From Psammoneis japonica (taxonomy: Eukaryota): a stretch of 64,000 nucleotides of DNA. The stretch spans positions 1,137,607 through 1,201,606 of the forward strand of contig QPGO01000005.1 of the NCBI GenBank assembly GCA_008632985.1, read 5' to 3'. The position numbers and the translations under genes were made by a program. Shown here in pieces: positions 1 to 64,000 of the stretch (position 1 is its first letter; the number at the start of each line of letters is the position of its first letter). The notes below the pieces were generated by a model. The model was given only the letters and a program-made list of their open reading frames with translations. It was not told the DNA's origin and made no database searches.

Positions 1-3000
1 CTGGCAAGAACATGCACTCAGATTCCTCTGACAATGAGTGCAAATTTGTTGTCGGTGGTGACTCAATTGAGCACGGAGTCAGACTTCTCCAAAAATGAGT
101 CCTTGGCTTTCTGCATGGACAAATTGTCTTTGCATCCAGAGGCATTGTCCAACAATGATTGCGGGTCCGTGATGGTTTCCTTGCACAGGTCTGGAGCATT
201 GACCACACACACAGAGAATGTAAACAGGTCATGTCCTGTGTGTGGTTTGCAGAACACATGATCAAAAATGTCAGTGCAATGATTGAACTTGGACTCACAC
301 AGCTGGTGTTCCGTTCCATTCCATCCCAGGTCTTCTGTCCCGGTCTCTGAAGTCATGTGTTCATGCACAAGCAGGCGTTCTTCTGGCTTGATGTGCTTCA
401 ATTGTCCAGCTGCACTGGAGTTGAAGATGGGGTGCACCATGTCATTCAGACGGGGATGATCCTTGACAACTGCACATGCCAGCACCGCCAAACCTTGCAG
501 GACCAACATCAGATGAATTGCGCCAAAATCAGCTCCGCATTGTGACCAAACTTCACAGGCATCCTTGTGCCATTGTTCCATTGAGTGGGCACAAAAGCTT
601 TCATTGTTCACATTGTTGTCAATCCACAGCAGGAATGCATGGATCTTGTTGACCATGAGATCTGCTGGAGAATTGGCTGTGTCAATGCAGCTGGGGTTCA
701 AAAGCACCTCGGAGAACTTCTCATGCATCAAATTGGTGGGGCTGATCTGCCCTGCCTGGGATCACCAAACAACACATTGAACTCATTCTGCAGACATGTG
801 CAGAAGAGCACAAACAAGTCACTGCCTGCACAACAGAGGTTTGGGAAATGCTTGTCCCCAACACAGCAGAAGCGATGACATCCAGCAGGATGACTGACAA
901 GCATCACCAGGTGAATCACCCATTTTGGGTCAGGGCCAGACCTGCACATGATGTTCTTGAATCAGCAGAGAGCTGTTGCTGGAGCTGTGACAGATGAAAG
1001 TCTCTTGCCAAGAATGACAGGATTTTCAAATGGCCATGTGCACTGTGAGGATTCCTGTGCTTCGCCACCACCTGTCGTGATGTTGCCCCAAGGCCTGTTG
1101 TCATCCAGCAAGAAATTCTTGGTGCATCAGCAGTGAGGGAAACCTCTGGGTGTGAGTGACCATCATGTTGCAAGTCAAAGTCTTGCAGTTGGAAATCAAG
1201 CTGAGCACAATTGCAGTGCATCTGTGCAAGCATCGGCTTCATTTTGCACTTGTTGTCACAGTGCTGACCTGTGGCATTCTTGCCATTGCACATTGCCTTG
1301 AAGGACCACATCTCGCCAAATGCATCCACGACAAAGAAACAACCAGCGGATGTTTTCCCACATTGCAGCCAGGTGCAATTGTCACTGTCACAATGACCAT
1401 CGCAGAACTGACCTCGGGATGTGCACAAACCCTGCATGTTGCAGTCCTCCTGTTGGCAGCAGAGACAACCAATTGCGTCACCTGGCACTTTTGAGCACTC
1501 CTGGCAATGAATTGACTGGTTGAAGGGCAGTGGGTTTTTCAGTTTTTTTGCTCAATCTCATTTTTGCATGGATGAATGGAGCCAAGAATCAAGTCTGCAA
1601 CCATGACCTTTGTTTTGGACAATTTGTGTTGGTCGAAATTTTCATCAGACTTGAAAACATCCAGGGAAAAAGTTGACCCTGTGCTTGTCTCCAGACCAGC
1701 CTCAACGGCCACCAACTGTTGCGCTCAAGGTTGGACTCTCCCCTCAACGTGATGAAAAGCAGGAGAGTGGGAACACATGCACAAAGACAGCCAAAGTGAG
1801 CTTTGCACAGTGCATTTGCCTGTCTAGCAACAGACAGTTCATCCAAATGGTGATCAAGGTGAGGAGGGCATTCAACACAGGAGCCCATCTTGGGATTGCC
1901 CAAGGTTGTTTTGCAGGCAAACTTGTGCCAGTTTTGCCTCAAATTGTCTGCAAGGTAAAAGTCGCTGGCAGAGTGGGGCAGCACACGCTCCACATCTGTG
2001 GCATTGTTGAGGATGTGAAGGCATGAAATGTGTGCAACAGCTTCCTCTGAGGCAACAGAATGACACTGAGATGGGTCAAATTGTTGTTGGAGTGTGGGCT
2101 TGTCCAGCCTCAACAAGACATGTCATTGGGGTGTTTGGAGGGGAGGCCAGCAATGGCACATTTGCAGAAACACCCATGTTGCAGAGGGACCCTTTTGAGA
2201 GAGAACCTTGGGGGGGGGGGGGGGCATTTCAGGATCCATGGATTCCAACAAGAGGGGAGTGTTGGTGGTGAGGGTCTGGTGTGCCTCCCCACATGAGATG
2301 AAACATTGCCAGAAACCTTGGGAGGTGCCTGTTTCACACGTGAAACAGACTTGGTCTTCTTGCAGGGGGTGGTCAAAGAAGGCTCTGTTGGAGAGAAAGA
2401 ATGGAGAAGACAAGGCATCCTTTAGAAACAATGCACAACAGAGTTGCATGCAAGAGGAAGCACTTGCTGGGATCACACAAGCAGGTTCCATCTTTGCAGG
2501 CCCTTCTCATTTTGCACTTGGGTTTTGAATCACACACCCATTTTTTGTCATCCTCAAAACAGCCGGCCCTCTGGCCACGCACTCGGCAGCGCAGCATTGT
2601 GAGCTGTTTGGAGCACCTGGGGCATGTGTGCCGGGTTGCTTTTTTGGACAATGCTTCCTGAATTTGCACTGCAACATGGCATTGAATTTTGCTTTGCATG
2701 CCTCCTGGGCAGCAACAGCATTGCCTTCCATTGTTGCTGTGTCCTTGATGTCACAGAGTTTGTCTCCAAGAAAGCCCTTGACTTTTTCCTCCTCAGAACC
2801 AACTTCATTTGAATGGCACATGACAAGAAAGCTGTTGACAAAAATGCATCACTCCTTCAGGGCAGTGATGTCACAAAAGATCTGCGTGAACCAATGGCTC
2901 CTGTCCTTCAGCTTGCACTGGACATGATGCATGACTGTTTTGACAACAAAGAAGCGCACAGTGTGGAGGTCTTGTGCTTGGTCATCAACCAGCTTTTCAA

Positions 3001-6000
3001 GAATTTTGTGCTGTAAAAAACAGAAGCAAGGCTTGCCTGAGACAGGATTGTTGAGGTCCTCACTGGCAATTGCCTGGTGCACGTGCTCCACCATTGCCTT
3101 CATGTTGCGGTGAAGGTCACAAAACATTGCCCTTCTTCTTTTTCTGTCTCTCCAGAGGCAGGGTGTAGAAACAAAGAGCACCCTCCAAATTTTGATGCTG
3201 CAGGACGCACTCACCTTTGTTCTGGCAGGATTTTTCATCACCCAACCAGGAGTCACAATGCAGGACCAAACACTGGGACATCCGAGAGTTTTTCTTGCAG
3301 CACTGTTTGTGCGGATGACTTTGGCGACACAGGGAATGCTGTGAAGCTTGAGCTTCTGGCAAAGGAAGGGAAGTGCAAGGATTTCTGGAGAGGGTGACCA
3401 ACTCATTCTCTCCACAAGCTGCTTTTTGGATGCACATGTGGCAACTGTGCTCTTGAGCTTGGGCCCAAAAAGCTCCATTCCAAAACTGCAAGTGAAACAT
3501 TCCATGTTGTCAAAATTGACATCAGGAAAGACAAACGAGGGATCGGGGTCAACCTCATCTGTTGATGGGGCAAAGTCATTGACCACCATGGCTGGCAAGT
3601 TGATGGTTCACATGGAAAGCATGTGAATCACAACAGCCCATGCTCTGTCAAATTGATTTTGGGGAGAGGGTGCACTGTCATGAAATGTGCAGAAAATGGC
3701 TCATGCAGAAAAGGCACTGGGAATGTGGTGGAGAATTGTGCACAAGAGAATTCCAGGAAAAAGTGAGATGCAAAGAAGAAGTGTGCACGTGGAGATGACC
3801 GGGCACAGACACGACACCAGGACACATGGCAAATGCACAAATGGGGCAAATGAAAGTAAAAACTGAGTTGAAATGCAAAGCATCAAAAGCAAAGATGATG
3901 GTTGTTGCAACTGAAAACTGTCAAACCACAAAACATTTGGAAATGCAAGGTGCTTTGGGGTGCACGTTGCGTGCAAATGGATGACAAAATTCACCATGAA
4001 ACACACAAATGTCTTGCATTGTGCATTGACCATTCAGGTTTGAACATCACATTTGAGGCATTTGCACAACAAGCTGATGGATGGCAAGATGATTGGACTT
4101 TCTGAATTTTTTGTGCTGGAAACTTTGTGCGCGCTGCACGCATCATCGCTGAAAATTGGCGACATGACGGTGGTGTGTTGTCACAACAACAGTGATGACA
4201 GCAGCGTGTCCCAGAGTTTTTTTGTCATTGTGGACATTTGGTTTGTTGAGTTTAAGAATGCACTCAGTCATGAAAGTCCCCGAGAGCAATCTCCGTTTGC
4301 CAATGCCAAGCTCTGTTTTCCAACCTGTCGCTGTTGTGCATTCATTGTGGAACAATTGAGACTTCATCAGGGGGACTTTCTTTGCACATTCTTCATGTTC
4401 TAAACAGCGCAGTTGATCATTGGGACAAGTGCCCATTGCAAAGTCGTCCTGTGTGAGCTTGAGAAAAATGTCATCATCATCATCGGCATCGATGGCAATT
4501 CGTCGCACAAATTGCAAAAAATGCGCGATTGTCATCTGTCTGACATTGCGCCACTGTGTGCTCGTTGTGTGCATGCCTCAAAAGAACAAGAAAAACAAAG
4601 TTCAATGGCAAATTGTGTGTCAACAAAAGCAACAGCCACCATGTTGCGGCCTCTGATGCTGGTCCCATCCACATGGGGCCCTGTGGCAGAAATTTTTGTG
4701 CAGCAATGAACAACACACGCAATCTGCACAAAAATGTCTGCTGGTGCACAGAGGGACATCACAAACAAGTGGTCATTTTTAACCAAATGTCTTTTTGTGC
4801 ACTCGTCTGCCATCCAAAAATCTTTGTGCTTTTTGCGTGAGAAAAAAAACATTGACCATGACAAGAACATCATTTGGGTCTGCGTTGACATCAAAAATTG
4901 AAAAGGAGTCTCATCTGGAGAGCCCTTTCACACCACATTGGGAGCATGTGGCATGAGGATTCCTGCTTGACATCTTTCCTTTTGAGGTGCTTTTTGTTTT
5001 TCACATTGCTGCTTCTCGCGCATTTTTGCTGTTGTTGCCTCCCCATCCACCAGAGTCCAGCAAAGGTTTCAAAGGTTGCTGCAGCCAAAGCACATGCCAG
5101 AGCACTTGCACTCATTGATCGGCACGATGAAAGTGGCAGCATGGATGGATTTGCTTTCTTGGGTGGAATCATGTGAGCAGAGGCAAGCACAGATCCACCT
5201 TTGAACAGTTTGCCAGCCCCACGTGACAACAAAAATTGACTCGGACTGCAACAAAATTTGTCATGCATTGTTGTCAATTCATCCATTTCTTGCCATGAGT
5301 GGTCAACAACAATGACAATGGGTGGCTGGAATTGATGACAAAGTTTTTCAAGGGCTGGAGATTTTTGATGCACCTGGCTCACCCAACCAAACAAACACAA
5401 GAAGCTCTCACAGCAATGTTGTGGCCATCAGCACTCCACTGTTGATGCAAAACATGCCTGAGCCAGTCTTCGGGTGCTCTCAATCTTGTTCATCTGAGCC
5501 ACTGCATCGCCCCAGCACTCGCTCTTGTGCGCTGCTTTGACTGCATCAAATTGGGCCAGGGCTTGTCACAGAGCTGAGCACAACCTGCTGCAAGGCCAAC
5601 TCTGCAACTGATGCTTGGTCATTCAGACAGAAATGCCACCCATGTGTCAAGAGACTGTGCTTTGGAGTGTGTCTGACTGGGATGACAGATGTCTCTGTCT
5701 GAGCATGTGCCGATCCCGCCACTGCACCGACAGCTGAGTCTGATCAACTTTTGCACAAAAATCCTTTGAAGTGTCAAAGGAACAATTTTGAACTTGAAAA
5801 TGACAGTCTCTCTTGGAACAACAGTGGCTGATGTGATGCAACTGGCCCTCAAATGACTCGTGCCTCAGACGCATCAAAAATGAGCAGAAATGCTCCCTTT
5901 GGCCTGCAGAGCTCTTCTTGTTGTTTTTGTTCTTCTTTTTGCAACAAGAGGCTTGGAGTGTTCACCCCAACAACAAAAAAGTTGAAAACAATGGATTTTG

Positions 6001-7490
6001 TGAGCAAAACAACAAAAGAAAACATTGCAAAGCCTCCATCAAGTGCTCATCTCACAATGCACACACCGGCACCCGTCTCATGATTGGAAGCATCAAAATG
6101 ATGCTCCCACCCAAATGTTGCAATGCTTCTCTTCACAACAATTTCAAAACATCATTGAGTCCAAACACATCAAAGCATGGAAATTTGGTCAACTGGAGCT
6201 GCTCAGGTTTGCAAGCCAAAAACAAGATGTTTTGAGCTGGTTTCATCCAAAAAAGTCACATGTTGCAGTGGAGGAAAGAACGTGTGACAGTGCCACAATG
6301 GACTGCTGAGAACAAGCTTGTGTGTTGCCACCCCAGAATTGTTGTGTTTCGCCATGGCTGCATGCACAAAACTCCTTTGGCTCATCACACAACAATTTTG
6401 GAAAGCAGCAACGTCACATGACTTGTTGTTGTTTTGTGCACTGCTCTTGCACAAAGGTGTGCATGACATCAACATGCCAGGCCTGCAGCTGCAGCACCCC
6501 TTGTTTCCTTGTTCCATGCAGTGCAACCATCTCTTTGACCTTGGGCCAACAGCACTTTTTGAGAAATCTGAAACCTTCTCAGTCTTTGCTGCTTGTGCTC
6601 ATCATGGGCTGAGAGAAGTCATTTTGCACCCTCTGGCGGTGCCAGGCGTGCTGCTGAAAAAAGACAAAATGGCTGCATCCAGTGTGCTTCTGCAGTGTGC
6701 ACAGACAATGACAACAACTGCAAACAAAATGAGTGCTGAACATGCCTGTCACATTGGCACACCAAAGATCATGTCATGCAAGCCACATTGTGGCCCAAAA
6801 AGCAAACTTCAACAAAGTGTTGCAGACAGACCACCACATCTCACCACAGCTTGGCATCAAGGGTGTGGTGGGTCAAAGTCACACACAAGCTCAAAGTTGT
6901 GCACTTGGCTCTTGCCCTTGCCCCCCTTTCATCCCAGATTGGCAAAACAAAATGACTTTGTTGTGTGTGTTGCAAAATGACCTGTCAAGCGCCAAGCAGC
7001 GCTGGTGTTGTGGGTTGTCACGGTGCCTGCAGCAACCAAAAATGCTTTCTTCTTGAGGTTTGGGCATGTGCAGAGCTGCAGCTGGAGAGCTGCAGAAAAG
7101 CCAGCATCAGAACAAGAGTCCAGTCAAAAGACTGTGTTTGCTGAAAGTGACAAACCCCGCAGAGGAGAGAAAGCTGGGCAGTGCACTGCCTTTCATGCGC
7201 GAAGCGCCCTGCCCTGTTGTGCCTGGGTGAGAAAAGACCAGCATTGTGGTGGCACACACACTTGCTGTTTGATGTGAGGGTTGGAAGCAATGTGGGCCAC
7301 AGATGCTGCAATTTGGCTGCTGCTGTGAGATGCAAACATTTTGACCACGCGGCTGAGCACAATCTTCGTGGCGCTGCTGACGAGCAATGAGACAATGCAC
7401 ACTGCTGTTTTGATGCTGTCATGCCAAGTGTGAAAGTGTGTGCACCAACCAAAAAGCTGCAGCCATTTGGGGCTTGTCTGCCAATGTCAA
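1..7490. other. TpA-depleted domain of decayed, unidentified repeat or gene-like DNA
   Basis: TpA is very rare and TG/CA abundant; ORFs in all frames are Cys/His-rich, nearly Tyr-free and end almost always in TGA. No family recognised. Confidence 0.8.
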
Positions 7491-8304
7491 TGGAAAGGAA
7501 GCAAAGTTTGAAGCTCGGTGGGCCAATCGTAAGAGTCGCTTGGCCAACTGTGACGGTTTCAAGTACTTTCACTTGATGCGACGAGTCGACCTTCAAGAGG
7601 ATGGAACGTGCACATATCAGGGAGACAAAGACGACGGATTTGGAAACTATGTCTCTTTTACTATTTGGGATACCAAGGCAAACTTTGGCAAATGGCGCAA
7701 AGGTGAAGCGTTCAAAGAAGCGCATGGAGGAACTTCGATTGGAGCTTTTGTGTCTACCATGTTGAACAGTATTCGAGTTCTAAGGACTGCCCCGAAACCT
7801 GCCTTTTATAATGGTCTCCTCGTACAGAGTATGGCGCCCGAAACCGTCCCTACACTACAGGACGGATGGAGGGTTTCGGAGAATGCCGATGGTACTGAAA
7901 CACTGCCAACCGAGTGCTTTGTCGCCTGCAATCAATTCTTTGTTCCTCCTCAGAACGCACAAGCTTTTGAGGAGCGTTGGGCTAATCGCGAATCCAAACT
8001 CAAGGAATTTGATGGATTTATAGCATTCATGATGAATCGCCGAGATGCATCCATGAAAGGTCACGGATCAGGCAGTGTACAGGACACGGAGCCAACCTAT
8101 CTGAGCACCACCATTTGGAGAGACCGCGCATCGTTTGATAAATGGCGCGAGTCGCAAGCTTTTACACAGGCCCATGGGGACTCAAATAAGAAACCCGACA
8201 GTAGCAACGAGAAGAAGTCGCCCCAAGGCCCACTCTGGAGTCGCCCTCCGGAGCCTGTCTTTTATGAAGGTACTCTTGTTATTACTACCGAGGAAGGAGC
8301 TTAG
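7490..8304 (+). CDS. Tandem ABM (antibiotic biosynthesis monooxygenase / IsdG-like) domain protein, 5' end missing
   Basis: Two related units: EAKFEARWANRKSRLANCDGFKYFHLMRR...YVSFTIWDTKANFGKWRKGEAFKEAHG and FVACNQFFV...AFEERWANRESKLKEFDGFIAFMMNRR...YLSTTIWRDRASFDKWRESQAFTQAHG. No in-frame ATG precedes the first domain (the track starts at GTG), and its first N-x-F strand is absent. Confidence 0.8.
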
Positions 8305-8590
8305 AGCGCCGCTCTCGCATAAGCATTCAGTGATTAGTCTAGAAGCGCTAACTAGTACTGAAACTGCGGTGTAGACGTTATCTAGCAAAGCATAATAACC
8401 ATAGGTATCTCCATAATTCCAGATGCGGGTTTGTCTGTCCCGCACGAATTTTAGAGTGTCATGGGCTCTAGAGAAGCTCCAACTGATAAGATGTACCTAC
8501 GTTGAAAGAAAGGATACCATATGCCATTGATTGTGTAATAGCCCTGGCATTCTGACAGCGGAGAGAACTTTTAGAAAAGAACACCGGCTG

Positions 8591-9805
8591 TTACCATTCT
8601 CCGTAGTTCACTTTGCCGTATTTTTCTTCATGTATGTTAATCATACGTGTGCAATTGGAGCACCTGGGATCTACCACATTTTTCCGAAGCTCGTTGATTA
8701 ATCGACTCCAATTGCTTCCCGACGCCAAGACATATCGGTTAGCTTCTAATGCAATCAAGAGCGCCGCAATCGATTCCAGTCCAGCTGCACCCTTGGTAAA
8801 CCGAGCAGTCTTGATCATTGTTTTTGTAGTATTACCAATCTTTGGACCAGACACATAAATCTTCCAATGATTTGGAGCCTTGTCGCGAAACTCTGCAAGT
8901 GCCGTTGGGTCCTCTGTGGCCAGGTAGATGTGTACGGTTCTTCTGCCATTGAGTTCATCCGGCGTGAGCAACTTCAGAGTGTACTTTATGTAATCTTCCA
9001 CAGGCAACAGCGGATCCTCAATCACCTTGTCACCCCATCGAATGTGAACAGTAACTAAATCCTGGAAGGTTGGTTTGTTATTTCCAAACATGGTTTGCAT
9101 TTGGCGTTCTGCCTCATCCATAACTATTGTGGATACGTTTTGAAAGAGCCATTCCATTGACGCTGCTCGAACTTCAGAAACCGTGTATTCCTTTTGTAGC
9201 TCGTCACATTTCTCACGTGGTCCTAACTCCATGTAGTCAGACCTTGCGTTTGTGTATTGAACACTACCCACCGGACAGTTTCGAGCAGCAGAGACGTGCG
9301 ATCCAAAGTAGCAAGCAAGTGGTTCGGAAGAATCGGCGGAGCAGCGACTTTGATCATTCCAGTCCCAAGTTTGTTCCGTCACAAGAATCTTGTCGTGATC
9401 CACGGCATGACATAGGCTCTGCGACCAAATGTGTAGTGACGATCCGAGACCCGACTCTTCCATTTCAGTGACGAATGTTTGTTGGGGAGCTGTCCCATTT
9501 CGAAACTGGTGGCATTTTGATTGGGAAAGGTGTATTCTCTTTCCCAGAGGACTCAGTGGAGGCAGGTTTGTCCAATCGAGACGGAGAGATGAACCCTCAT
9601 TTCTATGGAGAGGCTGACGAGATTCTGATACTGTTGTATAAAGGAGAGAGTCTCTGCTTGCCGGGTATCGTATGCTGCTCGTCACAGCCACGTTGATGAT
9701 GAAAATAGCAAGAATCGTGACGAGAAGAGCCACGAAATAAAGAGTAGTTTGTCCGTGGCGCCGAGAGTAGCGCCTCTTATTAACTACGCCTTGCCTGCCG
9801 TTCAT
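8591..9805 (-). CDS. Type II membrane glycosyltransferase, alpha-1,6-fucosyltransferase (GT23/FUT8/NodZ)-like
   Basis: 404-aa ORF with basic N-tail and TM helix (LYFVALLVTILAIFIINVAV); motifs GLGSSLH, VHIRWGDK, IYLATED, SNWSRLINELR. Confidence 0.8.
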   Translation of the reverse strand: MNGRQGVVNKRRYSRRHGQTTLYFVALLVTILAIFIINVAVTSSIRYPASRDSLLYTTVSESRQPLHRNEGSSLRLDWTNLPPLSPLGKRIHLSQSKCHQFRNGTAPQQTFVTEMEESGLGSSLHIWSQSLCHAVDHDKILVTEQTWDWNDQSRCSADSSEPLACYFGSHVSAARNCPVGSVQYTNARSDYMELGPREKCDELQKEYTVSEVRAASMEWLFQNVSTIVMDEAERQMQTMFGNNKPTFQDLVTVHIRWGDKVIEDPLLPVEDYIKYTLKLLTPDELNGRRTVHIYLATEDPTALAEFRDKAPNHWKIYVSGPKIGNTTKTMIKTARFTKGAAGLESIAALLIALEANRYVLASGSNWSRLINELRKNVVDPRCSNCTRMINIHEEKYGKVNYGEW

Positions 9806-11380
9806 TAAGAAAGCAATACCACCGCTATGCTACAATAGATTGGAGTGATGCGACTCCTCATCGATCGCCGATCATCCTTCATTTTTACGTTTTTGTGTGC
9901 TGGATTTCCCGCGTAAAAATTCAGTGTTCGTTGACCGTTACACAACAGTTACGATTGATTTTCTCATATTATTATATTTTCTTCAAAGCGCACATGCACA
10001 TCGCGCAATCGCAGCGACATTGCTTGGGCACTTGGGCATCGACTACCGGTAGGAACCTACATGATGCGATCGGGGATCGATCGCAAGACCCCTAAAACGC
10101 GATGCGCCGTCGATAGTCTACTACTCCAGTGTATTAACGACAAGTCTATAGGCGTTTCGATACGTCCTTACAAGGGCTGTATACAGTTCGTTTCCTTTCA
10201 CCATCTTTGTATTGTCATTTTCTGGTGTTGTGTTCGAGACTCCCTCTACTCTAGAGTAGAGAGTCGTACAGAGGATCTTTTTCTGCTGTAACCATCTTGC
10301 ACATGATATCTAACTTTACATGCCAGTTGAATACCGCAATACCGTGCTGTTCATTCCGTGGAGATATCAATACCGTCAGGAACCTCAGCAAAAAATCAAC
10401 TAACAGAGTGGATCCTATCGAGCGCCTGCACCCTGCACATGTTATTGAATAACTTGGAACGGGCATTCGTAAGCGGAAGAAAGGGAGACAGAAACGACTG
10501 CATGAGCCATTAATGGCGACATATGATGTGTCTCTACCCCTATCTTTTACTGCAAGAGTGAAACAAAATAAATGGTAAGATTATAAAGTTATCGGTTAAC
10601 AGGTGTCTCCATATTATTTCATGAGCTGTAAGGCTCACACTCTTTGCCTTCCTAAGACAACAAGAACGATCATATAAAGTATCGAGTGACAGTCAAGACG
10701 GTAAAGGTGCTTTCTGCAGTGTAGCGGGGTCCACCATAAATCGCTTTGCGATTACCACCGCTGGACTGCCATAGAAGTGGCAAGGCGATAATGTAGGTGT
10801 TCTTCTTGCTTTTTGTTGATACTACTTTTTACAAAAACGAATTTTTGCCATTGGTTGACGCATATGCCATGGAATAAAGAAAGCGGATGCGCACTTTTGG
10901 GCCAACCTTGAATTCGAGTACTTGTCGTTGCACCAAAAGGAGCCGAAACAACTCGCTCTTCCTTCTATTCAAATTGTATTAACCAAATGCGATTTATTCT
11001 CGCAAGAGCAACTTGCAGCAAGAATGGTGTCTTTGTAGGAACAATTGTTGGACTGCCTCCAACTTGAGCTAAAGGGAATGCTGCCTGTCACATCGACAAG
11101 CTCAAGAGACGCTGGATTCACGAGCGGTTGCAAAAGTAGTGGCAGAACGAAAAGCAAGTCTCCTTCGTTTGGTGGTGGATGTATCGTGGAACTTCAAAGA
11201 CAACGTGCTTCCCTTTCTCCGCCAACGAAATGAGCAGTGAATGCTGTTGCGGTTACGGGTAGTAGAAAGAACGATTGACCGACCCACCCAGTTGAGACTG
11301 CAGTCATAACAGCACGCTTCCTTCTTGTTGCTTTAACCTTTTCGATCAATGCATTCTTCAAACGACTGTAAGATCTAGCA

Positions 11381-12310
11381 ATGATGAACGAACCAAGAAA
11401 GAAGGACAACCAGGACAAGGAGGCTTCACAAAACGCAACTCATATATTTGGATCGGTTAGTGGGAACCAGAGACAGTCGTACACTGCTTTGTCGTTTGGA
11501 AAGAGCCCATTGACGACGGCTGCCCCTTCACCCTTTGCTATTGTTGATCGAGATGACGGTAAAAATTCAATCCCATCTTTTGGAGCGACTTCTCAGAAAG
11601 CGAAAGAAGAAACAGTAGGAGACGATGACTCCAATCGATCGTTTGGACTTCTTATTCGGAAAGAGCACGTTGTCGACCAGTCCTTTACCTTTGGCTACCG
11701 GTAGTGTGGACCATGCTAGCTCTTCCTTCAGCATGCAGACGACCAGCGTCTGAGTAAGATACAGTGAAACCGATAGAAGGAGATAGTGCTGAGACCACCT
11801 AGAACCGCAGTCAATTGATTGAGTTTTATGAAAAGCACAATCTGTCCAAGCTCGATTAGGTTGATTCTACTCTGGTGTCATACAAGGGACGAGAAGAATT
11901 GCTTTTCAGAGACAAGTATGATCCCAAATATCCACCCAGTGCCGCAGTCGATGGATTGAGTTTTATGAAAAGCACAATCCGTCTAAGCTTGATAAGGCTG
12001 ATTCTACTCTGGTGTCATACAGGGGACGAGAAGAATTGCTTCTCAAAGCTAAGAGACACAAATGATCCCATATATCCTCCTCCTTAGTAGGGAGAGGGCA
12101 TCGTCTGTTTGATGAAGATTTGAATTGACGCGGACGGAGAAGAGACAATGTGCGTTCAGCTCTTTGAAGACAAGGTACCCATGGCATGTGAGAACTTCAG
12201 GAAACTTTGCACTGGCGACTGCGGCATTGGACACAAAGGCAAGCCTCTATTTTCAAGAATAGCACCTTTCACCGTATTGTTCCAACTTTTTGCATACAAG
12301 ATGGCGACTC
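11381..12310 (+). pseudogene. Cyclophilin-type PPIase pseudogene with FG-like N-terminal region and two EFYEKHNxSKL...YxGREE repeats
   Basis: VQLFEDKVPMACENFRKLCTG...GKPL, a frameshift near 12250, then FKNSTFHRIVPTFCIQDGD. Upstream repeats carry stops and frameshifts. Confidence 0.75.
11806..12080 (+). repeat. ~137-bp tandem duplication (coding repeat)
   Basis: gattgagttttatgaaaagcacaat...gaagaattgctt occurs near 11817 and near 11954. Confidence 0.9.
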
Positions 12311-12469
12311 TTCCTCAGAACCTGAAGGCGACATGAACGAAACCGAATCGTTAGTCTCCAAGCAATTGGGCGCCGGTTTGCAGCCAAGAGAACCCATTGG
12401 AAGTACCTCTGTACTCGATTTAGAAGATGCGAGCAACGTCTTCCGGCCGAGCATTTGTGAGACAGGGTT

Positions 12470-13150
12470 GCCTGAAGTGATGCACATTCCGTCGTCGTCG
12501 AAGCTATCGGATACACAGCACGCCGTCGCCAGTGACAGTGACGTCGTGGAGTCACTAGAGGTGACTGTCTCTTGCATCCCCCATTACGGTCGATGGACCA
12601 AGAACAATTGAAGGAAGATTTGACCCCGGCGACCGAGACCGCTGAAAGTGACGTGGATCCCCTCAAACCGTTGTGGTCTCTCAGATCAGCGGCAGAATCA
12701 ACAGCAACAAAGCCAGTTACTTACATTTCGCAGATAAGCAAACAGGAAAGAAACAACGAAAAGGCAATCGAGCGCCTAGGTGTCGACATTCATGTTGATG
12801 CCAAGACAATAAGAGGTGGTCCCGTGTCGCCTTCGAACTCGTTTGCTCGCACGGGCTTCGACGACATGGACAAAGACGAGAAAGGAGAAATCGAGTGCAC
12901 CCAGTCGGCCACTTGGAAAAGTCGACAGAGCGTCGGCAGTGTAGAATCGAGTGGAAGCTTCCTTTCAATGTCGTCCGAAATTTTAACCAGGGAAACACAT
13001 CTGCCTGAAGTGAAGCTCATCCCGTCCCCAGAAGTCATCGGATACACATGATGCCGCCGCCAGTGACAATGACGTCGTAGAGTCACATAAACCGCCTCTT
13101 GCATTCTCCAAAACGATCCATGGACCAAGAAGAACCGAAGGAGGATTTAC
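12470..13150 (+). repeat. Diverged ~150-bp direct repeat pair (about 12470-12625 and 13003-13150)
   Basis: Both copies share cctgaagtga...tcggatacaca...gccagtgaca.tgacgtcgt.gagtcac...atggaccaagaa. Confidence 0.8.
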
Positions 13151-13765
13151 CGCAAAGCGACGATTCCTCCTCCCATAGCAAGGACGAATCGTGTGTTTTG
13201 CAAGTCGCTGACACCTCAAGTTCTTAAACGACCCGCGTAAGGACAGCCCTGGAGCCCGAATGCCGCACTTAGTAAGCCAGAGCACGAGACAGCGGACAGC
13301 GCGAAGACATGGAATAACATTATTCTTGCTGGCGGAAAGAGCTATTGGCGTGTGACTCATGCTACGTAAAATAGAAGGAAAACAAAACGCGTTGCTTTAC
13401 GTGTAGAAAGGGAAGAGATGGAATCGAGGACGCCAAAGTCGAGCAGGGAGCAAACGGTTCGTTCTTCGCCACCAGCTTTGTTCCAAAAACGGACAAAGTG
13501 GGTTTACTTGGCAGAACGGTGCTTTGTCGTCCGACTCCAAAATCGTATTCGGAGAATTGACGATTTCTTCCGTCAAAGACGACGGATCTGGGAATGCCCA
13601 AAGCGCTGATGACAGTTCTGCTAAGAGTAATTTGATTATTTCCCATTTTGCGAATACTGCGTACGTCGGTTCGCTTAACTGTCAATCGTTTGTATGTGGA
13701 TTGTTCGTGCCACTTCCGGATCCAGCTACACGTTTTCCGTGTGTCATACGACTATATCGAGCAAC

Positions 13766-16670
13766 TCAAAGTTCGTCTTCTTGAAAGCATCGAGGATCCG
13801 GTTCGTTAGCCAGGCAGTCGTGAAAGCCAATCATATTCTGCGGAATACACAAGTTGCCTGTAGTCATCTCAGTGGAGCAATGAAGCCGACACACTTTGTT
13901 TAAGTCGTTGAATTCGCACATCATGTCCAACAATGCTTCATTTCTTGTGTATCTCTCTTCATCAGAAGGAAACCTCTCAACGATTTCATCTATTTGATAG
14001 TTTAATCGATCCAGAAGGTCTGCCTCAGGGCTGCTCTCGGGAAAATTCCTTACTCCAGCATGCTGGAAGTCTCCGGTGAACATGCACCCGTTGATTGCTT
14101 TGATGACGACCAAGAATTCGTTTTCACGGACAATCGTAAAGATGGTGCCATCACCGTCGTAGATTTTGCATTTTTTCCCTTCCCCGCTGGAACTAGAGAG
14201 AGATAGATAGAGAGAGAGAGAGAGAGAGAGTAGCACGAAAGGAGAGATGACACCATAAGAATCAAGTCCGCGCAGCAACCATGCATTTGCCCAGCTACAC
14301 TTACCGTACTCGTTGCACCAGATCCTTCTGAACGCCGAGCAAAACTTCACCCACAGGAGATAGTCCAATTACTATGCTGGCTGGAGCAATTGAAGTTGTC
14401 ATTGCTTCGTTATATTCCGGACGGTTGACCTCCCAGCCAGGCACTGCACTGGTCAGTTCGTCAGCTGTTGACTCCACGGAAGGCCGTTGGACAATCCAGC
14501 TGGTAGTTTGTCGAGCCAAATCATGGTGAAGAGATTGATCCTCTGTTCCACCCATTAAGATCCCAACATCAACGAGTCGTTCATTCTGTGAGTCGATGAC
14601 TTTTTCGTTGTAAAAAATTGATTCTACGCAGGACCTCGTTGCTATTCGCCCTCATGTGTCCCCGTGCCTTCGAATCTGCACTTGCCATCGTGCATCCTTC
14701 CGCGCCACATTGCAGCGCTTGTTAAAGAAAGTTATGTATCTTGGATCACTTTTCTCTGAGAGCTCTATATCCTCTCGGATTTCATCACTCAGACTACCAT
14801 CGCTGTCAAAGAAGAGCCTTTGAAGATCGCCGTGCGATGCATATGAAAGATTAAGCCTTCGCAACTTAGGGCGCGAGAAACCTGGAATAAAGCGACGCTT
14901 TATTCCAGCGTTTGCCTTCTCCATCAATTCTGCTTTCTTCAAAAAGGTTGAAACTGACATGGCTTCCGATGTGATGATTAGCGATCCAGTTCTACAATGG
15001 GGGAAAAATATAGTGAGGGTAAGAAGAATCAATTCACGAATCGACAGATCAAAAAAAAAAAAACAGACCTACCCACAGCTTGGTTTGACAGCTAGCGCCG
15101 AAGCAACAGGGAAATCATCCTGAGCGAGCCGCTTTCTCTTCTCCCAATCTGTAATCATCTCCCGTCGGTGCCTTCGGATTAACAAATGCTCAGCTCTTTC
15201 ATTTGTCGGGCACGACCTTGCCTCCATTCGACGGACGGCTCTCGGTAGCGGCAGAAATGAGAGAGCAGCTTTTGAAATCGGGAGTGAAGATGTGCCATCC
15301 TCCATGTTCCAATCAAATGCGGTATTAAGTGTCCAGACCCGCATAAGTGCCATGCACCGCTTGGAATTTTGCTGCAGCGATAAGATCTCTTCATCATCGA
15401 CATCGCAAGGGACAATAGAGTTGGATAAACATTTCAGCACTCGTGCTCTTGTAATATCTCGGTTGGGTGACAGTAATAAGAGGAGCCGAACACGGTCAAG
15501 TAATCGATCCCGTCCGATGAGTATGCCGGCTCTCTCAAGTAGTGACCAGAGGGTGATCTCGAAATTGACAAGCCCATCATCCTTGCTTGACAAGCTAATC
15601 TGAAGCAACCTGTAGAATACCGAATCGATGACGGCACCCCGCAGAAACTTAACATTTTGTAAAACCTCGAGCACAGAGAAATCAAGACGCTTAATGACAG
15701 GCCTGATATAGTCCTCCCCCTGCCGATGCAGGCGTAATATAAGGGGAGATGCAATCCTGCGTATCAAAGCAAGATCATGAAGACGTAAGCCACGATCGCT
15801 CTCAGATCCTTTGTTCTGGATAGGAAAGTCCATCCACCACAAAATATCAGCTATTCCCATCAATAGAGAGTCGTCTATTCTTTCGTCTTTCAAGCATCGG
15901 TACCTCTTCACTGCAGCCATAATTCCATACGAATCGTCTGTTTCCTTGCAAAGAAGATGGCGTGCAGCTCTTTTAAGCATTTTCGCTTGGTTGCGGGTGA
16001 GAATTTTCCCTTCGGTCACCCCGAGAGAAGCCAACAAGCAACGACTGACGAGATGAGCAAATTTCTGAATGCCAAGGAAATCCTCCAGTTGACGTTCATC
16101 GCTGAGCTGCACACTCCCTTTTGAGAGCACAATTTCTACGAGGCAACATGTATCGTTGACGTTTTTGCTTGCCAGTCGTAGTTCTTGATCGTCCACAAAG
16201 GATACTAAAGGAGACTCCAGCGAGATGGATAGATATGCTCCATCCACCATACAAGGCGACGAGAGAATATTCCTGATAAAGAGGTCTTGGTCCTTGCCAA
16301 AACAGCTAGAATCGGACGAGTCGCTGACAATGCTGCTCGATGAAGACTTCTGAAGCTTTTTGGCCGGCTTCGTGTCATGACTGGTACAAGCTATACGTCT
16401 CTTTTTAGGACGTCCAGGGGATTCAACTCTCGATGGTGACAGCGGCACAGAGTGAAGAATGGCTTCCGATTCACAGAATCCTTCCGATCCCGATGTGAAA
16501 TGTTCAGCAGCTTCGCTTTGCCTTTCGTTCAGTTCGTATGGGTTAACAGCACATGGGGTTACAACGGACACGAGGGCCGGAGGACTACAGTACGTTGCTT
16601 GAGTATCTGACATTGTGGCGGCTTTCTCTTCAAGAATCGGTGTCATTGTGTACCGGTGCGATGATGTCAT
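13766..16670 (-). pseudogene. Three-exon gene with C-terminal 2OG-Fe(II)/PhyH-like dioxygenase motifs and one in-frame TGA
   Basis: Predicted exons 16670-15073, 14991-14305 and ~14192 (or 14186)-13766. Both GT-AG introns keep frame. Motifs QSLHHD, FTGDFQHAG, RLH. TGA at 14654-14652 with the same frame open on both sides. Confidence 0.6.
14195..14230. repeat. (GA)n/(GATA) microsatellite inside a predicted intron
   Basis: agagagagatagatagagagag... run directly visible. Confidence 0.9.
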
Positions 16671-17184
16671 GTTGTTGATGTTGTATGTTGTGAGTTCTGT
16701 GAAGTCGAGGAATTGAAAAATACGATTGCGGCGCCCGCCCGCTTGGAAGAATCATCATCAGAATGCGCGCGCGGGAACCTGGAGGTCTGCATACGTAAAT
16801 TAGGCTCATGCGCTATGAAAAGACCGTACCGGTAGAAGTACATACGTACGATACGATACGACTTCCATACAGTCATTCGGCGAGCATATTGTCGGTCATC
16901 GATCGTATCGTCCTCCCCTTATGTACAGTATGAGGGTCATCATAATCAAGAGATTTATGCCTACCGTGTCTCAGCAATCCGTTTGTACATTGGACATTTT
17001 TCAAGTAAAGGCATAATGACCAATCCCGAAAAACCAAGACCGCCTTCCACAAATCTCGCACATCATCCATCCTCACCTCACAATTGGCACGGAGGTGCCA
17101 TCTTCAACCTCGACAGTCAGTCTAAGGTATTCTTGACCGAAAGAAGTAGGCGATAAGTCGGAAACCTCGTCCTCTGCTGTAGTC

Positions 17185-20100
17185 ATGATGATAAAGAGGC
17201 GCTCGTTCACCAGCAGGCTTGCTTCGTTCCTCTTTCAAGTAAGGCTTCTACTCCTGTGTAACTCTAGCGTGAGGGGTGAATTCGTCTTGAGGCTTCCAGG
17301 ATATGGATGCAACGATTTTCAAGACAAGAATCTGGGTAAGCCTCCGACACTGTCCAACGTTTCTCCAAAACACCAAACAATATGATCCAATCCACGTATG
17401 TTGTTGTCTTTCTTTTCAGGTACGTCTTTCGCCACTCCTCAAGAGTGCGGAGAAGCGGCGTTGCAAGATGAAGAATGCACTGGCACAGAAATCATGTGGT
17501 CCCCATACTCGTACTCTTGGGTAAGTGAAATACTCTGGGCTGTTGTTTGTAAATCGCACGTGCTAAAGGTAATGTGTTTCTCTCAACCTAAACACCAGGG
17601 CTGTCGGTGCTGTGGGCCAAAGCCGGTTGGTGAGACGGATGAGGAAGCCTACACTTCGAATCCAAATTGGAATATATTTAAAGGTTGTGCGGTGGGGCAG
17701 CAGCTAGTTTCTGTGACAGTTTTGACGGACCGGTACCCAGGAGAAACCACATGGAGCCTTTCCAACAGTTGTGATAATGAGGTTGTTCTTACCGACGGAC
17801 CATACAACCAACTTAGCACTCCTCATGTTGTCACAGCTTGCCTTCCAGCAGACAAGGAGTACACCTTCACCATTTCAGATACATGGGGCGATGGCATCTG
17901 TTGTGGATACGGCCAGGGGTACTACAGCGTAAGCGTTGAAGGCAACGAGATTTTCAGTGGCGGAGACTTCGGAGCTCAGGATGCCAATTCTTTCGGGTCG
18001 TGTCAATCGTCAGCAACACCACCTCCGTCGCGCGGCCCTTCATCACCTCCTACTCCTTATCCCTCGCCTTCACCAACTCGCAGTCCAACACGGGCTCCCA
18101 CAATGTCGCCATCCCTGTCTCCTACAACAAGCCCGTCAGCGACGCCAACCAAGGCTCCTACAACAAGCCCGTCAGCGACGCCAACGAGGTCTCCCACAAC
18201 AAGCCCGTCAGCGACGCCAACGAGGTCTCCTACAACAAGCCCGTCAGCGACACCAACCAAGTCTCCTACCTCGAGTCCAACACACAGCCCTACGTTTTCT
18301 CAAACCCCAAGTCCAACGTCACCGCCTACGAAGTCGCCATCGTTGTCCCCATCCAATTCGCCTTCGTCTTCAACAACAACTGCGGATTCTTTCTGCGTCT
18401 GCTCACTTCTCACTCAGGCAGAGTGCACATCTTTGGGTTGCAACTGTGCTTGGGGTGGCGGTGCATGCGACTTTGTCAATGAACAAGACGTTGACAAATG
18501 GCATGGATTTTTCGAGTTAGCACAAACTCACGTCGTTCATGCAACGCTAGAGCAGAGGCATGCACCAAAACTGATCCAAGAACGTGAAGCCGAGCTTCTA
18601 TTTACGCCCACCCTAACCGAGCAGGCAACTCCACCACCGACGTTTGCTCCAGCAAGTATTGATTGGGGTTTGGAGCAGCAAGGCGCATATGAGGTGGTTC
18701 TGCCAACATCTTTGACGTGGCCAGAGTCTTATCCCAATAACAAAGCGGACGTTATCGAGCAAGGCAGTGAATACTATCTCCCGAACGAAAGGCCAGACGT
18801 TGATATTGAGTTTGATCTTGGTGCCGAACGCTTCGTTGATACCATTTTTTTGAAGCTATGGTATGTCACGAGCACTGATTCTATAAGCGTCGGGGTATGC
18901 TCCGACGACGGCGCAGCCCTCAGCGATCCACCATCCTTACCAGTTTCGGGGTGGACCTGGTACGATATGGTTACGACTGGGTCATACAATCGCGAAGGAA
19001 CCATCAACCCCAAGGTACGACGGACATGCTCGTGCCTTGCACCCTGAAAATGTTTATTTCTCGTCGGAAAATTTCACGTTTCGCTACACAATTTTGATGT
19101 GTCCGCGTAGGTCTCTGCTCGTTACATCAAGATTCGATTGCGTGGTGGGACATCATCCTATTCATCTTCTTGGGGACTACGAGAAGTCAGAATCAAGGGA
19201 GCACTTGACGGTCTGGTGAATAATGGCGAAAACAGCGAGACCAGCGGAGGTTCAGCCTTCATTCCACAGTCGAATGCAGATGTTCGAATTGCTGCGTATA
19301 CACCTAGTGGTGAACTTGCTGGAGTCCTCCAAGCACGCAGCCCTGAACAGATTCGTGGTATTGTGGAGGAAAGTCTCGTGGAAGATGGCATCGATCCCTA
19401 CACTTCAGAGGCCTGGTCTGTAACAATTCCGTGGAATTGGGTTAAAGCGGGCACAAAACTGATCATTGGTACGCATAATCAAGGTTCAGGTAGTCCACTC
19501 CAGCATACCCTCTTCTTGAGTCAAGTGACGTCATTTAGTGAGCACACTCTTGTCCGCACAAAAGTCGTCATCTTTGGTACTGCAGAGGAAGCTTCCGCGT
19601 TGGATACTTCCACGGTAGAGTCGAAACCTCTTGCGACTGGAATGTACAGTGCAATGCCGGTCGCCGAGCTAAAGTGGGTAGATTCAAAAGTCTGGCATGT
19701 GAGTTGAGAACAGTTTTATATACTGCCGCTTCATCACTGAATCAGTTTTCTAACAATTTCTTATTAACAGCTACCGTACCTTGTACAGGGAACGTCCGAT
19801 GGCCCAAGGCTTGTTCAAAACGAGCTAGAACGTCGCTCAGTCATGGTGGCGGCAGGCGATGATGCTGGGACGGAGCCTGGGTGGGACATTCTGAAAGGAC
19901 AACTGGCGTTAATGCACAATCTTGCCAATACTGGCCGAGGATTTTCAACCACGGAAACGGGAGAAGGTGACTGGTCGCCATATGCATCCGGCACGTCAAT
20001 CTTTATGGGCTACGCCAAGAGTGTGGATATGGGCAGTTCCAACTGGGAGTACAAGCCTATGGGCTATTGGAATGGCTGGTCGGCGGCTGCTTCAACTGGA

Positions 20101-21982
20101 TGGTGCGGGATGAAACCTGGAGATGAGTGTGGAAATACTTTAATCCATGAGATTGGTCATTCCCAGACAATGGGTCACTTCACGCAAGGCTCGGCAGCAA
20201 GTTGGGGCATCCAAGATGAGTATCCGCTTGACGGCACCAATATGGCGACTCACCCTTGGGGATATGACACGGTTTCGAGAAGATTCCGGACTTGGTTTGA
20301 CGTCTCAGATGGGACTGGAAAACGAGACCCTATGAATGGTGGTGAGCCACCCAACATAGAGGGGTGCTTTCCTCAGTATACAGCTTACCACGCAGCAAAG
20401 TCTTCTCATTGGGGGGCCAATAGTCCTTTGCTACTTTCAGCCAGATCATCGAGCGTTGCGGTAAGATATTGTCTTTGTTGTCATTTCCTAATAAGTTTCG
20501 GTCTCTCACCAGATAAATCACCTTTGTATTCACTATCAGACTGATGGAGCATACCTGTATTCAAGCGAGAGCCACGAATATGAGAAACTCAATGATCTGG
20601 AGACTTTCCGAAACGCCGTAGAGAGCTCCGCATCTCTTCCCGAGGAAGTGGGAGTTCCGGTTCTCACCTTTATTGGCACGCTGGGAGATAGATCTGAAGC
20701 ATGCCAGACTTATCCTCCCATAGTATCCTCTCATGGCAACACTTTTGCCATGCCCGATCCGTTCACGGCTGGCCATCCATCAGTTTACAACGATTCGAGA
20801 TACTTTGTGAAAGTTCGATTCGAGAATGGGTCCTCTGAGCAGGGCATAATCGCTGCCCCGGATCTCTCCGGCTCGAATGAGCTCCGGCATTTCGGCTTTA
20901 CCATTGCTTCATCTCGAAGGCCGATAGCTGTTGATTTGTATCGTTTCAACACCGCATCGTATCCATCAGCTACAACACAGAGCACTAAAACTCTGCTTCA
21001 CACACGTGATATTGACTTGCAGTGGCTCGAGGGAACGCCCTCTCCATTCCGTGTCGGGCGCGGGTGGTTGGGCGACTCGAACGAATTGACAGTGAAACGG
21101 TTTTGCATCTCAGAAACGGACTGTGCTTCCAAGCAATCTGAGTTGAAATGGCGAGAATCAGCGGCGGGGGTGTCATTCACATCTTCTTTGACTCCTTCAG
21201 ACTCGACAACTTCAGCCAATATCTTTGAAGTTCCAGTTTCTCGTAAATCGGATGGTTCAGCATATACTTTGAAAGTTGCTGTTGCTCGTTTTTTCGAGGA
21301 CGGCGGGGAGAATTTTCCCGTTTTGAGTTCTCCTCCTGCTTGGGTTCAATCCGTTCCCGCTGATTCGTCTCATGGTATAAGGATGTGGGTGCCGTACGAG
21401 CTGAATAGCCATCTTCCAGTCGGATCCTATCTTTCATCAAGTAGCGCCCTCGCAGTAACGAGCAGCGGTGCGCAAGGAAACACAGTAATCAAGATATCAG
21501 CTCAGTTGGAGCTTCTGGAACCAACCGCAACTGTTGATTTGAGTAATGGTGGTCAATTCATTGGCGAAGAATTTCCCATCCCAGCCTCATCTGGTTACTT
21601 CATTGCCAAAGACAGCGCCGTCGGCCCAACAACAAGAGTTTGGTGGGGAGGTAGTCGGTCGACGATCTTTGTGCCACTTGTTTCATCTTGTGTTCCAGAC
21701 AACGGAACGATTGTTGCGAGTATCAAAGCACAGCAGCGACAGTGTGGTGGTGGGACCCCATGGCAGATGAATGCGGGCCGCAGTGCAAGTGATTGTGGCC
21801 ATCAACTGGTGCTTTCGCTGGATGGCGTATCTTCAAATCCATGGATCAACAATGAGAGTCTAGTGGGCTGTCAGCTACAGACACACCCGTCAGCACCAAT
21901 TATTATCGAGGCGAGAAGTTGGCATACTCCATCTGATGGCCTCGTGAGCACGCCAGTCCTAAGATTCGTAGTAAATCTCTAG
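17185..21982 (+). CDS. Large, probably secreted M66 (StcE/TagA)-like zinc metalloprotease with Pro/Thr/Ser linker; six predicted exons
   Basis: GT-AG introns at about 17336-17419, 17521-17598, 19014-19110, 19699-19770 and 20461-20539. Zincin motif HEIGHSQTMGH, then HPWGYD and DPMNGG. N-terminal TDRYPGETTW...DTWGDGICC module and PTxSP repeats. Confidence 0.75.
18070..18360 (+). repeat. Coding PT(R/K)SPTTSPSAT repeats (36-bp core unit)
   Basis: cctacaacaagcccgtcagcgacgccaac-like unit four times, with degenerate flanks. Confidence 0.9.
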
Positions 21983-23284
21983 CTAGTGGTTTCGTGCAGA
22001 TTTTGCATCGCCTTTCGCTTGTTGTCGGTGGCGTTGGTTGCGTTTCTATCTCCTCTCTAGATGGTTGGGGGGCGTAATATGTATCTCGTGTTGATTGTAT
22101 AGAAGTTGTTGTTCTCCCTTTATGCGGTGTGAGTGTCGAATCATCATGTCGCATTGGAGCTTCTGACCCCCGGACCTGTTTTAATTAGCATCTCAAAAGT
22201 GGTTCACCATTTCGGTCCCTCGCATGTCGTTTCATTTTTCGCTCACTGATTGAGCCAAAAAGCCAAAAAATTTCCGGATCGACAAAGCACGTGAGCCAAC
22301 AATGAAGTCCAAATGGCTTGGTCACCTTGAAGTGAGATTTTCCAGACATTCAAGCACACGTGTTCTGGCCATGGAAAAGAAAAGCCTCAAGAATGCCTGA
22401 CAGAATCAAGGCAAGAACATTTGATGATGACAGAGACTTTTTATCATTGGGGTTCCATGGAGTTTGGAACAATCTTTCGCTGCCACCACTGTCCTCAAAC
22501 ACGTTGAAACACATCTCATCTTCTTTCAAACCAAGGACAATGCACTCATTTGCAAGTCGAACAACTCTGGCGTGAATCCCCACTTGACGAAGCACACACC
22601 TGCAAGTGACAGCCAGCAAGTGGTGCCCCAATCTTTGTTTCAAGCACATGGTCCAAGAGAGCAGTGCTTGCACACCTGTCAACAATCCGGTGTTCTCTGT
22701 TCCAAAATCCATTTCATCCATGAGAGTTGTTTGGAGGAGGCGTGCAATGTGAGGTGCCCCTTTTCTGTCAACACCACCCAATTCATTGAGACATGCTTGC
22801 AACATTCTGGTCATCACATGTGACGTTTTCCACTCACAAGATATTTGAGCATGACTTTCATCACTGACAACATCACACCAGCTCTGCAAAGATTGTGAAA
22901 TCAAAAGACAGCACCACTCCACTGAGCAATGACACTCTGCTTCAGAAAAGATTGCCTTGCAGTTGTGCACGGTGATTTGAAAGTGTGCATGTCCCAACAG
23001 CTGTGCAGCAATGCTTTGAACAAGAGGCACAACATTGTGTGCATTCTTCTTGCACCAAGCTTGAACTGCTCCCTGGTTGTTTCATGCAACACTTTGCAAG
23101 ACATCTGGCAAATTGGCATCGTCACACATTTGAGTCCACATGGGGTCACCACACTTGTGACCAAGTCACAATGGTGTTTGTGCTGTGCATTCTTTGCGAC
23201 AGTCAGCACACAACCCAAAGCAAGAGACTGTCATGTTTGTGTCATTGAGTGTGTCCTTGTGGAGAGAGTCTGTTCAAGAGGGGC

Positions 23285-23450
23285 GCAGGCATCTTGAAAT
23301 GGATGTGCTGACCTGAAGGTGCATGCAGTGGGCATGTTGCCATGACTTGCTGGCCTCCAGCCAAGAGAGCAAACAGATGTCCTGGAGAAGTGCCGCAAGG
23401 CACTTGAACTTCAAAGAGCTGCAGCTCCTCGTCTTTGTTTTGTTGAGAAA
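23285..23450 (-). pseudogene. Eroded host-like motif (QLFEVxVP...F(A)LLAGG..V..TCP repeat seen in diatom proteins)
   Basis: ELQLFEVQVPCGTSPGHLFALLAGGQQVMATCPLHAPSGQHIHFKMP; recognised from memory only. Confidence 0.45.
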
Positions 23451-26400
23451 TGAAAGGAGTTTTTTTGTGTTTGGACATGTCCATCTCATTTTGCAGAGTC
23501 ATTCCCACAAATGTGGATTGGCAGAAATGGCATCTGACAGCATCTTGCATGTGCAAGCTGCTCAACAAAGTGAAACTGGCTCCGACATGACAAATGCAAG
23601 AATCTGTTTGAGAGCTTCTGTGGGAAGATTGAGGGAGGAAATTGATGAGTTCATCTCTTTCTTTCAACTGTTCACAGCATCATGTCAGAGCTTGCCAGAC
23701 TTCAGTGTTTTAACAAGGAAGAGCCATGAGAGGAAAGGGGCAAGTGAACATGCTTGAATGCAAGTTGAGGATGTTGTGAGTTGTTGATGCTGCGTGGCGG
23801 TGTCTTCTGAGTCCCGCTTGTGATTCAGTTTTTGGTGGGGCGGAAAATCTAAAAGGTGCTCGTGCACGTGCTTTTCTTCATGGCTGAAACTTTTCCAGCA
23901 ATTTGGGCCATCGCCACAATGATGATGGCATCAGAGCATCATCAGAGTGAAGCATCATTTTGATGGCACCAAATGCTGGTGCAGAAACTTGCTGTAGATC
24001 AAAGTCACTTGACAGCCATGATGCCTTCAGTCTCAATGGAAACGCACATTGTTCCCAGTGCAAGGGTGCCATCCATCAAGATGCACCTCAAGGTTTTTGA
24101 TCAAGAGAATCTGAGACATGTTGGCAACGTTGACGAGTTGTTTGCCTGTGATGCACTGGCAGGCATCAACCCAACCAATTGCAACTTGAACAAAGCAAAA
24201 GACTCAAATGAAACTCTCATTTGGCCAGGAGGCATTCGATTGCATGAAATTGGTGCAAACAATGCAACCTCAAAGCCCCCCAAATGCGGGCATTTTGATT
24301 CTGAAAAGTTCAAAACAGATGACGACATTGGCCAACATTTAACTCACAAAGCAGTTTCAGAATCAACAAATGGAACAAGAGAAAACATGGAAAGCATCTC
24401 TGAAGCCCTCTCAATGTGTGAGGGACAATCTGAATCAAACAAAGAGATGCCACCCTGGACCAATGGCCTGAGACCGCATTTGCATCAAAAGTTGACTCCA
24501 AGTGAGATTGTGGGCATGACAGATTCCAAAGCATTGGCATTGGCTCACAGAGCTCTGTTGCAGCAAACTGTTGATCATGATGGTGGTGGCCTGAGAGCCT
24601 GCTTAAAAGCTTGCACTCCTGCAAAGCATCACAGGCATGGCAGAGTCTCCATCAAGTTGGAACAAAGAAATGCACATTTGGTGCAGCAACTGGTCTGACA
24701 TTAAACTGCGGCTGTGAAAACAGCAAGGAATCTCCACTGCATTGAGGAAGCTTGCAAACAACTCAAGTCATGCCTGGAGCAACCCAGAACATCTCAAGTG
24801 GGGGCAATGGCAGACACGATGGCAAGATGACCTCCTTGCTTTTCTGCAATGCCACCATGCTTGCTTGAGACTAAAGCTTGCACCTTCAAGTGACAGATTC
24901 TTCATCCATGACAGAAGCAACAACCAGTGCAGCATGTTCACATGATGGAGAGTTCACAGTGAACAGAGGGTGCCAAGGCTGAATGAGGAGAAAATGGCTC
25001 AGAAGTGCCATCTGCTCCCCGCCCGTTCTTCATCTGTCATGACATCGCACGAGCAAGAGGACGCCTCAAAATGGCGGTCACTTTCACTTTGCTGACGCTC
25101 GTGCTTCTTTCCTCATCCATCTGCTCCAAACAGACTGATCTCATGGTTTTTGCCATGTTGGCTCCAAAGTCTGAAAGGCAGCAAATGTGTCTGATCAAGA
25201 AAAAGCAAGAGGAAGAAGAGGAAAAGGCAAAAGCCGCTGCCTCCAAGAATGATGAATCATCTCCACTGCCACCAAGTCTTTGCACTTCAAAATGAACCAG
25301 AAAAAAGACATCTTCACCAAAATCAAAAATGAAAAAAAAGATCGAGCCCAAACAACAATGGCGGCAAGCCGACAGATCAGAAGAAACATCTTAAAAAGTT
25401 GAGGGAAAAGCACACACAACAAAACTCTGCAACAAATTGATTGATTGGAGGAGGAAGATGCTGAACTGAAGCAGAGCAGCTCAGCCATTCTCAAGAAGAA
25501 AGCCGCCAGCGCCATTCCAAAAATGAGCACCGCTCCAAAAACGGGAGACATTCCTTGTTGAAAGCAAGCAGCTGCCGCTGCTGGTGAAGCAAAGCCAACA
25601 CCTTCACTCTTGCAAAACATTGCTCCTGGAAAAGTGCTGTTGTTTCAAAAAACTCCATCCACAAATCCAATGAGTGCTTCACTTTTGTCCAACCCCCTGC
25701 AGCCTCATGCTGTTGCTGCTGTCCAAGGCACTTCTCATGATTCAACCAGAGCTTGTCCATCACAAATGCAAGCATCAATGTCTGGCTCTGCTTGATTCTC
25801 AGCACCTGTGCCAGGAATGACCCCTCCTCCTGTCAGCGTTGACAGACAGCAAGCACAACAACATCAAGTTGCTTGTTCATTGTCCTCCAATTCCACCATC
25901 AACAGTTCCATCAAAATTGGCCAAGACGGAAGCACTGACAATCACAAGAGAAAGTGGCTCATTGACCTTGTTGGAAACAATCTCCTTCCATTGTCCAACA
26001 GGGCCTGCAGGGGCACAAACTCCATTCTCATCATCAAAGATGATCCACATTGGCTCACTTTCCAGAGAGCTGATGAAGGGCAAAGTTCAAGGTGGTCCGG
26101 GTGCAAAAGTGGGCCAGATTCCACGTGCATGGAGCTCAGTGTGTTTTCCACACAAATTGCTCAAGTCAGCTTGCCAACTTGAACCCTCTCCCAGATGATG
26201 GAAACTCAGACATTTCACATGACAAAGTGTTTGGACTGTGCAGCTGCACTCCCCTTGACTTGTTGCACCAGAGTTGACATGGAATTCACAGGGATGATGT
26301 TTTGAGCACCAACATTTGCATGATGACTTTCATGCCAAGCAAGGCATTTGATGTGCTGATGCCAATTTTGTGTGGCACGCCAATGACAAAGATGCAAACG

Positions 26401-26879
26401 CAATCCCAGCTACAAGACATGGCTTGAGATGACTTGACAAAAAGGACAACTGTGCTGGAACCAAGAAAAGACCCCCCAATCAGCTCATTGATGATCAGAG
26501 GACTTCCAACGGTTCCCTGAATGTCTGATGCATTGGTTGGCACACATGTGTCAGAGAGTGCACACTTGGTCTTAAGCTCACGTCCCCATTTTGTTCACTC
26601 TTCCCCTCCATGGTGCAAGAAACATGCACACCATTGGAGCCACTTGTCTCAAATTCAAAATTGGATGCATGCAAAGAAGGGAACCCAGATGTTGGGAAGA
26701 AGTGCTCAACTCCGATGCAGTGCCACTCCACAAACATTGATCTGCTCAACAACATGCAGTGCTTGCAGCACCAAAACAGTCCTGTTGGCATGGACTTGTT
26801 GTGCAATTCAAAATGGACCATGAGCTTTCTCCCCCATTTTTGCTGGATTCACAGACTCAATCAATGCATTTTGTCTGAT

Positions 26880-27770
26880 GTCCAGGAATGACGCTTTGTG
26901 TTCTGTCATCATGGGTTCTCATCAATTGACACTTGACGGTTGGCTTGAATTGCAGCAAGGTTGGCAACAACAGGTGGACCCAAAATCACATCTGGTTGGA
27001 ATGCCAGTGCCCCACTTGAGACACCCATGGACCTTGAATGGGAGCATTGCAGAGCAAAGGATGCAGTGGCAAGGGCATCATCCACTGTCACTTCAGCCTG
27101 CTGAACATTCAAAGGAGGGTCAGCGGCAACAACAACGCACAAAATGTCAGCTGCCGTCTGGTGCATTCATTCACAAATGACATTGGCTGCAGGATTCATT
27201 TGAAATTCCCAACCAATGAACTCACCACCATTGTCATGGATGCATCGACTTGGTCTGGGATGACAAGCTGACCAAAGGTTGCAAAACATGCCAGTGACAT
27301 GTTGAGACATTTTGTCATCAGCGCAGATGAGTCCAGTCAATCCAGCAACAGTGTGGGTGCAGGTGAGAGCACTGAACTCAATCTCTTGCTCTTGCATTGA
27401 CAATTTTTAGGGTCCAATTGGATCAACTGCTGCTTCTGACCATGGAGCCAACGGTGCTTGTTGTTGAGGCAAATCTCCACATCCAGGACCAAGTTGCTTA
27501 AAAAATGTTGACAGGCATCACAAATGAACTCATTGCAGTGCAAATGCAATGCAGGATGATGCAAGTGAATGCGGGTGCTTTCATGCAGACAAACGACTCT
27601 GCAATGCCCCAGCACACGATGACACCATGCAAGAACATCAGGCAACAATTCAGCAGGAGTGCAAATCTTCCATGCTCCAGGCGAATCATCCACATGAAAA
27701 CAATGGCAGATGAGAGGATGCTGATTCACAATCTTGATCACAAATTTCTGGGGAACTGTTGCTGCTGATT
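26880..27770 (-). mobile_element. Ty3/gypsy integrase relic
   Basis: VLAWCHRVLGH (zinc-finger region), PRPSRCIHDNGGEFIGWEFQ, ERMHQTAADIL...DDALATASFAL; frameshifted. Confidence 0.85.
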
Positions 27771-28640
27771 CAACTGATGGTCTTCAAACTAAAACTGCTG
27801 CAACCACAATGTCTCAACCGGCCTGTTCCAGCTCCAGGTGCTCCGAGTGGGTTCGATTCCCATCATTTGCCCATTTTCAGGTTCAACACAATTGGCTTTC
27901 ATTGACCACTCAGTGGTTGGTGATTGCAGACTTTTTTGTGTTGGTCAGGCAGTTGGGCAGTTGGGGGGTTGGGCAGTCGGGGGGTCCGTCCGAATTTGAA
28001 AGTGTGTCCCTCGGATTTTGGAATGGGATGGGTTGTTTGGCACAGATGAATCTTCGGATTTGTAGAATGATCATTGAGGACATGAGAGGTCATGGGGACA
28101 TCCTAAAAAATCGACAAATTCCCTGTGACGGGTGCGTGGAACGGTTTTTCAGGAGAGCTCGAAAGTTCTGAAAAATTGGGATTGCCGGCGTGGCATGTTC
28201 AAAAATGCACTCAGTTGCAAACAAAGATGATTTGTCATGAATTCTACACAAAACAGTCACATTGGGGAAAACACATTGAACAACAAGTGAGTTTGTGCAA
28301 TGCACCATTGTGGCAATAAATTGGAAAAAAAGAGTGTCCATGCACCTTGCTGCAGCCCCAAAAATGGCATGAGACATCAAATGCACCGGTCATCCGCATC
28401 ACTGGTGCAGTGGCCACGCCACTCTGCCGCCACAACACAGGCCCCCGGTGGCAGGGCCCCACGCACGTGCAGGCAATGCAGCATGCAACGGCACACACCC
28501 ACACCCACAAAGAAAGACAAGTGGTCAATGCTCCCCGCAGGCCTGGTTTCCAAATCCGTTTTTTGCCAAATCGAAGGGCAAGTGCACACTTCGCACATGT
28601 TTTTGGGTGCACACTTGCCTTTCAATTTTCGAAATGATCA
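27770..28640. mobile_element. ~0.9-kb unidentified insertion splitting the gypsy pol
   Basis: Gypsy-like coding sequence stops near 28640 and resumes near 27770; the interval is unrelated. Ends approximate. Confidence 0.5.
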
Positions 28641-29640
28641 AAATTGGGCCTCTTGCATGATGAAAAGCAGATCACCTGGAGCTGTGGAACAGGCCAACCA
28701 GGTTCTGCATTTCATCCAATGTCGGACAGTTCAAAAAGGATCCAAACAACTCTGGTTCATCCAGCAAAGAAGAAAAAGCATGAGATTCAGCAGAGGGGTC
28801 AACAGGAGCATGACAACACTTGAACCCACAAGTGTCCAACTCCAAATCCTCCTCTTCCTCAGCCTTGCTCAATTCACTGCCACCCAACTTCTCAAAGTGA
28901 TCAATTTTGCCTTTCCGTTTGCTGTCTGGACCAAGGCTCTTTCCCTCCTGAGGCAGATCCATGCATGTTGGTCAAGAAAACAATTGGCAAGCATGTTGTC
29001 CTTGCCTTCAACATGCTGAAAAGCAGGCAAGACATCTTTGAGAAACAGGCACCACACTGCAGGATGCACTGTGCATTCAGAGTGCAGAAAGTGAGATTCT
29101 TGTGGTCAGCATGAACATCAGCGTTGGTGCCAAGCAACATGGTGCGAAACTCCTTGAAACACATGACAACCGCCAAGAGCTCTTTTTCATTGTTGAGCAG
29201 TTGCTTTGTGCAGCTGAAAGCTTCTTGGACCAGTGCGCCACAGGTCGGCCATCTTGGACAACAGCCGTGCCCATTTGGCAGTCAGATGCATCAGCGCAAA
29301 TGTGGAATGGCAAGTTGTGGTTCAGATGTGCTGGCAATGCTTCAGAAGCAATGACGGCCTTCATCTCTTTGAAAGCCTTCTGGCATGTGTCCATCCATTG
29401 GAATTGACTCTTGCATGCCAGCTCAGTTGACGGCGCAAGCAAGTGAGAAGGACGAGGTCACACATTGCATGACAGGTTGCAGCACCCAGAAATGAACACA
29501 GTTGCGCAGCATTCTGTGGAGGTTGCATGCAAAGGATGGCTTCCACCTTTTTCTTCCAAGGCTGGACTCCAGTTGGCATGAGCCAATGTCCCAGGAAATC
29601 CATTTCCTGAACACACCATTCACATTTTGTCTTGCATTCA
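28640..29640 (-). mobile_element. Ty3/gypsy RT C-terminus and RNase H relic
   Basis: [25 protein letters not shown]...[21 protein letters not shown]...[19 protein letters not shown]. Confidence 0.9.
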
Positions 29641-32600
29641 ACACAAGCCTTCTCCAGGGCCTCTTGACACATGACGATGAACAATTTTGGTGATCAAGCA
29701 ATCAACAATCCACAAAACAAGAGAAACAATGCAACCCCAATTAACCCACACAATGAGAACAATCAATGGACAGACTGTGATGAGTTCAAGTGCAGCAATG
29801 CAAGTTTTGAGGTCAAACAAATGCTGCTCCGTGTCGCCAATTTCCCAAGTGCAATTGCACTGAGTGTTTGCTTGATTTCTGACAAGTTCCTCTGCTTGAA
29901 CATGCAGACAAATTTTCTCTCTTTGTGACAACTTTCTCTGCATTGCCACAGATTGACAATGAGATGAACAAGCCATGACAACAAGTGGAACCACAGTGCA
30001 AGATCTGGCTTGAGATGACTTGATAAAAAGGACAACTGTGTTGGAACCAAAAAAAGACCCCAGTCAGCTCATCACCAATTGGAGGGCTTCCAACGGTTCT
30101 CTGAATGTCCAACACGTTGGTCAATGTGCACGCATCAGAGAGGGCACACTCAGTCTTAAGCACATGTCCCTGTTTCGTTCACCAGCTGCACTTTCCTGCA
30201 ACAGCAAGGAAAATGACCACAAAATGACGGTGACCCAAACATTGTGCACTGTTGCACAAAAGTGCAGCCGGATGCAGACCAGGGACATCACATGTGGGGT
30301 CAATGAGTGCACGCTGGGCTGTGCACAAAACTGTTTCACCTGCCACCTCTTGTTTGAAACCAAAAATTGGTCAAATTGAAAATTTGAGCACACCTTGCAT
30401 GCCAAAACCGACCATTTTCTTTCAATCTGTCTGCGGACCCAGTTCAAAAAACGATCAGAAAGTTGACATTTTGACACACAGGATTTTCAAAAACTCAAAA
30501 TGGACCCATTCTGCTGATTTTTGAGAGCGGGTCTGCCAACACCTCATTTCCTTGTTGTTTTCAGTGCAAAAATGTGCAGCTGTCGGCCAAAAATTCCATT
30601 TTTTGATTTTGAGTGAGCACTTCCTTCTTGTTCCTTTTTGACCACAGGAGCCACAGGGCCGTGCTGTTTCCCACTGATGGTGTCTCTGAACACATGAAAT
30701 GGCCCAGTTGTGTGCATCCCCCGTGCTGTGTCCTGTGCTCTTTGCAGGTGGTGCGCATTTGTCACTGCCAGCATTGACACATCTATCACCATCTCCTTTG
30801 GGTTCCTCTTCTTCCGTGGGAGGCGTCGATGCTTCCTGAGGATTGACTCCTGCCTTTCTGACATGGAGCTCGTCTCGCCACTCACCGCGGCCGAATTCAT
30901 CCCGCCAGTTTCTGCCATTTTCGGCCGAAAATTCTTCAGTGAACATGACAAAACCTTGCCACTGCTGCATGAAGTGTGACACCATCAATGCAAAAGGAGA
31001 CAATCCGTGAATGCTGAATGCTGTTGACACAGTGCAACAGCCAGCACAAGACGTTGCCAGACGCCGGACGCCGCATGCATGGGACGCCGCGGACACCGAA
31101 TTTTCTGAAGAGAATGAGAAGGCGAAGTGCGGGACGACGCGACTCTGGACAGCATCTGTCCAATTCAGTTCTCTCGTCAGTGCGTTTCTGGTGTTGCAAT
31201 GGCAATTTTTTGACGTGCGAAAAATGAGAAGAGTCTGTCCAGCGTTCACCGAAAACTCCGTACACACTGATTAACGGGCTGTTTGGTACCAATTCTACGC
31301 AAGATTCTTTGGACAGAAGCTGTCCAGATCCGTAGCGCCCACATCCCACATCCACATCCCTCATTCATTCGAGCCAACTCGATTATGTTGGTGTTGTTTG
31401 TTGGTCAATGTGCTGCGTGCTACAGCTTCAGTTTGTTTGATAAGCACTCGTTTCTCCCTCCTCTGTTTGCTCTGGTGATCCGGAAATCGATTGCTGCAGC
31501 CAGGCTGTCATTTGTGGAAATGCACTTTTTTTCACCTGTACATATCGCAGTAGCATCTGAAAAGACAGAGTGAAATCAATGCGAGAGCAAGAACGTGTGA
31601 GTTACTGGTGCGCATGGTCTTTCCGCGTTGATTGACCAGGCACTCCCTGCCCCATTCATTGACATCGTGAAACTGCCCAGCCATGCATATGCGATCGAGG
31701 ACGGCCAGTATTGCCATTTTTGAAGAACAAAGACCTACTTGGCCACTCGTGGCCGTCAACTCCAGCATATCTACTTCTACCAGACCATCAATAAACATGC
31801 TGATTTGTTGAGAACCAAACTTGTTGGATATGTCGATGCATGGGATCAACAACATGGCACATATAGCAATGGTGTTACTGTGGACAGTTAGCCCAATCCC
31901 ATGTTGGCGGCACATACGCGATTCTCAGATTGTGCTAAGGATGATCGGCAGTGCAACAAAGGAGTTTGGAAGACACTGGATATACAGATTGTTGGAAATG
32001 AGTCCTTCGGATATGATTCTATCGAAAGAGATCTGTTTTCGTGTCGAATCACTTCGGTCTATTGATGCGGCTTGTATCTCAGTGAAAGAGGCTGCCGTAG
32101 GTCATTACTGTTTACTTCTTGAAACTGCAGTGAGCGTGCTCGGGGATATAGATAATGTATCACAGATTTCTTACGTCGAGACCATTATCCTTGGTGATAT
32201 CCGATTCAAATAATTTGATTTTTCCTTATCAAGAACATGGTTAGTGCTCTCTTTGTTGATGAGAACCTGGTATCTCGGAGCTACCCGGCCATCGAAGAAA
32301 CTTGAGGGCGCACTCCAGTATTTCCCGGGTTACGATCAGAGGTCTCCGGGGGTCTCAAGGTCGTTGGATCGAAGGATCTCTCGTACAGTGCAACGTCGTA
32401 GGAATCGACAAGGAGAACTCTCACTCTTGATAGCTTCCGGTTGAATATAGCTTGGGTTGCGGTTCTCCTCCCTCCGGGTGCTGGCCTTCCATTCTCTGGA
32501 GTCGGTAGAGATATCGGAAGCAAGTCCTGGTAGAACGCATACAGGTAGAGAGTTTGAGATAGCGGGAAGCGGCTAGCTAGTCAACTCTTATGGTAGGTCG

Positions 32601-32834
32601 TTGGATAGATCTAATGGCGCGCATTCAAAGTACGGCTCAGCTACTTCCTTATTATCACGGCAGACATTACTATCGATCGATCAAATACATCCAGCTCTTC
32701 AGTTCGAGAGAGGCTGAAGTGCGGAACGGAGCATTCCATAAAGATGAGATACCGTTTCGAGTGCCGTGGAAGTGGATCAGCACAACGGTATTGCAACTAC
32801 ACCTCCCTAAAGTTTCTTACTTCTACGACAGGCT

Positions 32835-34559
32835 CTAGCTAGATGCCTGGCCACCTTGGCGACCCATGTGCGCATAAAACGCAGAATCCTCCTCACTTGT
32901 TTTTCGCTTCGTTACCACATTCTCTTCGTACCGTTCTCGACGTTTCTGCGATTTGTTCAGCGCGCTAATCTTCTCTTCATATGTTGTGCCCCGTGACCGT
33001 TGCAACAATGGCACATACGCCATCTCTCTCGCTCCCAACGGGTCTGCCTCAAGCTTTCTTTTTTCCATCCAAGTAAAGGCTTCTCCCCATGTAACTAAAG
33101 AACTCGAGGATAACGTAGAGGTACTCGTTGAATTTTGCATATCTCTATCGCCAACATCATTCTTAGAGCTGAATTGCCTTTGCTTCTTCTTGCGTTCTTG
33201 GAGCCTCGCCTCAACAAATGACTGGACATCTTCATTGGTGACAGACTCGTTTCTCAGGTCCTGGATGCTGTTTCGAACACGTGCAGCGGCTAAAGCTAAC
33301 TCCTCCCATTGCTGCTCCAACTGGCAAGTAACTTTCCAAAAGTTCTCAACGTTGAATCCAAATTTGAGATCAGGATAACCACAAGCATGTAAAACCAAGG
33401 GACGTTCGTCTGCAAGGTGGTAACTTGGCTTTCCGGGATTCTCCTCGACGTTCAATAACTCCTTGATAATCGATGGGCTTTCCAACCCTTGGCCCACGAG
33501 AAACAAGACGCTCGCAATGCATCGGATCTGATGCCACAGAAACGCTTGCCCTTTTATCTCTAAATAGCACACGTCATTATTCTGCGGGGCACTGGAAGGC
33601 AAAACAATATCAGCAGAGAGTATTTCTCGCTCAAAATTGTAAACTTTCTCCACGTCCATTTTGCAGAAATTACGAAAGTCGTGTTTTCCGATCATCAACT
33701 TGAGAGCTTCTTCCATCTTTTCGATGTCTAAACTCCTGCGCACAAAAAAGTATCTGTAGGTACGAGTACTCGCTGAGAATCGAGCTGAAAACTCTTCTGA
33801 TACAGGCGACCATCCAAGGATCCGAATGGTGCCAGGCAAAACATTGTTGAGAATCTTGGCGTAGGAGTATTCCGTGATTGTTTTCTTTATTCTGGGTCCG
33901 TCTCCCTTTTTGGGGGGCACCCAAATCGTGATTTTGTCGAGAGAATTGCGTGGCAACCTGTCGTTGTCTACTAGCAATTGACCTTCTTCGTCCCATGAAG
34001 CTTCCTGATGAATAGCACTTTTCAGTTGGAACGCGACTACTTGCCCAGCCGCACTCACTCCTTTATCTGTCCGACCACAACGTGAATATCCACTTGACGC
34101 TCGTGACTGAACCAATCTCGTCTTCATGAGCGCTTCAAAAAGTGCCTTCTCAACTGATTGATCGCTCTCCATCCCTACATTTTGAGCTAGCCCGGTGTAA
34201 TTGCCGCCGTCGTAGTAAAAGTTTAGCGCCACGTGCCTGGTTCTATAAGGAGCGAGATCAGTGGTACGGGATTGATTTGCCTTCTTCTTATCTGGAGAGG
34301 TCGACTCTGAACTTTTAGGGCTTTTCTCCGCCGCCGCGCTTTCCGGCTTTGCTAACTCTGTGAGCACCGACTGGTATGCTGACTTGACACTTTCTGGCAA
34401 CACCACCTTTGTTTCCAACAGGTGATTCAACAGTTGCAACGGTGATGGCACGTCATCGTCCTTTCCGTTTGCGACAAACCCAACTCCACAATCAGGAAGT
34501 CGCCGCAAAAGCGTGGAAAGTCTGTCGCGGATACTTTCCACTTTATTAATAATATTCAT
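32835..34559 (-). CDS. PUS3: tRNA pseudouridine synthase, TruA family (Pus3/Deg1-like)
   Basis: 574-aa intact ORF with RHVALNFYYDG, YSRCGRTDKGVSA (catalytic Asp), FSARFS, HDFRNFCK, AFLWHQIRCI. The first ~22 codons lie inside a transposon end. Confidence 0.92.
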   Translation of the reverse strand: MNIINKVESIRDRLSTLLRRLPDCGVGFVANGKDDDVPSPLQLLNHLLETKVVLPESVKSAYQSVLTELAKPESAAAEKSPKSSESTSPDKKKANQSRTTDLAPYRTRHVALNFYYDGGNYTGLAQNVGMESDQSVEKALFEALMKTRLVQSRASSGYSRCGRTDKGVSAAGQVVAFQLKSAIHQEASWDEEGQLLVDNDRLPRNSLDKITIWVPPKKGDGPRIKKTITEYSYAKILNNVLPGTIRILGWSPVSEEFSARFSASTRTYRYFFVRRSLDIEKMEEALKLMIGKHDFRNFCKMDVEKVYNFEREILSADIVLPSSAPQNNDVCYLEIKGQAFLWHQIRCIASVLFLVGQGLESPSIIKELLNVEENPGKPSYHLADERPLVLHACGYPDLKFGFNVENFWKVTCQLEQQWEELALAAARVRNSIQDLRNESVTNEDVQSFVEARLQERKKKQRQFSSKNDVGDRDMQNSTSTSTLSSSSLVTWGEAFTWMEKRKLEADPLGAREMAYVPLLQRSRGTTYEEKISALNKSQKRRERYEENVVTKRKTSEEDSAFYAHMGRQGGQASS

Positions 34560-35538
34560 ATATATTGAAATATGAAATTATTAATATGTTATGAATAACT
34601 TATATTTCCGTTGTTATATTGCCCTTATAACCTAAGTAATTTTGGTTCGCAACCGTTGAGTGATAATGTTTTATATATATAGTGATAAAGTGTTCATTAA
34701 AAGAGGATCATTATGACCGTTTTTGATCAATGACTTTCCACGATAGAATTACATCGTGGAATACTTTCCACGATGCTATCGTGGAAAGTGAAGACTTTCC
34801 ACGATTGTAACGTGGAAAGTCATATGACTTTCCACGATGACTTTCCAGCTTTCGAGGCTTATGTAAATGCCTGTACGTAAAATAGGGTCATATGACAAAA
34901 TTTTGATCTCATCGCAACGCCTTGATGCCTATAAATCTTGCCATTTTCCAACATGATTTTGGAACAACTTGTTCAAGAGCCGGGCTCGGTCTCCTTAATG
35001 CACGCATCAAGAACTTCGCATGCCTTTCGGAGACGTTTCGCCACGGCATCAAGAAGCATCGACGATGCTTCGAGGCCTGTGCGTGATTGCGCAATACCAG
35101 AGTTGGATGGAATGTGGCTCACCCCTCTTTGACATTTAGAGTGTGTGACGTCACATCACGATGTTTCTAGTCATTAACATTTAACAAATGACTTTCCACG
35201 ATGAGCAGTCATTAATGACTTTCCACGATATTAAATGACTTTCCACGATAGCATCGTGGAAAGTAAAGACTTTCCACGATAGAATTGAATCGTGGAATAC
35301 TTTCCACGATGCGACTACCTTCCGTTGAATTATGACTGCATTGAATAATCGTTGTATTCAGTAATTAAATGTGTTTGAATTGATTGGGCAGAAAGTATTT
35401 TTTCAACGGAAATTGAGAGGGCAATGTGAGGATTCAGATGTCCTGTTCACGTAATCCCATTGTAGATTCTATACTGAGAAGTGCGAGCGTGCCCAGCACG
35501 ACACTCAACGTACTTTCCACGCTTTTGCGGCGACTTCC
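34495..35538. mobile_element. ~1.04-kb non-autonomous TIR DNA transposon (MITE-like)
   Basis: Perfect 27-bp inverted repeat GGAAGTCGCCGCAAAAGCGTGGAAAGT at 34495-34521 and 35512-35538; many internal direct and inverted ACTTTCCACGAT motifs; no transposase; no clear TSD. Confidence 0.8.
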
Positions 35539-36087
35539 AGAGAGTGACATTGAGTCATGCTTGCCAGAGGAGAGACTTGGGACGTGGCAAGCAGCAGAAG
35601 ACACCGTAAAGAGATGAGGCGATGAGCGATGATGTAGAAGCAGCAAGCGTCAATGACTTTCCACGACATCAAATGACTTTCCACGATGGCATCGTGGAAA
35701 GTAAAGACTTTCCACGACAGAATTGAATCGTGGAATGCTTTCCACGATGCGACTGCCTTCCGTTGAATTGTGGCTGCATTGAACAATCATTGTGTGCAGC
35801 AGTTGAATGTGTTTGAATTGATTGGGCAGAAAGCATTTTTTCAACGGAAATTGAGAGGGCAATGTGTGGATTCAGATGTCCTGTTCACGTGGTCCCATTG
35901 TAGATTCCATGCTGAGAAGTGCGAGCGTGCCCAGCGCGACACTCAACGTACTTTTCACGCTTTTGCGGCGACTTCCAGAGAGTGACATTGAGTCATGCTT
36001 GCTGGAGGAGAGACTTGGGACGTGGCAAGCAGCAGAAGACACCGTAAAGAGATGAGGCGATGAGCGATGATGTGGAAGCAGCAAGCG
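35212..36087 (+). repeat. 438-bp tandem duplication (35212-35649 and 35650-36087) covering the right TIR and flank
   Basis: Ungapped manual alignment. Confidence 0.95.
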
Positions 36088-36115
36088 ACGCCCCACGCAC
36101 TGGCCTCTCACTGAC

Positions 36116-36438
36116 TGAATGACACCGGTCTCAGAAAGTTGGAGGGCAGCAGGGTGCAGCCAAGCTGTTGTCTTTCTTGTCAGTGCAGGCTGCACCAGCA
36201 CTGTGCTTTGTGTGTGGCGCGGCGTTGGCATCAGTGTGCTTTCGCGTGAGAAATTGAATGGATGCCACCATGATGGCCAAGAATTGGGTGTGAGACAAGA
36301 CAGAGTGTTGAACAGCATCAACAGGTTCTAGAATTGTGAGATGTTGTGCTGCTGGGGCCACTGGACAAGCGACAGTGGACCAATCACCAACAGTGCATGA
36401 ACTGCCTGCATCTGTGACAGCACATCAGCATTTGTTCA
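36116..36438 (-). repeat. Putative 3' LTR of the copia element
   Basis: On the minus strand it starts TGAA right after purine tract GAGGGGAC and could end TTCA at 36116. No second LTR in the window. Confidence 0.4.
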
Positions 36439-36559
36439 GTCCCCTCGAACTGACACTGGCTTTGCTCGGGTCAGATCGACAGACAAATGCAACCTGATGC
36501 TGCCCCATTCCAGGGTGGCAGTTGTGTTTTGGGGGTGGGAAAAGCCGCACCTGCACGGC

Positions 36560-38160
36560 AAACCCATTTGGTTTGCCCCCTTTTGGGACTTGCCATGGGA
36601 CATGACTGATGATTTCCCGGAGCTTCGGTCCAGGCAACAACTCAGTTGGTGCATCCGCCAGATTTGTGCGTCCATCCTCCCAAGCAATGCGCAATGTTCC
36701 AGCGGCTTGTGCCTCATGAGTCCTGTGACAGGCAACTGCATTGTGCTTCTTCTTCAAAGTGGACTCTGGCCCAGTTGAGTTCTTGAAGACAGCTTCATTG
36801 TCGCAGAAAACGTCAGTGGCCCCATCCATGGGGATTCTGAGCATCCAAAGCTTGCAATGCAAGGCTTCGATTTGCTCCACTGCAGTCTTCACAGCCACGA
36901 ACTCCGACCCAAAAGTGGAGGACTCTGCGGCATTCTGCTGCTTGGAGTGACACAAGATGGGCGCTCGTTGGACAAATGTCAGGATCCCAGTGTGGGACCT
37001 GCGCGTCACATGGCATCCGGCGTGATCAGCATCGACAAAGCAAGCAGTTGCTCAAACACCAGCACAGACTTAGAATGAGCCTTCAAGTGTGCAAAGACAT
37101 GGAGCACTTCATCCAGGTGTCCAACTTGTGGTGCCGCCAAGTGGGAGGACATGAGCAAGACAGCGACAAAAATGTCCACTCGCCCCAGTTCAACTGCCCA
37201 CCGCAGCACACCAATGAGTCCTTGACAGCAGTTGGCCATTTTGGCGTTCAACTCAGGTGAACCATCCAGTTCAGGCCTGTGTCCCGAGCTCAAGGGCGTC
37301 GACGCCTTCGTCGGAAGACACCCATCAGTTTTCTCAAGCTCCAATTCAACGTCAGCTGATGCCCTTTTGACACAAAGGTCAGAGGACATGGCCCAGCGTG
37401 TCTCACCGTCCAAGTCAGACAGCTGGTGCTTTCTGATCTGGGCGCCCAAGTGCTCTTCCGGTTCGCAGACGCTTCGTCCTTGAGCGTGCACCTGGAGCTC
37501 ATGCAATCCATGACCTTCTGAGGTTCATGGGAGACACACAACAAGTCATCCACGTAGACAAGTGCGTGTTCCCAGCACTTGAAGCCATCCGGCTTAACCG
37601 CAGCCCACGTCCAGACATCCGGGTCAGCCTTGCAAGACTCAAATCCAGCGTCCCGCAGAGTGGCTGCCACATGTTCCCTAAATCTTGCACCTGAAGACTT
37701 GAGACCATGCAAGGCACGGACAATGATCGCCGGCCTTCCTTCGTTCTAGTTCCCAAATTCCAGGCCAGCAGTGGTGCAAGACTTTTCCTCAGTGTGTGCG
37801 TTCAAGCAGGCATTCTGAACATCAGCGCTCAGGACCTCCAGGTCATTCAGAGCTGCTGCAGTGAATGCTGTCCCAATGCTGTCACGCAACACCACGCTGG
37901 AACATGTCGATTCCTTGGGTGGATCGGTTTGATGGCCTCCGGCCGGAACCTCGCTTTGCGTTGGAGGGTGCTCTTGATGTCAAAGATCACATGACAATCA
38001 ATGTGTTTGCACCCGACCGGTGCAGCATCGTCATCGCGGAATTCAAACGCAGGCATGACGTTGCGCATTTCCTTCTCGACAGCCTTGAACCAGAAGTCGG
38101 TCCCCATTCTGTCATCTATTTCTACAGCTTCCTTGACAGATTTTGGGAGTTTGTCATGGC
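36560..38160 (-). mobile_element. Ty1/copia (CoDi-like) RT-RNase H relic, 5'-truncated
   Basis: FWFKAVEKEM, HVIFDIK...RKARF, HGLKSSGA, ADPDVW, LVYVDDLL, LRWAVELGRVDI, ESSTFGSEF, FCDNEAV, STLKKKHN, NLAD; frameshifted. Confidence 0.93.
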
Positions 38161-40204
38161 AGTGTTTGTTCACTTTGTCAGAGCCAGCGCGCTGTGATGT
38201 TCCTTGCCTGGAATGTGCATCGTGAACGGCACGACGGTGTTGGTGGCATTTGTTCAAAAACTCAAGCTCATCTGTGCCACAACATTGTGTGGATGCAAAC
38301 AAGAAATGTCAACCTGGATCAACAATTCTGCATCCCCAATGACGACGATTCCTCTGTCTCTGACAGTTTTGGACACTGTGCAAACCGCCGCCAGTTGCTG
38401 TGCACACAGACAAATTCTCATGACCAACCATTGGTCCACTCAGAAATTGAAAAGGAGTTGCCTCTTGCATTCTGCCACAGGCTAAAGAGCTTCAACCCAG
38501 AGCTGGCCAGTCATTCAGTGGACTGTGATGATGTGGATCACCTGTCACTTTTGCTCAACAAATTGTTGTTGTTGTTCCACTCCTTTTGCAGCTGTGGTTC
38601 TTCCCTGTGCTCATGAACCAATCGTGTTGACATTGAATGTCACCTTGTTCTTCTGATGTTTGAGCTGCGCAGCACAATCAATCGTGGCAAAGGCACACAT
38701 GGATGGAAAACGTCAAAGTTCCACAATCTGCTTCACTTGATGACTGCTCTTTGTTGATTGGGCACATTTTCTGGATGGGATGCCGCAGCGGGCGAGTCTG
38801 GTCTAAAGAAATGGGCAAAGCTTCCCAGCCAGACCTGCCAAGCCTCGCAAGGCAAAGAAGAGTTCACCCGCCAGCTTGCAAGCCAACTGCACAAGCAGAA
38901 TCTGTTGGAGAGAGCAAACAACTTGATTGTTTGTCCCCTTGCCACTGACAATTTGCCACCCAGCACAACATTGCACCACGACCTGGGGCACGCAATGTCC
39001 ACAGTTGACCAAGTCGAAAAAGCATGCTGCGAGTGCACTGGAACCCAGGAGATGAAAAGGGAATGAAGTGCTCATTTGGAGGAGGACATTGTAGATTTTT
39101 TGTGCCATCGCAACCAGTGGGGAATCAGACGGAGACACGTTGTGGTGTGTTTTGAGTCAAATCTACAGGCGGAACACAAGTTGAGATTTTGTGCCCACCC
39201 CAACTGTTGCAAGGCCGGGTGATGGCATGACTTTGCATGTGTCACATGCAGAAATGACAATGGAGCTGACAGCTTGTTTCCAGTGCAATTTTTTGCCGTT
39301 CTGAGTGATGACAAAAAAGAGGTTGTTGTTTTTGGGAGAACATGCAAGAAGCAAAGCGACATTGAAAGGGAAATGAGTGAGAACGGTTTGTTTCAGCATT
39401 GGCGAATGGAGGGCACATCACCCAAACACACCTTTCGACACAGTCAGAAAAACATGCTCATTGGTGGCGGCATGGGTGTTGTCTTGCCAAAGACAGCTCT
39501 GATTGACAGAAGGAAGAAACAAAAAAAGGCCCAAAACAAAAAAAAGTGTTGAGAACAATTTAGAGGACAGCACCAAGGCAACCAGTTTGTCTCTGTCCAG
39601 CTCCATGTCTGATCAAGAGCTCTTGGACAACAAGACATTGTTTTTCCTTGACATGAAGGATGAGTGGCCGGACATCTTTTTAAATGGCGACATGCACTTG
39701 GGAGGCAGGAGTGCATGTGAAGTGAGACAAATTGTCAAAACAAAGTTTTTTTCCTCACATGATTTTCCCGAATTCCATCAGCGTCATTTGGCAGAATGCT
39801 GCAAGGTTGGAATGTGACCACACACTCTCCGGGTCAGTTGTGTGGTTGCACTCAGCAACAAATTCCTCCAGTCTGCACCATTTGTCGACTGCAAAGAACT
39901 CGATCCTGTGTTTGAATCCATGTGTTTTGCGGCAGCAGTGCACAACTCCTGGCATTGCATGGGAAAGAAGACTGTGCCATCGTCACGCAGGAAAATGAAG
40001 TCCTCTGTCAAACCATGCTTCTTTGGACAGCGCAGGTGGCAAGAGAGCTGGTCCATGCATGCCACAGTCGCTGACATTTTGTTGTTGAGCATCAGTCTCC
40101 GCGCAGCTTCGCACATCTTCTGCACCTCCTCCAGTGTGATTCTGCCGGAATGTTCAACAGGACAGCTGTCTGCTGCAGTGTCAACACATGCCAATTTGCT
40201 GGGG

Positions 40205-40710
40205 CTTTTGTGTTTTCCCTGCATTTCCGTGCTTTCATGTTTTCCCGCATTTCCTTGTTTTTGTGTTTTTGCACATTTCCATGTTTTCCCGCATTTTCGT
40301 GTTTTCGTGTTTTCCCACATTTCCACGTTTTTGTGTTTTCCTGCATTTCTGGGTTTTCATGTTTTTCCACATTTCCATGTTTTCATGTTTTCCTGCATTT
40401 CCATGTTTTTGTTTTTTCATGTTTTTCCATGTTTCCGTGTTTTCATGTTTTCCTGCATTTCCATGTTTTTGTGTTTCCCATGTTTCCGGGTTTTTGTGTT
40501 TTCCCGCATTTCTGTGTTTTGTGTTTTCCTGCATTTCCGTGTTTTTGTGTTTTCCTGCATTTCCGGGTTTTCGTGTTCTCCCGCATTTCCGTGTTTTCAT
40601 GTTTTCCCACATTTCCACGTTTTTGTGTTTTTCCACATTTCCGTGTTTTCATGTTTTCCTGCATTTCTGTGTTTTCATTTTTTCCATGTTTGCCTGCATT
40701 TCCATGTTTT
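40205..40710. repeat. Degenerate ~19-27-bp minisatellite (ttttcc(c/t)gcatttcc(g/a)tgt-like)
   Basis: Tandem units directly visible. Confidence 0.9.
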
Positions 40711-41274
40711 GACGTGTTCCAGTCCCAGGTGACACACAAAACGACAATCGATTTTGAACATGAGGCATGCACACATTAGTGTGTGAAGCATTTTCATGTG
40801 AAATGCTCAAACGGATTGGCTTTTACAGGCATCTAGAGTGTGAACAATTGTGAAGAATTGAACAGTTTTTTGTGGGGTGTCAAATTCCTCATGGGACATG
40901 CATCACAAACTTCCTCAGTGGACTCAATGCTGATTGTGCGTCCGCACTCTTCATGCGCAAATTTCTTTGCAAGTGGCAAACACACTGAAAACCATTGCAG
41001 AAAGATGTGTTTGGTTGACATCCAAACAGCGGCAACAATTTCGCCAAAAATCATCCGTTGTGTTACGATTCGTTTGTCGCAATGAAAAACATTGATGGCA
41101 CAATGACAATGATTTTGCAACACTCACACGAGTCTTGCCAGTGTTGCAAAACATTAGAATTTGAACAAATCTGTGCTTTTGGTGGTGAAAAACCGTTCGC
41201 AAGTCAGAGACCGCGCAAAAATTGCGCAAATGTCGTTTTTGCACACGATTTGGGTCACGTGCGGCTGGAACACG

Positions 41275-41550
41275 TCTTTTCATGCATTTCCGTGTTTCTG
41301 TGTTTTCATGATTTCCCGCATTTCCGTGTTTTTGTGTTTTCCCGCATTTCCGTGTTTTTGCAATTTCCTGGTTTTTGTGTCACCCCGCATTTCCAAGTTT
41401 TTGTGTTTTCCTGCATTTCAGGGTTTTCGTGTTTTCCCACATTTCCGGGCTTTCCTGTTTTCCTGTTTTCCTGCATTTCAGGTTTTTCATGTTTTCCCGC
41501 ATTTCCTGGTTTTCATGTTTTCTCTCATTTCTGTGTTTTCCTGCATTTCC
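41275..41550. repeat. Second block of the same minisatellite
   Basis: Same unit as 40205-40710. Confidence 0.9.
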
Positions 41551-42924
41551 AAATCATGTGCAGCACACGACTGTCATGTGCGTGTCTGCAATTGAATGTT
41601 GTTGTTTGTGCGTCAATCGCACCACAGTCACAGATGGGTGCGAAGGACAGAACGATCACACAGAGTTGGTCAGAAGTCGAAAATTGCAAACACAATTGAT
41701 TGACAATGTTGGCTTCTCACGTGTCAACAGCAATCACACCTGGACAATCTGTTGTCACGAACATGTTTTCTGAAAGGCCTTTTGTCTGCAGAAGCAGTGC
41801 AGAAGCTTTGGGCCATTGAGAACTCCTTCGGAGAAACCAAAAATCACAGAGCAAAGTTAAATCTCACAATTTTCACTTTTCGCACTTCATTCTGCTGTTG
41901 TTTGCACTCATTCTTTGAGCACAGTGCATTGTGCATGCACACCACAGAAGGCAAAAACATGACAAAAAATGGGAGTTGAGGGCACAAAATCACAAAGGGC
42001 ACAAACTTTCCTGGGGCACAAAAAAAATCACTGAGTGGAGTGAGAGTGCAAAATGGCAGCTGAGGGCTCAAAGTTGCAAAGGGCACAAGTTGGCCAAGGG
42101 CAGCACAAAAGGCACAAAGGGCACGAAGTGGCCAGCTGCAAAAAACCAGGAAGAGCAAAAGTGCAAAGTGGCCAAGGGCACAAAATCATGAATGGAAAAA
42201 TGGCGGTGGCAGCGGGCAGCAGTTGTGCCACCATTGTGACTCAAGTTGTTGTCGCAGCTGCCCTCATGCTGTCATTGTTGCACTTTACAAAAAAGCCAAG
42301 ATGCGGCACGCAAGGGGACAAATCGGTGAAATCTGTCTCTGCATCATGGGGAAGCCCATTTGTCCCCCATGATGCGCTCATTCTCGGCTCTGCATGTTGG
42401 GGGTCACAGCATGTTGGGTGAGCATGTCAACCTCTCCCCCCCAACATGCCATTCCCGTGCCATGCACGCTTTTGTTGACACGCCACAGAAGCCATTTTGC
42501 TTGACCTGGCTTCATCACGAGTGTTCTTTGATCAACAGCTGCAGGTGATGTTGCCCTTTTTTTGTGGTGTCCTCTTTTGTTGCTGATGTGTCCACTCCAC
42601 GTCAGCTCTCCATTTTTGTGGGCGCATGCCTCCTCGTCTCCTTCCCTTGTGTTGCCATCCACACCACCGGCGTTGCGCTCCATTCTGCCCAAACACATGT
42701 GTTGTTTGAAGCAACAAACCCTGCTCTGCTTTCCCAAGGCATTTGCGGCAGTTGCCACGTTGGCTTTGCTCCAGTGCCCCCAGTGCCAAACACTTGCACC
42801 ACAAATCTTGTTTGATCAGCGCCCTTGCCAGCGGGCTGTGTCCCTTCAGTGCCCCCCACAACATGTGGCGGGTCATGTGCAAAGATTGTCCTCGATTTAA
42901 AGACCGCCTTTGGAGCTTCATGGA

Positions 42925-43240
42925 AGTGCGCAAATGCGCAAATGCACAAATGCAGAAGTGCAAAAATGCAAAAATGCAAAAATGCAAAAATGCGAAAATG
43001 CAAAAAATGCGGAAATGCGGAAATGCGGAAATGCGAAAAATGCGGAAATGCGGAAATGCCGAAATGCTGAAATGCGGAAATCCGAAAATGCAGAAATGCG
43101 GAAATGCGGGAACGCGGAAATGCGGAAATGCGGAAATGTGGAAATGCGAAAATGCAAAAATGCAAAAATGCGGAAATGCAAAAATGCGGGAATGCAGAAA
43201 AACACGAAAACACGGAAATGTGGAAATGCGAAAATGCAAA
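42925..43240. repeat. Degenerate 8-bp satellite (RAAATGCR)
   Basis: aaaatgca / gaaatgcg units. Confidence 0.9.
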
Positions 43241-43245
43241 AAGGG

Positions 43246-43293
43246 CCAGGGTTGGGGTCAGGGTTGGGTTTGGGGCTGGGGTCAGGGTTGGGG
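43246..43293 (+). repeat. Eroded interstitial telomere-like hexamer array (8 units)
   Basis: ccaggg ttgggg tcaggg ttgggt ttgggg ctgggg tcaggg ttgggg; most units are one transition from TTAGGG. Confidence 0.7.
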
Positions 43294-43399
43294 TTTGTCT
43301 CTGAATCTTTGGCACATGACATCTTGTCCATCAACATGACAATGTTTTTTGTGTGTTGGTTTCATGACAAGGTGCTGTGCTCAGCAAATGTCCGCCAAA

Positions 43400-43800
43400 G
43401 TGCTGTGGCGGTGTTTCAAGCTCAAGACGAAATTGGTTGGAGACAGATTTTTAATGGGCGCTTCTCATCTTTGTGGAACAAAGCTCAGCCATCATGCTTG
43501 CTGTCAGCTGGATTGTGCCGCTCCTTGTCGAACATGGAAAAGCGCTCAGATTGGGCTGCTGCGATTGGCAGTTTTGTGTGGCCCCAATGGCGGGAACTCT
43601 CCATGGCGGCACTGCACATGGGCACAATTTGGGCACAAGAAAGTCCTCACAGCACCGTGACGCCAAGGCCGAAGCATGAGCCATCCACTCCAAGGCAGAC
43701 AGTTGTTCAGCTTGCAATCGATCCGAGTTGCTCAGTTCAGCGGAGGAGCATCTCACTTGTTTGACCCACAGGTTGCGCAGCTGGTTGGCCATGGCTCAAC
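43400..43800 (+). mobile_element. C-terminal fragment of a diatom non-LTR (Ambal-like) retrotransposon ORF, partly repeated near 49650 and 55740
   Basis: QDEIGWRQIFNGRFSSLW...WAAAIGSFVWPQWREL matches the QxxIGW...GR...W pattern recalled for these elements. Confidence 0.5.
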
Positions 43801-46800
43801 CAGTGCTCAAGTCAAGCATCTGCAAAGCCTGGCATCTGGCAGCGAGGGGCACTGGCGCCGCTGCAAGTTGTTTTGGCACAACATCACCTCAGGGTGATGC
43901 CGGTTGAGGACGTGCAAAACCAACAATTTGACTGCAATGTGAAAAGTTGACTCCATCATGATGCTCCATTGGAGAGGGCAGTCTGGAGATGGCCAGGTGC
44001 ACTTTTTATGCAGAAGCTGCACGAGAGCCAAGCACGTGCATTCCTGCACAGACGCAGCACAAAAACAGAAAACAGAAAGCATGGCACGCCCATCAGCGAC
44101 TCACGACAACACCATGTGACGACCATGCATCAAAATGGCGTCATCCGCATCTTTCTGTGGCTCCTCTTTCACTTGCCCGATTGCCCCAAAAGGGCCAGGG
44201 AAAGCTCGTGCACTTCTGTCATGATGGACCAATGCAAGCTGAAGTTGTTCTTTTCACTCCACAACATCAGAATGCAGCGCAACAGATTTTCAAGGTGCGC
44301 CCGCATGTTGGCTGTGCTGTCAGCCAAATCAGTGCCATTTGCCGTTCGCTCACTTGGCGAGTTGCAAAGCCAACGACTCTTGTTGGCTGAAACTCTTGAG
44401 CCACTTTTGAGACTTGACACAATGACCCACTTGTCCCGTTCTTCACCCTCTGTGTTTCATCAGAGGCGGCAATGCAGTGTTGCTCACTTTCCTTTGTAAA
44501 TTTTGGAGCACTGAATTGCACAAAAGTGTGCTGTTGTTGTTCAGCTTCAGTTTCAATTTTAAGAGTCAAGTTGAATTTGTTGTTTCCTTTTTGTGTGTGC
44601 AATTGTCACCTTTTTGTTTTGATTTAAATTCGCCGAAGACTTTCAACATGTGTTTCATTGTCGAAAAACAAGTTTTGTTTTGATGAATTTGTCGCACATG
44701 TGTCACCAACGAACCTCTTTTTGCACATGCCTTGTTTGAAGAGTGTCATTTGTGGCAACTTGCAATGACTGGCCAATGGCAAAGGTGGCTGAACTCTGTT
44801 TGTGCTTGATGCGTCAACTTGGAGAGTGGGGGTCTGGGGTGTTTGTGCACTCCTTTGTGCTGCACAAGCCAAGCTGAGCCTCCTGTGTTTGTGAAGGTCA
44901 TTGTGCAGTTGCAAGGAATGTGTGCTTCATGGGTGGTGGCTTGTCTTCTGGGTTGCTTGGGCAGTTGGGGCATGCCAGCTTGGATGGCACGGGAGGCATG
45001 AACTTCTTTTTTCACACCCTGTGGCTGGTGGCGCCTCTCAGCAAAATGGCTGCAGATTGAGCAAATGCAGACACCCATGCAGTGTTTCTAAATTGCCTTT
45101 TTGTCTCTGGTTTTGGCACAAGAGTGCGCTCCCATTGCCCAGCCAACTGTTGGGCACTGACCAAGAGTGACCCCCTCAACACTCCGCTGTCCACAGATGA
45201 GTTGGGAAACTCAGAAAAGCTTGCCTCCACATCAACCTGACTGGGGCTGGAGGTGGGAGAGCCTGGCAGACCTGGAGACATGAAAAAACTCTTGGCTGGG
45301 GAGGCTGCCTTGCCAAGCATTTGTGTGCTTTTCCCTCCAATGTGCGATGGAGACAACTGCAACACCCTGGCTGTTTTGGCTGGAGCTTGGCCAGCCCTCA
45401 ACCCAAATGGGGAAAAATCTGCTTGAGCAGGAGAAGCTGACAGCCCGCCAAGGTTGGGAGGTGCAGAGCAGGTGCCTGTTGCTCTGCTCACCATTGCAAG
45501 AGCGCCCCTTTGGTGCTGATCAAAACTCCATCCTGTCAAGCAAAAGCTTGGGCTGTGCAAACTGAGAAAAGAAATCTTGCTGCTCTGGGGCTGGGCCATC
45601 ATGCCCATCCTCAGGTTTGCTGTCTGAGGAACTCATGGTTGAGATGAGCCAAGGTGTTCAAAAGTGTTGGTTGTGTTGTGAGGGCTGGAGTTGAGAGTTT
45701 CTGTTGAAAATGAAAATTTGGGCCGCCATGTCCGGCAGGTGGGTCAGACTTCCTTTTGCAAAAATGCAAAGAACAGATGAAAGCTGCCAAGTTGAGATGG
45801 AACTCACCAAGCAGTGCTTGCACTGGGCTCAGCTCTTCTCGCACTGTTGGGAGAGGACCCTGCACAGCAGAGAAGCAGGGGTGCTTCTAGAAAGGGACAA
45901 AGACTGGCCTGGGCTTGCTCTGAGAAAAAAGTTTCTTGAAGCAGAAATGAGCCAGCTTTTTCCCAGCTGGTGTTCTCGGGGTTGTTCTCCAACTGGTGCA
46001 AGTGCTTTGAGCGCACCACTTCAATGGCTTCACCACCAGCAAAGCAGAAGCAGCGACAATGAGGTGCCACAATTTTTCTGCACAAAATCTGCCCCAGTGT
46101 CCTGTGGAAACAGCTTTCTGGGCAGAAAATTCCAGACACAAAATGAAAAAAAAACAAGTGCTGTTGAATTCTTTGTGTCACCTGAATTTCTGGTGAGTTT
46201 TGGTGAAGAGCAGAAAGGAGACAAGGAGTTGGTTGTGGCAGAAATTAAGCACCTGATGGTTGGTGTTGATTTGCTGTTTGACGTGTTCCAGCTCCAGGTG
46301 GGACCTCGTGCTGCTGAGCTGTTGCATGGTCATTTTTTGTCATCCGTCGCATGTTTCGCACGTGCATTTCTGCGTGTTCCATTGTAAAAAATTGTTCCAC
46401 ACTGCCTGTTTTGCAAAGCCAAAGGCTTTCTGTTGTCTGCACTTGTGTCAACAAAAACGCGCTGGGCATGTTCTTTGTTCTCCTGCAGAAGCACAGACAA
46501 AGACCAAAGGAAAACAAGAGGTTGGGAAAACAAAAAGGTGTGCTGGGTCAATGCAATCCGTCAAAATGCCATGGAGTGATTCACCAAATGAGGGTGTGAG
46601 AATGAAGCTGGGCAGTGTGATGACAGAAGCAGTTTTTGTTCATTTTTGGGCTTTCTCTCACACCTTTCTTTTCACAGATGCACTCATCAGAGCAAAACAA
46701 ATCATGCCATGCAATGGCGTTGTTGGTGGGAAAAGATTGTGGTGGCAAAATCTGGCAATGGTTGATGATGCCATCATGGTGGCATCAGCGGTGGTTGGCA

Positions 46801-49800
46801 GTTGGCAGCGGTGTGTTTTGAAGTGGGAGGGGAAATCTGACCTTGCGTCGCGACATTGCACGACGTTTGCCATGGTCCATGGTGTGCCAGAATCTGACAT
46901 TGTGTTGGCAACATCAGCAGTCATGTGGGAACAGCATGAAAAATGAGCAGCAGAGGGAAATCTGACCTTGTGTTGTGACGCTGCATGACGTTTCACTGTG
47001 GTGAGCCAGAACCCAACATTGTGGTGGCGACATCAGCAGCTGCATGAGGGCAGTGTGAAAAACAAGCAACAGAGGGAAATCTGACCTTGCATCATGACAT
47101 TGCATGATGTTTTGCCGTGGCAAGCCAGGGTCTGACATTGTGCGGCAGGCATCCCCACCGTGGCCACCGACGACGCCACTTTCCTGCATCTGCAGGCTGT
47201 CCGCAGCGATGCTGATCCTGCAGAAGCGTGCTGCAGAAAGCACGACACCCAGCGCAAGACCTGCAACAGGCCACAGGAGTGACCCGCATGACTGAGACCT
47301 GTGCAGCTGGCCATCACACAAGTGACTCGCCTTGTGTGAAGGGTCTGCTCAGGATGCACGCAGTGCCGAGCATGAGCCTGTGAATTGGCTCAGCATGAGT
47401 GTCAGCCAAGTGCTGCAAAAGACTCGTGCTCAAATCTTTCCAATGACTCATCACGCAAAAAGAACCCCCGCTTCTTGGAAAAAGACACCACCACGCATCT
47501 GCACTCTGGCCAAAACAATCTCACAATTTTTGCACACACAGAAAACAAATCTCCATCTCTGTGGTTTGGGTGCTTGTCCCCCATTTCTGCGTGGGTCAGC
47601 TGCAGCCATGGCATTGCAGCATGTGTCAAAATGGGGGACAAGTGGTTGCCAACTGCCAAGGTTTCATTGCAGCCAACGAGCGGTCCAAGGTGGCAAAGGG
47701 CACAAAACCACAATGGCCAAAAACTGCTGAAGGCACAAAATCATGAGGGGCGCCAAATGTGGCTGAGGGCCCAAAACCAAAAAAGGCACAAAATGGCCAA
47801 GGGCACAAAGTCACAAAGGGTGCAAAATGGCCAAGGGCACAAAACCATGAGATGGGGCAAAATGCTCAAGGGCACAAAAAAAGGATGGGGCACAAAACAG
47901 CCAAGGGCACAAAAAGGTCAAGGGCACAAAGCCAAGAATTGCGCAACATGGCTGGGGGCACAAAATCTCAAAGGTGCCCCCAGTGCCAAACACTTGCGCC
48001 ACAAATCTTGTTTGGTCAGCGCCCTGCCAGTGGGCTGTGTCCCTCCAGTGCCCCCTGCAACATGTGGCGAGATTGTTCTCGATTTGGAGCTTCGCAAAAT
48101 GCGAAAATGCGAAAATGCGAAAATGCGAAAATGCGAAAATGCGAAAATGCGAAAATGCGAAAATGCGAAAATGCGAAAATGCGAAAATGCGAAAATGCGA
48201 AAATGCGAAAATGCGAAAATGCGAAAATGCGAAAATGCGAAAATGCGAAAATGCGAAAATGCGAAAATGCGAAAATGCGAAAATGCGAAAATGCGAAAAT
48301 GCGAAAATGCGAAAATGCGAAAATGCGAAAATGCGAAAATGCGAAAATGCGAAAATGCGAAAATGCGAAAATGCGAAAATGCGAAAATGCGAAAATGCGA
48401 AAATGCGAAAATGCGAAAATGCGAAAATGATGTGACGCACCAAATTCCGTTGAGAGTGTCCAGGTTCCGACCTCAGAGACGATCGCATTTTTCAGTTTGG
48501 CAAAACGCCATTGTCCGTGCTGTTTTGCGTGTTGTTTTGAGCCGCAGAGCCAGAGAACACTCCCAAAAAATTGCTCTGAAGGGCAAAATGTGCTGAATCT
48601 GCACAGATTTGGGTTGCGCCAGGCCACGCAGAAAGTGAGCAGGCTAAAAACTCCGGCGCACCCACTTGAGCACATTCAACAACTGGCTGACAAAAGACTG
48701 GTTGACTGCTTTCCCAAAGCACCGCTTGTGTTGTGCCCTTCCCCAGCTGCTCTCCAGCTGGTGCCGTGGAGTGCAGTCGCTCAATTTGGATTGTGTCTGC
48801 AACGTCATTTGCAACAAACGTGGCTGCCGCTTTTCACACATTGTCTGCCAAACAGGTTTTGGCTCCAGCTCGTGTGTCTCAGCGCAACCCGCCGCACGGC
48901 TTTCCTCATCCCCCAGCCCACTGCCCCCCTCCTCCACTTTTCTGCCGACTGGCTCCAGCCCTGGGTGGGACTTTTTGCAACATTTGCCCTGCAGAATTCC
49001 ACGTGCGAGCTCTGCAGTTCGCACTCTGGTCAGTGGACATGAATGCCAAAAGTTGTTGAATGGATCGCCCGGCAATTGTGCTGCAAAGCGATGCAAAATT
49101 TCTCCAAAATCACTTGGAAACGCACGTGCGCGACATGCGACACGATTCAAAAAACTGTCGATGTCACAATTCAGCAGTGCGAGGTCCCACCCAGACCTGG
49201 GGCGCATCTGCCACGCTCTGCCACAATCTTCCTGCAAAAATCCTCCCTCTTGCATTTCCTGGGCGCACTCCCTTCCGCATCTCCGTTCTTGGAGTTCCCT
49301 GCCGTGAAGCGCTCCAGGCATCTCGCGCACTTTTGTGCAAACAAGTCACATGTTTCCAGGTTGTGAACTGCCTCACAGCCAAAAGAAGCAATCTTTGCCT
49401 TTAGAATCACCATGGTGCGCTGGTCTGCCAAATCAAACTCAGCATCACCATGGACAGTCGGGGAGAAATGTTGTCAAAATTGCGCAATGACGTGTTTGAG
49501 CTCTTGAGAGCTCACCCAGCTTGAGACATCATGGCTCCAAGTCGCCATGTTTGTCACGAACTCTTCCTGATGCTGTGTCTGTGACTTGAATTGCCGCGGC
49601 CATCGCACTTCAGAGATGACATTCTTGACAAGAAAAAGCACCCCTGGGACGCGGTTGGAGACAGATTTTCAATGGGTGCTTCTCATCTTTGTGGAACAAA
49701 GCTCAGTCATCATGCTTGCTGTCAGCTGGATTGTGCCGCTCCTTGTCGAACATGGAAAAGTGCTCAGATTGGGCTGCTGCAATTGGCAGTTTTGTGTGGC

Positions 49801-52800
49801 CCCAATGGCGGGAACTCTCCATGGTGGCACTGCACATGGGCACAATTTGGGCACAAGAAAGTCCTCACAGCGCCGCGACGCCAAGGCCAAAGCATGAGCC
49901 ATCCACTCCAAGGCAGACAGTTGTTCAGCTTGCAATCGATCCGAGTTGCTCAGTTCAGCGGAGGAGCACCTCACTTGTTTGACCCGCAGGTTGTGCAGCT
50001 GGTTGGCCATGGCTCAACCAGTGCTCAAGTCAAGCATCCGCAAAGCCTGGCATCTGGCAGCGAGGGGCACTGGCGCCGCTGCAAGTTGTTTTGGCACAAC
50101 ATCACCTCAGGGTGATGCCGGTTGAGGACGTGCAAAACCAACAATTTGACTGCAATGTGAAAAGTTGACTCCATCATGATGCTCCACTGGAGAGGGCAGT
50201 CTGGAGATGGCCTGGTGCACTTTTTACGCAGAAGTTGCACGAGAGCCAAGCACGTGCATTCCTGCACAGACGCAGCACAAAAACAGAAAACAGAAAGCAT
50301 GGCACGCCCATCAGCGACTCACGACAACACCACATGACGACCATGCATCAAAATGGCATCATCCGCATCTTTCTGTGGCTCCTCTTTCACTTGCCCGATT
50401 GCCCCAAAAGGGCCAGGGAAAGCTCGTGCACTTCTGTCATGATGGATCAATGCAAGCTGAAGTTGTTCTTTTCATTCCACAACATCAGAATGCAGCGCAA
50501 CAGATTGTCAAGGCGCGCCCGCATGTTGACTGTGCTGTCAGCCAAATCAATGCCATTTGCCGTTCGCTCACTTGGCAAGTTACAAAGCCAATGACTCTTG
50601 TTGGCTGAAGCTCTTGAGCCACTTTTGAGACTTGACACAATGGCCCGCTTGTCCCGTTCTTCACCCTCTGTGTTTCATCAGAGGCGGCAATGCAGCGTTG
50701 CTCACTTTCCTTTGTAAATTTCGGAACACTGAATTGCACAAAAGTGTGTTGTTGTTGTTCAGCTTCAATTTCAATTTTAAGAGTCAAGTTGAATTTGTTG
50801 TTTCCTTTTTGTGTGTGCAATTGTCACCTTTTTGTTTTGATTTGAATTCGCCGAAGACTTTCAACATGTGTTTCATTGTCGAAAAACAAGTTTTGTTTTG
50901 ATGAATTTGTCGCACATGTGTCACCAATGAACCTCTTTTTGCACATGCCTTGTTTGAAGAGTGTCGTTTGTGGCAACTTGCAATGACTGGCCAATGGCAA
51001 AGGTGGCTGAACTCTGTTTGTGCTTGATGCATCAACTTGGAGAGTGGGGTCTGGGGTGTTTGTGCACTCCTTTGTGCTGCACAAGCCAAGCTGAGCCTCC
51101 TGTGTTTGTGAAGGTCATTGTGCAGTTGCAAGGAATGTGTGCTTCATGGGTGGTGGCTTGTCTTCTGGGTTGCTTGGGCAGTTGGGGCATGCCAGCTTGG
51201 ATGGCATGGGAGGCATGAACTTCTTTTTTCACACCCTGTGGCTGGCGGTGCCTCTCAGCAAAATGGCTGCAGATTGAGCAAATGCAGACACCCATGCAGT
51301 GTTTCTAAATTGCCTTTTGTCTCTGGTTTTGGCACAAGAGTGCGCTCCCATTGCCCAGCCAACTGTTGGGCACTGACCAAGAGTGACCCCCTCAACACTC
51401 CGCTGTCCACAGATGAGTTGGGAAACTCAGAAAAGCTTGCCTCCACATCAACCTGACTGGGGCTGGAGGTGGGAGAGCCTGGCAGACCTGGAGACATGAA
51501 AAAACTCTTGGCTGGGGAGGCTGCCTTGCCAAGCATTTGTGTGCTTTTCCCTCCAATGTGCGATGGAGACAACTGCAACACCCTGGCTGTTTTGGCTGGA
51601 GCTTGGCCAGCCCTCAACCCAAATGGGGAAAAATCTGCTTGAGCAGGAGAAGCTGACAGCCCGCCAAGGTTGGGAGGTGCAGAGCAGGTGCCTGTTGTTC
51701 TGCTCACCATTGCAAGAGCGCCCCTTTGGCGCTGATCAAAACTCCATCCTGTCAAGCAAAAGCTTGGGCTGCGCAAACTGAGAAAAGAAATCTCGCTGCT
51801 CTGGGGCTGGGCCATCATGCCCATCCTCAGGTTTGCTGTCTGAGGAACTCATGGTTGAGATGAGCAAGGTGTTCAAAAGTGTTGGTTGTGTTGCGAGGGC
51901 TGGAGTTTAGAGTTTCTGTTGAAAATGAAAATTTGGGCCGCCACGTCCGGCAGGTGGGTCAGACTTCCTTTTGCAAAAATGCAAAGAACAGATGAAAGCT
52001 GCCAAGTTGAGATGGAACTCACCAAGAAGTGCTTGCACTGGGCTCAGCTCTTCTCACACTGTTGGGAGAGGACCCTGCACAGCAGAGAAGCAGGGGTGCT
52101 TCTAGAAAGGGACAAAGACTGGCCTGGGCTTGCTCTGAGAAAAAAGTTTCTTGAAGCAGAAATGAGCCAGCTTTTTCCCAGCTGGTGTTCTCGGGGTTGT
52201 TCTCCAACTAGCGCAAGTGCTTTGAGCGCACCACTTCAATGGCTTCACCACCAGCAAAGCAGAAGCAGTGACAATGAGGTGCCACAATTTTTCTGCACAA
52301 AATCTGCCCCAGTGTCCTGTGGAAACAGCTTTCTGGGCAGAAAATTCCACACACAAAATGAAAAAAAAACAAGTGCTGTTGAATTCTTTGTGTCACCTGA
52401 ATTTCTGGTGAGTTTTGGTGAAGAGCAGAAAGGAGACAAGGAGTTGGTTGTGGCAGAAATGAAGCACCTGATGGTTGGTGTTGATTTGCTGTTTGACGTG
52501 TTCCAGCTCTGGGTGGGACCTTGTGCTGCTGAACTGTGACATGGTCATTTTTTGTCATCCGTCGCATGTTTCGCACGTGCATTTCTGCGTGTTCCATTGT
52601 AAAAAATTGTTCCACACTGCCTGTTTTGCGAAGCCAAAGGCTTTCTGTTGTCTGCACTTGTGTCAATGAAAATGCGCTGGGCATGTTCTTTGTTCTCCTG
52701 CAGAAGCACAGACAAAGACCAAAGGAAAACAAGAGGTTGGGAAAACAAAAAAGTGCGCTGGGTCAATGCAATCCGTCAAAATGCCATGGAGTGATTCGCC

Positions 52801-55800
52801 AAATGAGGGTGTGAGAATGAAGCTGGGCAGTGTGATGACAGAAGCAGTTTTTGTTCATTTTTGGGCTTTCTCTCACACCTTTCTTTTCACAGATGCACTC
52901 ATCAGAGCAAAACAAATCATGCCATGCAACGGCGTTGTTGGTGGGAAAAGATTGTGGTGGCAAAATCTGGCAATGGTTGATGATGCCATCATGGTGGCAT
53001 CAGCGGCAATTGGCAGTTGGCAGCGGTGTGTTTTGAAGTGGGAGGGGAAATCTGACCTTGCGTCGCAACATTGCACGATGTTTGCCATGGTCCATGGTGT
53101 GCCAGAATCTGACATTGTGTTGGTGACATCAGCAGTCATGTGGGAACAGCATGAAAAATGAGCAGCAGAGGGAAATCTGACCTTGTGTTGTGACATTGCA
53201 TGATGTTTCACTGTGGTGAGCCAGAACCCAACATTGTGGTGGCGACATCAGCAGCTGCATGAGGGCAGTGTGAAAAACAAGCAACAGAGGGAAATCTGAC
53301 CTTGCGTCATGACATTGCATGATGTTTTGCCATGGCAAGCCAGGGTCTGACATTGTGTGGCAGGCATCCCCACCGTGGCCACCGATGACGCCACTTTCCT
53401 GCATCTGCAGGCTGTCCGCAGCGATGCTGATCCTGCAGAAGCATGCTGCAGAAAGCACGACACCCAGCACAAGACCTGCAATGGGCCACAGGAGTGACCC
53501 GCGTGACTGAGACCTGCGCAGCTGGCCATCGCACAAGTGACTCGCCTTGTGTGAAGGGTCTGCTCAGGATGCACGCAGTGCCGAGCATGAGCCTGTGAAT
53601 TGGCTCAGCATGAGTGTCAACCAAGTGTTGCAAAAGACTCGCGCTCAAATCTTTCCAATGACTCATCACACAAAAAGAGCCCCCGCTTCTTGGAAAAAGA
53701 CACCATCATGCATCTGCACTCTGGCCAAAACAATCTTGCAATTTTTGCACACACAGAAAACAAATCTCCATCTCTGTGGTTTGGGTGCTTGTTCCCCATT
53801 TCTGCATGGGCCAGCTGCAGCCATGGCATTGCAGCATGCGTCAAAATGGGGGACAAGTGGTTGCCAACTGCCAAGGTTTCATTGCAGCCAACAAGCGGTC
53901 CAAGGTGGCAAAGGGCACAAAACCACAATGGCCAAAAACTGCTGAAGGCACAAAATCATGAGGGGCGCCAAATGTGGCTGAGGGCCCAAAACCAAAAAAG
54001 GCACAAAATGGCCATGGGCACAAAGTCACAAAGGGCGCAAAATGGCCAAGGGCACAAAACCATGAGATGGGGCAAAATGCTCAAGGGCACAAAAAAAGGA
54101 TGGGGCACAAAACAGCCAAGGGCACAAAAAAGTCAAGGGCACAAAATCAAGAATTACGCAACATGGCTGGGGGGCACAAAATCTCAAAGGTGCCCCCAGC
54201 GCCAAATGCTTGCGCCACAAATCTTGTTTGGCCAGCGCCCTGCCAGCGGGCTGTGTCCCTTCAGTGCCCCCCTGCAACATGTGGCGAGATTGTTCTCGAT
54301 TTGGAGCTTCGCAAAATGCGAAAATGCGAGGGTGCGAAAATGCGAAAATGCGAAAATGCAAAAATGAGAAAATGCGAAAATGCGAAAATGATGTGACGCA
54401 CCAAATTCCTTTTGAGAGTGTCCAGGTTCCGACCTCAGAGACGATCGCATTTTTCAATTTGGCAAAACGCCATTGTCCGTGCTGTTTTGCGTGTTGTTTT
54501 GAGCTACAGAGCCAGAGAACACTCCCAAAAAATTGTTCTGAAGGGCAAAATGTGCTGAATCTGCACAAATTTGGGTTGCGCCAGGCCATGCAGAAAGTGA
54601 GCGGGCTAAAAACTCCGGCGCACCCACTTGAGCACATTCAACAACTGGCTGACAAAAGGCTGGTTGACTGCTTTCCCAAAGCACCGCTTGTGTTGTGCCC
54701 TTCCCCAGCTGCTCTCCAGCTGGTGCCGTGGAGTGCAGTCACTCAATTTGGATTGTGTCTGCAACATCATTTGCAACAAACGTGACTGCCGCTTTTCACA
54801 CATTGTCTGCCAAACAGGTTTTGGCTCCAGCTCGTGTGTCTCAGCGCAACCCGCCGCACGGCTTTCCTCATCCCCCAGCCCACTGCCCCCCTCCTCCACT
54901 TTTCTGCCGACCGGCTCCAGCCCTGGGTGGGACTTTTTGCGACATTTGCCCTGCAGAATTCCACGTGCGAGCTCTGCAGTTCGCACTCTGGTCAATGGAC
55001 ATGTTTGTCTTCGACACAAAACAAATGGCCAAGTTTGCAGCACGTGCATCTCTGTCCGCACTCGAAGTTTTGGACAGCGCGCCTGCCCCACGCCATTCTC
55101 AAGACACTCGAGAATGGCGCAGAAGAAAAAAACGCCAAAAGTTGTTGAATGGATCGCCTGACAATTGTGCTGCAAAGCGATGCAAAATTTCTCCAAAATC
55201 ACTTAGAAACGCACGTGCGCGACATGCGACGCAATTCAAAAAACTGTCGATGTCACAGTTCAGCAGTGCGAGGTCCCACCCAGACCTGGAGCGTGTCTGC
55301 CACGCTCTGCCACAATCTTCCTGCAAAAATCCTCCCTCTTGCGTTTCCTGGGTGCACTCCCTTCCGCATCTCCGTTCTTGGAGTTCCCTGCCGTGAAGTG
55401 CTCCAGGCATCTCGTGCACTTTCGTGCAAACAAGTCACATGTTTCCAGGTTGTGAACTGCCTCACAGCCAAAAGAAGCAATCTTTGCCTTTAGAGTCACC
55501 ATGGTGCGCTGGTCTGCCAAATCAAACTCAGCATCACCATGGACAGTCGGGGAGAAATGTTGTCAAAACTGCGCAATGATGTGTTTGAGCTCTTGAGAGC
55601 TCACCCAGCTTGAGACATCATGGCTCCAAGTCGCCGTGTTTGTCGCGAACTCTTCCTGATGCTGTGTCTGTGACTTGAATTGCCGTGGCCATCGCACTTC
55701 AGAGATGACATTCTTGACAAGAAAAAGTGTCCCTGGGATGCGGTTGGAGACAGATTTTTAATGGGCACTTCTCATCTTTGTGGAACAAAGCTCAGCCATC

Positions 55801-58800
55801 ATGCTTGCTGTCAGCTAGATTGTGCCGCTCCTTGTCGAACATGGAAAAGCGCTCAGATTGGGCTGCTGCGATTGGCAGTTTTGTGTGGCCCCAATGGCGG
55901 GAACTCTCCATGGCGGCACTGCACATGGGCACAATTTGGGCACAAGAAAGTCCTCACAGCACCGCGACGCCAAGGCCAAAGCATGAGCCATCCACTCCAA
56001 GGCAGACAGTTGTTCAGCTTGCAATTGATCCGAGTTGCTCAGTTCAGCGGAGGAGCATCTCACTTGTTTGACCCGCAGGTTGTGCAGCTGGTTGGCCATG
56101 GCTCAACCAGTGCTCAAGTCAAGCATCCGCAAAGCCTGGCATCTGGCAGCGAGGGGCACTGGCACCGCTGCAAGTTGTTTTGGCACAACATCACCTCAGG
56201 GTGATGCCGGTTGAGGACGTGCAAAACCAACAATTTGACTGCAATGTGAAAAGTTGACTCCATCATGATGCTCCATTGGAGAGGGCAGTCTGGAGATGGC
56301 CTGGTGCACTTTTTACGCAGAAGCTGCGCGAGAGCCAAGCACGTGCATTCTTGCACAGATGCAGCACAAAAACAGAAAACAGAAAGCATGGCACGCCCAT
56401 CAGCGACTCACGACAACACCACGTGATGACCATGCATCAAAATGGCGTCATCCGCATCTTTCTGTGGCTCCTCTTTCACTTGCCCAATTGCCCCAAAAGG
56501 GCCAGGGAAAGCTCGCGCACTTCTGTCATGATGGATCAATGCAAGCTGAAGCTGTTCTTTTCATTCCACAACATCAGAATGCAGCGCAACAGATTGTCAA
56601 GGCGCGCCCGCATGTTGACTGTGCTGTCAGCCAAATCAATGCCATTTGCCGTTCGCTCACTTGGCGAGTTACAAAGCCAATGACTCTTGTTGGCTGAAGC
56701 TCTTGAGCCACTTTTGAGACTTGACACAATGGCCCACTTGTCCCGTTCTTCACCCTCTGTGTTTCATCAGAGGCGGCAATGCAGCGTTGCTCACTTTCCT
56801 TTGTAAATTTTGGAACACTGAATTGCACAAAAGTGTGTTGTTGTTGTTCAGCTTCAATTTCAATTTTAAGAGTCAAGTTGAATTTGTTGTTTCCTTTTTG
56901 TGTGTGCAGTTGTCACCTTTTTGTTTTGATTTGAATTCGCCGAAGACTTTCAACATGTGTTTCATTGTCGAAAAACAAGTTTTGTTTTGATGAATTTGTC
57001 GCACATGTGTCACCAACGAACCTCTTTTTGCACATGCCTTGTTTGAAGAGTGTCGTTTGTGGCAACTTGCAATGACTGGCCAATGGCAAAGGTGGCTGAA
57101 CTCTGTTTGTGCTTGATGCATCAACTTGGAGAGTGGGGGTCTGGGGTGTTTGTGCACTCCTTTGTGCTGCACAAGCCAAGCTGAGCCTCCTGTGTTTGTG
57201 AAGGTCATTGTGCAGTTGCAAGGAATGTGTGCTTCATGGGTGGTGGCTTGTCTTCTGGGTTGCTTGGGCAGTTGGGGCATGCCAGCTTGGATGGCATGGG
57301 AGGCATGAACTTCTTTTTTCACACCCTGTGGCTGGCGGTGCCTCTCAGCAAAATGGCTGCAGATTGAGCAAATGCAGACACCCATGCAGTGTTTCTAAAT
57401 TGCCTTTTTGTCTCTGGTTTTGGCACAAGAGTGCGCTCCCATTGCCCAGCCAACTGTTGGGCACTGACCAAGAGTGACCCCCTCAACACTCCGCTGTCCA
57501 CAGATGAGTTGGGAAACTCAGAAAAGCTTGCCTCCACATCAACCTGACTGGGGCTGGAGGTGGGAGAGCCTGGCAGACCTGGAGACATGAAAAAACTCTT
57601 GGCTGGGGAGGCTGCCTTGCCAAGCATTTGTGTGCTTTTCCCTCCAATGTGCGATGGAGACAACTGCAACACCCTGGCTGTTTTGGCTGGAGCTTGGCCA
57701 GCCCTCAACCCAAATGGGGAAAAATCTGCTTGAGCAGGAGAAGCTGAAAGCCCGCCAAGGTTGGGAGGTGCAGAGCAGGTGCCTGTTGCTCTGCTCACCA
57801 TTGCAAGAGCGCCCCTTTGGTGCTGATCAAAACTCCATCCTGTCAAGCAAAAGCTTGGGCTGTGCAAACTGAGAAAAGAAATCTTGCTGCTCTGGGGCTG
57901 GGCCATCATGCCCATCCTCAGGTTTGCTGTCTGAGGAACTCATGGTTGAGATGACCAAGGTGTTCAAAAGTGTTGGTTGTGTTGTGAGGGCTGGAGTTGA
58001 GAGTTTCTGTTGAAAATGAAAATTTGGGCCGCCACGTCTGGCAGGTGGGTCAGACTTCCTTTTGCAAAAATGCAAAGAACAGATGAAAGCTGCCAAGTTG
58101 AGATGGAACTCACCAAGCAGTGCTTGCACTGGGCTCAGTGGTGCAAGTGCTTTGAGCGCACCACTTCAATGGCTTCACCACCAGCAAAGCAGAAGCAGCG
58201 ACAATGAGGTGCCACAATTTTTCTGCACAAAATCTGCCCCAGTGTCCTGTGGAAACAGCTTTCTGGGCAGAAAATTCCAGACACAAAATGAAAAAAAAAA
58301 CAAGTGCTGTTGAATTCTTTGTGTCACCTGAATTTCTGGTGAGTTTTGGTGAAGAGCAGAAAGGAGACAAGGAGTTGGTTGTGGCAGAAATGAAGCACCT
58401 GATGGTTGGTGTTGATTTGCTGTTTGACGTGTTCCAGCTCTGGGTGGGACCTCGTGCTGCTGAACTGTGACATGGTCATTTTTTGTCATCCGTCGCATGT
58501 TTCGCACGTGCATTTCCATGTGTTCCATTGTAAAAAATTGTTCCACACTGCCTGTTTTGCGAAGCCAAAGGCTTTCTGTTGTCTGCACTTGTGTCAATGA
58601 AAATGCGCTGGGCATGTTCTTTGTTCTCCTGCAGAAGCACAGACAAGGGCCAAAGGAAAACAAGAGGTTGGGAAAACAAAAAAGTGCGCTGGGTCAATGC
58701 AATCTGTCAAAATGCCATGGAGTGATTTGCCAAATGAGGGTGTGAGAATGAAGCTGGGCAGTGTGATGACAGAAGCAGTTTTTGTTCATTTTTGGGCTTT

Positions 58801-61800
58801 CTCTCACACCTTTCTTTTCGCAGATGCACTCATCAGAGCAAAACAAATCATGCCATGCAACGGCGTTGTTGGTGGGAAAAGATTGTGGTGGCAAAATCTG
58901 GCAATGGTTGATGATGCCATCATGGCAGCATCAGCGGCGATTGGCAGTTGGCAGCAGTGTGTTTTGAAGTGGGAGGGGAAATCTGACCTTGCGTCGTGAC
59001 ATTGCACGACGTTTGCCATGGTCCATGGTGTGCCAGAATCTGACATTGTGTTGGTGACATCAGCAGTCATGTGGGAACAGCATGAAAAATGAGCAGCAGA
59101 GGGAAATCTGACCTTGTGTTGTGACATTGCATGACGTTTCACTGTGGTGAGCCAGAACCCAACATTGTGGTGGTGACATCAGCAGCTGCATGAGAACAGT
59201 GTGAAAAACAAGCAACAGAGGGAAATCTGACCTTGCGTCATGACATTGCATGATGTTTTGCCATGGCAAGCCAGGGTCTGACATTGTGTGGCAGGCATCC
59301 CCACCGTGGCCACCGACGACGCCACTTTCCTGCATCTGCAGGCTGTCCGCAGCGATGCTGATCCTGCAGAAGTGTGCTGCAGAAAGCACGACACCCAGCG
59401 CAAGACCTGCAATGGGCCACAGGAGTGACCCGCATGACTGAGACCTGCGCAGCTGGCCATCGCACAAGTGACTCGCCTTGTGTGAAGGGTCTGCTCAGGA
59501 TGCACGCAGTGCCGAGCATGAGCCTGCGAATTGGCTCAGCATGAGTGTCAACCAAGTGTTGCAAAAGACTCGCGCTCAAATCTTTCCAATGACTCATCAT
59601 GCAAAAAGAACCCCCGCTTCTTGGAAAAAGACACCATCACGCATCTGCACTCTGGCCAAAACAATCTCACAATTTTTGCACACACAGAAAACAAATCTCC
59701 ATCTCTGTGGTTTGGGTGCTTGTTCCCCATTTCTGCGTGGGTCAGCTGCAGCCATGGCATTGCAGCATGTGTCAAAATGGGGGACAAGTGATTGCCAGCT
59801 GCCAAGGTTTCATTGCAGCCAACAAGCGGTCCAAGGTGGCAAAGGGCACAAAACCACAATGGCCAAAAATTGCTGAAGGCACAAAATCATGAGGGGCCCA
59901 AATGTGGCTGAGGGCCCAAAACCAAAAAAGGCACAAAATGGCCAAGGGCACAAAGTCACAAAGGGCGCAAAATGGCCAAGGGCACAAAACCACGAGATGG
60001 GGCAAAATGCTCAAGGGCACAAAAAAAGGATGGGCACAAAACAGCCAAGGGCACAAAAAGGTCAAGGGCACAAAGCCAAGAATTGCGCAACATGCTGGGG
60101 GCACAAAATCTCAAAGGTGCCCCCAGCGCCAAACACTTGCGCCACAAATCTTGTTTGGTCAGCGCCCTGCCAGTGGGCTGTGTCCCTTCAGCCCCCCCTG
60201 CAACATGTGGTGAGATTGTTCTCGATTTGGAGCTTCGCAAAATGCGAAAATGCGAAAATGCGAAAATGCGAAAATGCGAAAATGCAAAAATGCGAAAATG
60301 CGAAAATGCGAAAATGCAAAAATGCAAAAATGCAAAAATGCGAAAATGCGAAAATGCAAAAATGCGAAAATGATGTGACGCACCAAATTCCGTTGAGAGT
60401 GTCCAGGTTCCGACCTCAGAGACGATCGCATTTTTCAGTTTGGCAAAACGCCATTGCCCGCGCTGTTTTGCGTGTTGTTTTGAGCCGCAGAGCCAGAAAA
60501 CACTCACAAAAAATTGTTCTGCAGGGCAAAATGTGTTGCACCAGGCCACGCAGAAAGTGAGCGGGCTAAAAACTCCGGCGCACCCACTTGAACACATTCA
60601 ACAACTGGCTGACACAAGACTGGTTGACTGGTTTCCCAAAGCGCCGCTTGTGCTGTGCCCTTCCCCAGCTGCTCTCCAGCTGGCACCATGGAGTGCAGTC
60701 GCTCAGTTTGGATTGTGCCTGCAACGTCATTTGCAACAAACGTGGCTGCCACTTTCCACACATTGTCTGCCAAACAGGTTTTGGCTCCAGCTCGTGTGTC
60801 TCAGTGCAACCCGCCATGTGGCTTTCCTCATCCCCCAGCCCACTGCCCCCCTCCTCCACTTTCCTGCCGACGGGCTCCAGCCCTGGGTGGGACTTTTTGT
60901 GACATTTGCCCAGCAGAATTCCATGTGCGAGCTCTGCAGTTCGCACTCTGGTCAATGGACATGTTTGTCTTTGACACAAAACAAACGGCCAAGTTTGCAG
61001 CACGTGCATCTCTGTTCGCACTCGAAGTTTTGGACAGCGCGCCTGCCCCACGCCACTCTCAAGACACTTGAGAATGGCGCAGAAGAAAAAAATGACAAAA
61101 GTTGTTGAATGGATCGCCTGACAATTGCGCTGCAAAGTGATGCAAAATTTCACCAAAATCACGCAGAAATGCACGTGCACGACATGCGACGCGATTCAAA
61201 AAACTGTCGATGTCACAGTTCAGCAGTGCGAGGTCCCACCCAGACCTGGAGCACGTCTGCCACGCTCTGCCACAATCTTCCTACAAAAATCCTCCCTCTT
61301 GCATTTCCTGGGTGCACTCCCTTCTGCATCTCCGTTCTTGGAGTTCCCTGCCGTGAAGTGCTCCAGGCATCTCGCGCACTTTCGTGCAAACAAGTCACAT
61401 GTTTCCAGGTTGTGAGCTGCCTCACAGCCAAAAGAAGCAATCTTTGCCTTTGGAGTCACCATGATGCACTGGCCTGCCAAATCAAACTCAGCATCACCAT
61501 GGACAGTTGGGGAGAAATGTCATCAAAACTGCGCGATGATGTGTTTGAGCTCTTGAGAGCTCACCCAGCTCAAGACATCATGGCTCCAAGTCGCCGTGTT
61601 TGTCGTGAACTCTTCCTGATGCTGTGTCTGTGACTTGGCTTCATCGTTGAATTGCCGTGGCCACCGCACTTCAGAGATGACATTCTTGACAAGAAAAAGT
61701 GTCCCTGGGATGCCTCATGACAACGGAGACCCCACAGAACAAAAGAGCAGTGCAGAAAGAGAAATTGCGTGCAAACCAAACAGCCACAAACATGCAAAGC

Positions 61801-64000
61801 TTCGACAAAACACACAGCACGAATGGCAGCGCACAAGGTTGGTCGTGGCGCAACAGAAGCAACGTTGTCAATGCGAACCTTCAACAAGAATTTTTGCCAC
61901 AATCTGGTGATGCCGGTTGAGGACGTGCAAAACCAACAATTTGACTGCAATGTAAAAAGTTGACTCCATCATGATGCTCCATTTGAGAGGGCAGTCTGGA
62001 GATGGCCTGGTGCACTTTTTGTGCAGAAGCTGCACGAGAGCCAAGCATGTGCATTCCTGCACAGACACAGCACAAAAACAGAAAACAGAAAGCATGGCAC
62101 GCCCATCAGCGACTCACGACAACACCACGTGATGACCATGCATCAAAATGGCGTCATCTGCATCTTTCTGTGGCTCCTCTTTCACTTGCCCGATTGCCCC
62201 AAAAGGGCCAGGGAAAGCTTGCACACTTCTGTCATGATGGATCAATGCAAGCTGAAGTTGTTCTTTTCACTCCACAACATCAGAATGCAGCGCAACAGAT
62301 TGTCAAGGCACGCCCGCATGTTGGCTGTGCTGTCAGCCAAATCAACACCATTTGCCATTCGCTCACTTGGCAAATTACAAAGCCAACGACTCTTGTTGGC
62401 TGAAGCTCTTGAGCCACTTTTGAGACTTGACACAATGGCCCACTTGTCCCGTTCTTCACCCTCTGTGATTCATCAGAGGCGGCAATGCAGTGTTGCTCAC
62501 TTTCCTTTGCAAATTTTGGAACACTGAATTGCACAAAAGTGCGTTGTTGTTGTTCAGCTTCAATTTCAATTTTAAGAGTCAAGTTGAATTTGTTGTTTCC
62601 TTTTTGTGTGTGCAATTGTCACCTTTTTGTTTTGATTTAAATTCGCTGAAGACTTTCAACATGTGCTTCATTGTCGAAAAACAAGTTTTGTTTTGACGAA
62701 TTTGTCGCACATGTGTCAAAAACCAACGAACCTCTTTTTGCACATGCCTTGTTTGAAGAGTGTCATTTGTGGCAACTTGCAATGATTGGCCAATGGCAAA
62801 GGTGGTTGAACTCCATTTGTGCTTGATGCATCAACTTGGAGAGTGGGGGTCTGGGGTGTTTGTGCATTCCTTTGTGCTGCACAAGCCAAGCTGAGCCTCC
62901 TGTGTTTGTGAAGGTCATTGTGCAGCTGCAAGGAATGTGTGCTTCATGGGTGGTGGCTTGTCTTCTGGGTTGCTTGGGCAGTTGGGGCATGCCAGCTTGG
63001 ATGGCATGGGAGGAATGGGAGGCATGAACTTCTTTTTTCACACCAGCTCTTCTCACACTGTTGGGAGAGGACCCTGCACAGCAGAGAAGCAGGGGTGCTT
63101 CTAGAAAGGGACAAAGACTGGCCTGGGCTTGCTCTGAGAAAAAAGTTTCTTGAAGCAGAAATGAGCCAGCTTTTTCCCAGCTGGTGTTCTCGGGGTTGTT
63201 CTCCAACTGGTGCAAGTGCTTTGGGCACACCACTTCAATGGCTTCACCACCAGCAAAGCAGAAGCAGTGACAATGAGGTGCCACAATTTTTCTGCACAAA
63301 ATCTGCCCCAGTGCACGTGCATCTCTGTTCGCACTCGAAGTTTTGGACAGCGCGCCTGCCCCATGCTGTTCTCAAAGACACTCGAGAATGGTGCAGAAGA
63401 AAAAAACGCCAAAAGTTGTTGAATGGATCGCCTGACAATTGTGCTGCAAAGCGATGCAAAATTTCTCCAAAATCACTCAGAAATGCACGTGCGCGACATG
63501 CGACGCGATTCAAAAAACTGTCGATGTCACAGTTCAGCAGTGCGAGGTCCCACCCAGACCTGGAGCGTGTCTGCCACGCTCTGCCACAATCTTCCTGCAA
63601 AAAATCCTCCCTCTTGCATTTCCTGGGTGCACTCCCTTCAGCATCTCCGTTCTTGGAGTTCCCTGTCGTGAAGTGCTCCAGGCATCTCGCGCACTTTCGT
63701 GCAAACAAGTCACGTGTTTCCAGGTTGTGAACTGCCTCACAGCCAAAAGAAGCAATCTTTGCCTTTGGAGTCACCATGATGCACTGGTCTGCCAAATCAA
63801 ACTCAGCATCACCATGGACAGTCGGGGAGAAATGTCATCAAAACTGCGTGATGATGTGTTTGAGCTCTTGAGAGCTCACCCAGCTTAAGACATCATGGCT
63901 CCAAGTCGCCGTGTTTGTCGTGAACTCTTCCTGATGCTGTGTCTGTGACTTGGCTTCATCGTTGAATTGCCGTGGCCATCGCACTTCAGAGATGACATTC
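43435..64000 (+). repeat. Tandem array of a ~5.7-6.2-kb composite unit: three near-complete copies and a deleted fourth
   Basis: Anchor gatgccggttgaggacg at about 43896, 50114, 56203 and 61909; copies are highly similar and differ by transitions and internal deletions. Confidence 0.95.
48096..48423 (+). repeat. Perfect (AAAATGCG)41 array
   Basis: 328 bp of uninterrupted 8-bp units; shorter imperfect counterparts near 54313-54388 and 60239-60371. Confidence 0.97.

Follow-up and report, generated by a model that had tools for sequence, protein, structure and literature searches.

TpA-free domains in a diatom contig carry the signature of a TpA→TpG/CpA hypermutation of the kind described in Bigelowiella natans

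Hypermutation that acts only on TpA and yields only TpG and CpA has been described de novo in mutation-accumulation lines of Bigelowiella natans, in a preprint of April 2026 (bioRxiv 10.64898/2026.01.13.699255). According to its main text, the targets are integrated giant-virus and virophage DNA; A→G and T→C changes made up 230 of 231 mutations in two hypermutable regions, every one of them lying on TpA, and the rate in these regions was about 1000-fold above background. The same text names an ADAT2-like candidate, citing DNA editing by ADAT2 in amphioxus and Trypanosoma, and describes a low-TpA subgroup of 324 CDS (TpA frequency 0.0018) enriched in reverse-transcriptase and DDE domains. The terms "diatom" and "trinucleotide" are absent from this main text, which treats DNA methylation only in general terms. 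No report of TpA→TpG/CpA hypermutation in diatoms was found in the literature. The original prediction for the locus described here, that no described pathway produces such a signature, is thus overtaken by the preprint, which reports exactly this signature.

Several other systems share individual features with the diatom locus. Fungal RIP likewise inactivates selfish DNA irreversibly by mutation, through transitions at one dinucleotide, and leaves skewed relics beside normal genes, but its direction is the opposite: CpA becomes TpA, A+T rises and stop codons are created, whereas in the diatom TpA becomes CpA or TpG, G+C is slightly higher (0.47–0.50 in the depleted domains, 0.45–0.48 in the gene islands) and TAA/TAG codons are removed. 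RIP itself was rejected on account of this reversal. TadA, ADAT2-ADAT3 and the TadA-derived base editors deaminate an A preceded by U or T, as in the TA footprint of the diatom. The tRNA adenosine deaminases act at U33-A34 in tRNA, where position 32 is usually a pyrimidine; the apparent preference for a purine at -2 in the diatom, based on surviving sites that might instead be newly created TpA, has no obvious match to this pyrimidine of TadA/ADAT substrates. Decay of methylated transposons through 5-methylcytosine, which cannot remove TpA, is found here as a second process. Diatom DNMT4 enzymes are related to fungal RID, their function being given as unknown in the available text of PMC9998398, and this kinship is a lead rather than evidence.

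The window, that is, the whole 64,000-nucleotide stretch of Psammoneis japonica DNA analysed here, is divided into three depleted domains and two gene islands (Table 1). The original prediction placed nearly TpA-free DNA in about 45 kb of three domains and normal DNA in the islands, and the counts agree with it. The depleted spans counted (7.4, 8.9, and 28.2 kb, 44.5 kb in total) contain 10 (1–7400), 23 (22300–31200), and 66 (35800–64000) TpA, as opposed to 600 (7600–22100) and 202 (31500–35500) in the islands. The resulting 99 TpA (99/44,502, a frequency of 0.0022) compare with about 1,929 expected at the density of the islands, a deficit for which the Poisson log-probability underflows. Conversion has brought TpA close to extinction, leaving some 5% of the sites expected. 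The observed/expected ratio (o/e) for CpA and TpG is 1.64–1.85 in the domains versus 1.10–1.17 in the islands, the dinucleotide skew expected of a Bigelowiella-type process, and ApA/TpT is above expectation in the domains (1.20–1.46).

Table 1. Coordinates of the features of the window
Feature	Position	Strand	Properties
TpA-free domain 1	1..7529	.	TpA o/e 0.02, CpG o/e 0.26
Gene island 1	7530..22186	.	Normal dinucleotides, internal control; TpA o/e 0.61, CpG o/e 0.95
TpA-free domain 2	22187..31260	.	TpA o/e 0.04, CpG o/e 0.32
Degraded Ty3/gypsy pol relic	26733..29630	minus	RT C-terminus, RNase H, integrase; in domain 2
Gene island 2	31261..35651	.	Normal dinucleotides; TpA o/e 0.68, CpG o/e 1.01
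Pus3-like pseudouridine synthase	32835-34559	minus	PF01416 at 100.7 bits; in island 2
Copy A of 438-bp tandem duplicate	35214..35651	+	Outside depleted domain, 20 TpA
Copy B of 438-bp tandem duplicate	35652..36089	+	Inside depleted domain, 4 TpA
TpA-free domain 3	35652 (about)..64000	.	Satellites and tandem array; TpA o/e 0.04, CpG o/e 0.51
T-rich 26-bp satellite blocks	40206-40720, 41274-41554	+	In domain 3
Tandem array, unit ~6.1 kb	43435..64000	+	Units 43435-49652, 49653-55741, 55742-61905, partial fourth

The same domains are depleted of CpG (o/e 0.26–0.51 versus 0.95–1.01 in the islands), which the original prediction understated while correctly describing the loss of TpA. Its statement that 5-methylcytosine decay removes nothing but CpG is correct; this decay is also active here, however, and accounts for about 40% of the additional CpA/TpG. 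Per kb, the loss of 41.1 TpA and 28.3 CpG (69.4 together) is matched by a gain of 74.4 CpA+TpG. CpG→TpG/CpA decay of the 5-methylcytosine kind, accompanied by CpG depletion in repeats that would be silenced, is a second process in the depleted domains and does not account for the missing TpA.

The borders are sharp. Between 4780 and 7530 TpA is entirely absent; it is dense up to 22186 and again from 31261, and at the border of island 2 with domain 3 it thins beyond 35635/35702; the process halts within a few hundred bases of the flanking genes. Since ORF-poor stretches within the islands have normal TpA (o/e 0.48–0.76; 0.48–0.74 in island 1), the contrast is regional and not one between coding and non-coding DNA, and selection is rejected as the cause of the deficit. 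That DNA is acted on regionally, with gene islands spared, as had been proposed, agrees with TpA o/e values of 0.02–0.04 in the domains versus 0.61–0.68 in the islands.

The converted domains contain one gypsy relic and satellites, whereas host gene islands are spared. The profile scan, relevant to the content of domains 1 and 2, covered 264 of 300 ORFs, two of which matched; none of the 48 ORFs of at least 80 aa in domain 1 had a Pfam match, and domain 1 and a large share of domain 2 are unclassified. The retrotransposon relics and satellites announced by the original prediction are thus reduced to one Ty3/gypsy relic in domain 2 and to the satellites and array of domain 3, with nothing recognisable in domain 1. 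In island 1, the Pfam matches above the cut-off were ABM, Peptidase_M66 (two ORFs), and TagA, and the nearest named relatives of the Pus3-like pseudouridine synthase of island 2 are from raphid pennate diatoms, homology thus placing the host in that group.

A 438-bp tandem duplicate straddles the border between island 2 and domain 3. Relative to copy A, 16 of the 20 TpA are converted in copy B, seven to CA and nine to TG, and the 40 TpA bases account for 16 of the 27 differences between the copies (Fisher p = 6.7e-12). This corresponds to 80% of TpA versus 2.8% of other bases changed, as historical and not de novo events, while CpG changed at only one of 23 sites. TpA conversion at this border thus greatly outran CpG decay. 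The order of the CA and TG outcomes comprises 12 runs among 16, against 8.9 expected, and this alternation points to independent single events on both strands, with no strand coordination. Four of the 11 non-TpA differences are also A→G, so that specificity for TpA may not be absolute.

The relic in domain 2 (PF17919 54.9 bits, PF17917 34.1 bits), which is interrupted by roughly 1 kb of inserted DNA near 27750–29057, offers a comparison with a protein family. When 142 Tyr-normal relatives served as tblastn queries, the 431 HSPs obtained all lay on the minus strand within 26.5–29.6 kb. None of the 13 consensus Tyr codons is kept; five now read CAY, three TGY, two TGG, and three are other codons. 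Other residues are mostly retained (Phe 10/15, Trp 7/9, His 7/8, Pro 18/21; Fisher p = 1.2e-7). This polarised comparison of a transposable-element copy with its consensus had been proposed as a check of the original prediction, and its outcome, with eight Tyr codons now CAY or TGY, speaks for it. The two TGG codons need one further change beyond TpA conversion. In keeping with CpG decay as a second process, only five of the 21 Arg consensus codons are kept, the others including seven Cys, two stop, two Gln, and one His.

A similar replacement is seen among protein relatives. P0001 and six of its 150 best relatives contain less than 1% Tyr, with His and Cys raised. Across the 28 columns that hold Tyr in three intact relatives, the seven converted proteins (119 cells) have 39 Cys, 35 His, and four Tyr. 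In the converted P0125, which is 77% identical to the intact P0284, 17 Tyr of the latter are represented by 12 Cys, three His, and two other residues, with none kept, whereas the control pair of intact proteins, P0284 and P0298, keeps 35 of 41. Metagenome loci of relatives have a TpA o/e of 0.46–1.00 in 78 of 78 cases, none converted, in a sample of the best-scoring 80 of 423 relatives that is biased towards intact copies; the element family is hence not intrinsically TpA-poor.

The three tests, namely the duplicate, the Tyr codons of the relic, and the intact/converted protein pairs, set the direction as TA→CA/TG, and in all three TpA is turned into TpG by A→G or into CpA by T→C, as in B. natans, though historically. 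Conversion is a single A:T→G:C transition that can fall on either strand, TpA being palindromic, and the polarity tests together with the mass balance uphold the earlier proposal that TA→TG and TA→CA are a single event. Its effect is to turn Tyr codons into His or Cys and to remove TAA/TAG stops while creating none, in line with the missense inactivation that had been proposed.

The ~6.1-kb array of domain 3 gives a view of later changes. Its units, with internal 8-, 35-, and 119-bp repeats, are 94–98% identical. Of the 259 columns that vary, 106 show CpG↔TpG/CpA and just eight TpA↔TpG/CpA; six of 18 TpA columns are common to all three units, and about four of 10 clearly ancestral TpA show loss, compared with 126 of 224 CpG columns. 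By this reckoning, TpA turnover did not outpace CpG turnover after the units were amplified, and CpG→TpG/CpA decay is the main source of divergence since the latest amplification. The TpA process may come in episodes, may have ended at this locus, or may be slow at the contexts that still contain TpA.

Read data bear on both the reality and the targeting of the domains. Contigs of X1, with a word depth of ~57–65, match 21000–26127 with two to nine differences per contig; among the contigs, those of 2,249 and 2,160 bases (word depth ~57–63) present TpA-free sequence with nine and two differences. In X1, the sole run covering it, the region 22268–26071 (~3.8 kb of domain 2) is TpA-free at single-copy depth. 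An alternative contig has TA at five listed sites (30756–30780) where the window reads CA or TG; less-converted copies exist. The data fit targeting of domains or chromatin better than targeting of repeats as such, because these ~3.8 kb are TpA-free at single-copy depth and because the border cuts through the tandem duplicate, only the copy within the domain being converted, although the DNA may have been repeated in the past.

The resemblance to B. natans, as far as the main text of the preprint describes it, extends to the dinucleotide, the two products, the confinement to particular regions, which in the diatom may likewise be of foreign or selfish origin, and the TpA frequency (0.0018 in the 324 CDS versus 0.0022 here). 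There are also differences. The diatom domains are saturated over tens of kb, whereas the active NCLDV region of B. natans has a Rho of only 0.45; what is hit in the diatom is a retroelement relic together with satellites and unclassified DNA, and not recognisable viruses; TpA loss in the diatom coincides with CpG depletion, whereas methylation is treated only generally for B. natans; and new mutations were observed there, whereas the diatom evidence is a historical footprint in the sequence, with no new mutation observed (bioRxiv 10.64898/2026.01.13.699255). Diatoms are stramenopiles, and B. natans, a chlorarachniophyte, is a rhizarian.

A region-confined, polarised TA→TG/CA process acting on DNA is very probably real. 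It would be the same process as the one seen de novo in B. natans: adenine in 5'-TA of DNA would probably be deaminated enzymatically to hypoxanthine by a candidate deaminase recruited by silent or methylated chromatin, not by sequence repetition, and the conversion would serve as an irreversible genome defence. Adenine deamination as the chemistry, taken by itself, has somewhat less than an even chance in our estimation, and for the complete statement (TpA hypermutation, a Bigelowiella-type process, and an adenine deaminase recruited to silent chromatin as defence) the balance is modestly favourable.

The process could also start from thymine, as sequence alone does not distinguish A→G on one strand from T→C on the other. 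A TET/JBP-type dioxygenase would oxidise thymine at TpA sites in silent chromatin, first to 5hmU and then to 5fU, and mispairing with G or mis-repair would give T→C, appearing on both strands as TA→CA/TG. Dinoflagellates, diatoms, and Bigelowiella belong to the same SAR supergroup, dinoflagellate 5hmU favours TpA and TpC, and 5fU pairs with G; however, 5hmU itself pairs normally with A and is not known to us from diatoms. In dinoflagellates, a TET/JBP homologue makes 5hmU, a base-level T mark found preferentially at repeats, and transposable elements are de-repressed when 5hmU is lowered, but the mark is epigenetic and the available text reports no mutational footprint or consequence of it (PMC11572971). 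On the whole, the thymine route is unlikely. Less likely still is error-prone repair, in which repeated repair of T:G mismatches left by 5-methylcytosine deamination in methylated DNA would recruit a polymerase eta-like enzyme whose patch synthesis introduces A→G changes at WA, the pattern known from phase II of somatic hypermutation. TpA loss and CpG depletion occupy exactly the same domains, and WA→WG is the signature of polymerase eta; yet WA includes ApA, which is enriched here together with TpT, and at the border duplicate the loss of TpA (16/20) is ahead of that of its supposed trigger (1/23). Moreover, the GC-biased mutations in the hypermutable regions of B. natans were all on TpA, according to the main text of the preprint (bioRxiv 10.64898/2026.01.13.699255).

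ADAR-like A-to-I hyperediting of retrotransposon transcripts, fixed by reverse transcription and reinsertion, would suit the one relic that is a retrotransposon and the U usually favoured 5' of an edited A, as discussed in the preprint (bioRxiv 10.64898/2026.01.13.699255). This is very improbable, and strand-coordinated clusters limited to retroelements were rejected, since satellites, unclassified DNA, flanking DNA, and one copy of the tandem duplicate are converted alike, CA and TG alternate with no one-strand runs, and depletion tracks the borders of domains and not of elements. To our knowledge, ADARs are also restricted to animals. An artefact of sequencing, base-calling or assembly, such as a misread modified base, is scarcely credible: read support does come from one study, possibly the source of the assembly itself, with platform and library type not recorded, but within domain 2 long contigs at a word depth of ~60 match the sequence of the window. 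A modified base in the palindromic TA would be expected to give conflicting reads at every site, CA from one strand and TG from the other, rather than one clean sequence. Tyr-free relatives occur in NCBI, ENA, Logan, and JGI records, and the B. natans signature came from Illumina reads (bioRxiv 10.64898/2026.01.13.699255, main text). The reverse polarity, in which the depleted DNA had little TpA from the outset and the TpA-bearing copies acquired theirs through CpA→TpA changes like those of RIP, draws on the fact that a two-copy comparison gives no direction by itself. We rejected it as having next to no probability, given the conserved Tyr codons that read CAY/TGY in the relic, the normal TpA of relatives elsewhere, the P0284/P0125 pair, and the lack of any TpA excess in the islands.

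We can speculate further, and with considerable doubt, that a chromatin-guided base-editing defence that erases TpA is common to, and possibly ancestral to, diatoms and chlorarachniophytes. It would act on silent methylated domains whatever their present copy number, outpace 5-methylcytosine decay when active, bring TpA near extinction, prefer a purine at -2, employ a hitherto undescribed enzyme, and, as a by-product, fill protein databases with long pseudo-ORFs free of Tyr.

Our verdict is that the diatom domains are a genuine, saturated instance, in a second major lineage, of the process newly reported from B. natans, together with CpG decay of the 5-methylcytosine type. If this reading holds, the border-straddling duplicate is a natural experiment that constrains rate, strand behaviour, and targeting. 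There would be practical consequences as well: TpA-free DNA lacks TAA/TAG stops and Tyr codons and so yields long spurious ORFs, which distort gene prediction, annotation of transposable elements, and homology searches, and for which a TpA o/e track is a simple flag. So read, the finding also suggests searches for ADAT/TadA-like deaminases and TET/JBP enzymes in organisms with genetic tools. If the interpretation as TpA hypermutation is true, a mutational defence so far described in a single alga, by one preprint of 2026, is at work in diatoms too. In these, one of the dominant groups among marine primary producers, it would display its end state of saturation, sharp borders by genes, and overlap with CpG decay; it would then qualify as a possibly ancient and widespread eukaryotic system, similar in its role to fungal RIP and opposite in its chemistry.

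Dinucleotides were counted in 1-kb windows and then per domain, with 44,502 bases of the depleted domains analysed. The three domains contain 10 (1–7400), 23 (22300–31200), and 66 (35800–64000) TpA, with observed/expected ratios (o/e) of 0.02, 0.04, and 0.04, giving 99 TpA compared to ~1,929 expected from the island density; the gene islands hold 600 and 202 (o/e 0.61 and 0.68). CpA/TpG o/e is 1.64–1.85 in the depleted domains and 1.10–1.17 outside, whereas G+C is nearly equal on both sides. The borders are sharp, with no TpA at all in 4780–7530, dense TpA up to 22186, and dense TpA again from 31261; at the right border of island 2, TpA becomes sparser past 35635/35702. Depletion of CpG is confined to the same three domains (o/e 0.26, 0.32, and 0.51, compared to ~1 outside). 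The original prediction, made from the sequence alone, is thus confirmed as to the near-absence of TpA, although it underplayed the accompanying loss of CpG. Island stretches that are poor in ORFs have ordinary values (TpA o/e 0.48–0.76, CpG o/e 0.89–1.34), so what differs is the chromosomal domain, whether coding or not, and the contrast cannot stem from purifying selection acting on genes.

The features of the islands and domains are listed in the table. In the islands, five of the ten scanned ORFs scored above the Pfam cut-off. The nearest named relatives of the pseudouridine synthase belong to raphid pennate diatoms (Nitzschia, Cylindrotheca, Pseudo-nitzschia, Amphora, Seminavis, and Mayamaea; 46–52% identity), with other relatives reaching 59%; this homology places the window in a pennate diatom and not in Bigelowiella. 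The Peptidase_M66/TagA metalloprotease family is known chiefly from bacteria. In the depleted domains, 264 (150 + 114) of the 300 stop-to-stop ORFs of at least 80 aa (standard code) were scanned with Pfam, the other 36, at ~56.2–61.1 kb, belonging for the most part to the third tandem unit, which is near-identical. Only two of the 264 were above the cut-off, both from one gypsy relic, and a single sub-threshold match was at chance level; among those scanned in domains 1 and 3 no Pfam match was found. Searching the window by tblastn with 142 gypsy relatives gave no match beyond the relic in domain 2, and neither Rfam (gathering threshold) nor ARAGORN returned a hit.

Features of the gene islands and TpA-depleted domains (positions in the window)
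Feature	Position	Strand	Description
Domain 1	1–7529		TpA-depleted; content unclassified by Pfam, tblastn, Rfam, and ARAGORN
Island 1	7530–22186		
ORF	17398–19047		549 aa, no Pfam match
36-bp tandem repeat	18117–18269		4.2 copies, 92% matches, within the 549-aa ORF; would encode a repeated 12-residue motif
Peptidase_M66 (two pieces) and TagA domain	19138–21982	plus	Three consecutive ORFs in island 1, broken up by introns or frameshifts; composition normal
ABM-domain protein			Island Pfam match
TruA/Pus3-type pseudouridine synthase			Island Pfam match
Domain 2	22187–31260		TpA-depleted
Ty3/gypsy pol relic	29630 down to 26733	minus	tblastn, 142 Tyr-normal relatives; RT C-terminus, RNase H, and integrase; ~1 kb interruption
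RT_RNaseH-family matches	28904–29457	minus	Two overlapping ORFs, Pfam
Island 2	31261–35651		
31-bp tandem array and border duplicate	34759–36089		Array just upstream of the duplicate; direct/inverted copies of a ~12-bp motif (ACTTTCCACGAT / ATCGTGGAAAGT)
Border duplicate	35214–36089		438-bp tandem; outer copy 35214–35651, inner copy 35652–36089
Domain 3	~35652–64000		TpA-depleted
T-rich satellite			Domain 3; 26 bp
Short arrays			Domain 3; 8, 35, and 119 bp
6.1-kb tandem unit			Domain 3; three and a bit copies, 94–98% identical
(AAAATGCG)n array	48096–48429		Perfect; 41.8 copies, 100% identity, all CpG kept
(AAAATGCG)n in two other tandem units	54313–54390, 60239–72		Much shorter

The tandem duplicate that straddles the border of island 2 and domain 3 carries 20 TpA in its outer copy and 4 in the inner one. 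Of the 27 differences between the copies, 16 coincide with bases that belong to TpA in the outer copy; there the inner copy has CA (7) or TG (9). Only one of 23 CpG was changed; the excess at TpA is highly significant (Fisher p = 6.7e-12). The two outcomes, CA and TG, alternate along the duplicate (12 runs compared to 8.9 expected), and the four TpA surviving in the inner copy are all GTA. The copies of the ACTTTCCACGAT / ATCGTGGAAAGT motif lie right at the border of the domain and may represent the end of a transposon or an array to which proteins bind.

The codons of the gypsy relic were compared at positions with at least 60% residue agreement among at least five intact relatives. None of the 13 consensus tyrosines is kept, their codons being replaced by CAY (5), TGY (3), TGG (2), or others (3), compared to retention of 10/15 Phe, 7/9 Trp, 7/8 His, 18/21 Pro, and 30/43 Leu (Fisher p = 1.2e-7 for the loss of Tyr). 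Consensus Arg is kept at 5 of 21 positions; among the replacements are 7 Cys, 2 stop, 2 Gln, and 1 His, and these polarise CpG decay separately.

The same signature is present in public proteins, surveyed as the 150 best relatives of P0001, itself a public protein, in a library of 1.84 billion proteins. P0001 and six of these relatives contain less than 1% Tyr, with His and Cys raised, compared to a median of 3.5% Tyr for all 151. At the 28 alignment columns with Tyr in intact relatives, the seven converted proteins contribute 119 cells, among them Cys (39), His (35), Phe (17), and Tyr (4). The cleanest pair is P0284, which is intact, and P0125, which is converted, at 77% identity: not one of the 17 Tyr is retained (12 became Cys, 3 His, and one each Arg and Phe), and excesses of I to V and T to A are also seen, whereas P0284 and P0298, both intact and equally diverged, share 35 of 41 Tyr. 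The converted proteins come from NCBI, ENA, Logan, and JGI records and are 34–54% identical to P0125, the first in the alignment; such low identity and the several record sources indicate that conversion was repeated across element lineages and assemblies. Cys exceeds His at former Tyr sites in P0125 (12:3) and P0331 (9:3) but not in the pooled seven (39:35), so the skew may be a copy-specific strand bias. Gene callers have deposited a number of long Tyr-free or Tyr-poor "proteins" (P0001, P0125, P0132, P0133, P0206, P0212, P0241, and P0331), since converted retroelement DNA lacks TAA and TAG stops; no source consulted gives a name to the Tyr-free ones.

The duplicate, the relic codons, and the public proteins, three independent tests, agree on the direction TA to CA/TG, as the original prediction had reasoned. 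That intact copies might be equally TpA-free, which it had raised as a point against itself, does not hold for metagenome loci of relatives: all 78 obtained from the best-scoring 80 of 423 candidates, a selection biased towards intact copies, are TpA-normal (o/e 0.46–1.00, median 0.73), showing that the gypsy family is not TpA-poor by nature. The same scan of the best 80 thus yielded no converted DNA relative, and viral contigs scanned with P0125 gave no match.

Sequence of the window was found in three sequencing runs, all made on a single sample within a single study, so the strain is probably not a heavily sequenced model. Run X2 covers mainly the gene islands and X3 contributes no contig; no RNA run is listed among them. 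Contigs of run X1 with 2,249 and 2,160 bases and a word depth of ~57–63 match domain 2 with 9 and 2 differing letters, and such a depth of exact 31-mers indicates accurate reads. Differences from the window amount to a few per kb, and at those sites its allele is absent from the contigs, which are therefore probably from another haplotype; the project may be shared. Among the 40 variants listed of 318, changes inside the domains are mostly between CpG and TpG/CpA. At least eight sites with CA or TG in the window are TA in contigs, and a single alternative contig (30756–30780) accounts for five of these; the reverse, a CA for a TA kept in the window, occurs at least once. The TA-bearing sites point to less-converted alleles or paralogues in the same organism. 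The overall X1 counts (A>G 55, T>C 67, G>A 68, C>T 57) mix in paralogues and are uninformative. In contigs from both X1 and X2, position 34492 is linked to 35976, and the 1,483 bases missing there contain the outer copy of the duplicate. A single X1 contig links 30150 with 34745, with 4,594 bases skipped and 32 other letters between; these joins around island 2 are structural alleles or paralogues. The X1 word depth is ~57–71 at 21000–31143 (the end of island 1 and unique domain 2), compared to ~110–136 at 31144–34313 (island 2), as would fit haplotypes that are diverged or hemizygous in the first of these stretches; depths of hundreds to ~11,000 mark high-copy repeats at 26.1–30.5 and 36.2–38.8 kb.

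Per kb and relative to the islands, the domains lost 41.1 TpA and 28.3 CpG (69.4 together) and gained 74.4 CpA+TpG. As losses and gain nearly balance, the two conversions explain the CpA/TpG excess, with a TpA share of ~60%. Of 259 variable columns among three 6.1-kb units, 106 are exchanges of CpG with TpG/CpA, 20 are adjacent CA/TG or CA/CG/TG doubles, and only 8 exchange TpA with TpG/CpA. TpA is present in at least one unit in 18 columns (six intact in all three, three with one loss, and one TA/CA/TG), and 126 of 224 CpG columns show a loss. Most TpA was thus lost before the last amplification, with CpG decay dominant afterwards. In the border duplicate the order of rates is reversed, which argues that the TpA process is fast when and where it is active; it is perhaps episodic. 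The kb around the perfect (AAAATGCG)n array has a CpG o/e of 1.19 inside an otherwise CpG-decaying domain, and the array seems to have expanded very recently.

The 99 surviving TpA are a non-random sample. In 58 of the 99, −2 is occupied by a pyrimidine on each of the two strands (TTAA, CTAA/TTAG, CTAG), compared to 127 of 802 island TpA, while ATAN accounts for 7/99 and 409/802 and GTAC for 1/99 and 48/802, respectively. This suggests that the edited A is preferentially one with a purine two positions upstream, with the caveats that all four TpA left in the duplicate are GTA and that some of the 99 may be newly made.

The original prediction held that nothing like this had been described, which is incorrect in view of a preprint on Bigelowiella natans (bioRxiv 10.64898/2026.01.13.699255). 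Among the 302 nuclear mutations of its 15 mutation-accumulation lines, 231 lay in an integrated giant virus and a virophage, and 230 of these were A to G or T to C, all on TpA, at a rate of ~6e-7 per site per generation; the process was seen in only 11 of the lines. The same source (bioRxiv 10.64898/2026.01.13.699255) reports 324 CDS at a TpA frequency of 0.0018, enriched in reverse-transcriptase and DDE domains, as well as 124 clusters of windows in which TpA is low and CpA+TpG is high. The preprint, of April 2026, describes the process without an enzyme, but cites DNA-editing ADAT2 enzymes and names an ADAT2-like candidate; its text does not mention diatoms, and its main text gives no trinucleotide context (bioRxiv 10.64898/2026.01.13.699255).

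The results reported here show a DNA-level, domain-confined, TpA-specific A:T to G:C process that hits each strand independently. That sequencing error or a misread modified base should account for the TpA-free domains is very improbable: the X1 contigs reproduce the TpA-free sequence, Tyr-free proteins come from several sources, and a misread modification would be expected to affect both strands of the palindromic TA, creating a CA/TG conflict at every site and no clean contigs. RNA hyperediting followed by reinsertion is excluded by the converted satellites and the local duplicate, with no one-strand runs. ApA, TpT, and ApT stay abundant in the depleted domains, which excludes GC-biased gene conversion, and polymerase eta-type WA errors are excluded by the enrichment of ApA and by TpA loss running ahead of CpG loss. 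Reversed polarity is likewise excluded. Faulty TDG repair that turns TpG/CpA into CpG (PMC4041421) is rejected as well, because CpG is depleted here.

As to the chemistry, we favour, following the B. natans authors, a putative enzymatic deamination of adenine in 5'-TA to hypoxanthine. The natural tRNA substrate of ADAT-type deaminases is A34 after U33, and it is this substrate, together with the DNA-editing ADAT2 precedents and the ADAT2-like candidate, that makes the adenine route the preferred one. Oxidation of T in TpA by a TET/JBP enzyme would leave an identical footprint, and such an enzyme marks dinoflagellate repeats with 5hmU (PMC11572971). Diatom DNMT4 enzymes, relatives of the RIP factor RID with a function described as unknown, are a lead only (PMC9998398).

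Targeting looks chromatin-based and not homology-based, and the repeat-targeting of the original prediction fits less well: genes adjoin the borders, CpG decay occupies the same domains, a ~3.8-kb stretch of single-copy depth is converted, and only the inner of two adjacent duplicates is converted. For an element, the process results in missense changes (Tyr to His/Cys, with the I to V and T to A excesses) and loss of TAA/TAG, and TATA-like and AATAAA-like signals would probably be lost as well. Unlike fungal RIP, which creates stop codons, the process here creates none.

No report of TpA-targeted hypermutation was found in the literature on diatoms; the P. tricornutum mutation-accumulation paper gives CG to CN as the most mutable dinucleotide and does not use the term "TpA". 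The window is a new, saturated case of a newly described kind of process in a second major eukaryotic lineage. To what is known of such a process it adds that domain borders are sharp, that CpG decay overlaps with it, that outcomes are not clustered by strand, and that a purine may be preferred at −2.

Follow-up and report, generated by a model that had tools for sequence, protein, structure and literature searches.

Within the window (the whole stretch of 64,000 nt that was analysed), a 438-bp segment is duplicated in tandem, and most TpA dinucleotides have been converted to TpG or CpA in only one of the two copies. We consider it probable that the copies are paralogs straddling the border between a TA-normal island and a TA-free domain, and that a regional, in-place conversion of TpA to TpG or CpA hit the distal copy. 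The comparisons presented below establish the pattern and direction of the conversion and show that it is strand-symmetric, is sharply bounded by region and acted on unique flank DNA.

The duplication was confirmed by three repeat-finding and alignment methods. A repeat search detected two copies at an offset of 438 with 91% identity across the first 300 nt, and Tandem Repeats Finder reported 35214-36087 with a period of 438, 2.0 copies, 94% matches and 0% indels. In ungapped alignment, 35204-35649 differs from the DNA 438 nt downstream at 30 of 446 columns, and the copies as finally delimited (35212-35649 and 35650-36087) are identical at 411 of 438 columns. The gene-proximal copy (copy 1) contains 21 TpA and the distal copy (copy 2) contains four. 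In copy 2, nine of the 21 read TG, eight read CA and four are kept, all of them in GTA (P = 0.02); no TpA is private to copy 2 in the 438-column alignment with copy 1. The 27 differing columns are strongly concentrated, 17 falling within the 42 TpA columns and 10 within the other 396 (Fisher test, P = 7.3e-13). The latter 10, which include a CCAGA/CTGGA pair, comprise five A>G, two C>T and one G>A changes and two transversions. TpA specificity is thus not absolute, as five A>G changes fall outside TpA. Read from copy 1 to copy 2, 22 of the 27 differences are A>G or T>C, three are G>A or C>T and two are transversions. Each copy has 23 CpG, with one lost and one gained between them. The original prediction, made by inspection, had described a 438-bp duplication with 17 of 21 TpA converted in one copy, further single-base changes together with the CCAGA/CTGGA site, and CpG largely intact in both copies; all of its TpA tallies proved correct, and our recount of the remaining columns agrees with it.

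The duplicated segment consists of the last 326 bp of a transposon, the trinucleotide CAG and 109 bp of unique flank (Table 1). Since it contains unique flank, the duplication is locus-specific and later than the insertion. Contigs of two public sequencing runs of one sample join 34492 directly to 35976, skipping 1483 nt, with three letters that fit both sides. This empty-site joint was found in both runs (X1, at depth 76; X2, in a 1282-nt contig at depth 130). Taken with CAG on both sides of the element, it identifies a transposon with terminal inverted repeats (TIRs) and a 3-bp target duplication. The transposon is 1480 bp long with its duplicated part and measured 1042 bp (34496-35537) before the duplication. 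Its TIR has three matches in the window and none in shuffled sequences, and the 12-mer ACTTTCCACGAT has 19 matches in 34511-35747, against 0.98 expected, and none elsewhere in the window. Read depth over the element is 180-570 versus about 125, and contigs that are 90-95% alike align to it. The label of MITE, under which the element had initially been described, is only partly appropriate. The TIRs, the target duplication and the empty site agree with it. In the strict sense, MITEs are shorter than about 800 bp, a size exceeded by both the original (1042 bp) and the present (1480 bp) element, and the duplication is a property of this locus that includes unique flank.

The transposon lies at the 5' end of a gene for a tRNA pseudouridine synthase-like protein, the first 22 codons of the present open reading frame (ORF) being within the element. 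The empty form offers an in-frame ATG four codons upstream of the insertion point. The best 120 relatives of the synthase are at most 59% identical to it, and all nine of them that carry an organism name come from pennate diatoms. The protein atlas places the synthase among eukaryotes and no finer. Judged by these protein relatives, the host lineage looks like a pennate diatom. The ORFs of the islands are uninterrupted; chlorarachniophytes are described as intron-rich (PMC12730881).

Table 1. Features of the locus (coordinates within the window)
Feature	Coordinates	Strand	Basis or remark
tRNA pseudouridine(38/39) synthase-like ORF, 574 aa	32835-34559	-	PF01416, E = 8e-29
TA-normal island	31200-35650	.	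5-21 TpA per 200 bp, CpG O/E about 1
Left target-site duplication, CAG	34493-34495	.	right copy at 35976-35978; copy within duplication copy 1 at 35538-35540
Non-autonomous TIR DNA transposon without long ORF	34496-35975	.	empty-site joint, arm alignment, TIR matches
Left 26-bp TIR	34496-34521	+	repeat matches, arm alignment
Left subterminal array of the 12-mer, both orientations	34733-34837	.	motif matches
Right subterminal arrays of the 12-mer	35191-35309; duplicated at 35656-35747		motif matches
Gene-proximal duplication copy (copy 1)	35212-35649	.	21 TpA, TA-normal composition
Right TIR within copy 1	35512-35537	-	26/26 identical to left TIR
Unique flank (former gene-upstream region) within copy 1	35541-35649	.	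homologous to 35979-36087
Distal duplication copy (copy 2)	35650-36087	.	17/21 TpA converted (9 TG, 8 CA), 4 GTA kept
Right TIR within copy 2	35950-35975	-	25/26, one C>T mismatch
Right flank of the transposon: displaced gene-upstream region, now almost TA-free	35979-36222	.	at least 8 TG/CA versus TA in empty-site form
TA-free, CpG-poor repeat domain	36100-64000	.	composition; high-copy stretch from 36223

The duplication lies at one of several sharp compositional borders. The observed/expected ratio (O/E) of TpA is 0.216 for the whole window, and its distribution is bimodal. In 22 of the 32 2-kb bins (about 70% of the window) TpA is at 0.01-0.07, TG/CA at 1.4-2.3 and CpG mostly at 0.2-0.5; in the island bins (8-22 kb and 32-36 kb) the corresponding values are 0.5-0.7, 0.9-1.3 and 0.8-1.1. 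TG (6191) and CA (6151) are about equally frequent in the window. The island edges, at about 7.4-7.6, 22.2, 31.2 and 35.4-35.65 kb, are sharp to within 200 bp. At three of these four edges the point of zero TpA lies 200-400 bp closer to the island than the point where CpG drops, and 4-17 CpG per 200 bp are still present where TpA is already zero. The junction of the two copies coincides with an island edge, that is, with the start of a TA-free domain. The position dependence proposed originally therefore stands as a reading of the locus.

Several features indicate that the TA-free DNA is repeat DNA. Read depth over 36223-37500 is 3,000-20,000 versus about 125 for the gene; from about 43.4 to 64 kb, 6.1-kb units that are 97% alike follow one another in tandem; and at 28904-29457 (minus strand) two frames match reverse-transcriptase RNase H domains, a Ty3-type remnant. 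The RNase H matches come from a scan of 59 of the 77 stop-to-stop frames of at least 110 aa, namely those outside 39787-43361. Among 54 ORFs of at least 150 aa in TA-free tracts, 53 have no Pfam match and one, at an island edge, has an ABM domain. Rfam and ARAGORN gave no matches, and neither did metagenome scans with the TIR and with a stretch of the 6.1-kb repeat. Repetition alone is not the signal, as the transposon body beside the mutated copy is untouched and TA-rich (21 TpA in 34600-34799). Selection against TpA was considered as the main cause and rejected, because the loss is near-total and is found in non-coding repeats and in a recent duplicate.

To polarise the changes we could use seven sites: four by the element motif or the left arm, two by family copies in reads and one by the empty-site form. 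CACGA-type occurrences of ACTTTCCACGAT outside copy 2 have T at the last position in 11 of 11 cases. In copy 2 the last letter is C at exactly the two occurrences followed by A, and T at those followed by G. The A>G change at the first motif position (35737, copy 2) also follows a T. The left-arm palindrome matches copy 1 at 28 of 28 positions (100%) and copy 2 at 96%. Contigs from other family copies, when aligned to copy 2, agree with copy 1 at 35789, 35794 and 35802. Comparison of the empty-site contig with the window gives 12 differences within 35976-36182, and all eight of those listed read TG or CA in the window and TA in the contig. One of the eight, at 36074, has the copy-1 state in the contig, and five others are TG or CA in both window copies. 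The density of differences is very uneven around the insertion point, 12 in 207 nt on the right versus two in 493 nt on the left. The left side contains 17 TpA, none of which differ, and its two differences are position 34221 and one inserted G. The end of the contig beyond 36182 adds three more A-to-G positions relative to the window, one of them at TpA. Finally, one column of the 6.1-kb units reads TG, TA, CA and CA, which requires a TA ancestor. These comparisons support TA as the ancestral state and TG/CA in the distal copy as the derived one.

The conversions are strand-symmetric, as proposed initially. The nine TG and eight CA are interspersed (12 runs versus 9.5 expected, z = 1.3), which contradicts strand-coordinated (single-strand, processive) editing. 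The proposal that TpA is lost faster than CpG was borne out as well, with 17 of 21 TpA versus one of 23 CpG lost (P = 2e-7) and with island edges that agree. Counted from the time of the duplication, 17 TpA have disappeared from copy 2, compared with one at most (at the CCAGA/CTGGA site) from copy 1.

The order of events can be reconstructed tentatively from these comparisons. The starting point would have been an empty site within a TA-normal upstream region, into which the 1042-bp transposon inserted at the 5' end of the synthase gene. At least five flank TpA would have been lost before the duplication, either before or after the insertion. Of the six flank differences that fall within the duplicated segment, five are common to both window copies, and because these conversions have the same outcome in both, the insertion and these losses should predate the duplication; five identical outcomes arising independently would have a chance of 1/32. 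The 438 bp (right end of the transposon and about 110 bp of flank) would then have been duplicated in tandem, after which the distal copy would have undergone 17 more conversions and the proximal copy no more than one. Further conversions, at 36113 and 36121, would have taken place past the duplication. By moving the old upstream region about 1.5 kb away from the gene, the insertion may have allowed the border of the silent domain to advance to approximately the copy junction.

The process that best accounts for these changes would act regionally on DNA in place. It would turn A:T into G:C by transition at TpA, which is self-complementary, on a random strand. It would stop at about the copy junction, sparing copy 1 and the remainder of the element, and it would also have stripped almost every TpA from the repeats and retroelements that account for about 70% of the window. 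As changes are fixed in unique flank, it acts on DNA in place and not only on RNA intermediates of mobile elements. Presumably an enzyme is responsible and is directed at silent or repeat chromatin. The co-located depletion of CpG suggests that this chromatin is methylated and silent. As for the chemistry, our first choice would be adenine deamination to hypoxanthine, with thymine oxidation as the second candidate. Deamination at TpA on either strand appears to be the simplest chemistry, and thymine oxidation would be equally compatible with the sequence.

Public sequencing data for the locus comprise one sample with three runs, one of which contains the stretch with 0.56 of its words; no RNA run among those listed contains it. 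The sample carries more than one form of the locus, with the empty site at depth 76-84 and other contigs at 30-38, and the run also contains a 6%-divergent haplotype at 34215-34374. Over the whole aligned stretch, 270 of 1202 contigs are at least 99% alike. None of the listed contig or read pieces, which here are at most 215 nt long, bridges the copy junction or spans both copies. With 35649/35650 unbridged, the duplication is taken from the assembly. Similarly, the window's G at 36074, 36113 and 36121 is present in no run contig, all depth there reading A, although rare variants are lost from such contigs and a filter leaves some out. The hypermutated flank is thus read from the assembly. In 36223-37500, run contigs match the TA-free sequence. 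Over the aligned stretch as a whole, changes between run and window are balanced in kind (G>A 32 and C>T 24 versus A>G 22 and T>C 32), and of the 11 best-supported differences two restore a TpA and five are CpG versus TpG.

One alternative reverses the direction of change. Repeat-induced point mutation (RIP) of ascomycete fungi is a C>T change at CpA that makes TpA and mutates both copies of a duplication. Under a RIP-like direction TG/CA would be ancestral, and C>T changes at CpA, affecting both strands, would have created the additional TpA of the proximal copy. Comparison of the two copies by itself is symmetric in this respect: 17 of the 83 TG and CA in copy 2 would have been affected. Yet every polarisable site gives TA as ancestral, copy 1 and the islands have ordinary TA (O/E 0.5-0.7) with no excess, and it is the abnormal TG/CA-rich state that holds decayed repeats, the conserved housekeeping gene being in TA-normal DNA. 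The original prediction had singled out a family consensus matching the TG/CA copy as the sign of a RIP-like history; at the polarisable sites the comparison went against this. Given the four kinds of outgroup, the abnormal TG/CA-rich state and the TG/TA/CA/CA column, we reject the RIP direction as extremely improbable. A different possibility keeps the direction and changes the target base. Thymine in TpA might be oxidised in silent repeats to 5-hydroxymethyluracil (5-hmU) or 5-formyluracil by a TET/JBP-type enzyme, mispair with G and end as T>C; 5-formyluracil does mispair with G. As TpA is self-complementary, an A>G change cannot be distinguished from T>C on the opposite strand. Repeats of dinoflagellates are enriched in 5-hmU, and early work reported TA and TC contexts (PMC11071213); an enzyme making 5-hmU has been linked to transposon silencing (PMC11572971). 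On the other hand, the first of these articles found no sequence preference of 5-hmU in Breviolum (PMC11071213), and all five extra non-TpA transitions read A>G on the plus strand. Two of these five come after an A within TAA, as would fit a deaminase with a less strict 5' preference. Neither point is decisive. We regard thymine oxidation as rather unlikely.

The remaining alternatives concern the data themselves. The tandem arrangement could be an assembly artefact, in which two alleles or haplotypes, one of them mutated, were stitched in series. The multiple locus forms in the run, the unbridged junction and the incomplete presence of the stretch's words are in line with this. However, the join is clean and head-to-tail, with no indels over 438 bp, and an assembler could not produce the novel junction without reads that contain it. 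Moreover, five conversions that the two units share, and that the empty-site form lacks, agree with paralogs on the same haplotype. An artefact of this type is therefore improbable, and even if it were the case, the mutational contrast would still be real and only the position reading over a few hundred bp would fall. Alternatively, a modified base at TpA in silent DNA could have been misread as TG or CA by a long-read base caller. This would agree with contigs reading TA at no fewer than eight window TG/CA places within 35976-36182, and with the small window-read discrepancies at 34221 and after 34472. Against it stand the contigs that match the TA-free sequence of 36223-37500, the balanced kinds of change and the mere two of 11 differences that restore a TpA. 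In addition, the contig reading TA in the flank has a different structure, that of the empty site, which makes it another haplotype. Base-calling error is unlikely for the TA-free tracts and less constrained for 35650-36222; as an explanation of the locus it seems very improbable.

In the reading that we prefer, with paralogs at a domain border and regional conversion of the distal one, the closest known counterpart is found in the chlorarachniophyte Bigelowiella natans. According to a recent preprint (Mettrop et al., bioRxiv 10.64898/2026.01.13.699255), A>G or T>C accounts for 230 of 231 de novo mutations in two viral regions integrated in this alga, and in the mutation-accumulation lines all of those A>G/T>C changes are on TpA. 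The same source describes 124 TpA-poor, CpA+TpG-rich clusters in the 95-Mb genome, which hold remnants of transposons and reverse transcriptases as well as unannotated DNA (bioRxiv 10.64898/2026.01.13.699255). Its main text mentions no diatoms, flanking-base context or 5-hmU (bioRxiv 10.64898/2026.01.13.699255). As far as the preprint describes it, the likeness is extensive: A>G and T>C with TpA as the target, TpG or CpA depending on the strand, both strands affected, a regional distribution, and TpA-depleted, CpA+TpG-rich repeat tracts are all found in the window. There are also differences. Bigelowiella is a chlorarachniophyte, and the present host would be a pennate diatom, that is, a stramenopile. 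The active NCLDV region of Bigelowiella has a rho of 0.45 in the preprint, compared with TpA O/E values of 0.01-0.07 over about 70% of the window. De novo events were measured there, whereas here the process is known from comparing sequences. Observed additionally in the window are changes in unique flank DNA and in one copy of a duplication, a border within 200 bp and CpG depletion. We conclude that the signature is the same as in Bigelowiella, and that saturation, sharp borders and the action on unique DNA and on one duplication copy are new here.

Other known systems are similar in part. Like the process considered here, RIP makes dinucleotide-specific transitions on both strands and leaves repeats scarred, and a duplication is its natural place to be seen. 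It differs in that the change here is the reverse one: TpA is destroyed, GC is raised and one duplication copy is spared. Accordingly, the repeats of the window are TA-free and not TA-rich, and mutation of both copies is absent. Decay of methyl-CpG likewise removes a self-complementary dinucleotide on either strand, regionally and in silent repeat DNA, but here the target is TpA, the change is A:T>G:C and the loss is faster (17/21 versus 1/23). Adenine deaminases of the ADAR, ADAT and TadA types share with the present case the A>G change, the favoured 5' T (U) and the occasional involvement of a neighbouring A (TAA>TGG); for ADAR we follow the 5' neighbour rule as it is cited in bioRxiv 10.64898/2026.01.13.699255. 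Their natural substrates are RNA, in contrast to the genomic DNA affected here, which includes non-mobile flank and shows conversions that are not strand-coordinated. Full-text literature searches returned no diatom reports of TpA, dinucleotide, hypermutation or RIP, and on TpA hypermutation they returned no relevant literature beyond the Bigelowiella preprint.

It is an evenly balanced question whether diatoms have domain-wide, TpA-erasing DNA editing in silent repeats that, together with the process in Bigelowiella, amounts to a widespread and possibly ancient genome-defence mutator of the SAR lineages. If so, the editing would outpace methyl-CpG decay and have borders sharp to about 200 bp, and after the transposon insertion its border would have moved over a displaced promoter and one copy of the new duplication. 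It would be the mirror image of fungal RIP, with a putative DNA adenine deaminase or thymine oxidase. Mutators of this kind, raising GC through a single dinucleotide in a single chromatin compartment, are rare. Its presence in diatoms would mean that it is not an oddity of one lineage and that it shapes most non-genic DNA. There are practical consequences as well. With TAA and TAG stops removed, all six frames stay open, and effects of this kind would confound gene finding, repeat dating and GC-content models. The locus itself could be used as a ready assay, since a spared and a mutated copy are adjacent, the empty-site allele provides an outgroup and the border can be mapped against chromatin marks.

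The sequence context of surviving TpA was analysed by comparing 64 TpA from the non-redundant TA-free DNA with 742 from the islands. The original prediction had taken the four TpA kept in copy 2 as a sign of protection in GTA. This is not upheld: window-wide, GTA/TAC is under-represented among survivors (18/64 versus 362/742 in the islands, P = 0.002). The real context effect is the near-complete loss of ATA/TAT, which accounts for 5/64 of the survivors versus 376/742 of the island TpA (P = 2e-12). Trinucleotide ratios give the order of loss as ATA/TAT > GTA/TAC > CTA/TAG > TTA/TAA, so the four GTA kept in copy 2 reflect no general rule. Within copy 2 these survivors (P = 0.02) remain a local peculiarity that the window-wide preference does not explain. 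At the other end of the scale TTAA is over-represented among the surviving TpA, with 19/64 versus 34/742 in the islands.

The TpA and CpG depletions share common borders, and the loss of TpA extends nearer to the genes. At three edges of the islands of TA-normal gene DNA (7000-7400, 22200-22600 and 30800-31200), TpA falls to zero where there are still 4-17 CpG per 200 bp, and CpG drops to 1-3 only 200-400 bp farther outward. One such TpA border, at ~7.4-7.6 kb, falls within the ORF coding for two ABM domains (see the table below).

The TpA that survive in the TA-free tracts, where nearly all others have been lost to TG or CA, are enriched in TTAA. It accounts for 19 of the 64 surviving TpA in these tracts (counted over 1-7000, 22500-30500 and 36100-49652); the corresponding figure for the islands is 34 of 742. 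TTAA is either the context most resistant to conversion or one that is renewed, for instance as the target-site duplication of TTAA-inserting elements.

Several repeats were mapped within the TA-free DNA. The units of the 6.1 kb tandem array differ almost only by transitions, with both directions about equally frequent, and inside each unit there are long arrays of the 8-mer GGAAATGC (e.g. 42922-43237). The bin that holds the 26-bp T-rich arrays shows a strong AT skew (-0.29). The region matching Ty3-type reverse transcriptases is a frameshifted remnant of a retroelement. As a separate observation on the islands, the M66/TagA ORFs sit in TA-normal DNA and belong to a mostly bacterial family; these two adjacent ORFs may represent a single gene interrupted by an intron or a frameshift.

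Features mapped in the islands and in the TA-free DNA
Feature	Position	Strand	Description
ORF coding for two ABM (antibiotic biosynthesis monooxygenase) domains	7438-8304	+	begins in TA-free DNA, extends into island
ORFs matching peptidase M66 (E=1e-7) and TagA lipoprotein domain (E=7e-9)	19843-20544, 20648-21982	+	adjacent
RNase H domain, Ty3-type reverse transcriptases	28904-29457	-	two overlapping frames, E=1e-14 and 3e-8; within TA-free DNA
26-bp T-rich unit arrays	40206-40685, 41295-41550		higher-order periods of 60 and 78 bp; within TA-free tract
Tandem array of 6.1 kb units	43435-64000		~3.5 units, 97% alike, TA-free

The degree of TpA conversion seems to vary among the other genomic copies of the transposon at the 5' end of the tRNA pseudouridine synthase ORF. 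Seven substitutions were listed between the window and the family copies of a public sequencing run in the left part of the element (34567-34884). Four of these (34567, 34628, 34778 and 34884) are TA versus TG/CA differences, with the window on the TA side at three.

An in-frame ATG of the synthase gene lies four codons upstream of the transposon (window 34493-34559 and 35976-35988). Where the insertion is present, the transposon itself supplies the first in-frame ATG (34559) and 22 codons of the synthase ORF; therefore, this allele may have an altered N-terminus or may be separated from its promoter. The empty-site joint is present in the public run at a depth of 76. Furthermore, the same run contains two forms of the region 34215-34374, one near-identical to the window (depth 84) and the other carrying 10 substitutions and a 3-nt deletion within 160 nt (depth 35). 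The public sample includes at least two haplotypes or strains, which are unequally represented. All contigs of the run also have C instead of the window's G at 34221 and one additional G after 34472, discrepancies due either to minor errors in the assembly or to differences between strains.

Follow-up and report, generated by a model that had tools for sequence, protein, structure and literature searches.

A dead copia relic in a sharp-edged repeat block nearly devoid of TpA in a diatom-like genome

In ascomycete fungi, RIP converts CpA to TpA, and TpA is raised. ADAR- and APOBEC-type editing, directed against nucleic acid of mobile or foreign origin, has RNA or single-stranded replication intermediates as its substrates and shows a strand bias. 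TpA-only hypermutation has been reported once so far, for one chlorarachniophyte, in a 2026 preprint whose accessible text describes de novo mutations of Bigelowiella natans that occur only at TpA, yield TpG or CpA and affect integrated viral DNA (Mettrop et al., bioRxiv 10.64898/2026.01.13.699255). TpA-depleted clusters rich in CpA and TpG are, according to the same text, enriched in reverse-transcriptase and DDE domains. For diatoms, the available part of the description of CoDi (copia of diatoms), lineages of Ty1/copia elements, gives cytosine methylation, preliminarily in CpG context, for the LTR retrotransposons of Phaeodactylum (Maumus et al. 2009, PMC2806351). No report of TpA loss in diatom transposons was found in the openly accessible literature, and the accessible texts of PMC2806351 and bioRxiv 10.1101/2025.10.24.684338 mention neither TpA nor dinucleotides nor hypermutation. 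Two further hits were discarded: PMC4504042 as a TpA report, where the matching word was 'Tpase', and PMC9258296 as a hypermutation report, whose subject is antibodies.

The window analysed here, a DNA stretch of 64 kb, is divided into blocks of two kinds:

1..7529, no strand, TA-void block 1 (TpA o/e 0.02, CpG 0.25)
7530..22186, no strand, TA-normal block with host-like genes (ABM domain, FUT8-like, Peptidase_M66/TagA; TpA o/e 0.61, CpG 0.95)
22187..31260, no strand, TA-void block 2 (TpA o/e 0.04, CpG 0.29)
31261..35649, no strand, TA-normal block (TpA o/e 0.65, CpG 0.99)
32838-34577, minus strand, tRNA pseudouridine synthase ORF inside the preceding TA-normal block
35650..64000, no strand, TA-void block 3, running past the window end, with the copia relic and a 6.2-kb tandem array inside (TpA o/e 0.04, CpG 0.51)

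Repeat blocks thus have TpA o/e values of 0.02-0.04 and CpG values of 0.25-0.51, against 0.61-0.65 and about 1 in the gene-bearing blocks, and the borders between them are sharp, to within about 100 bp. The void blocks show a 15- to 30-fold depletion of TpA together with CA and TG at 1.6-1.85 (CA 1.64 and TG 1.71 o/e in block 3); ApT, at o/e 0.80-0.91, is not depleted. Host-like genes are located in the normal blocks, transposon relics and tandem arrays in the void ones, and the copia relic sits near the margin of a repeat block that is 28 kb or more in length. TpA loss, which the original prediction had described for the relic, therefore belongs to whole sharp-edged repeat blocks. In the purged blocks TAA and TAG together occur 102 times and TGA 1165 times, and this near absence of TAA and TAG opens long false ORFs on both strands. 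The host genes are diatom-like and the named relatives of a host gene are all pennate diatoms, so by homology the host genome appears to be that of a pennate diatom, while a protein atlas placed the pseudouridine synthase ORF no more closely than 'eukaryote'; a dinoflagellate with 5hmU at TpA was dropped on the same ground.

This block pattern could also arise if TpA were hypermutable throughout the genome and the loss were visible only in old, unselected DNA, with selection keeping TA in the gene blocks. The void blocks are those without recognisable live genes, and their CpG decay marks them as old, as such an explanation would have it. Within the normal blocks, however, TpA o/e is 0.66 outside long ORFs and 0.58 inside them, so the contrast between blocks is independent of coding selection, and the sharp block edges likewise speak against genome-wide hypermutability.

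The following features were assigned to the copia relic:

36593..38152, minus strand, copia relic, the RT/RNase H half of a CoDi-like Ty1/copia polyprotein (tblastn, five intact relatives)
37944..37945, minus strand, 1-nt deletion causing a frameshift (tblastn offsets; some other copies in the sample have one more base here)
37746..37748, minus strand, in-frame stop TAG (CAG-type letters in 15/15 other family contigs)
37554..37556, minus strand, sole Tyr codon TAC, the Y of YVDD, in the context C-TA-C (518 aligned codons)
37474..37475, minus strand, second 1-nt deletion causing a frameshift (tblastn; extra C at 37474 in other contigs of the sample)
37048..37049, minus strand, junction left by the loss of about 40 codons, with residues ~1193-1233 of the relatives absent (tblastn)
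36576..36584, minus strand, polypurine-tract-like AAAAGGGGG directly past the pol end (read by eye, function presumed)
36203..36565, minus strand, putative 3' LTR of about 360 bp, limits approximate (most highly repeated part)

A copia relic had been predicted at 36560-38160, close to the span of 38152-36593 given by tblastn. It aligns to residues ~823-1384 of a 1384-aa relative in four reading pieces (38152-37946, 37943-37476, 37473-37049 and 37048-36593) and shares 55-76% identical aa with RVT_2-bearing polyproteins of 1300-1430 aa, in agreement with its assignment to copia. Most relatives among the matches listed (at least 120) bear PF07727, and the nearest named relative among them is a protein of the diatom Epithemia (63%). 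The sequence ALVYVDD, with the YVDD core of RVT_2-type RT, is found in the relic. A Pfam search of the relic pieces gave nothing at E<=0.01, the best match being RVT_2 in one piece (E=0.078, 13 bits against a cut-off of 31.6), and the copia identity is consequently drawn from the relatives. Neither gag, PR nor INT was matched anywhere in the 64-kb window at E<=1, the 5' half of the element being missing, and no second LTR copy lies within the window. Summed contig depth rises from 120-490 to about 19000 at 36206, in the putative LTR. By homology the segment represents the 3' half of a dead CoDi-like Ty1/copia retrotransposon, with RT, RNase H and PPT and probably the LTR as well; 'CoDi-like' here expresses likeness, taken from the diatom-named relative and the diatom-like host genes. 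The TA of the in-frame stop was newly made by a C>T change, since all 15 other contigs read CAG-type letters.

The polarity of the changes was read from 49 intact relatives of at least 1300 aa, out of 120 listed, and survival of tyrosine (Tyr) and arginine (Arg) was scored at columns with at least 90% agreement among them. Tyr is kept in only one of 14 such columns (seven changed to Cys, six to His), compared with 200/222 for all other residues. The enrichment of Tyr changes demanded by the original prediction is accordingly strong, with 13/14 against 22/222 residues lost (Fisher p=2.3e-11), and the YVDD Tyr, described there as a rare survivor near 37555, is indeed unique as a Tyr codon among the 518 codons aligned (TAC 37556-37554). 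Arg is kept in 12/19 conserved columns.

All seven motif changes listed in that prediction were found in the minus-strand translation, together with the surviving Tyr at its place. Intact relatives have Tyr at the changed codons of ALHGLK (37709, 49/49), KCWEH (37577, 47/49; 37568, 49/49), SGHRPELD (37281, 48/49) and NCCQ (37230, 49/49; 37227, 34/49). KQQN (36940) corresponds to Arg in 225/240 relatives; the changed codons of LHCKLWM are 36859, 36856 and 36847, and that of ACHR is 36730. One may ask whether Cys, His, Gln and Trp are simply native to this copia lineage, as C or H does occur at individual sites in a few relatives (10/240 at 36949). At the three RNase H columns, however, Tyr is present in 198, 235 and 230 of the 240 relatives, and at most other columns in 47-49/49, the element is broken, and other copies of the same sample keep the Arg codons CGT, CGG and CGA at 36718, 36847 and 37128, which also fixes the polarity at these Arg sites. 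Native residues are therefore an explanation with next to no probability. The direction claimed in the prediction, Tyr to Cys or His and Arg to His, Trp or Gln, is fixed by the intact relatives.

Typing of the 80 mismatches at columns conserved to at least 60% revealed 19 TpA>TpG and 13 TpA>CpA steps with one ambiguous, 10 CpG-type steps (CpG>TpG/CpA) with two ambiguous, five other AT>GC transitions, three other GC>AT transitions, 16 transversions and 11 multi-step changes. The change is specific to the dinucleotide: 32 of the 37 inferred AT>GC transitions fall at TpA, which holds 11-26% of the A/T bases in 46 intact homologous regions (binomial p=2e-14), and the relic has seven TA where these regions have 46-127. 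The same context is seen beyond Tyr, as I>V, M>V, K>E and T>A changes each have a T before and V>A, I>T and L>P changes each have an A after. Changes of Arg to H, Q or W are attributed to CpG decay because they are single CpG steps. The readings of TAY to TGY/CAY as TpA loss and of CGN to CAN/TGG as CpG decay are thus borne out by 32 and 10 single steps, respectively. Each process is real, and TG/CA is the outcome of either one.

On the sense strand, the 19 TpG and 13 CpA products are strand-symmetric (binomial p=0.38). This bears on A-to-I hyperediting at the RNA level, in which an ADAR-like activity with 5'-U preference would have been fixed by reverse transcription. A retroelement passes through an RNA stage, and ADAR favours U 5' of the edited A, according to the accessible text of bioRxiv 10.64898/2026.01.13.699255; but RNA editing predicts A>G on the sense strand only, and the purge also takes in non-element flanks and the tandem array and runs uninterrupted for at least 28 kb, which makes this route very unlikely.

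Duplicated sequences at the edge of block 3 and a second relic were also compared:

35214..35649, no strand, tandem duplicate copy 1, outside the purged block, keeping 20 TA
35652..36087, no strand, tandem duplicate copy 2 (436 bp), inside the purged block, with four TA left
28904-29457, minus strand, Ty3-like RNase H relic in TA-void block 2, with 3/3 conserved Tyr lost

The two copies differ at 26 positions, 16 of which are TA in the outer and TG or CA in the inner copy, with none in reverse. In copy 2, TG or CA has therefore replaced 16 of 20 TA, with no difference in CpG count between the copies. Contigs of the same sample have TA at eight places between 36040 and 36121 where the window has TG or CA. 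The purge reaches about 0.5 kb into flanking low-copy DNA.

Among 240 public relatives, five are themselves Tyr-purged. In one of them (P0243) all three Tyr columns have changed to Cys, with one other mismatch in 96 conserved columns; a loss of Tyr with almost no other change indicates a fast process. Two copies 436 bp apart with 20 and four TA, and records of the P0243 kind, in which all Tyr are gone and hardly anything else has changed, add to the arguments against genome-wide hypermutability, which we consider improbable. Metagenomic loci of intact relatives have TpA o/e values of 0.50-1.03 in 80/80 cases; none of the 80 is purged, the search patterns being intact motifs and hence biased against purged copies.

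The three full units of the 6.2-kb tandem array differ at 255 sites, comprising 112 CpG-type changes, 115 other transitions, eight TA-related changes and 20 transversions, for which polarisation by majority proved unreliable. This composition shows that the purge preceded amplification of the array or was complete by then. In the copia family, the best-supported differences between the relic and the other copies of the sample (best 40 of 612) are CpG-type, and none of these 40 restores a TA inside the relic proper. The family may accordingly have been purged in a single event before amplification and not copy by copy.

Sequencing itself might produce such a pattern, if modified A or T at TpA, along with 5mC at CpG, were misread by a long-read base-caller during assembly. 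Nanopore data contain systematic miscalls at modified bases. Strand-wise miscalls would be compatible with a 50:50 outcome of TG and CA, and at a few places, for example 35789, the window departs from all contigs of the sample. However, 397 of 2416 contigs match the window to 99% or more over a stretch of mostly void DNA, and 68% of the sampled 31-mers from 31000-39000 are found exactly in sequencing run X1. An artefact is also difficult to reconcile with the lack of any restored TA inside the relic among the best 40 of 612 differences, with the two frameshifts, stop, deletion and truncation that the relic bears besides, and with Tyr-purged relatives in five independent public protein records. 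We regard it as unlikely, to about the same degree as genome-wide hypermutability.

Surviving TA depend on their neighbours: none is left among 1200 ATAC/GTAT sites and none among 792 GTAC sites, compared with 25 among 630 TTAA sites. Purge efficiency is highest at R-TA-Y and lowest at Y-TA-R, although a model of this flank preference agrees with only 12 of 18 directly polarised events.

Our main reading, to which we give a probability of roughly three in four, is that a dead copia relic within a repeat block was hit by a DNA-level TpA to TpG/CpA purge aimed at repeats and transposons, alongside slower CpG decay. A strand-symmetric process acting on DNA would have turned nearly all TpA of the block into TpG or CpA; A>G changes at 5'-TA on either strand give both products. 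It would have erased the TAY codons of Tyr, plus many ATA, GTA and CTA codons and TAs across codons, while ordinary 5mC-type CpG decay would have proceeded more slowly in the same blocks. Since TpA loss is nearly complete and CpG decay partial, a fast, targeted process is favoured over slow decay. Its target would be repeat and transposon blocks with spill into the flanks, not the genome as a whole, and this targeted character is suggested by one 64-kb window. The enzyme might be an adenine deaminase with 5'-T preference or a thymine-modifying activity, and chromatin or methylation state may guide it. By analogy with the proposal for Bigelowiella natans, the purge could serve as a defence against mobile DNA.

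We lean slightly towards a wider reading, in which diatoms (stramenopiles) possess a TpA-specific, block-targeted hypermutation ('inverse RIP') that is faster than CpG decay and spills over a few hundred bp, and which would form, with that of Bigelowiella, an old genome defence of SAR algae by adenine or thymine editing. If true, all Tyr codons and TAA/TAG stops would be stripped from transposon and repeat DNA, and the 5'-TAY preference would be the enzyme's footprint. Any assembly can be scanned simply, for a bimodal TpA o/e or for transposon ORFs that lack Tyr, and diatoms are genetically tractable, so that a candidate deaminase could be knocked out. For annotation, purged blocks yield false long ORFs, and their relics escape family models such as Pfam.

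Compared with known systems, the window resembles RIP in the transition-only, context-dependent wrecking of repeats and transposons and in compositionally distinct blocks beside genes, with leakage into flanks. The polarity is opposite: TpA falls to 0.02-0.04 with CA/TG at 1.6-1.85, and a TpA excess is absent. RIP mutates both copies of a duplicate; here copy 1 keeps 20 TA and copy 2 four, and a hit on one of two tandem copies fits recognition by repeat pairing poorly. ADAR and APOBEC share deaminase-like clusters of transitions with a preference for the neighbouring base but are strand-biased, whereas both strands and non-element flanks are hit in the window. CpG methylation decay is matched by the CpG o/e of 0.25-0.51 against 0.95-0.99 with TpG/CpA products, by Arg codons changed from CGN to CAN or TGG in the relic and by the share of CpG-type differences among the 6.2-kb units (112/255); it accounts for only 10-12 of the 80 conserved-site mismatches and cannot remove TpA. 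With CoDi elements, as far as their accessible description goes, the relic shares an RVT_2-type RT with YVDD and a C-terminal RNase H, but only its 3' half remains.

The nearest match, by analogy and as far as the accessible text of the preprint extends, appears to be the TpA-only hypermutation of B. natans. In both, TpA alone is hit on both strands with TpG and CpA as products, and the changes are confined to foreign or repeat-like regions next to normal DNA. The hosts differ, B. natans being a chlorarachniophyte (Rhizaria) and the host genes of the window diatom-like; the process is live in mutation-accumulation lines of B. natans, whereas the window holds an end state only. A large viral region of B. 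natans has a Rho(TpA) of 0.45, compared with 0.02-0.04 in the void blocks, and the window differs further by the accompanying CpG decay, the preference for RTAY over YTAR flanks and the spill of about 0.5 kb. A completed footprint in a diatom-like genome would extend TpA hypermutation to a second major algal lineage, and here it is accompanied by a flank preference, by sharp borders between blocks and by a polarity test on transposon proteins.

Translation of the minus strand between 36,300 and 38,700 revealed recognisable reverse transcriptase/RNase H sequence in shifting frames, in which all motif changes of the original prediction were present. The RNase H piece had 1308 matches; the majority of the best 120 were polyproteins of 1300-1430 aa with Pfam RVT_2, and among the matches listed one named relative came from the diatom Epithemia. 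Pfam alone gave no recognition of the relic pieces. tblastn with five relatives confirmed a copia relic, their residues ~823-1384 mapping onto 38152-36593 in four pieces, with the following features.

near 37945 and 37475, minus strand: single-base frame shifts (tblastn)
37748-37746, minus strand: in-frame stop
37048, minus strand: gap, ~40 codons absent (tblastn)
36584-36576, minus strand: polypurine-like tract behind pol

The ~360-bp stretch behind pol is probably the 3' LTR, since it is the most repeated part in the contigs from the same sample that align to the window. Searches detected no gag, protease or integrase match anywhere in the 64-kb window and no second LTR within it. The same-sample contigs have an additional base at each of the two frame shifts, and at the position of the window's stop they read a CAG-type codon.

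The four pieces were kept separate and aligned to the C-terminal 680 residues of 49 relatives, namely those of at least 1300 aa among the best 120 listed.

Residues kept in the relic at the 236 columns with at least 90% agreement among the 49 relatives
All residues: 236 columns, 201 kept
Tyr: 14 columns, 1 kept (replaced by 7 Cys, 6 His)
Arg: 19 columns, 12 kept (replaced by 2 Gln, 2 His, 1 Trp, 1 Gly, 1 Ser)
All non-Tyr: 222 columns, 200 kept

Both losses were significant (Fisher p: Tyr 2.3e-11, Arg 8e-4). The 13 of 14 conserved Tyr columns that had changed agree with the proposed reading of TAY to TGY/CAY as TpA loss, and of the 21 columns where Tyr is commonest, 11 are Cys in the relic, 8 His, 1 Gln and 1 Tyr. 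The YVDD tyrosine, proposed to be a rare survivor, is the relic's sole Tyr among 518 aligned codons. In the RNase H piece, the three Tyr columns hold Tyr in 198, 235 and 230 of 240 relatives, so that Cys or His is not native to intact relatives at these sites. For Arg, CpG decay of CGN to CAN/TGG had been suggested, and same-sample contigs indeed keep CGT, CGG and CGA where the window encodes His (36718), Trp (36847) and Gln (37128).

Codon changes were then tabulated by dinucleotide context at columns with conservation of at least 60%, scoring the single base change from the conserved-residue codon to the relic codon.

Context of 80 mismatches between conserved and relic codons
TpA>TpG: 19
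TpA>CpA: 13
Ambiguous, TpA-type or transversion: 1
CpG>CpA: 7
CpG>TpG: 3
Ambiguous, CpG-type or transversion: 2
Other AT>GC transitions: 5
Other GC>AT transitions: 3
Transversions: 16
More than one step: 11

AT>GC transitions are dominated by the TpA class, which accounts for 32 of 37, compared with a TpA share of 11-26% of A/T bases across 46 intact homologous regions (p=2e-14). This class extends beyond Tyr to I>V, M>V, K>E and T>A, each preceded by a T-ending codon, and to V>A, I>T and L>P, which yield GCA, ACA and CCA. On the sense strand the products TpG and CpA were near equal (19:13, p=0.38). The relic retains 7 TA (o/e 0.08) versus 46-127 (o/e 0.48-0.91) in the same ~1.6 kb of 46 metagenomic relatives. 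With 32 TpA-type and 10 CpG-type single steps, two processes converge on TG/CA as predicted; the original observation is confirmed and its interpretation supported.

The TpA loss is a property of the whole block, not of the relic alone. Whole-window TpA o/e is 0.22 and the 1-kb profile is bimodal, separating TpA-purged repeat blocks (void blocks) from normal blocks.

Dinucleotide o/e in void and normal blocks
Void blocks (1-7529, 22187-31260, 35650-64000): TpA 0.02-0.04, CpG 0.25-0.51, CA and TG 1.64-1.85
Normal blocks (7530-22186, 31261-35649): TpA 0.61-0.65, CpG 0.95-0.99, CA and TG 1.10-1.17

ApT showed no depletion (o/e 0.80-0.91). The void blocks contain the copia relic, a 6.2-kb tandem array and, in a different void block from the copia relic, a second relic.

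28904-29457, minus strand: Ty3/gypsy-like RT_RNaseH relic

All three Tyr-majority columns of this relic have changed (His, His, Cys; 149 and 62 of 150 relatives aligned), and Tyr is absent from its two 126-aa pieces. Normal blocks hold host-like genes (ABM domain, FUT8-like ORF, Peptidase_M66/TagA, tRNA pseudouridine synthase). Named relatives of the pseudouridine synthase ORF are all pennate diatoms (Nitzschia, Cylindrotheca, Pseudo-nitzschia, Amphora, Seminavis, Mayamaea; 46-52% identity). The Peptidase_M66/TagA-like gene (19111-21979, plus strand) lies in three successive ORFs, reflecting introns or frame changes; both Pfam families take their names from bacterial proteins. Coding selection does not account for the contrast between blocks: long ORFs of the normal blocks have a TpA o/e of 0.58, the remaining DNA of these blocks one of 0.66.

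Because TpA is gone from the void blocks, TAA and TAG are nearly absent there (62 and 40 triplets, against 1165 TGA, counted on both strands of 36090-64000 and of the remaining void blocks). ORFs of 150 aa or longer number 81 in the window, and many of them overlap. Long open frames accumulate on both strands of void blocks; gene finders would predict false genes there, whose 'proteins' would lack Tyr. One void block also includes internally repetitive DNA (40200-41550) whose copies are 74-81% alike, and AT skew is strong (-0.29) over 40001-42000.

A 436-bp tandem duplicate spans the block edge at ~35650 (outer copy 35214-35649, inner copy 35652-36087). Its copies differ at 26 places, 16 of them TA in the outer and TG/CA in the inner copy, with no case of the reverse; TA counts are 20 versus 4 and CpG counts 23 versus 23. 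In this low-copy flank the purge is ahead of CpG decay, and it extends ~0.5 kb into the flank, since highly repeated DNA begins only at ~36206 in same-sample contigs. At least eight places in 36040-36121 are TA in paralogous same-sample contigs and TG/CA in the window. Clusters of a ~13-base motif (GACTTTCCACGAT) stand at the start of each 436-bp copy (35180-35310, 35650-35750), in the interval separating the pseudouridine synthase gene from the repeat block; the motif occurs in both orientations, forming short palindromes. At single bases 35789, 35830, 35851 and 35358 all or nearly all same-sample contigs disagree with the window, which may reflect residual assembly errors, another haplotype or sister-copy contigs.

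The 95 TAs remaining in void blocks are a non-random sample.

Surviving TA by context (denominator: TA plus TG/CA forms of each context, void blocks)
ATAC/GTAT: 0 of 1200
GTAC: 0 of 792
ATAT: 1 of 497
TTAA: 25 of 655
CTAA/TTAG: 24 of 1107

At least one survivor, the TA of the stop codon (37747), arose newly according to same-sample contigs. In mixed contexts the excess over normal blocks was 28 per kb for the product of targeting the A of 5'-TAY versus 9 per kb for the other product. We hold this A as preferred target only loosely, because just 12 of 18 directly polarised events fit.

Throughout the void blocks TpA is nearly gone and CpG decay only partial. The tandem array (43435-64000, ~6.2-kb unit) comprises three full copies and one partial copy, 96-97% alike; its first unit has no Pfam match, and an 8-bp-period microsatellite lies inside the array (48096-48429). 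Differences among the three full units (~97% alike) were 112 CpG-type, 115 other transitions, only 8 TA-related and 20 transversions. The purge of this repeat preceded amplification or was already complete. Among 240 public relatives, five were Tyr-poor (0-1 Tyr in 154-207 aa versus a median of 3.5%). In one of these five public protein records, P0243, three of three Tyr columns are Cys, with one other mismatch in 96 conserved columns, the trace that a fast, specific process would be expected to leave. The TpA signature appears to occur elsewhere and may precede CpG decay, since Arg codons are mostly intact in the Tyr-purged copia RNase H fragments P0243, P0321, P0249, P0283 and P0323.

The process is transition-only, TpA-specific and strand-symmetric, and is restricted to blocks, alongside CpG decay. 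RNA hyperediting as the source of TpA loss is contradicted by this strand symmetry and by the purged flanks. A base-calling artefact is possible but unlikely: of 2416 same-sample contigs, 397 match the window at 99% or more, 68% of the 31-mers sampled from 31000-39000 were recovered exactly in a sequencing run, and none of the 40 best-supported of 612 differences restores TA in the relic. An enzyme acting on DNA would fit the process, either through adenine deamination with a 5'-T preference or through a mispairing thymine modification. Since inosine pairs with C and TpA is self-complementary, a single adenine-deaminating activity would give both TpG and CpA. Such an enzyme may be drawn to repeat blocks by their chromatin or methylation state, and would disable mobile DNA.

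Fungal RIP has the opposite polarity. In the literature searched, as far as the texts were accessible, no report of TpA-purged repeats in diatoms was found, including diatom transposon papers checked by term, and the only precedent for a TpA-only process was a preprint on Bigelowiella natans. In this preprint, two integrated viral regions are reported to have gained 231 de novo mutations, of which 230 were A>G or T>C, every one of these GC-biased mutations on TpA; it also describes 124 TpA-poor clusters in which RT and DDE domains are enriched, and an ADAT2-like candidate (bioRxiv 10.64898/2026.01.13.699255). The wider finding is a repeat compartment purged of TpA in a diatom-like genome, a type of compartment that has been described once before, in a different lineage of algae.
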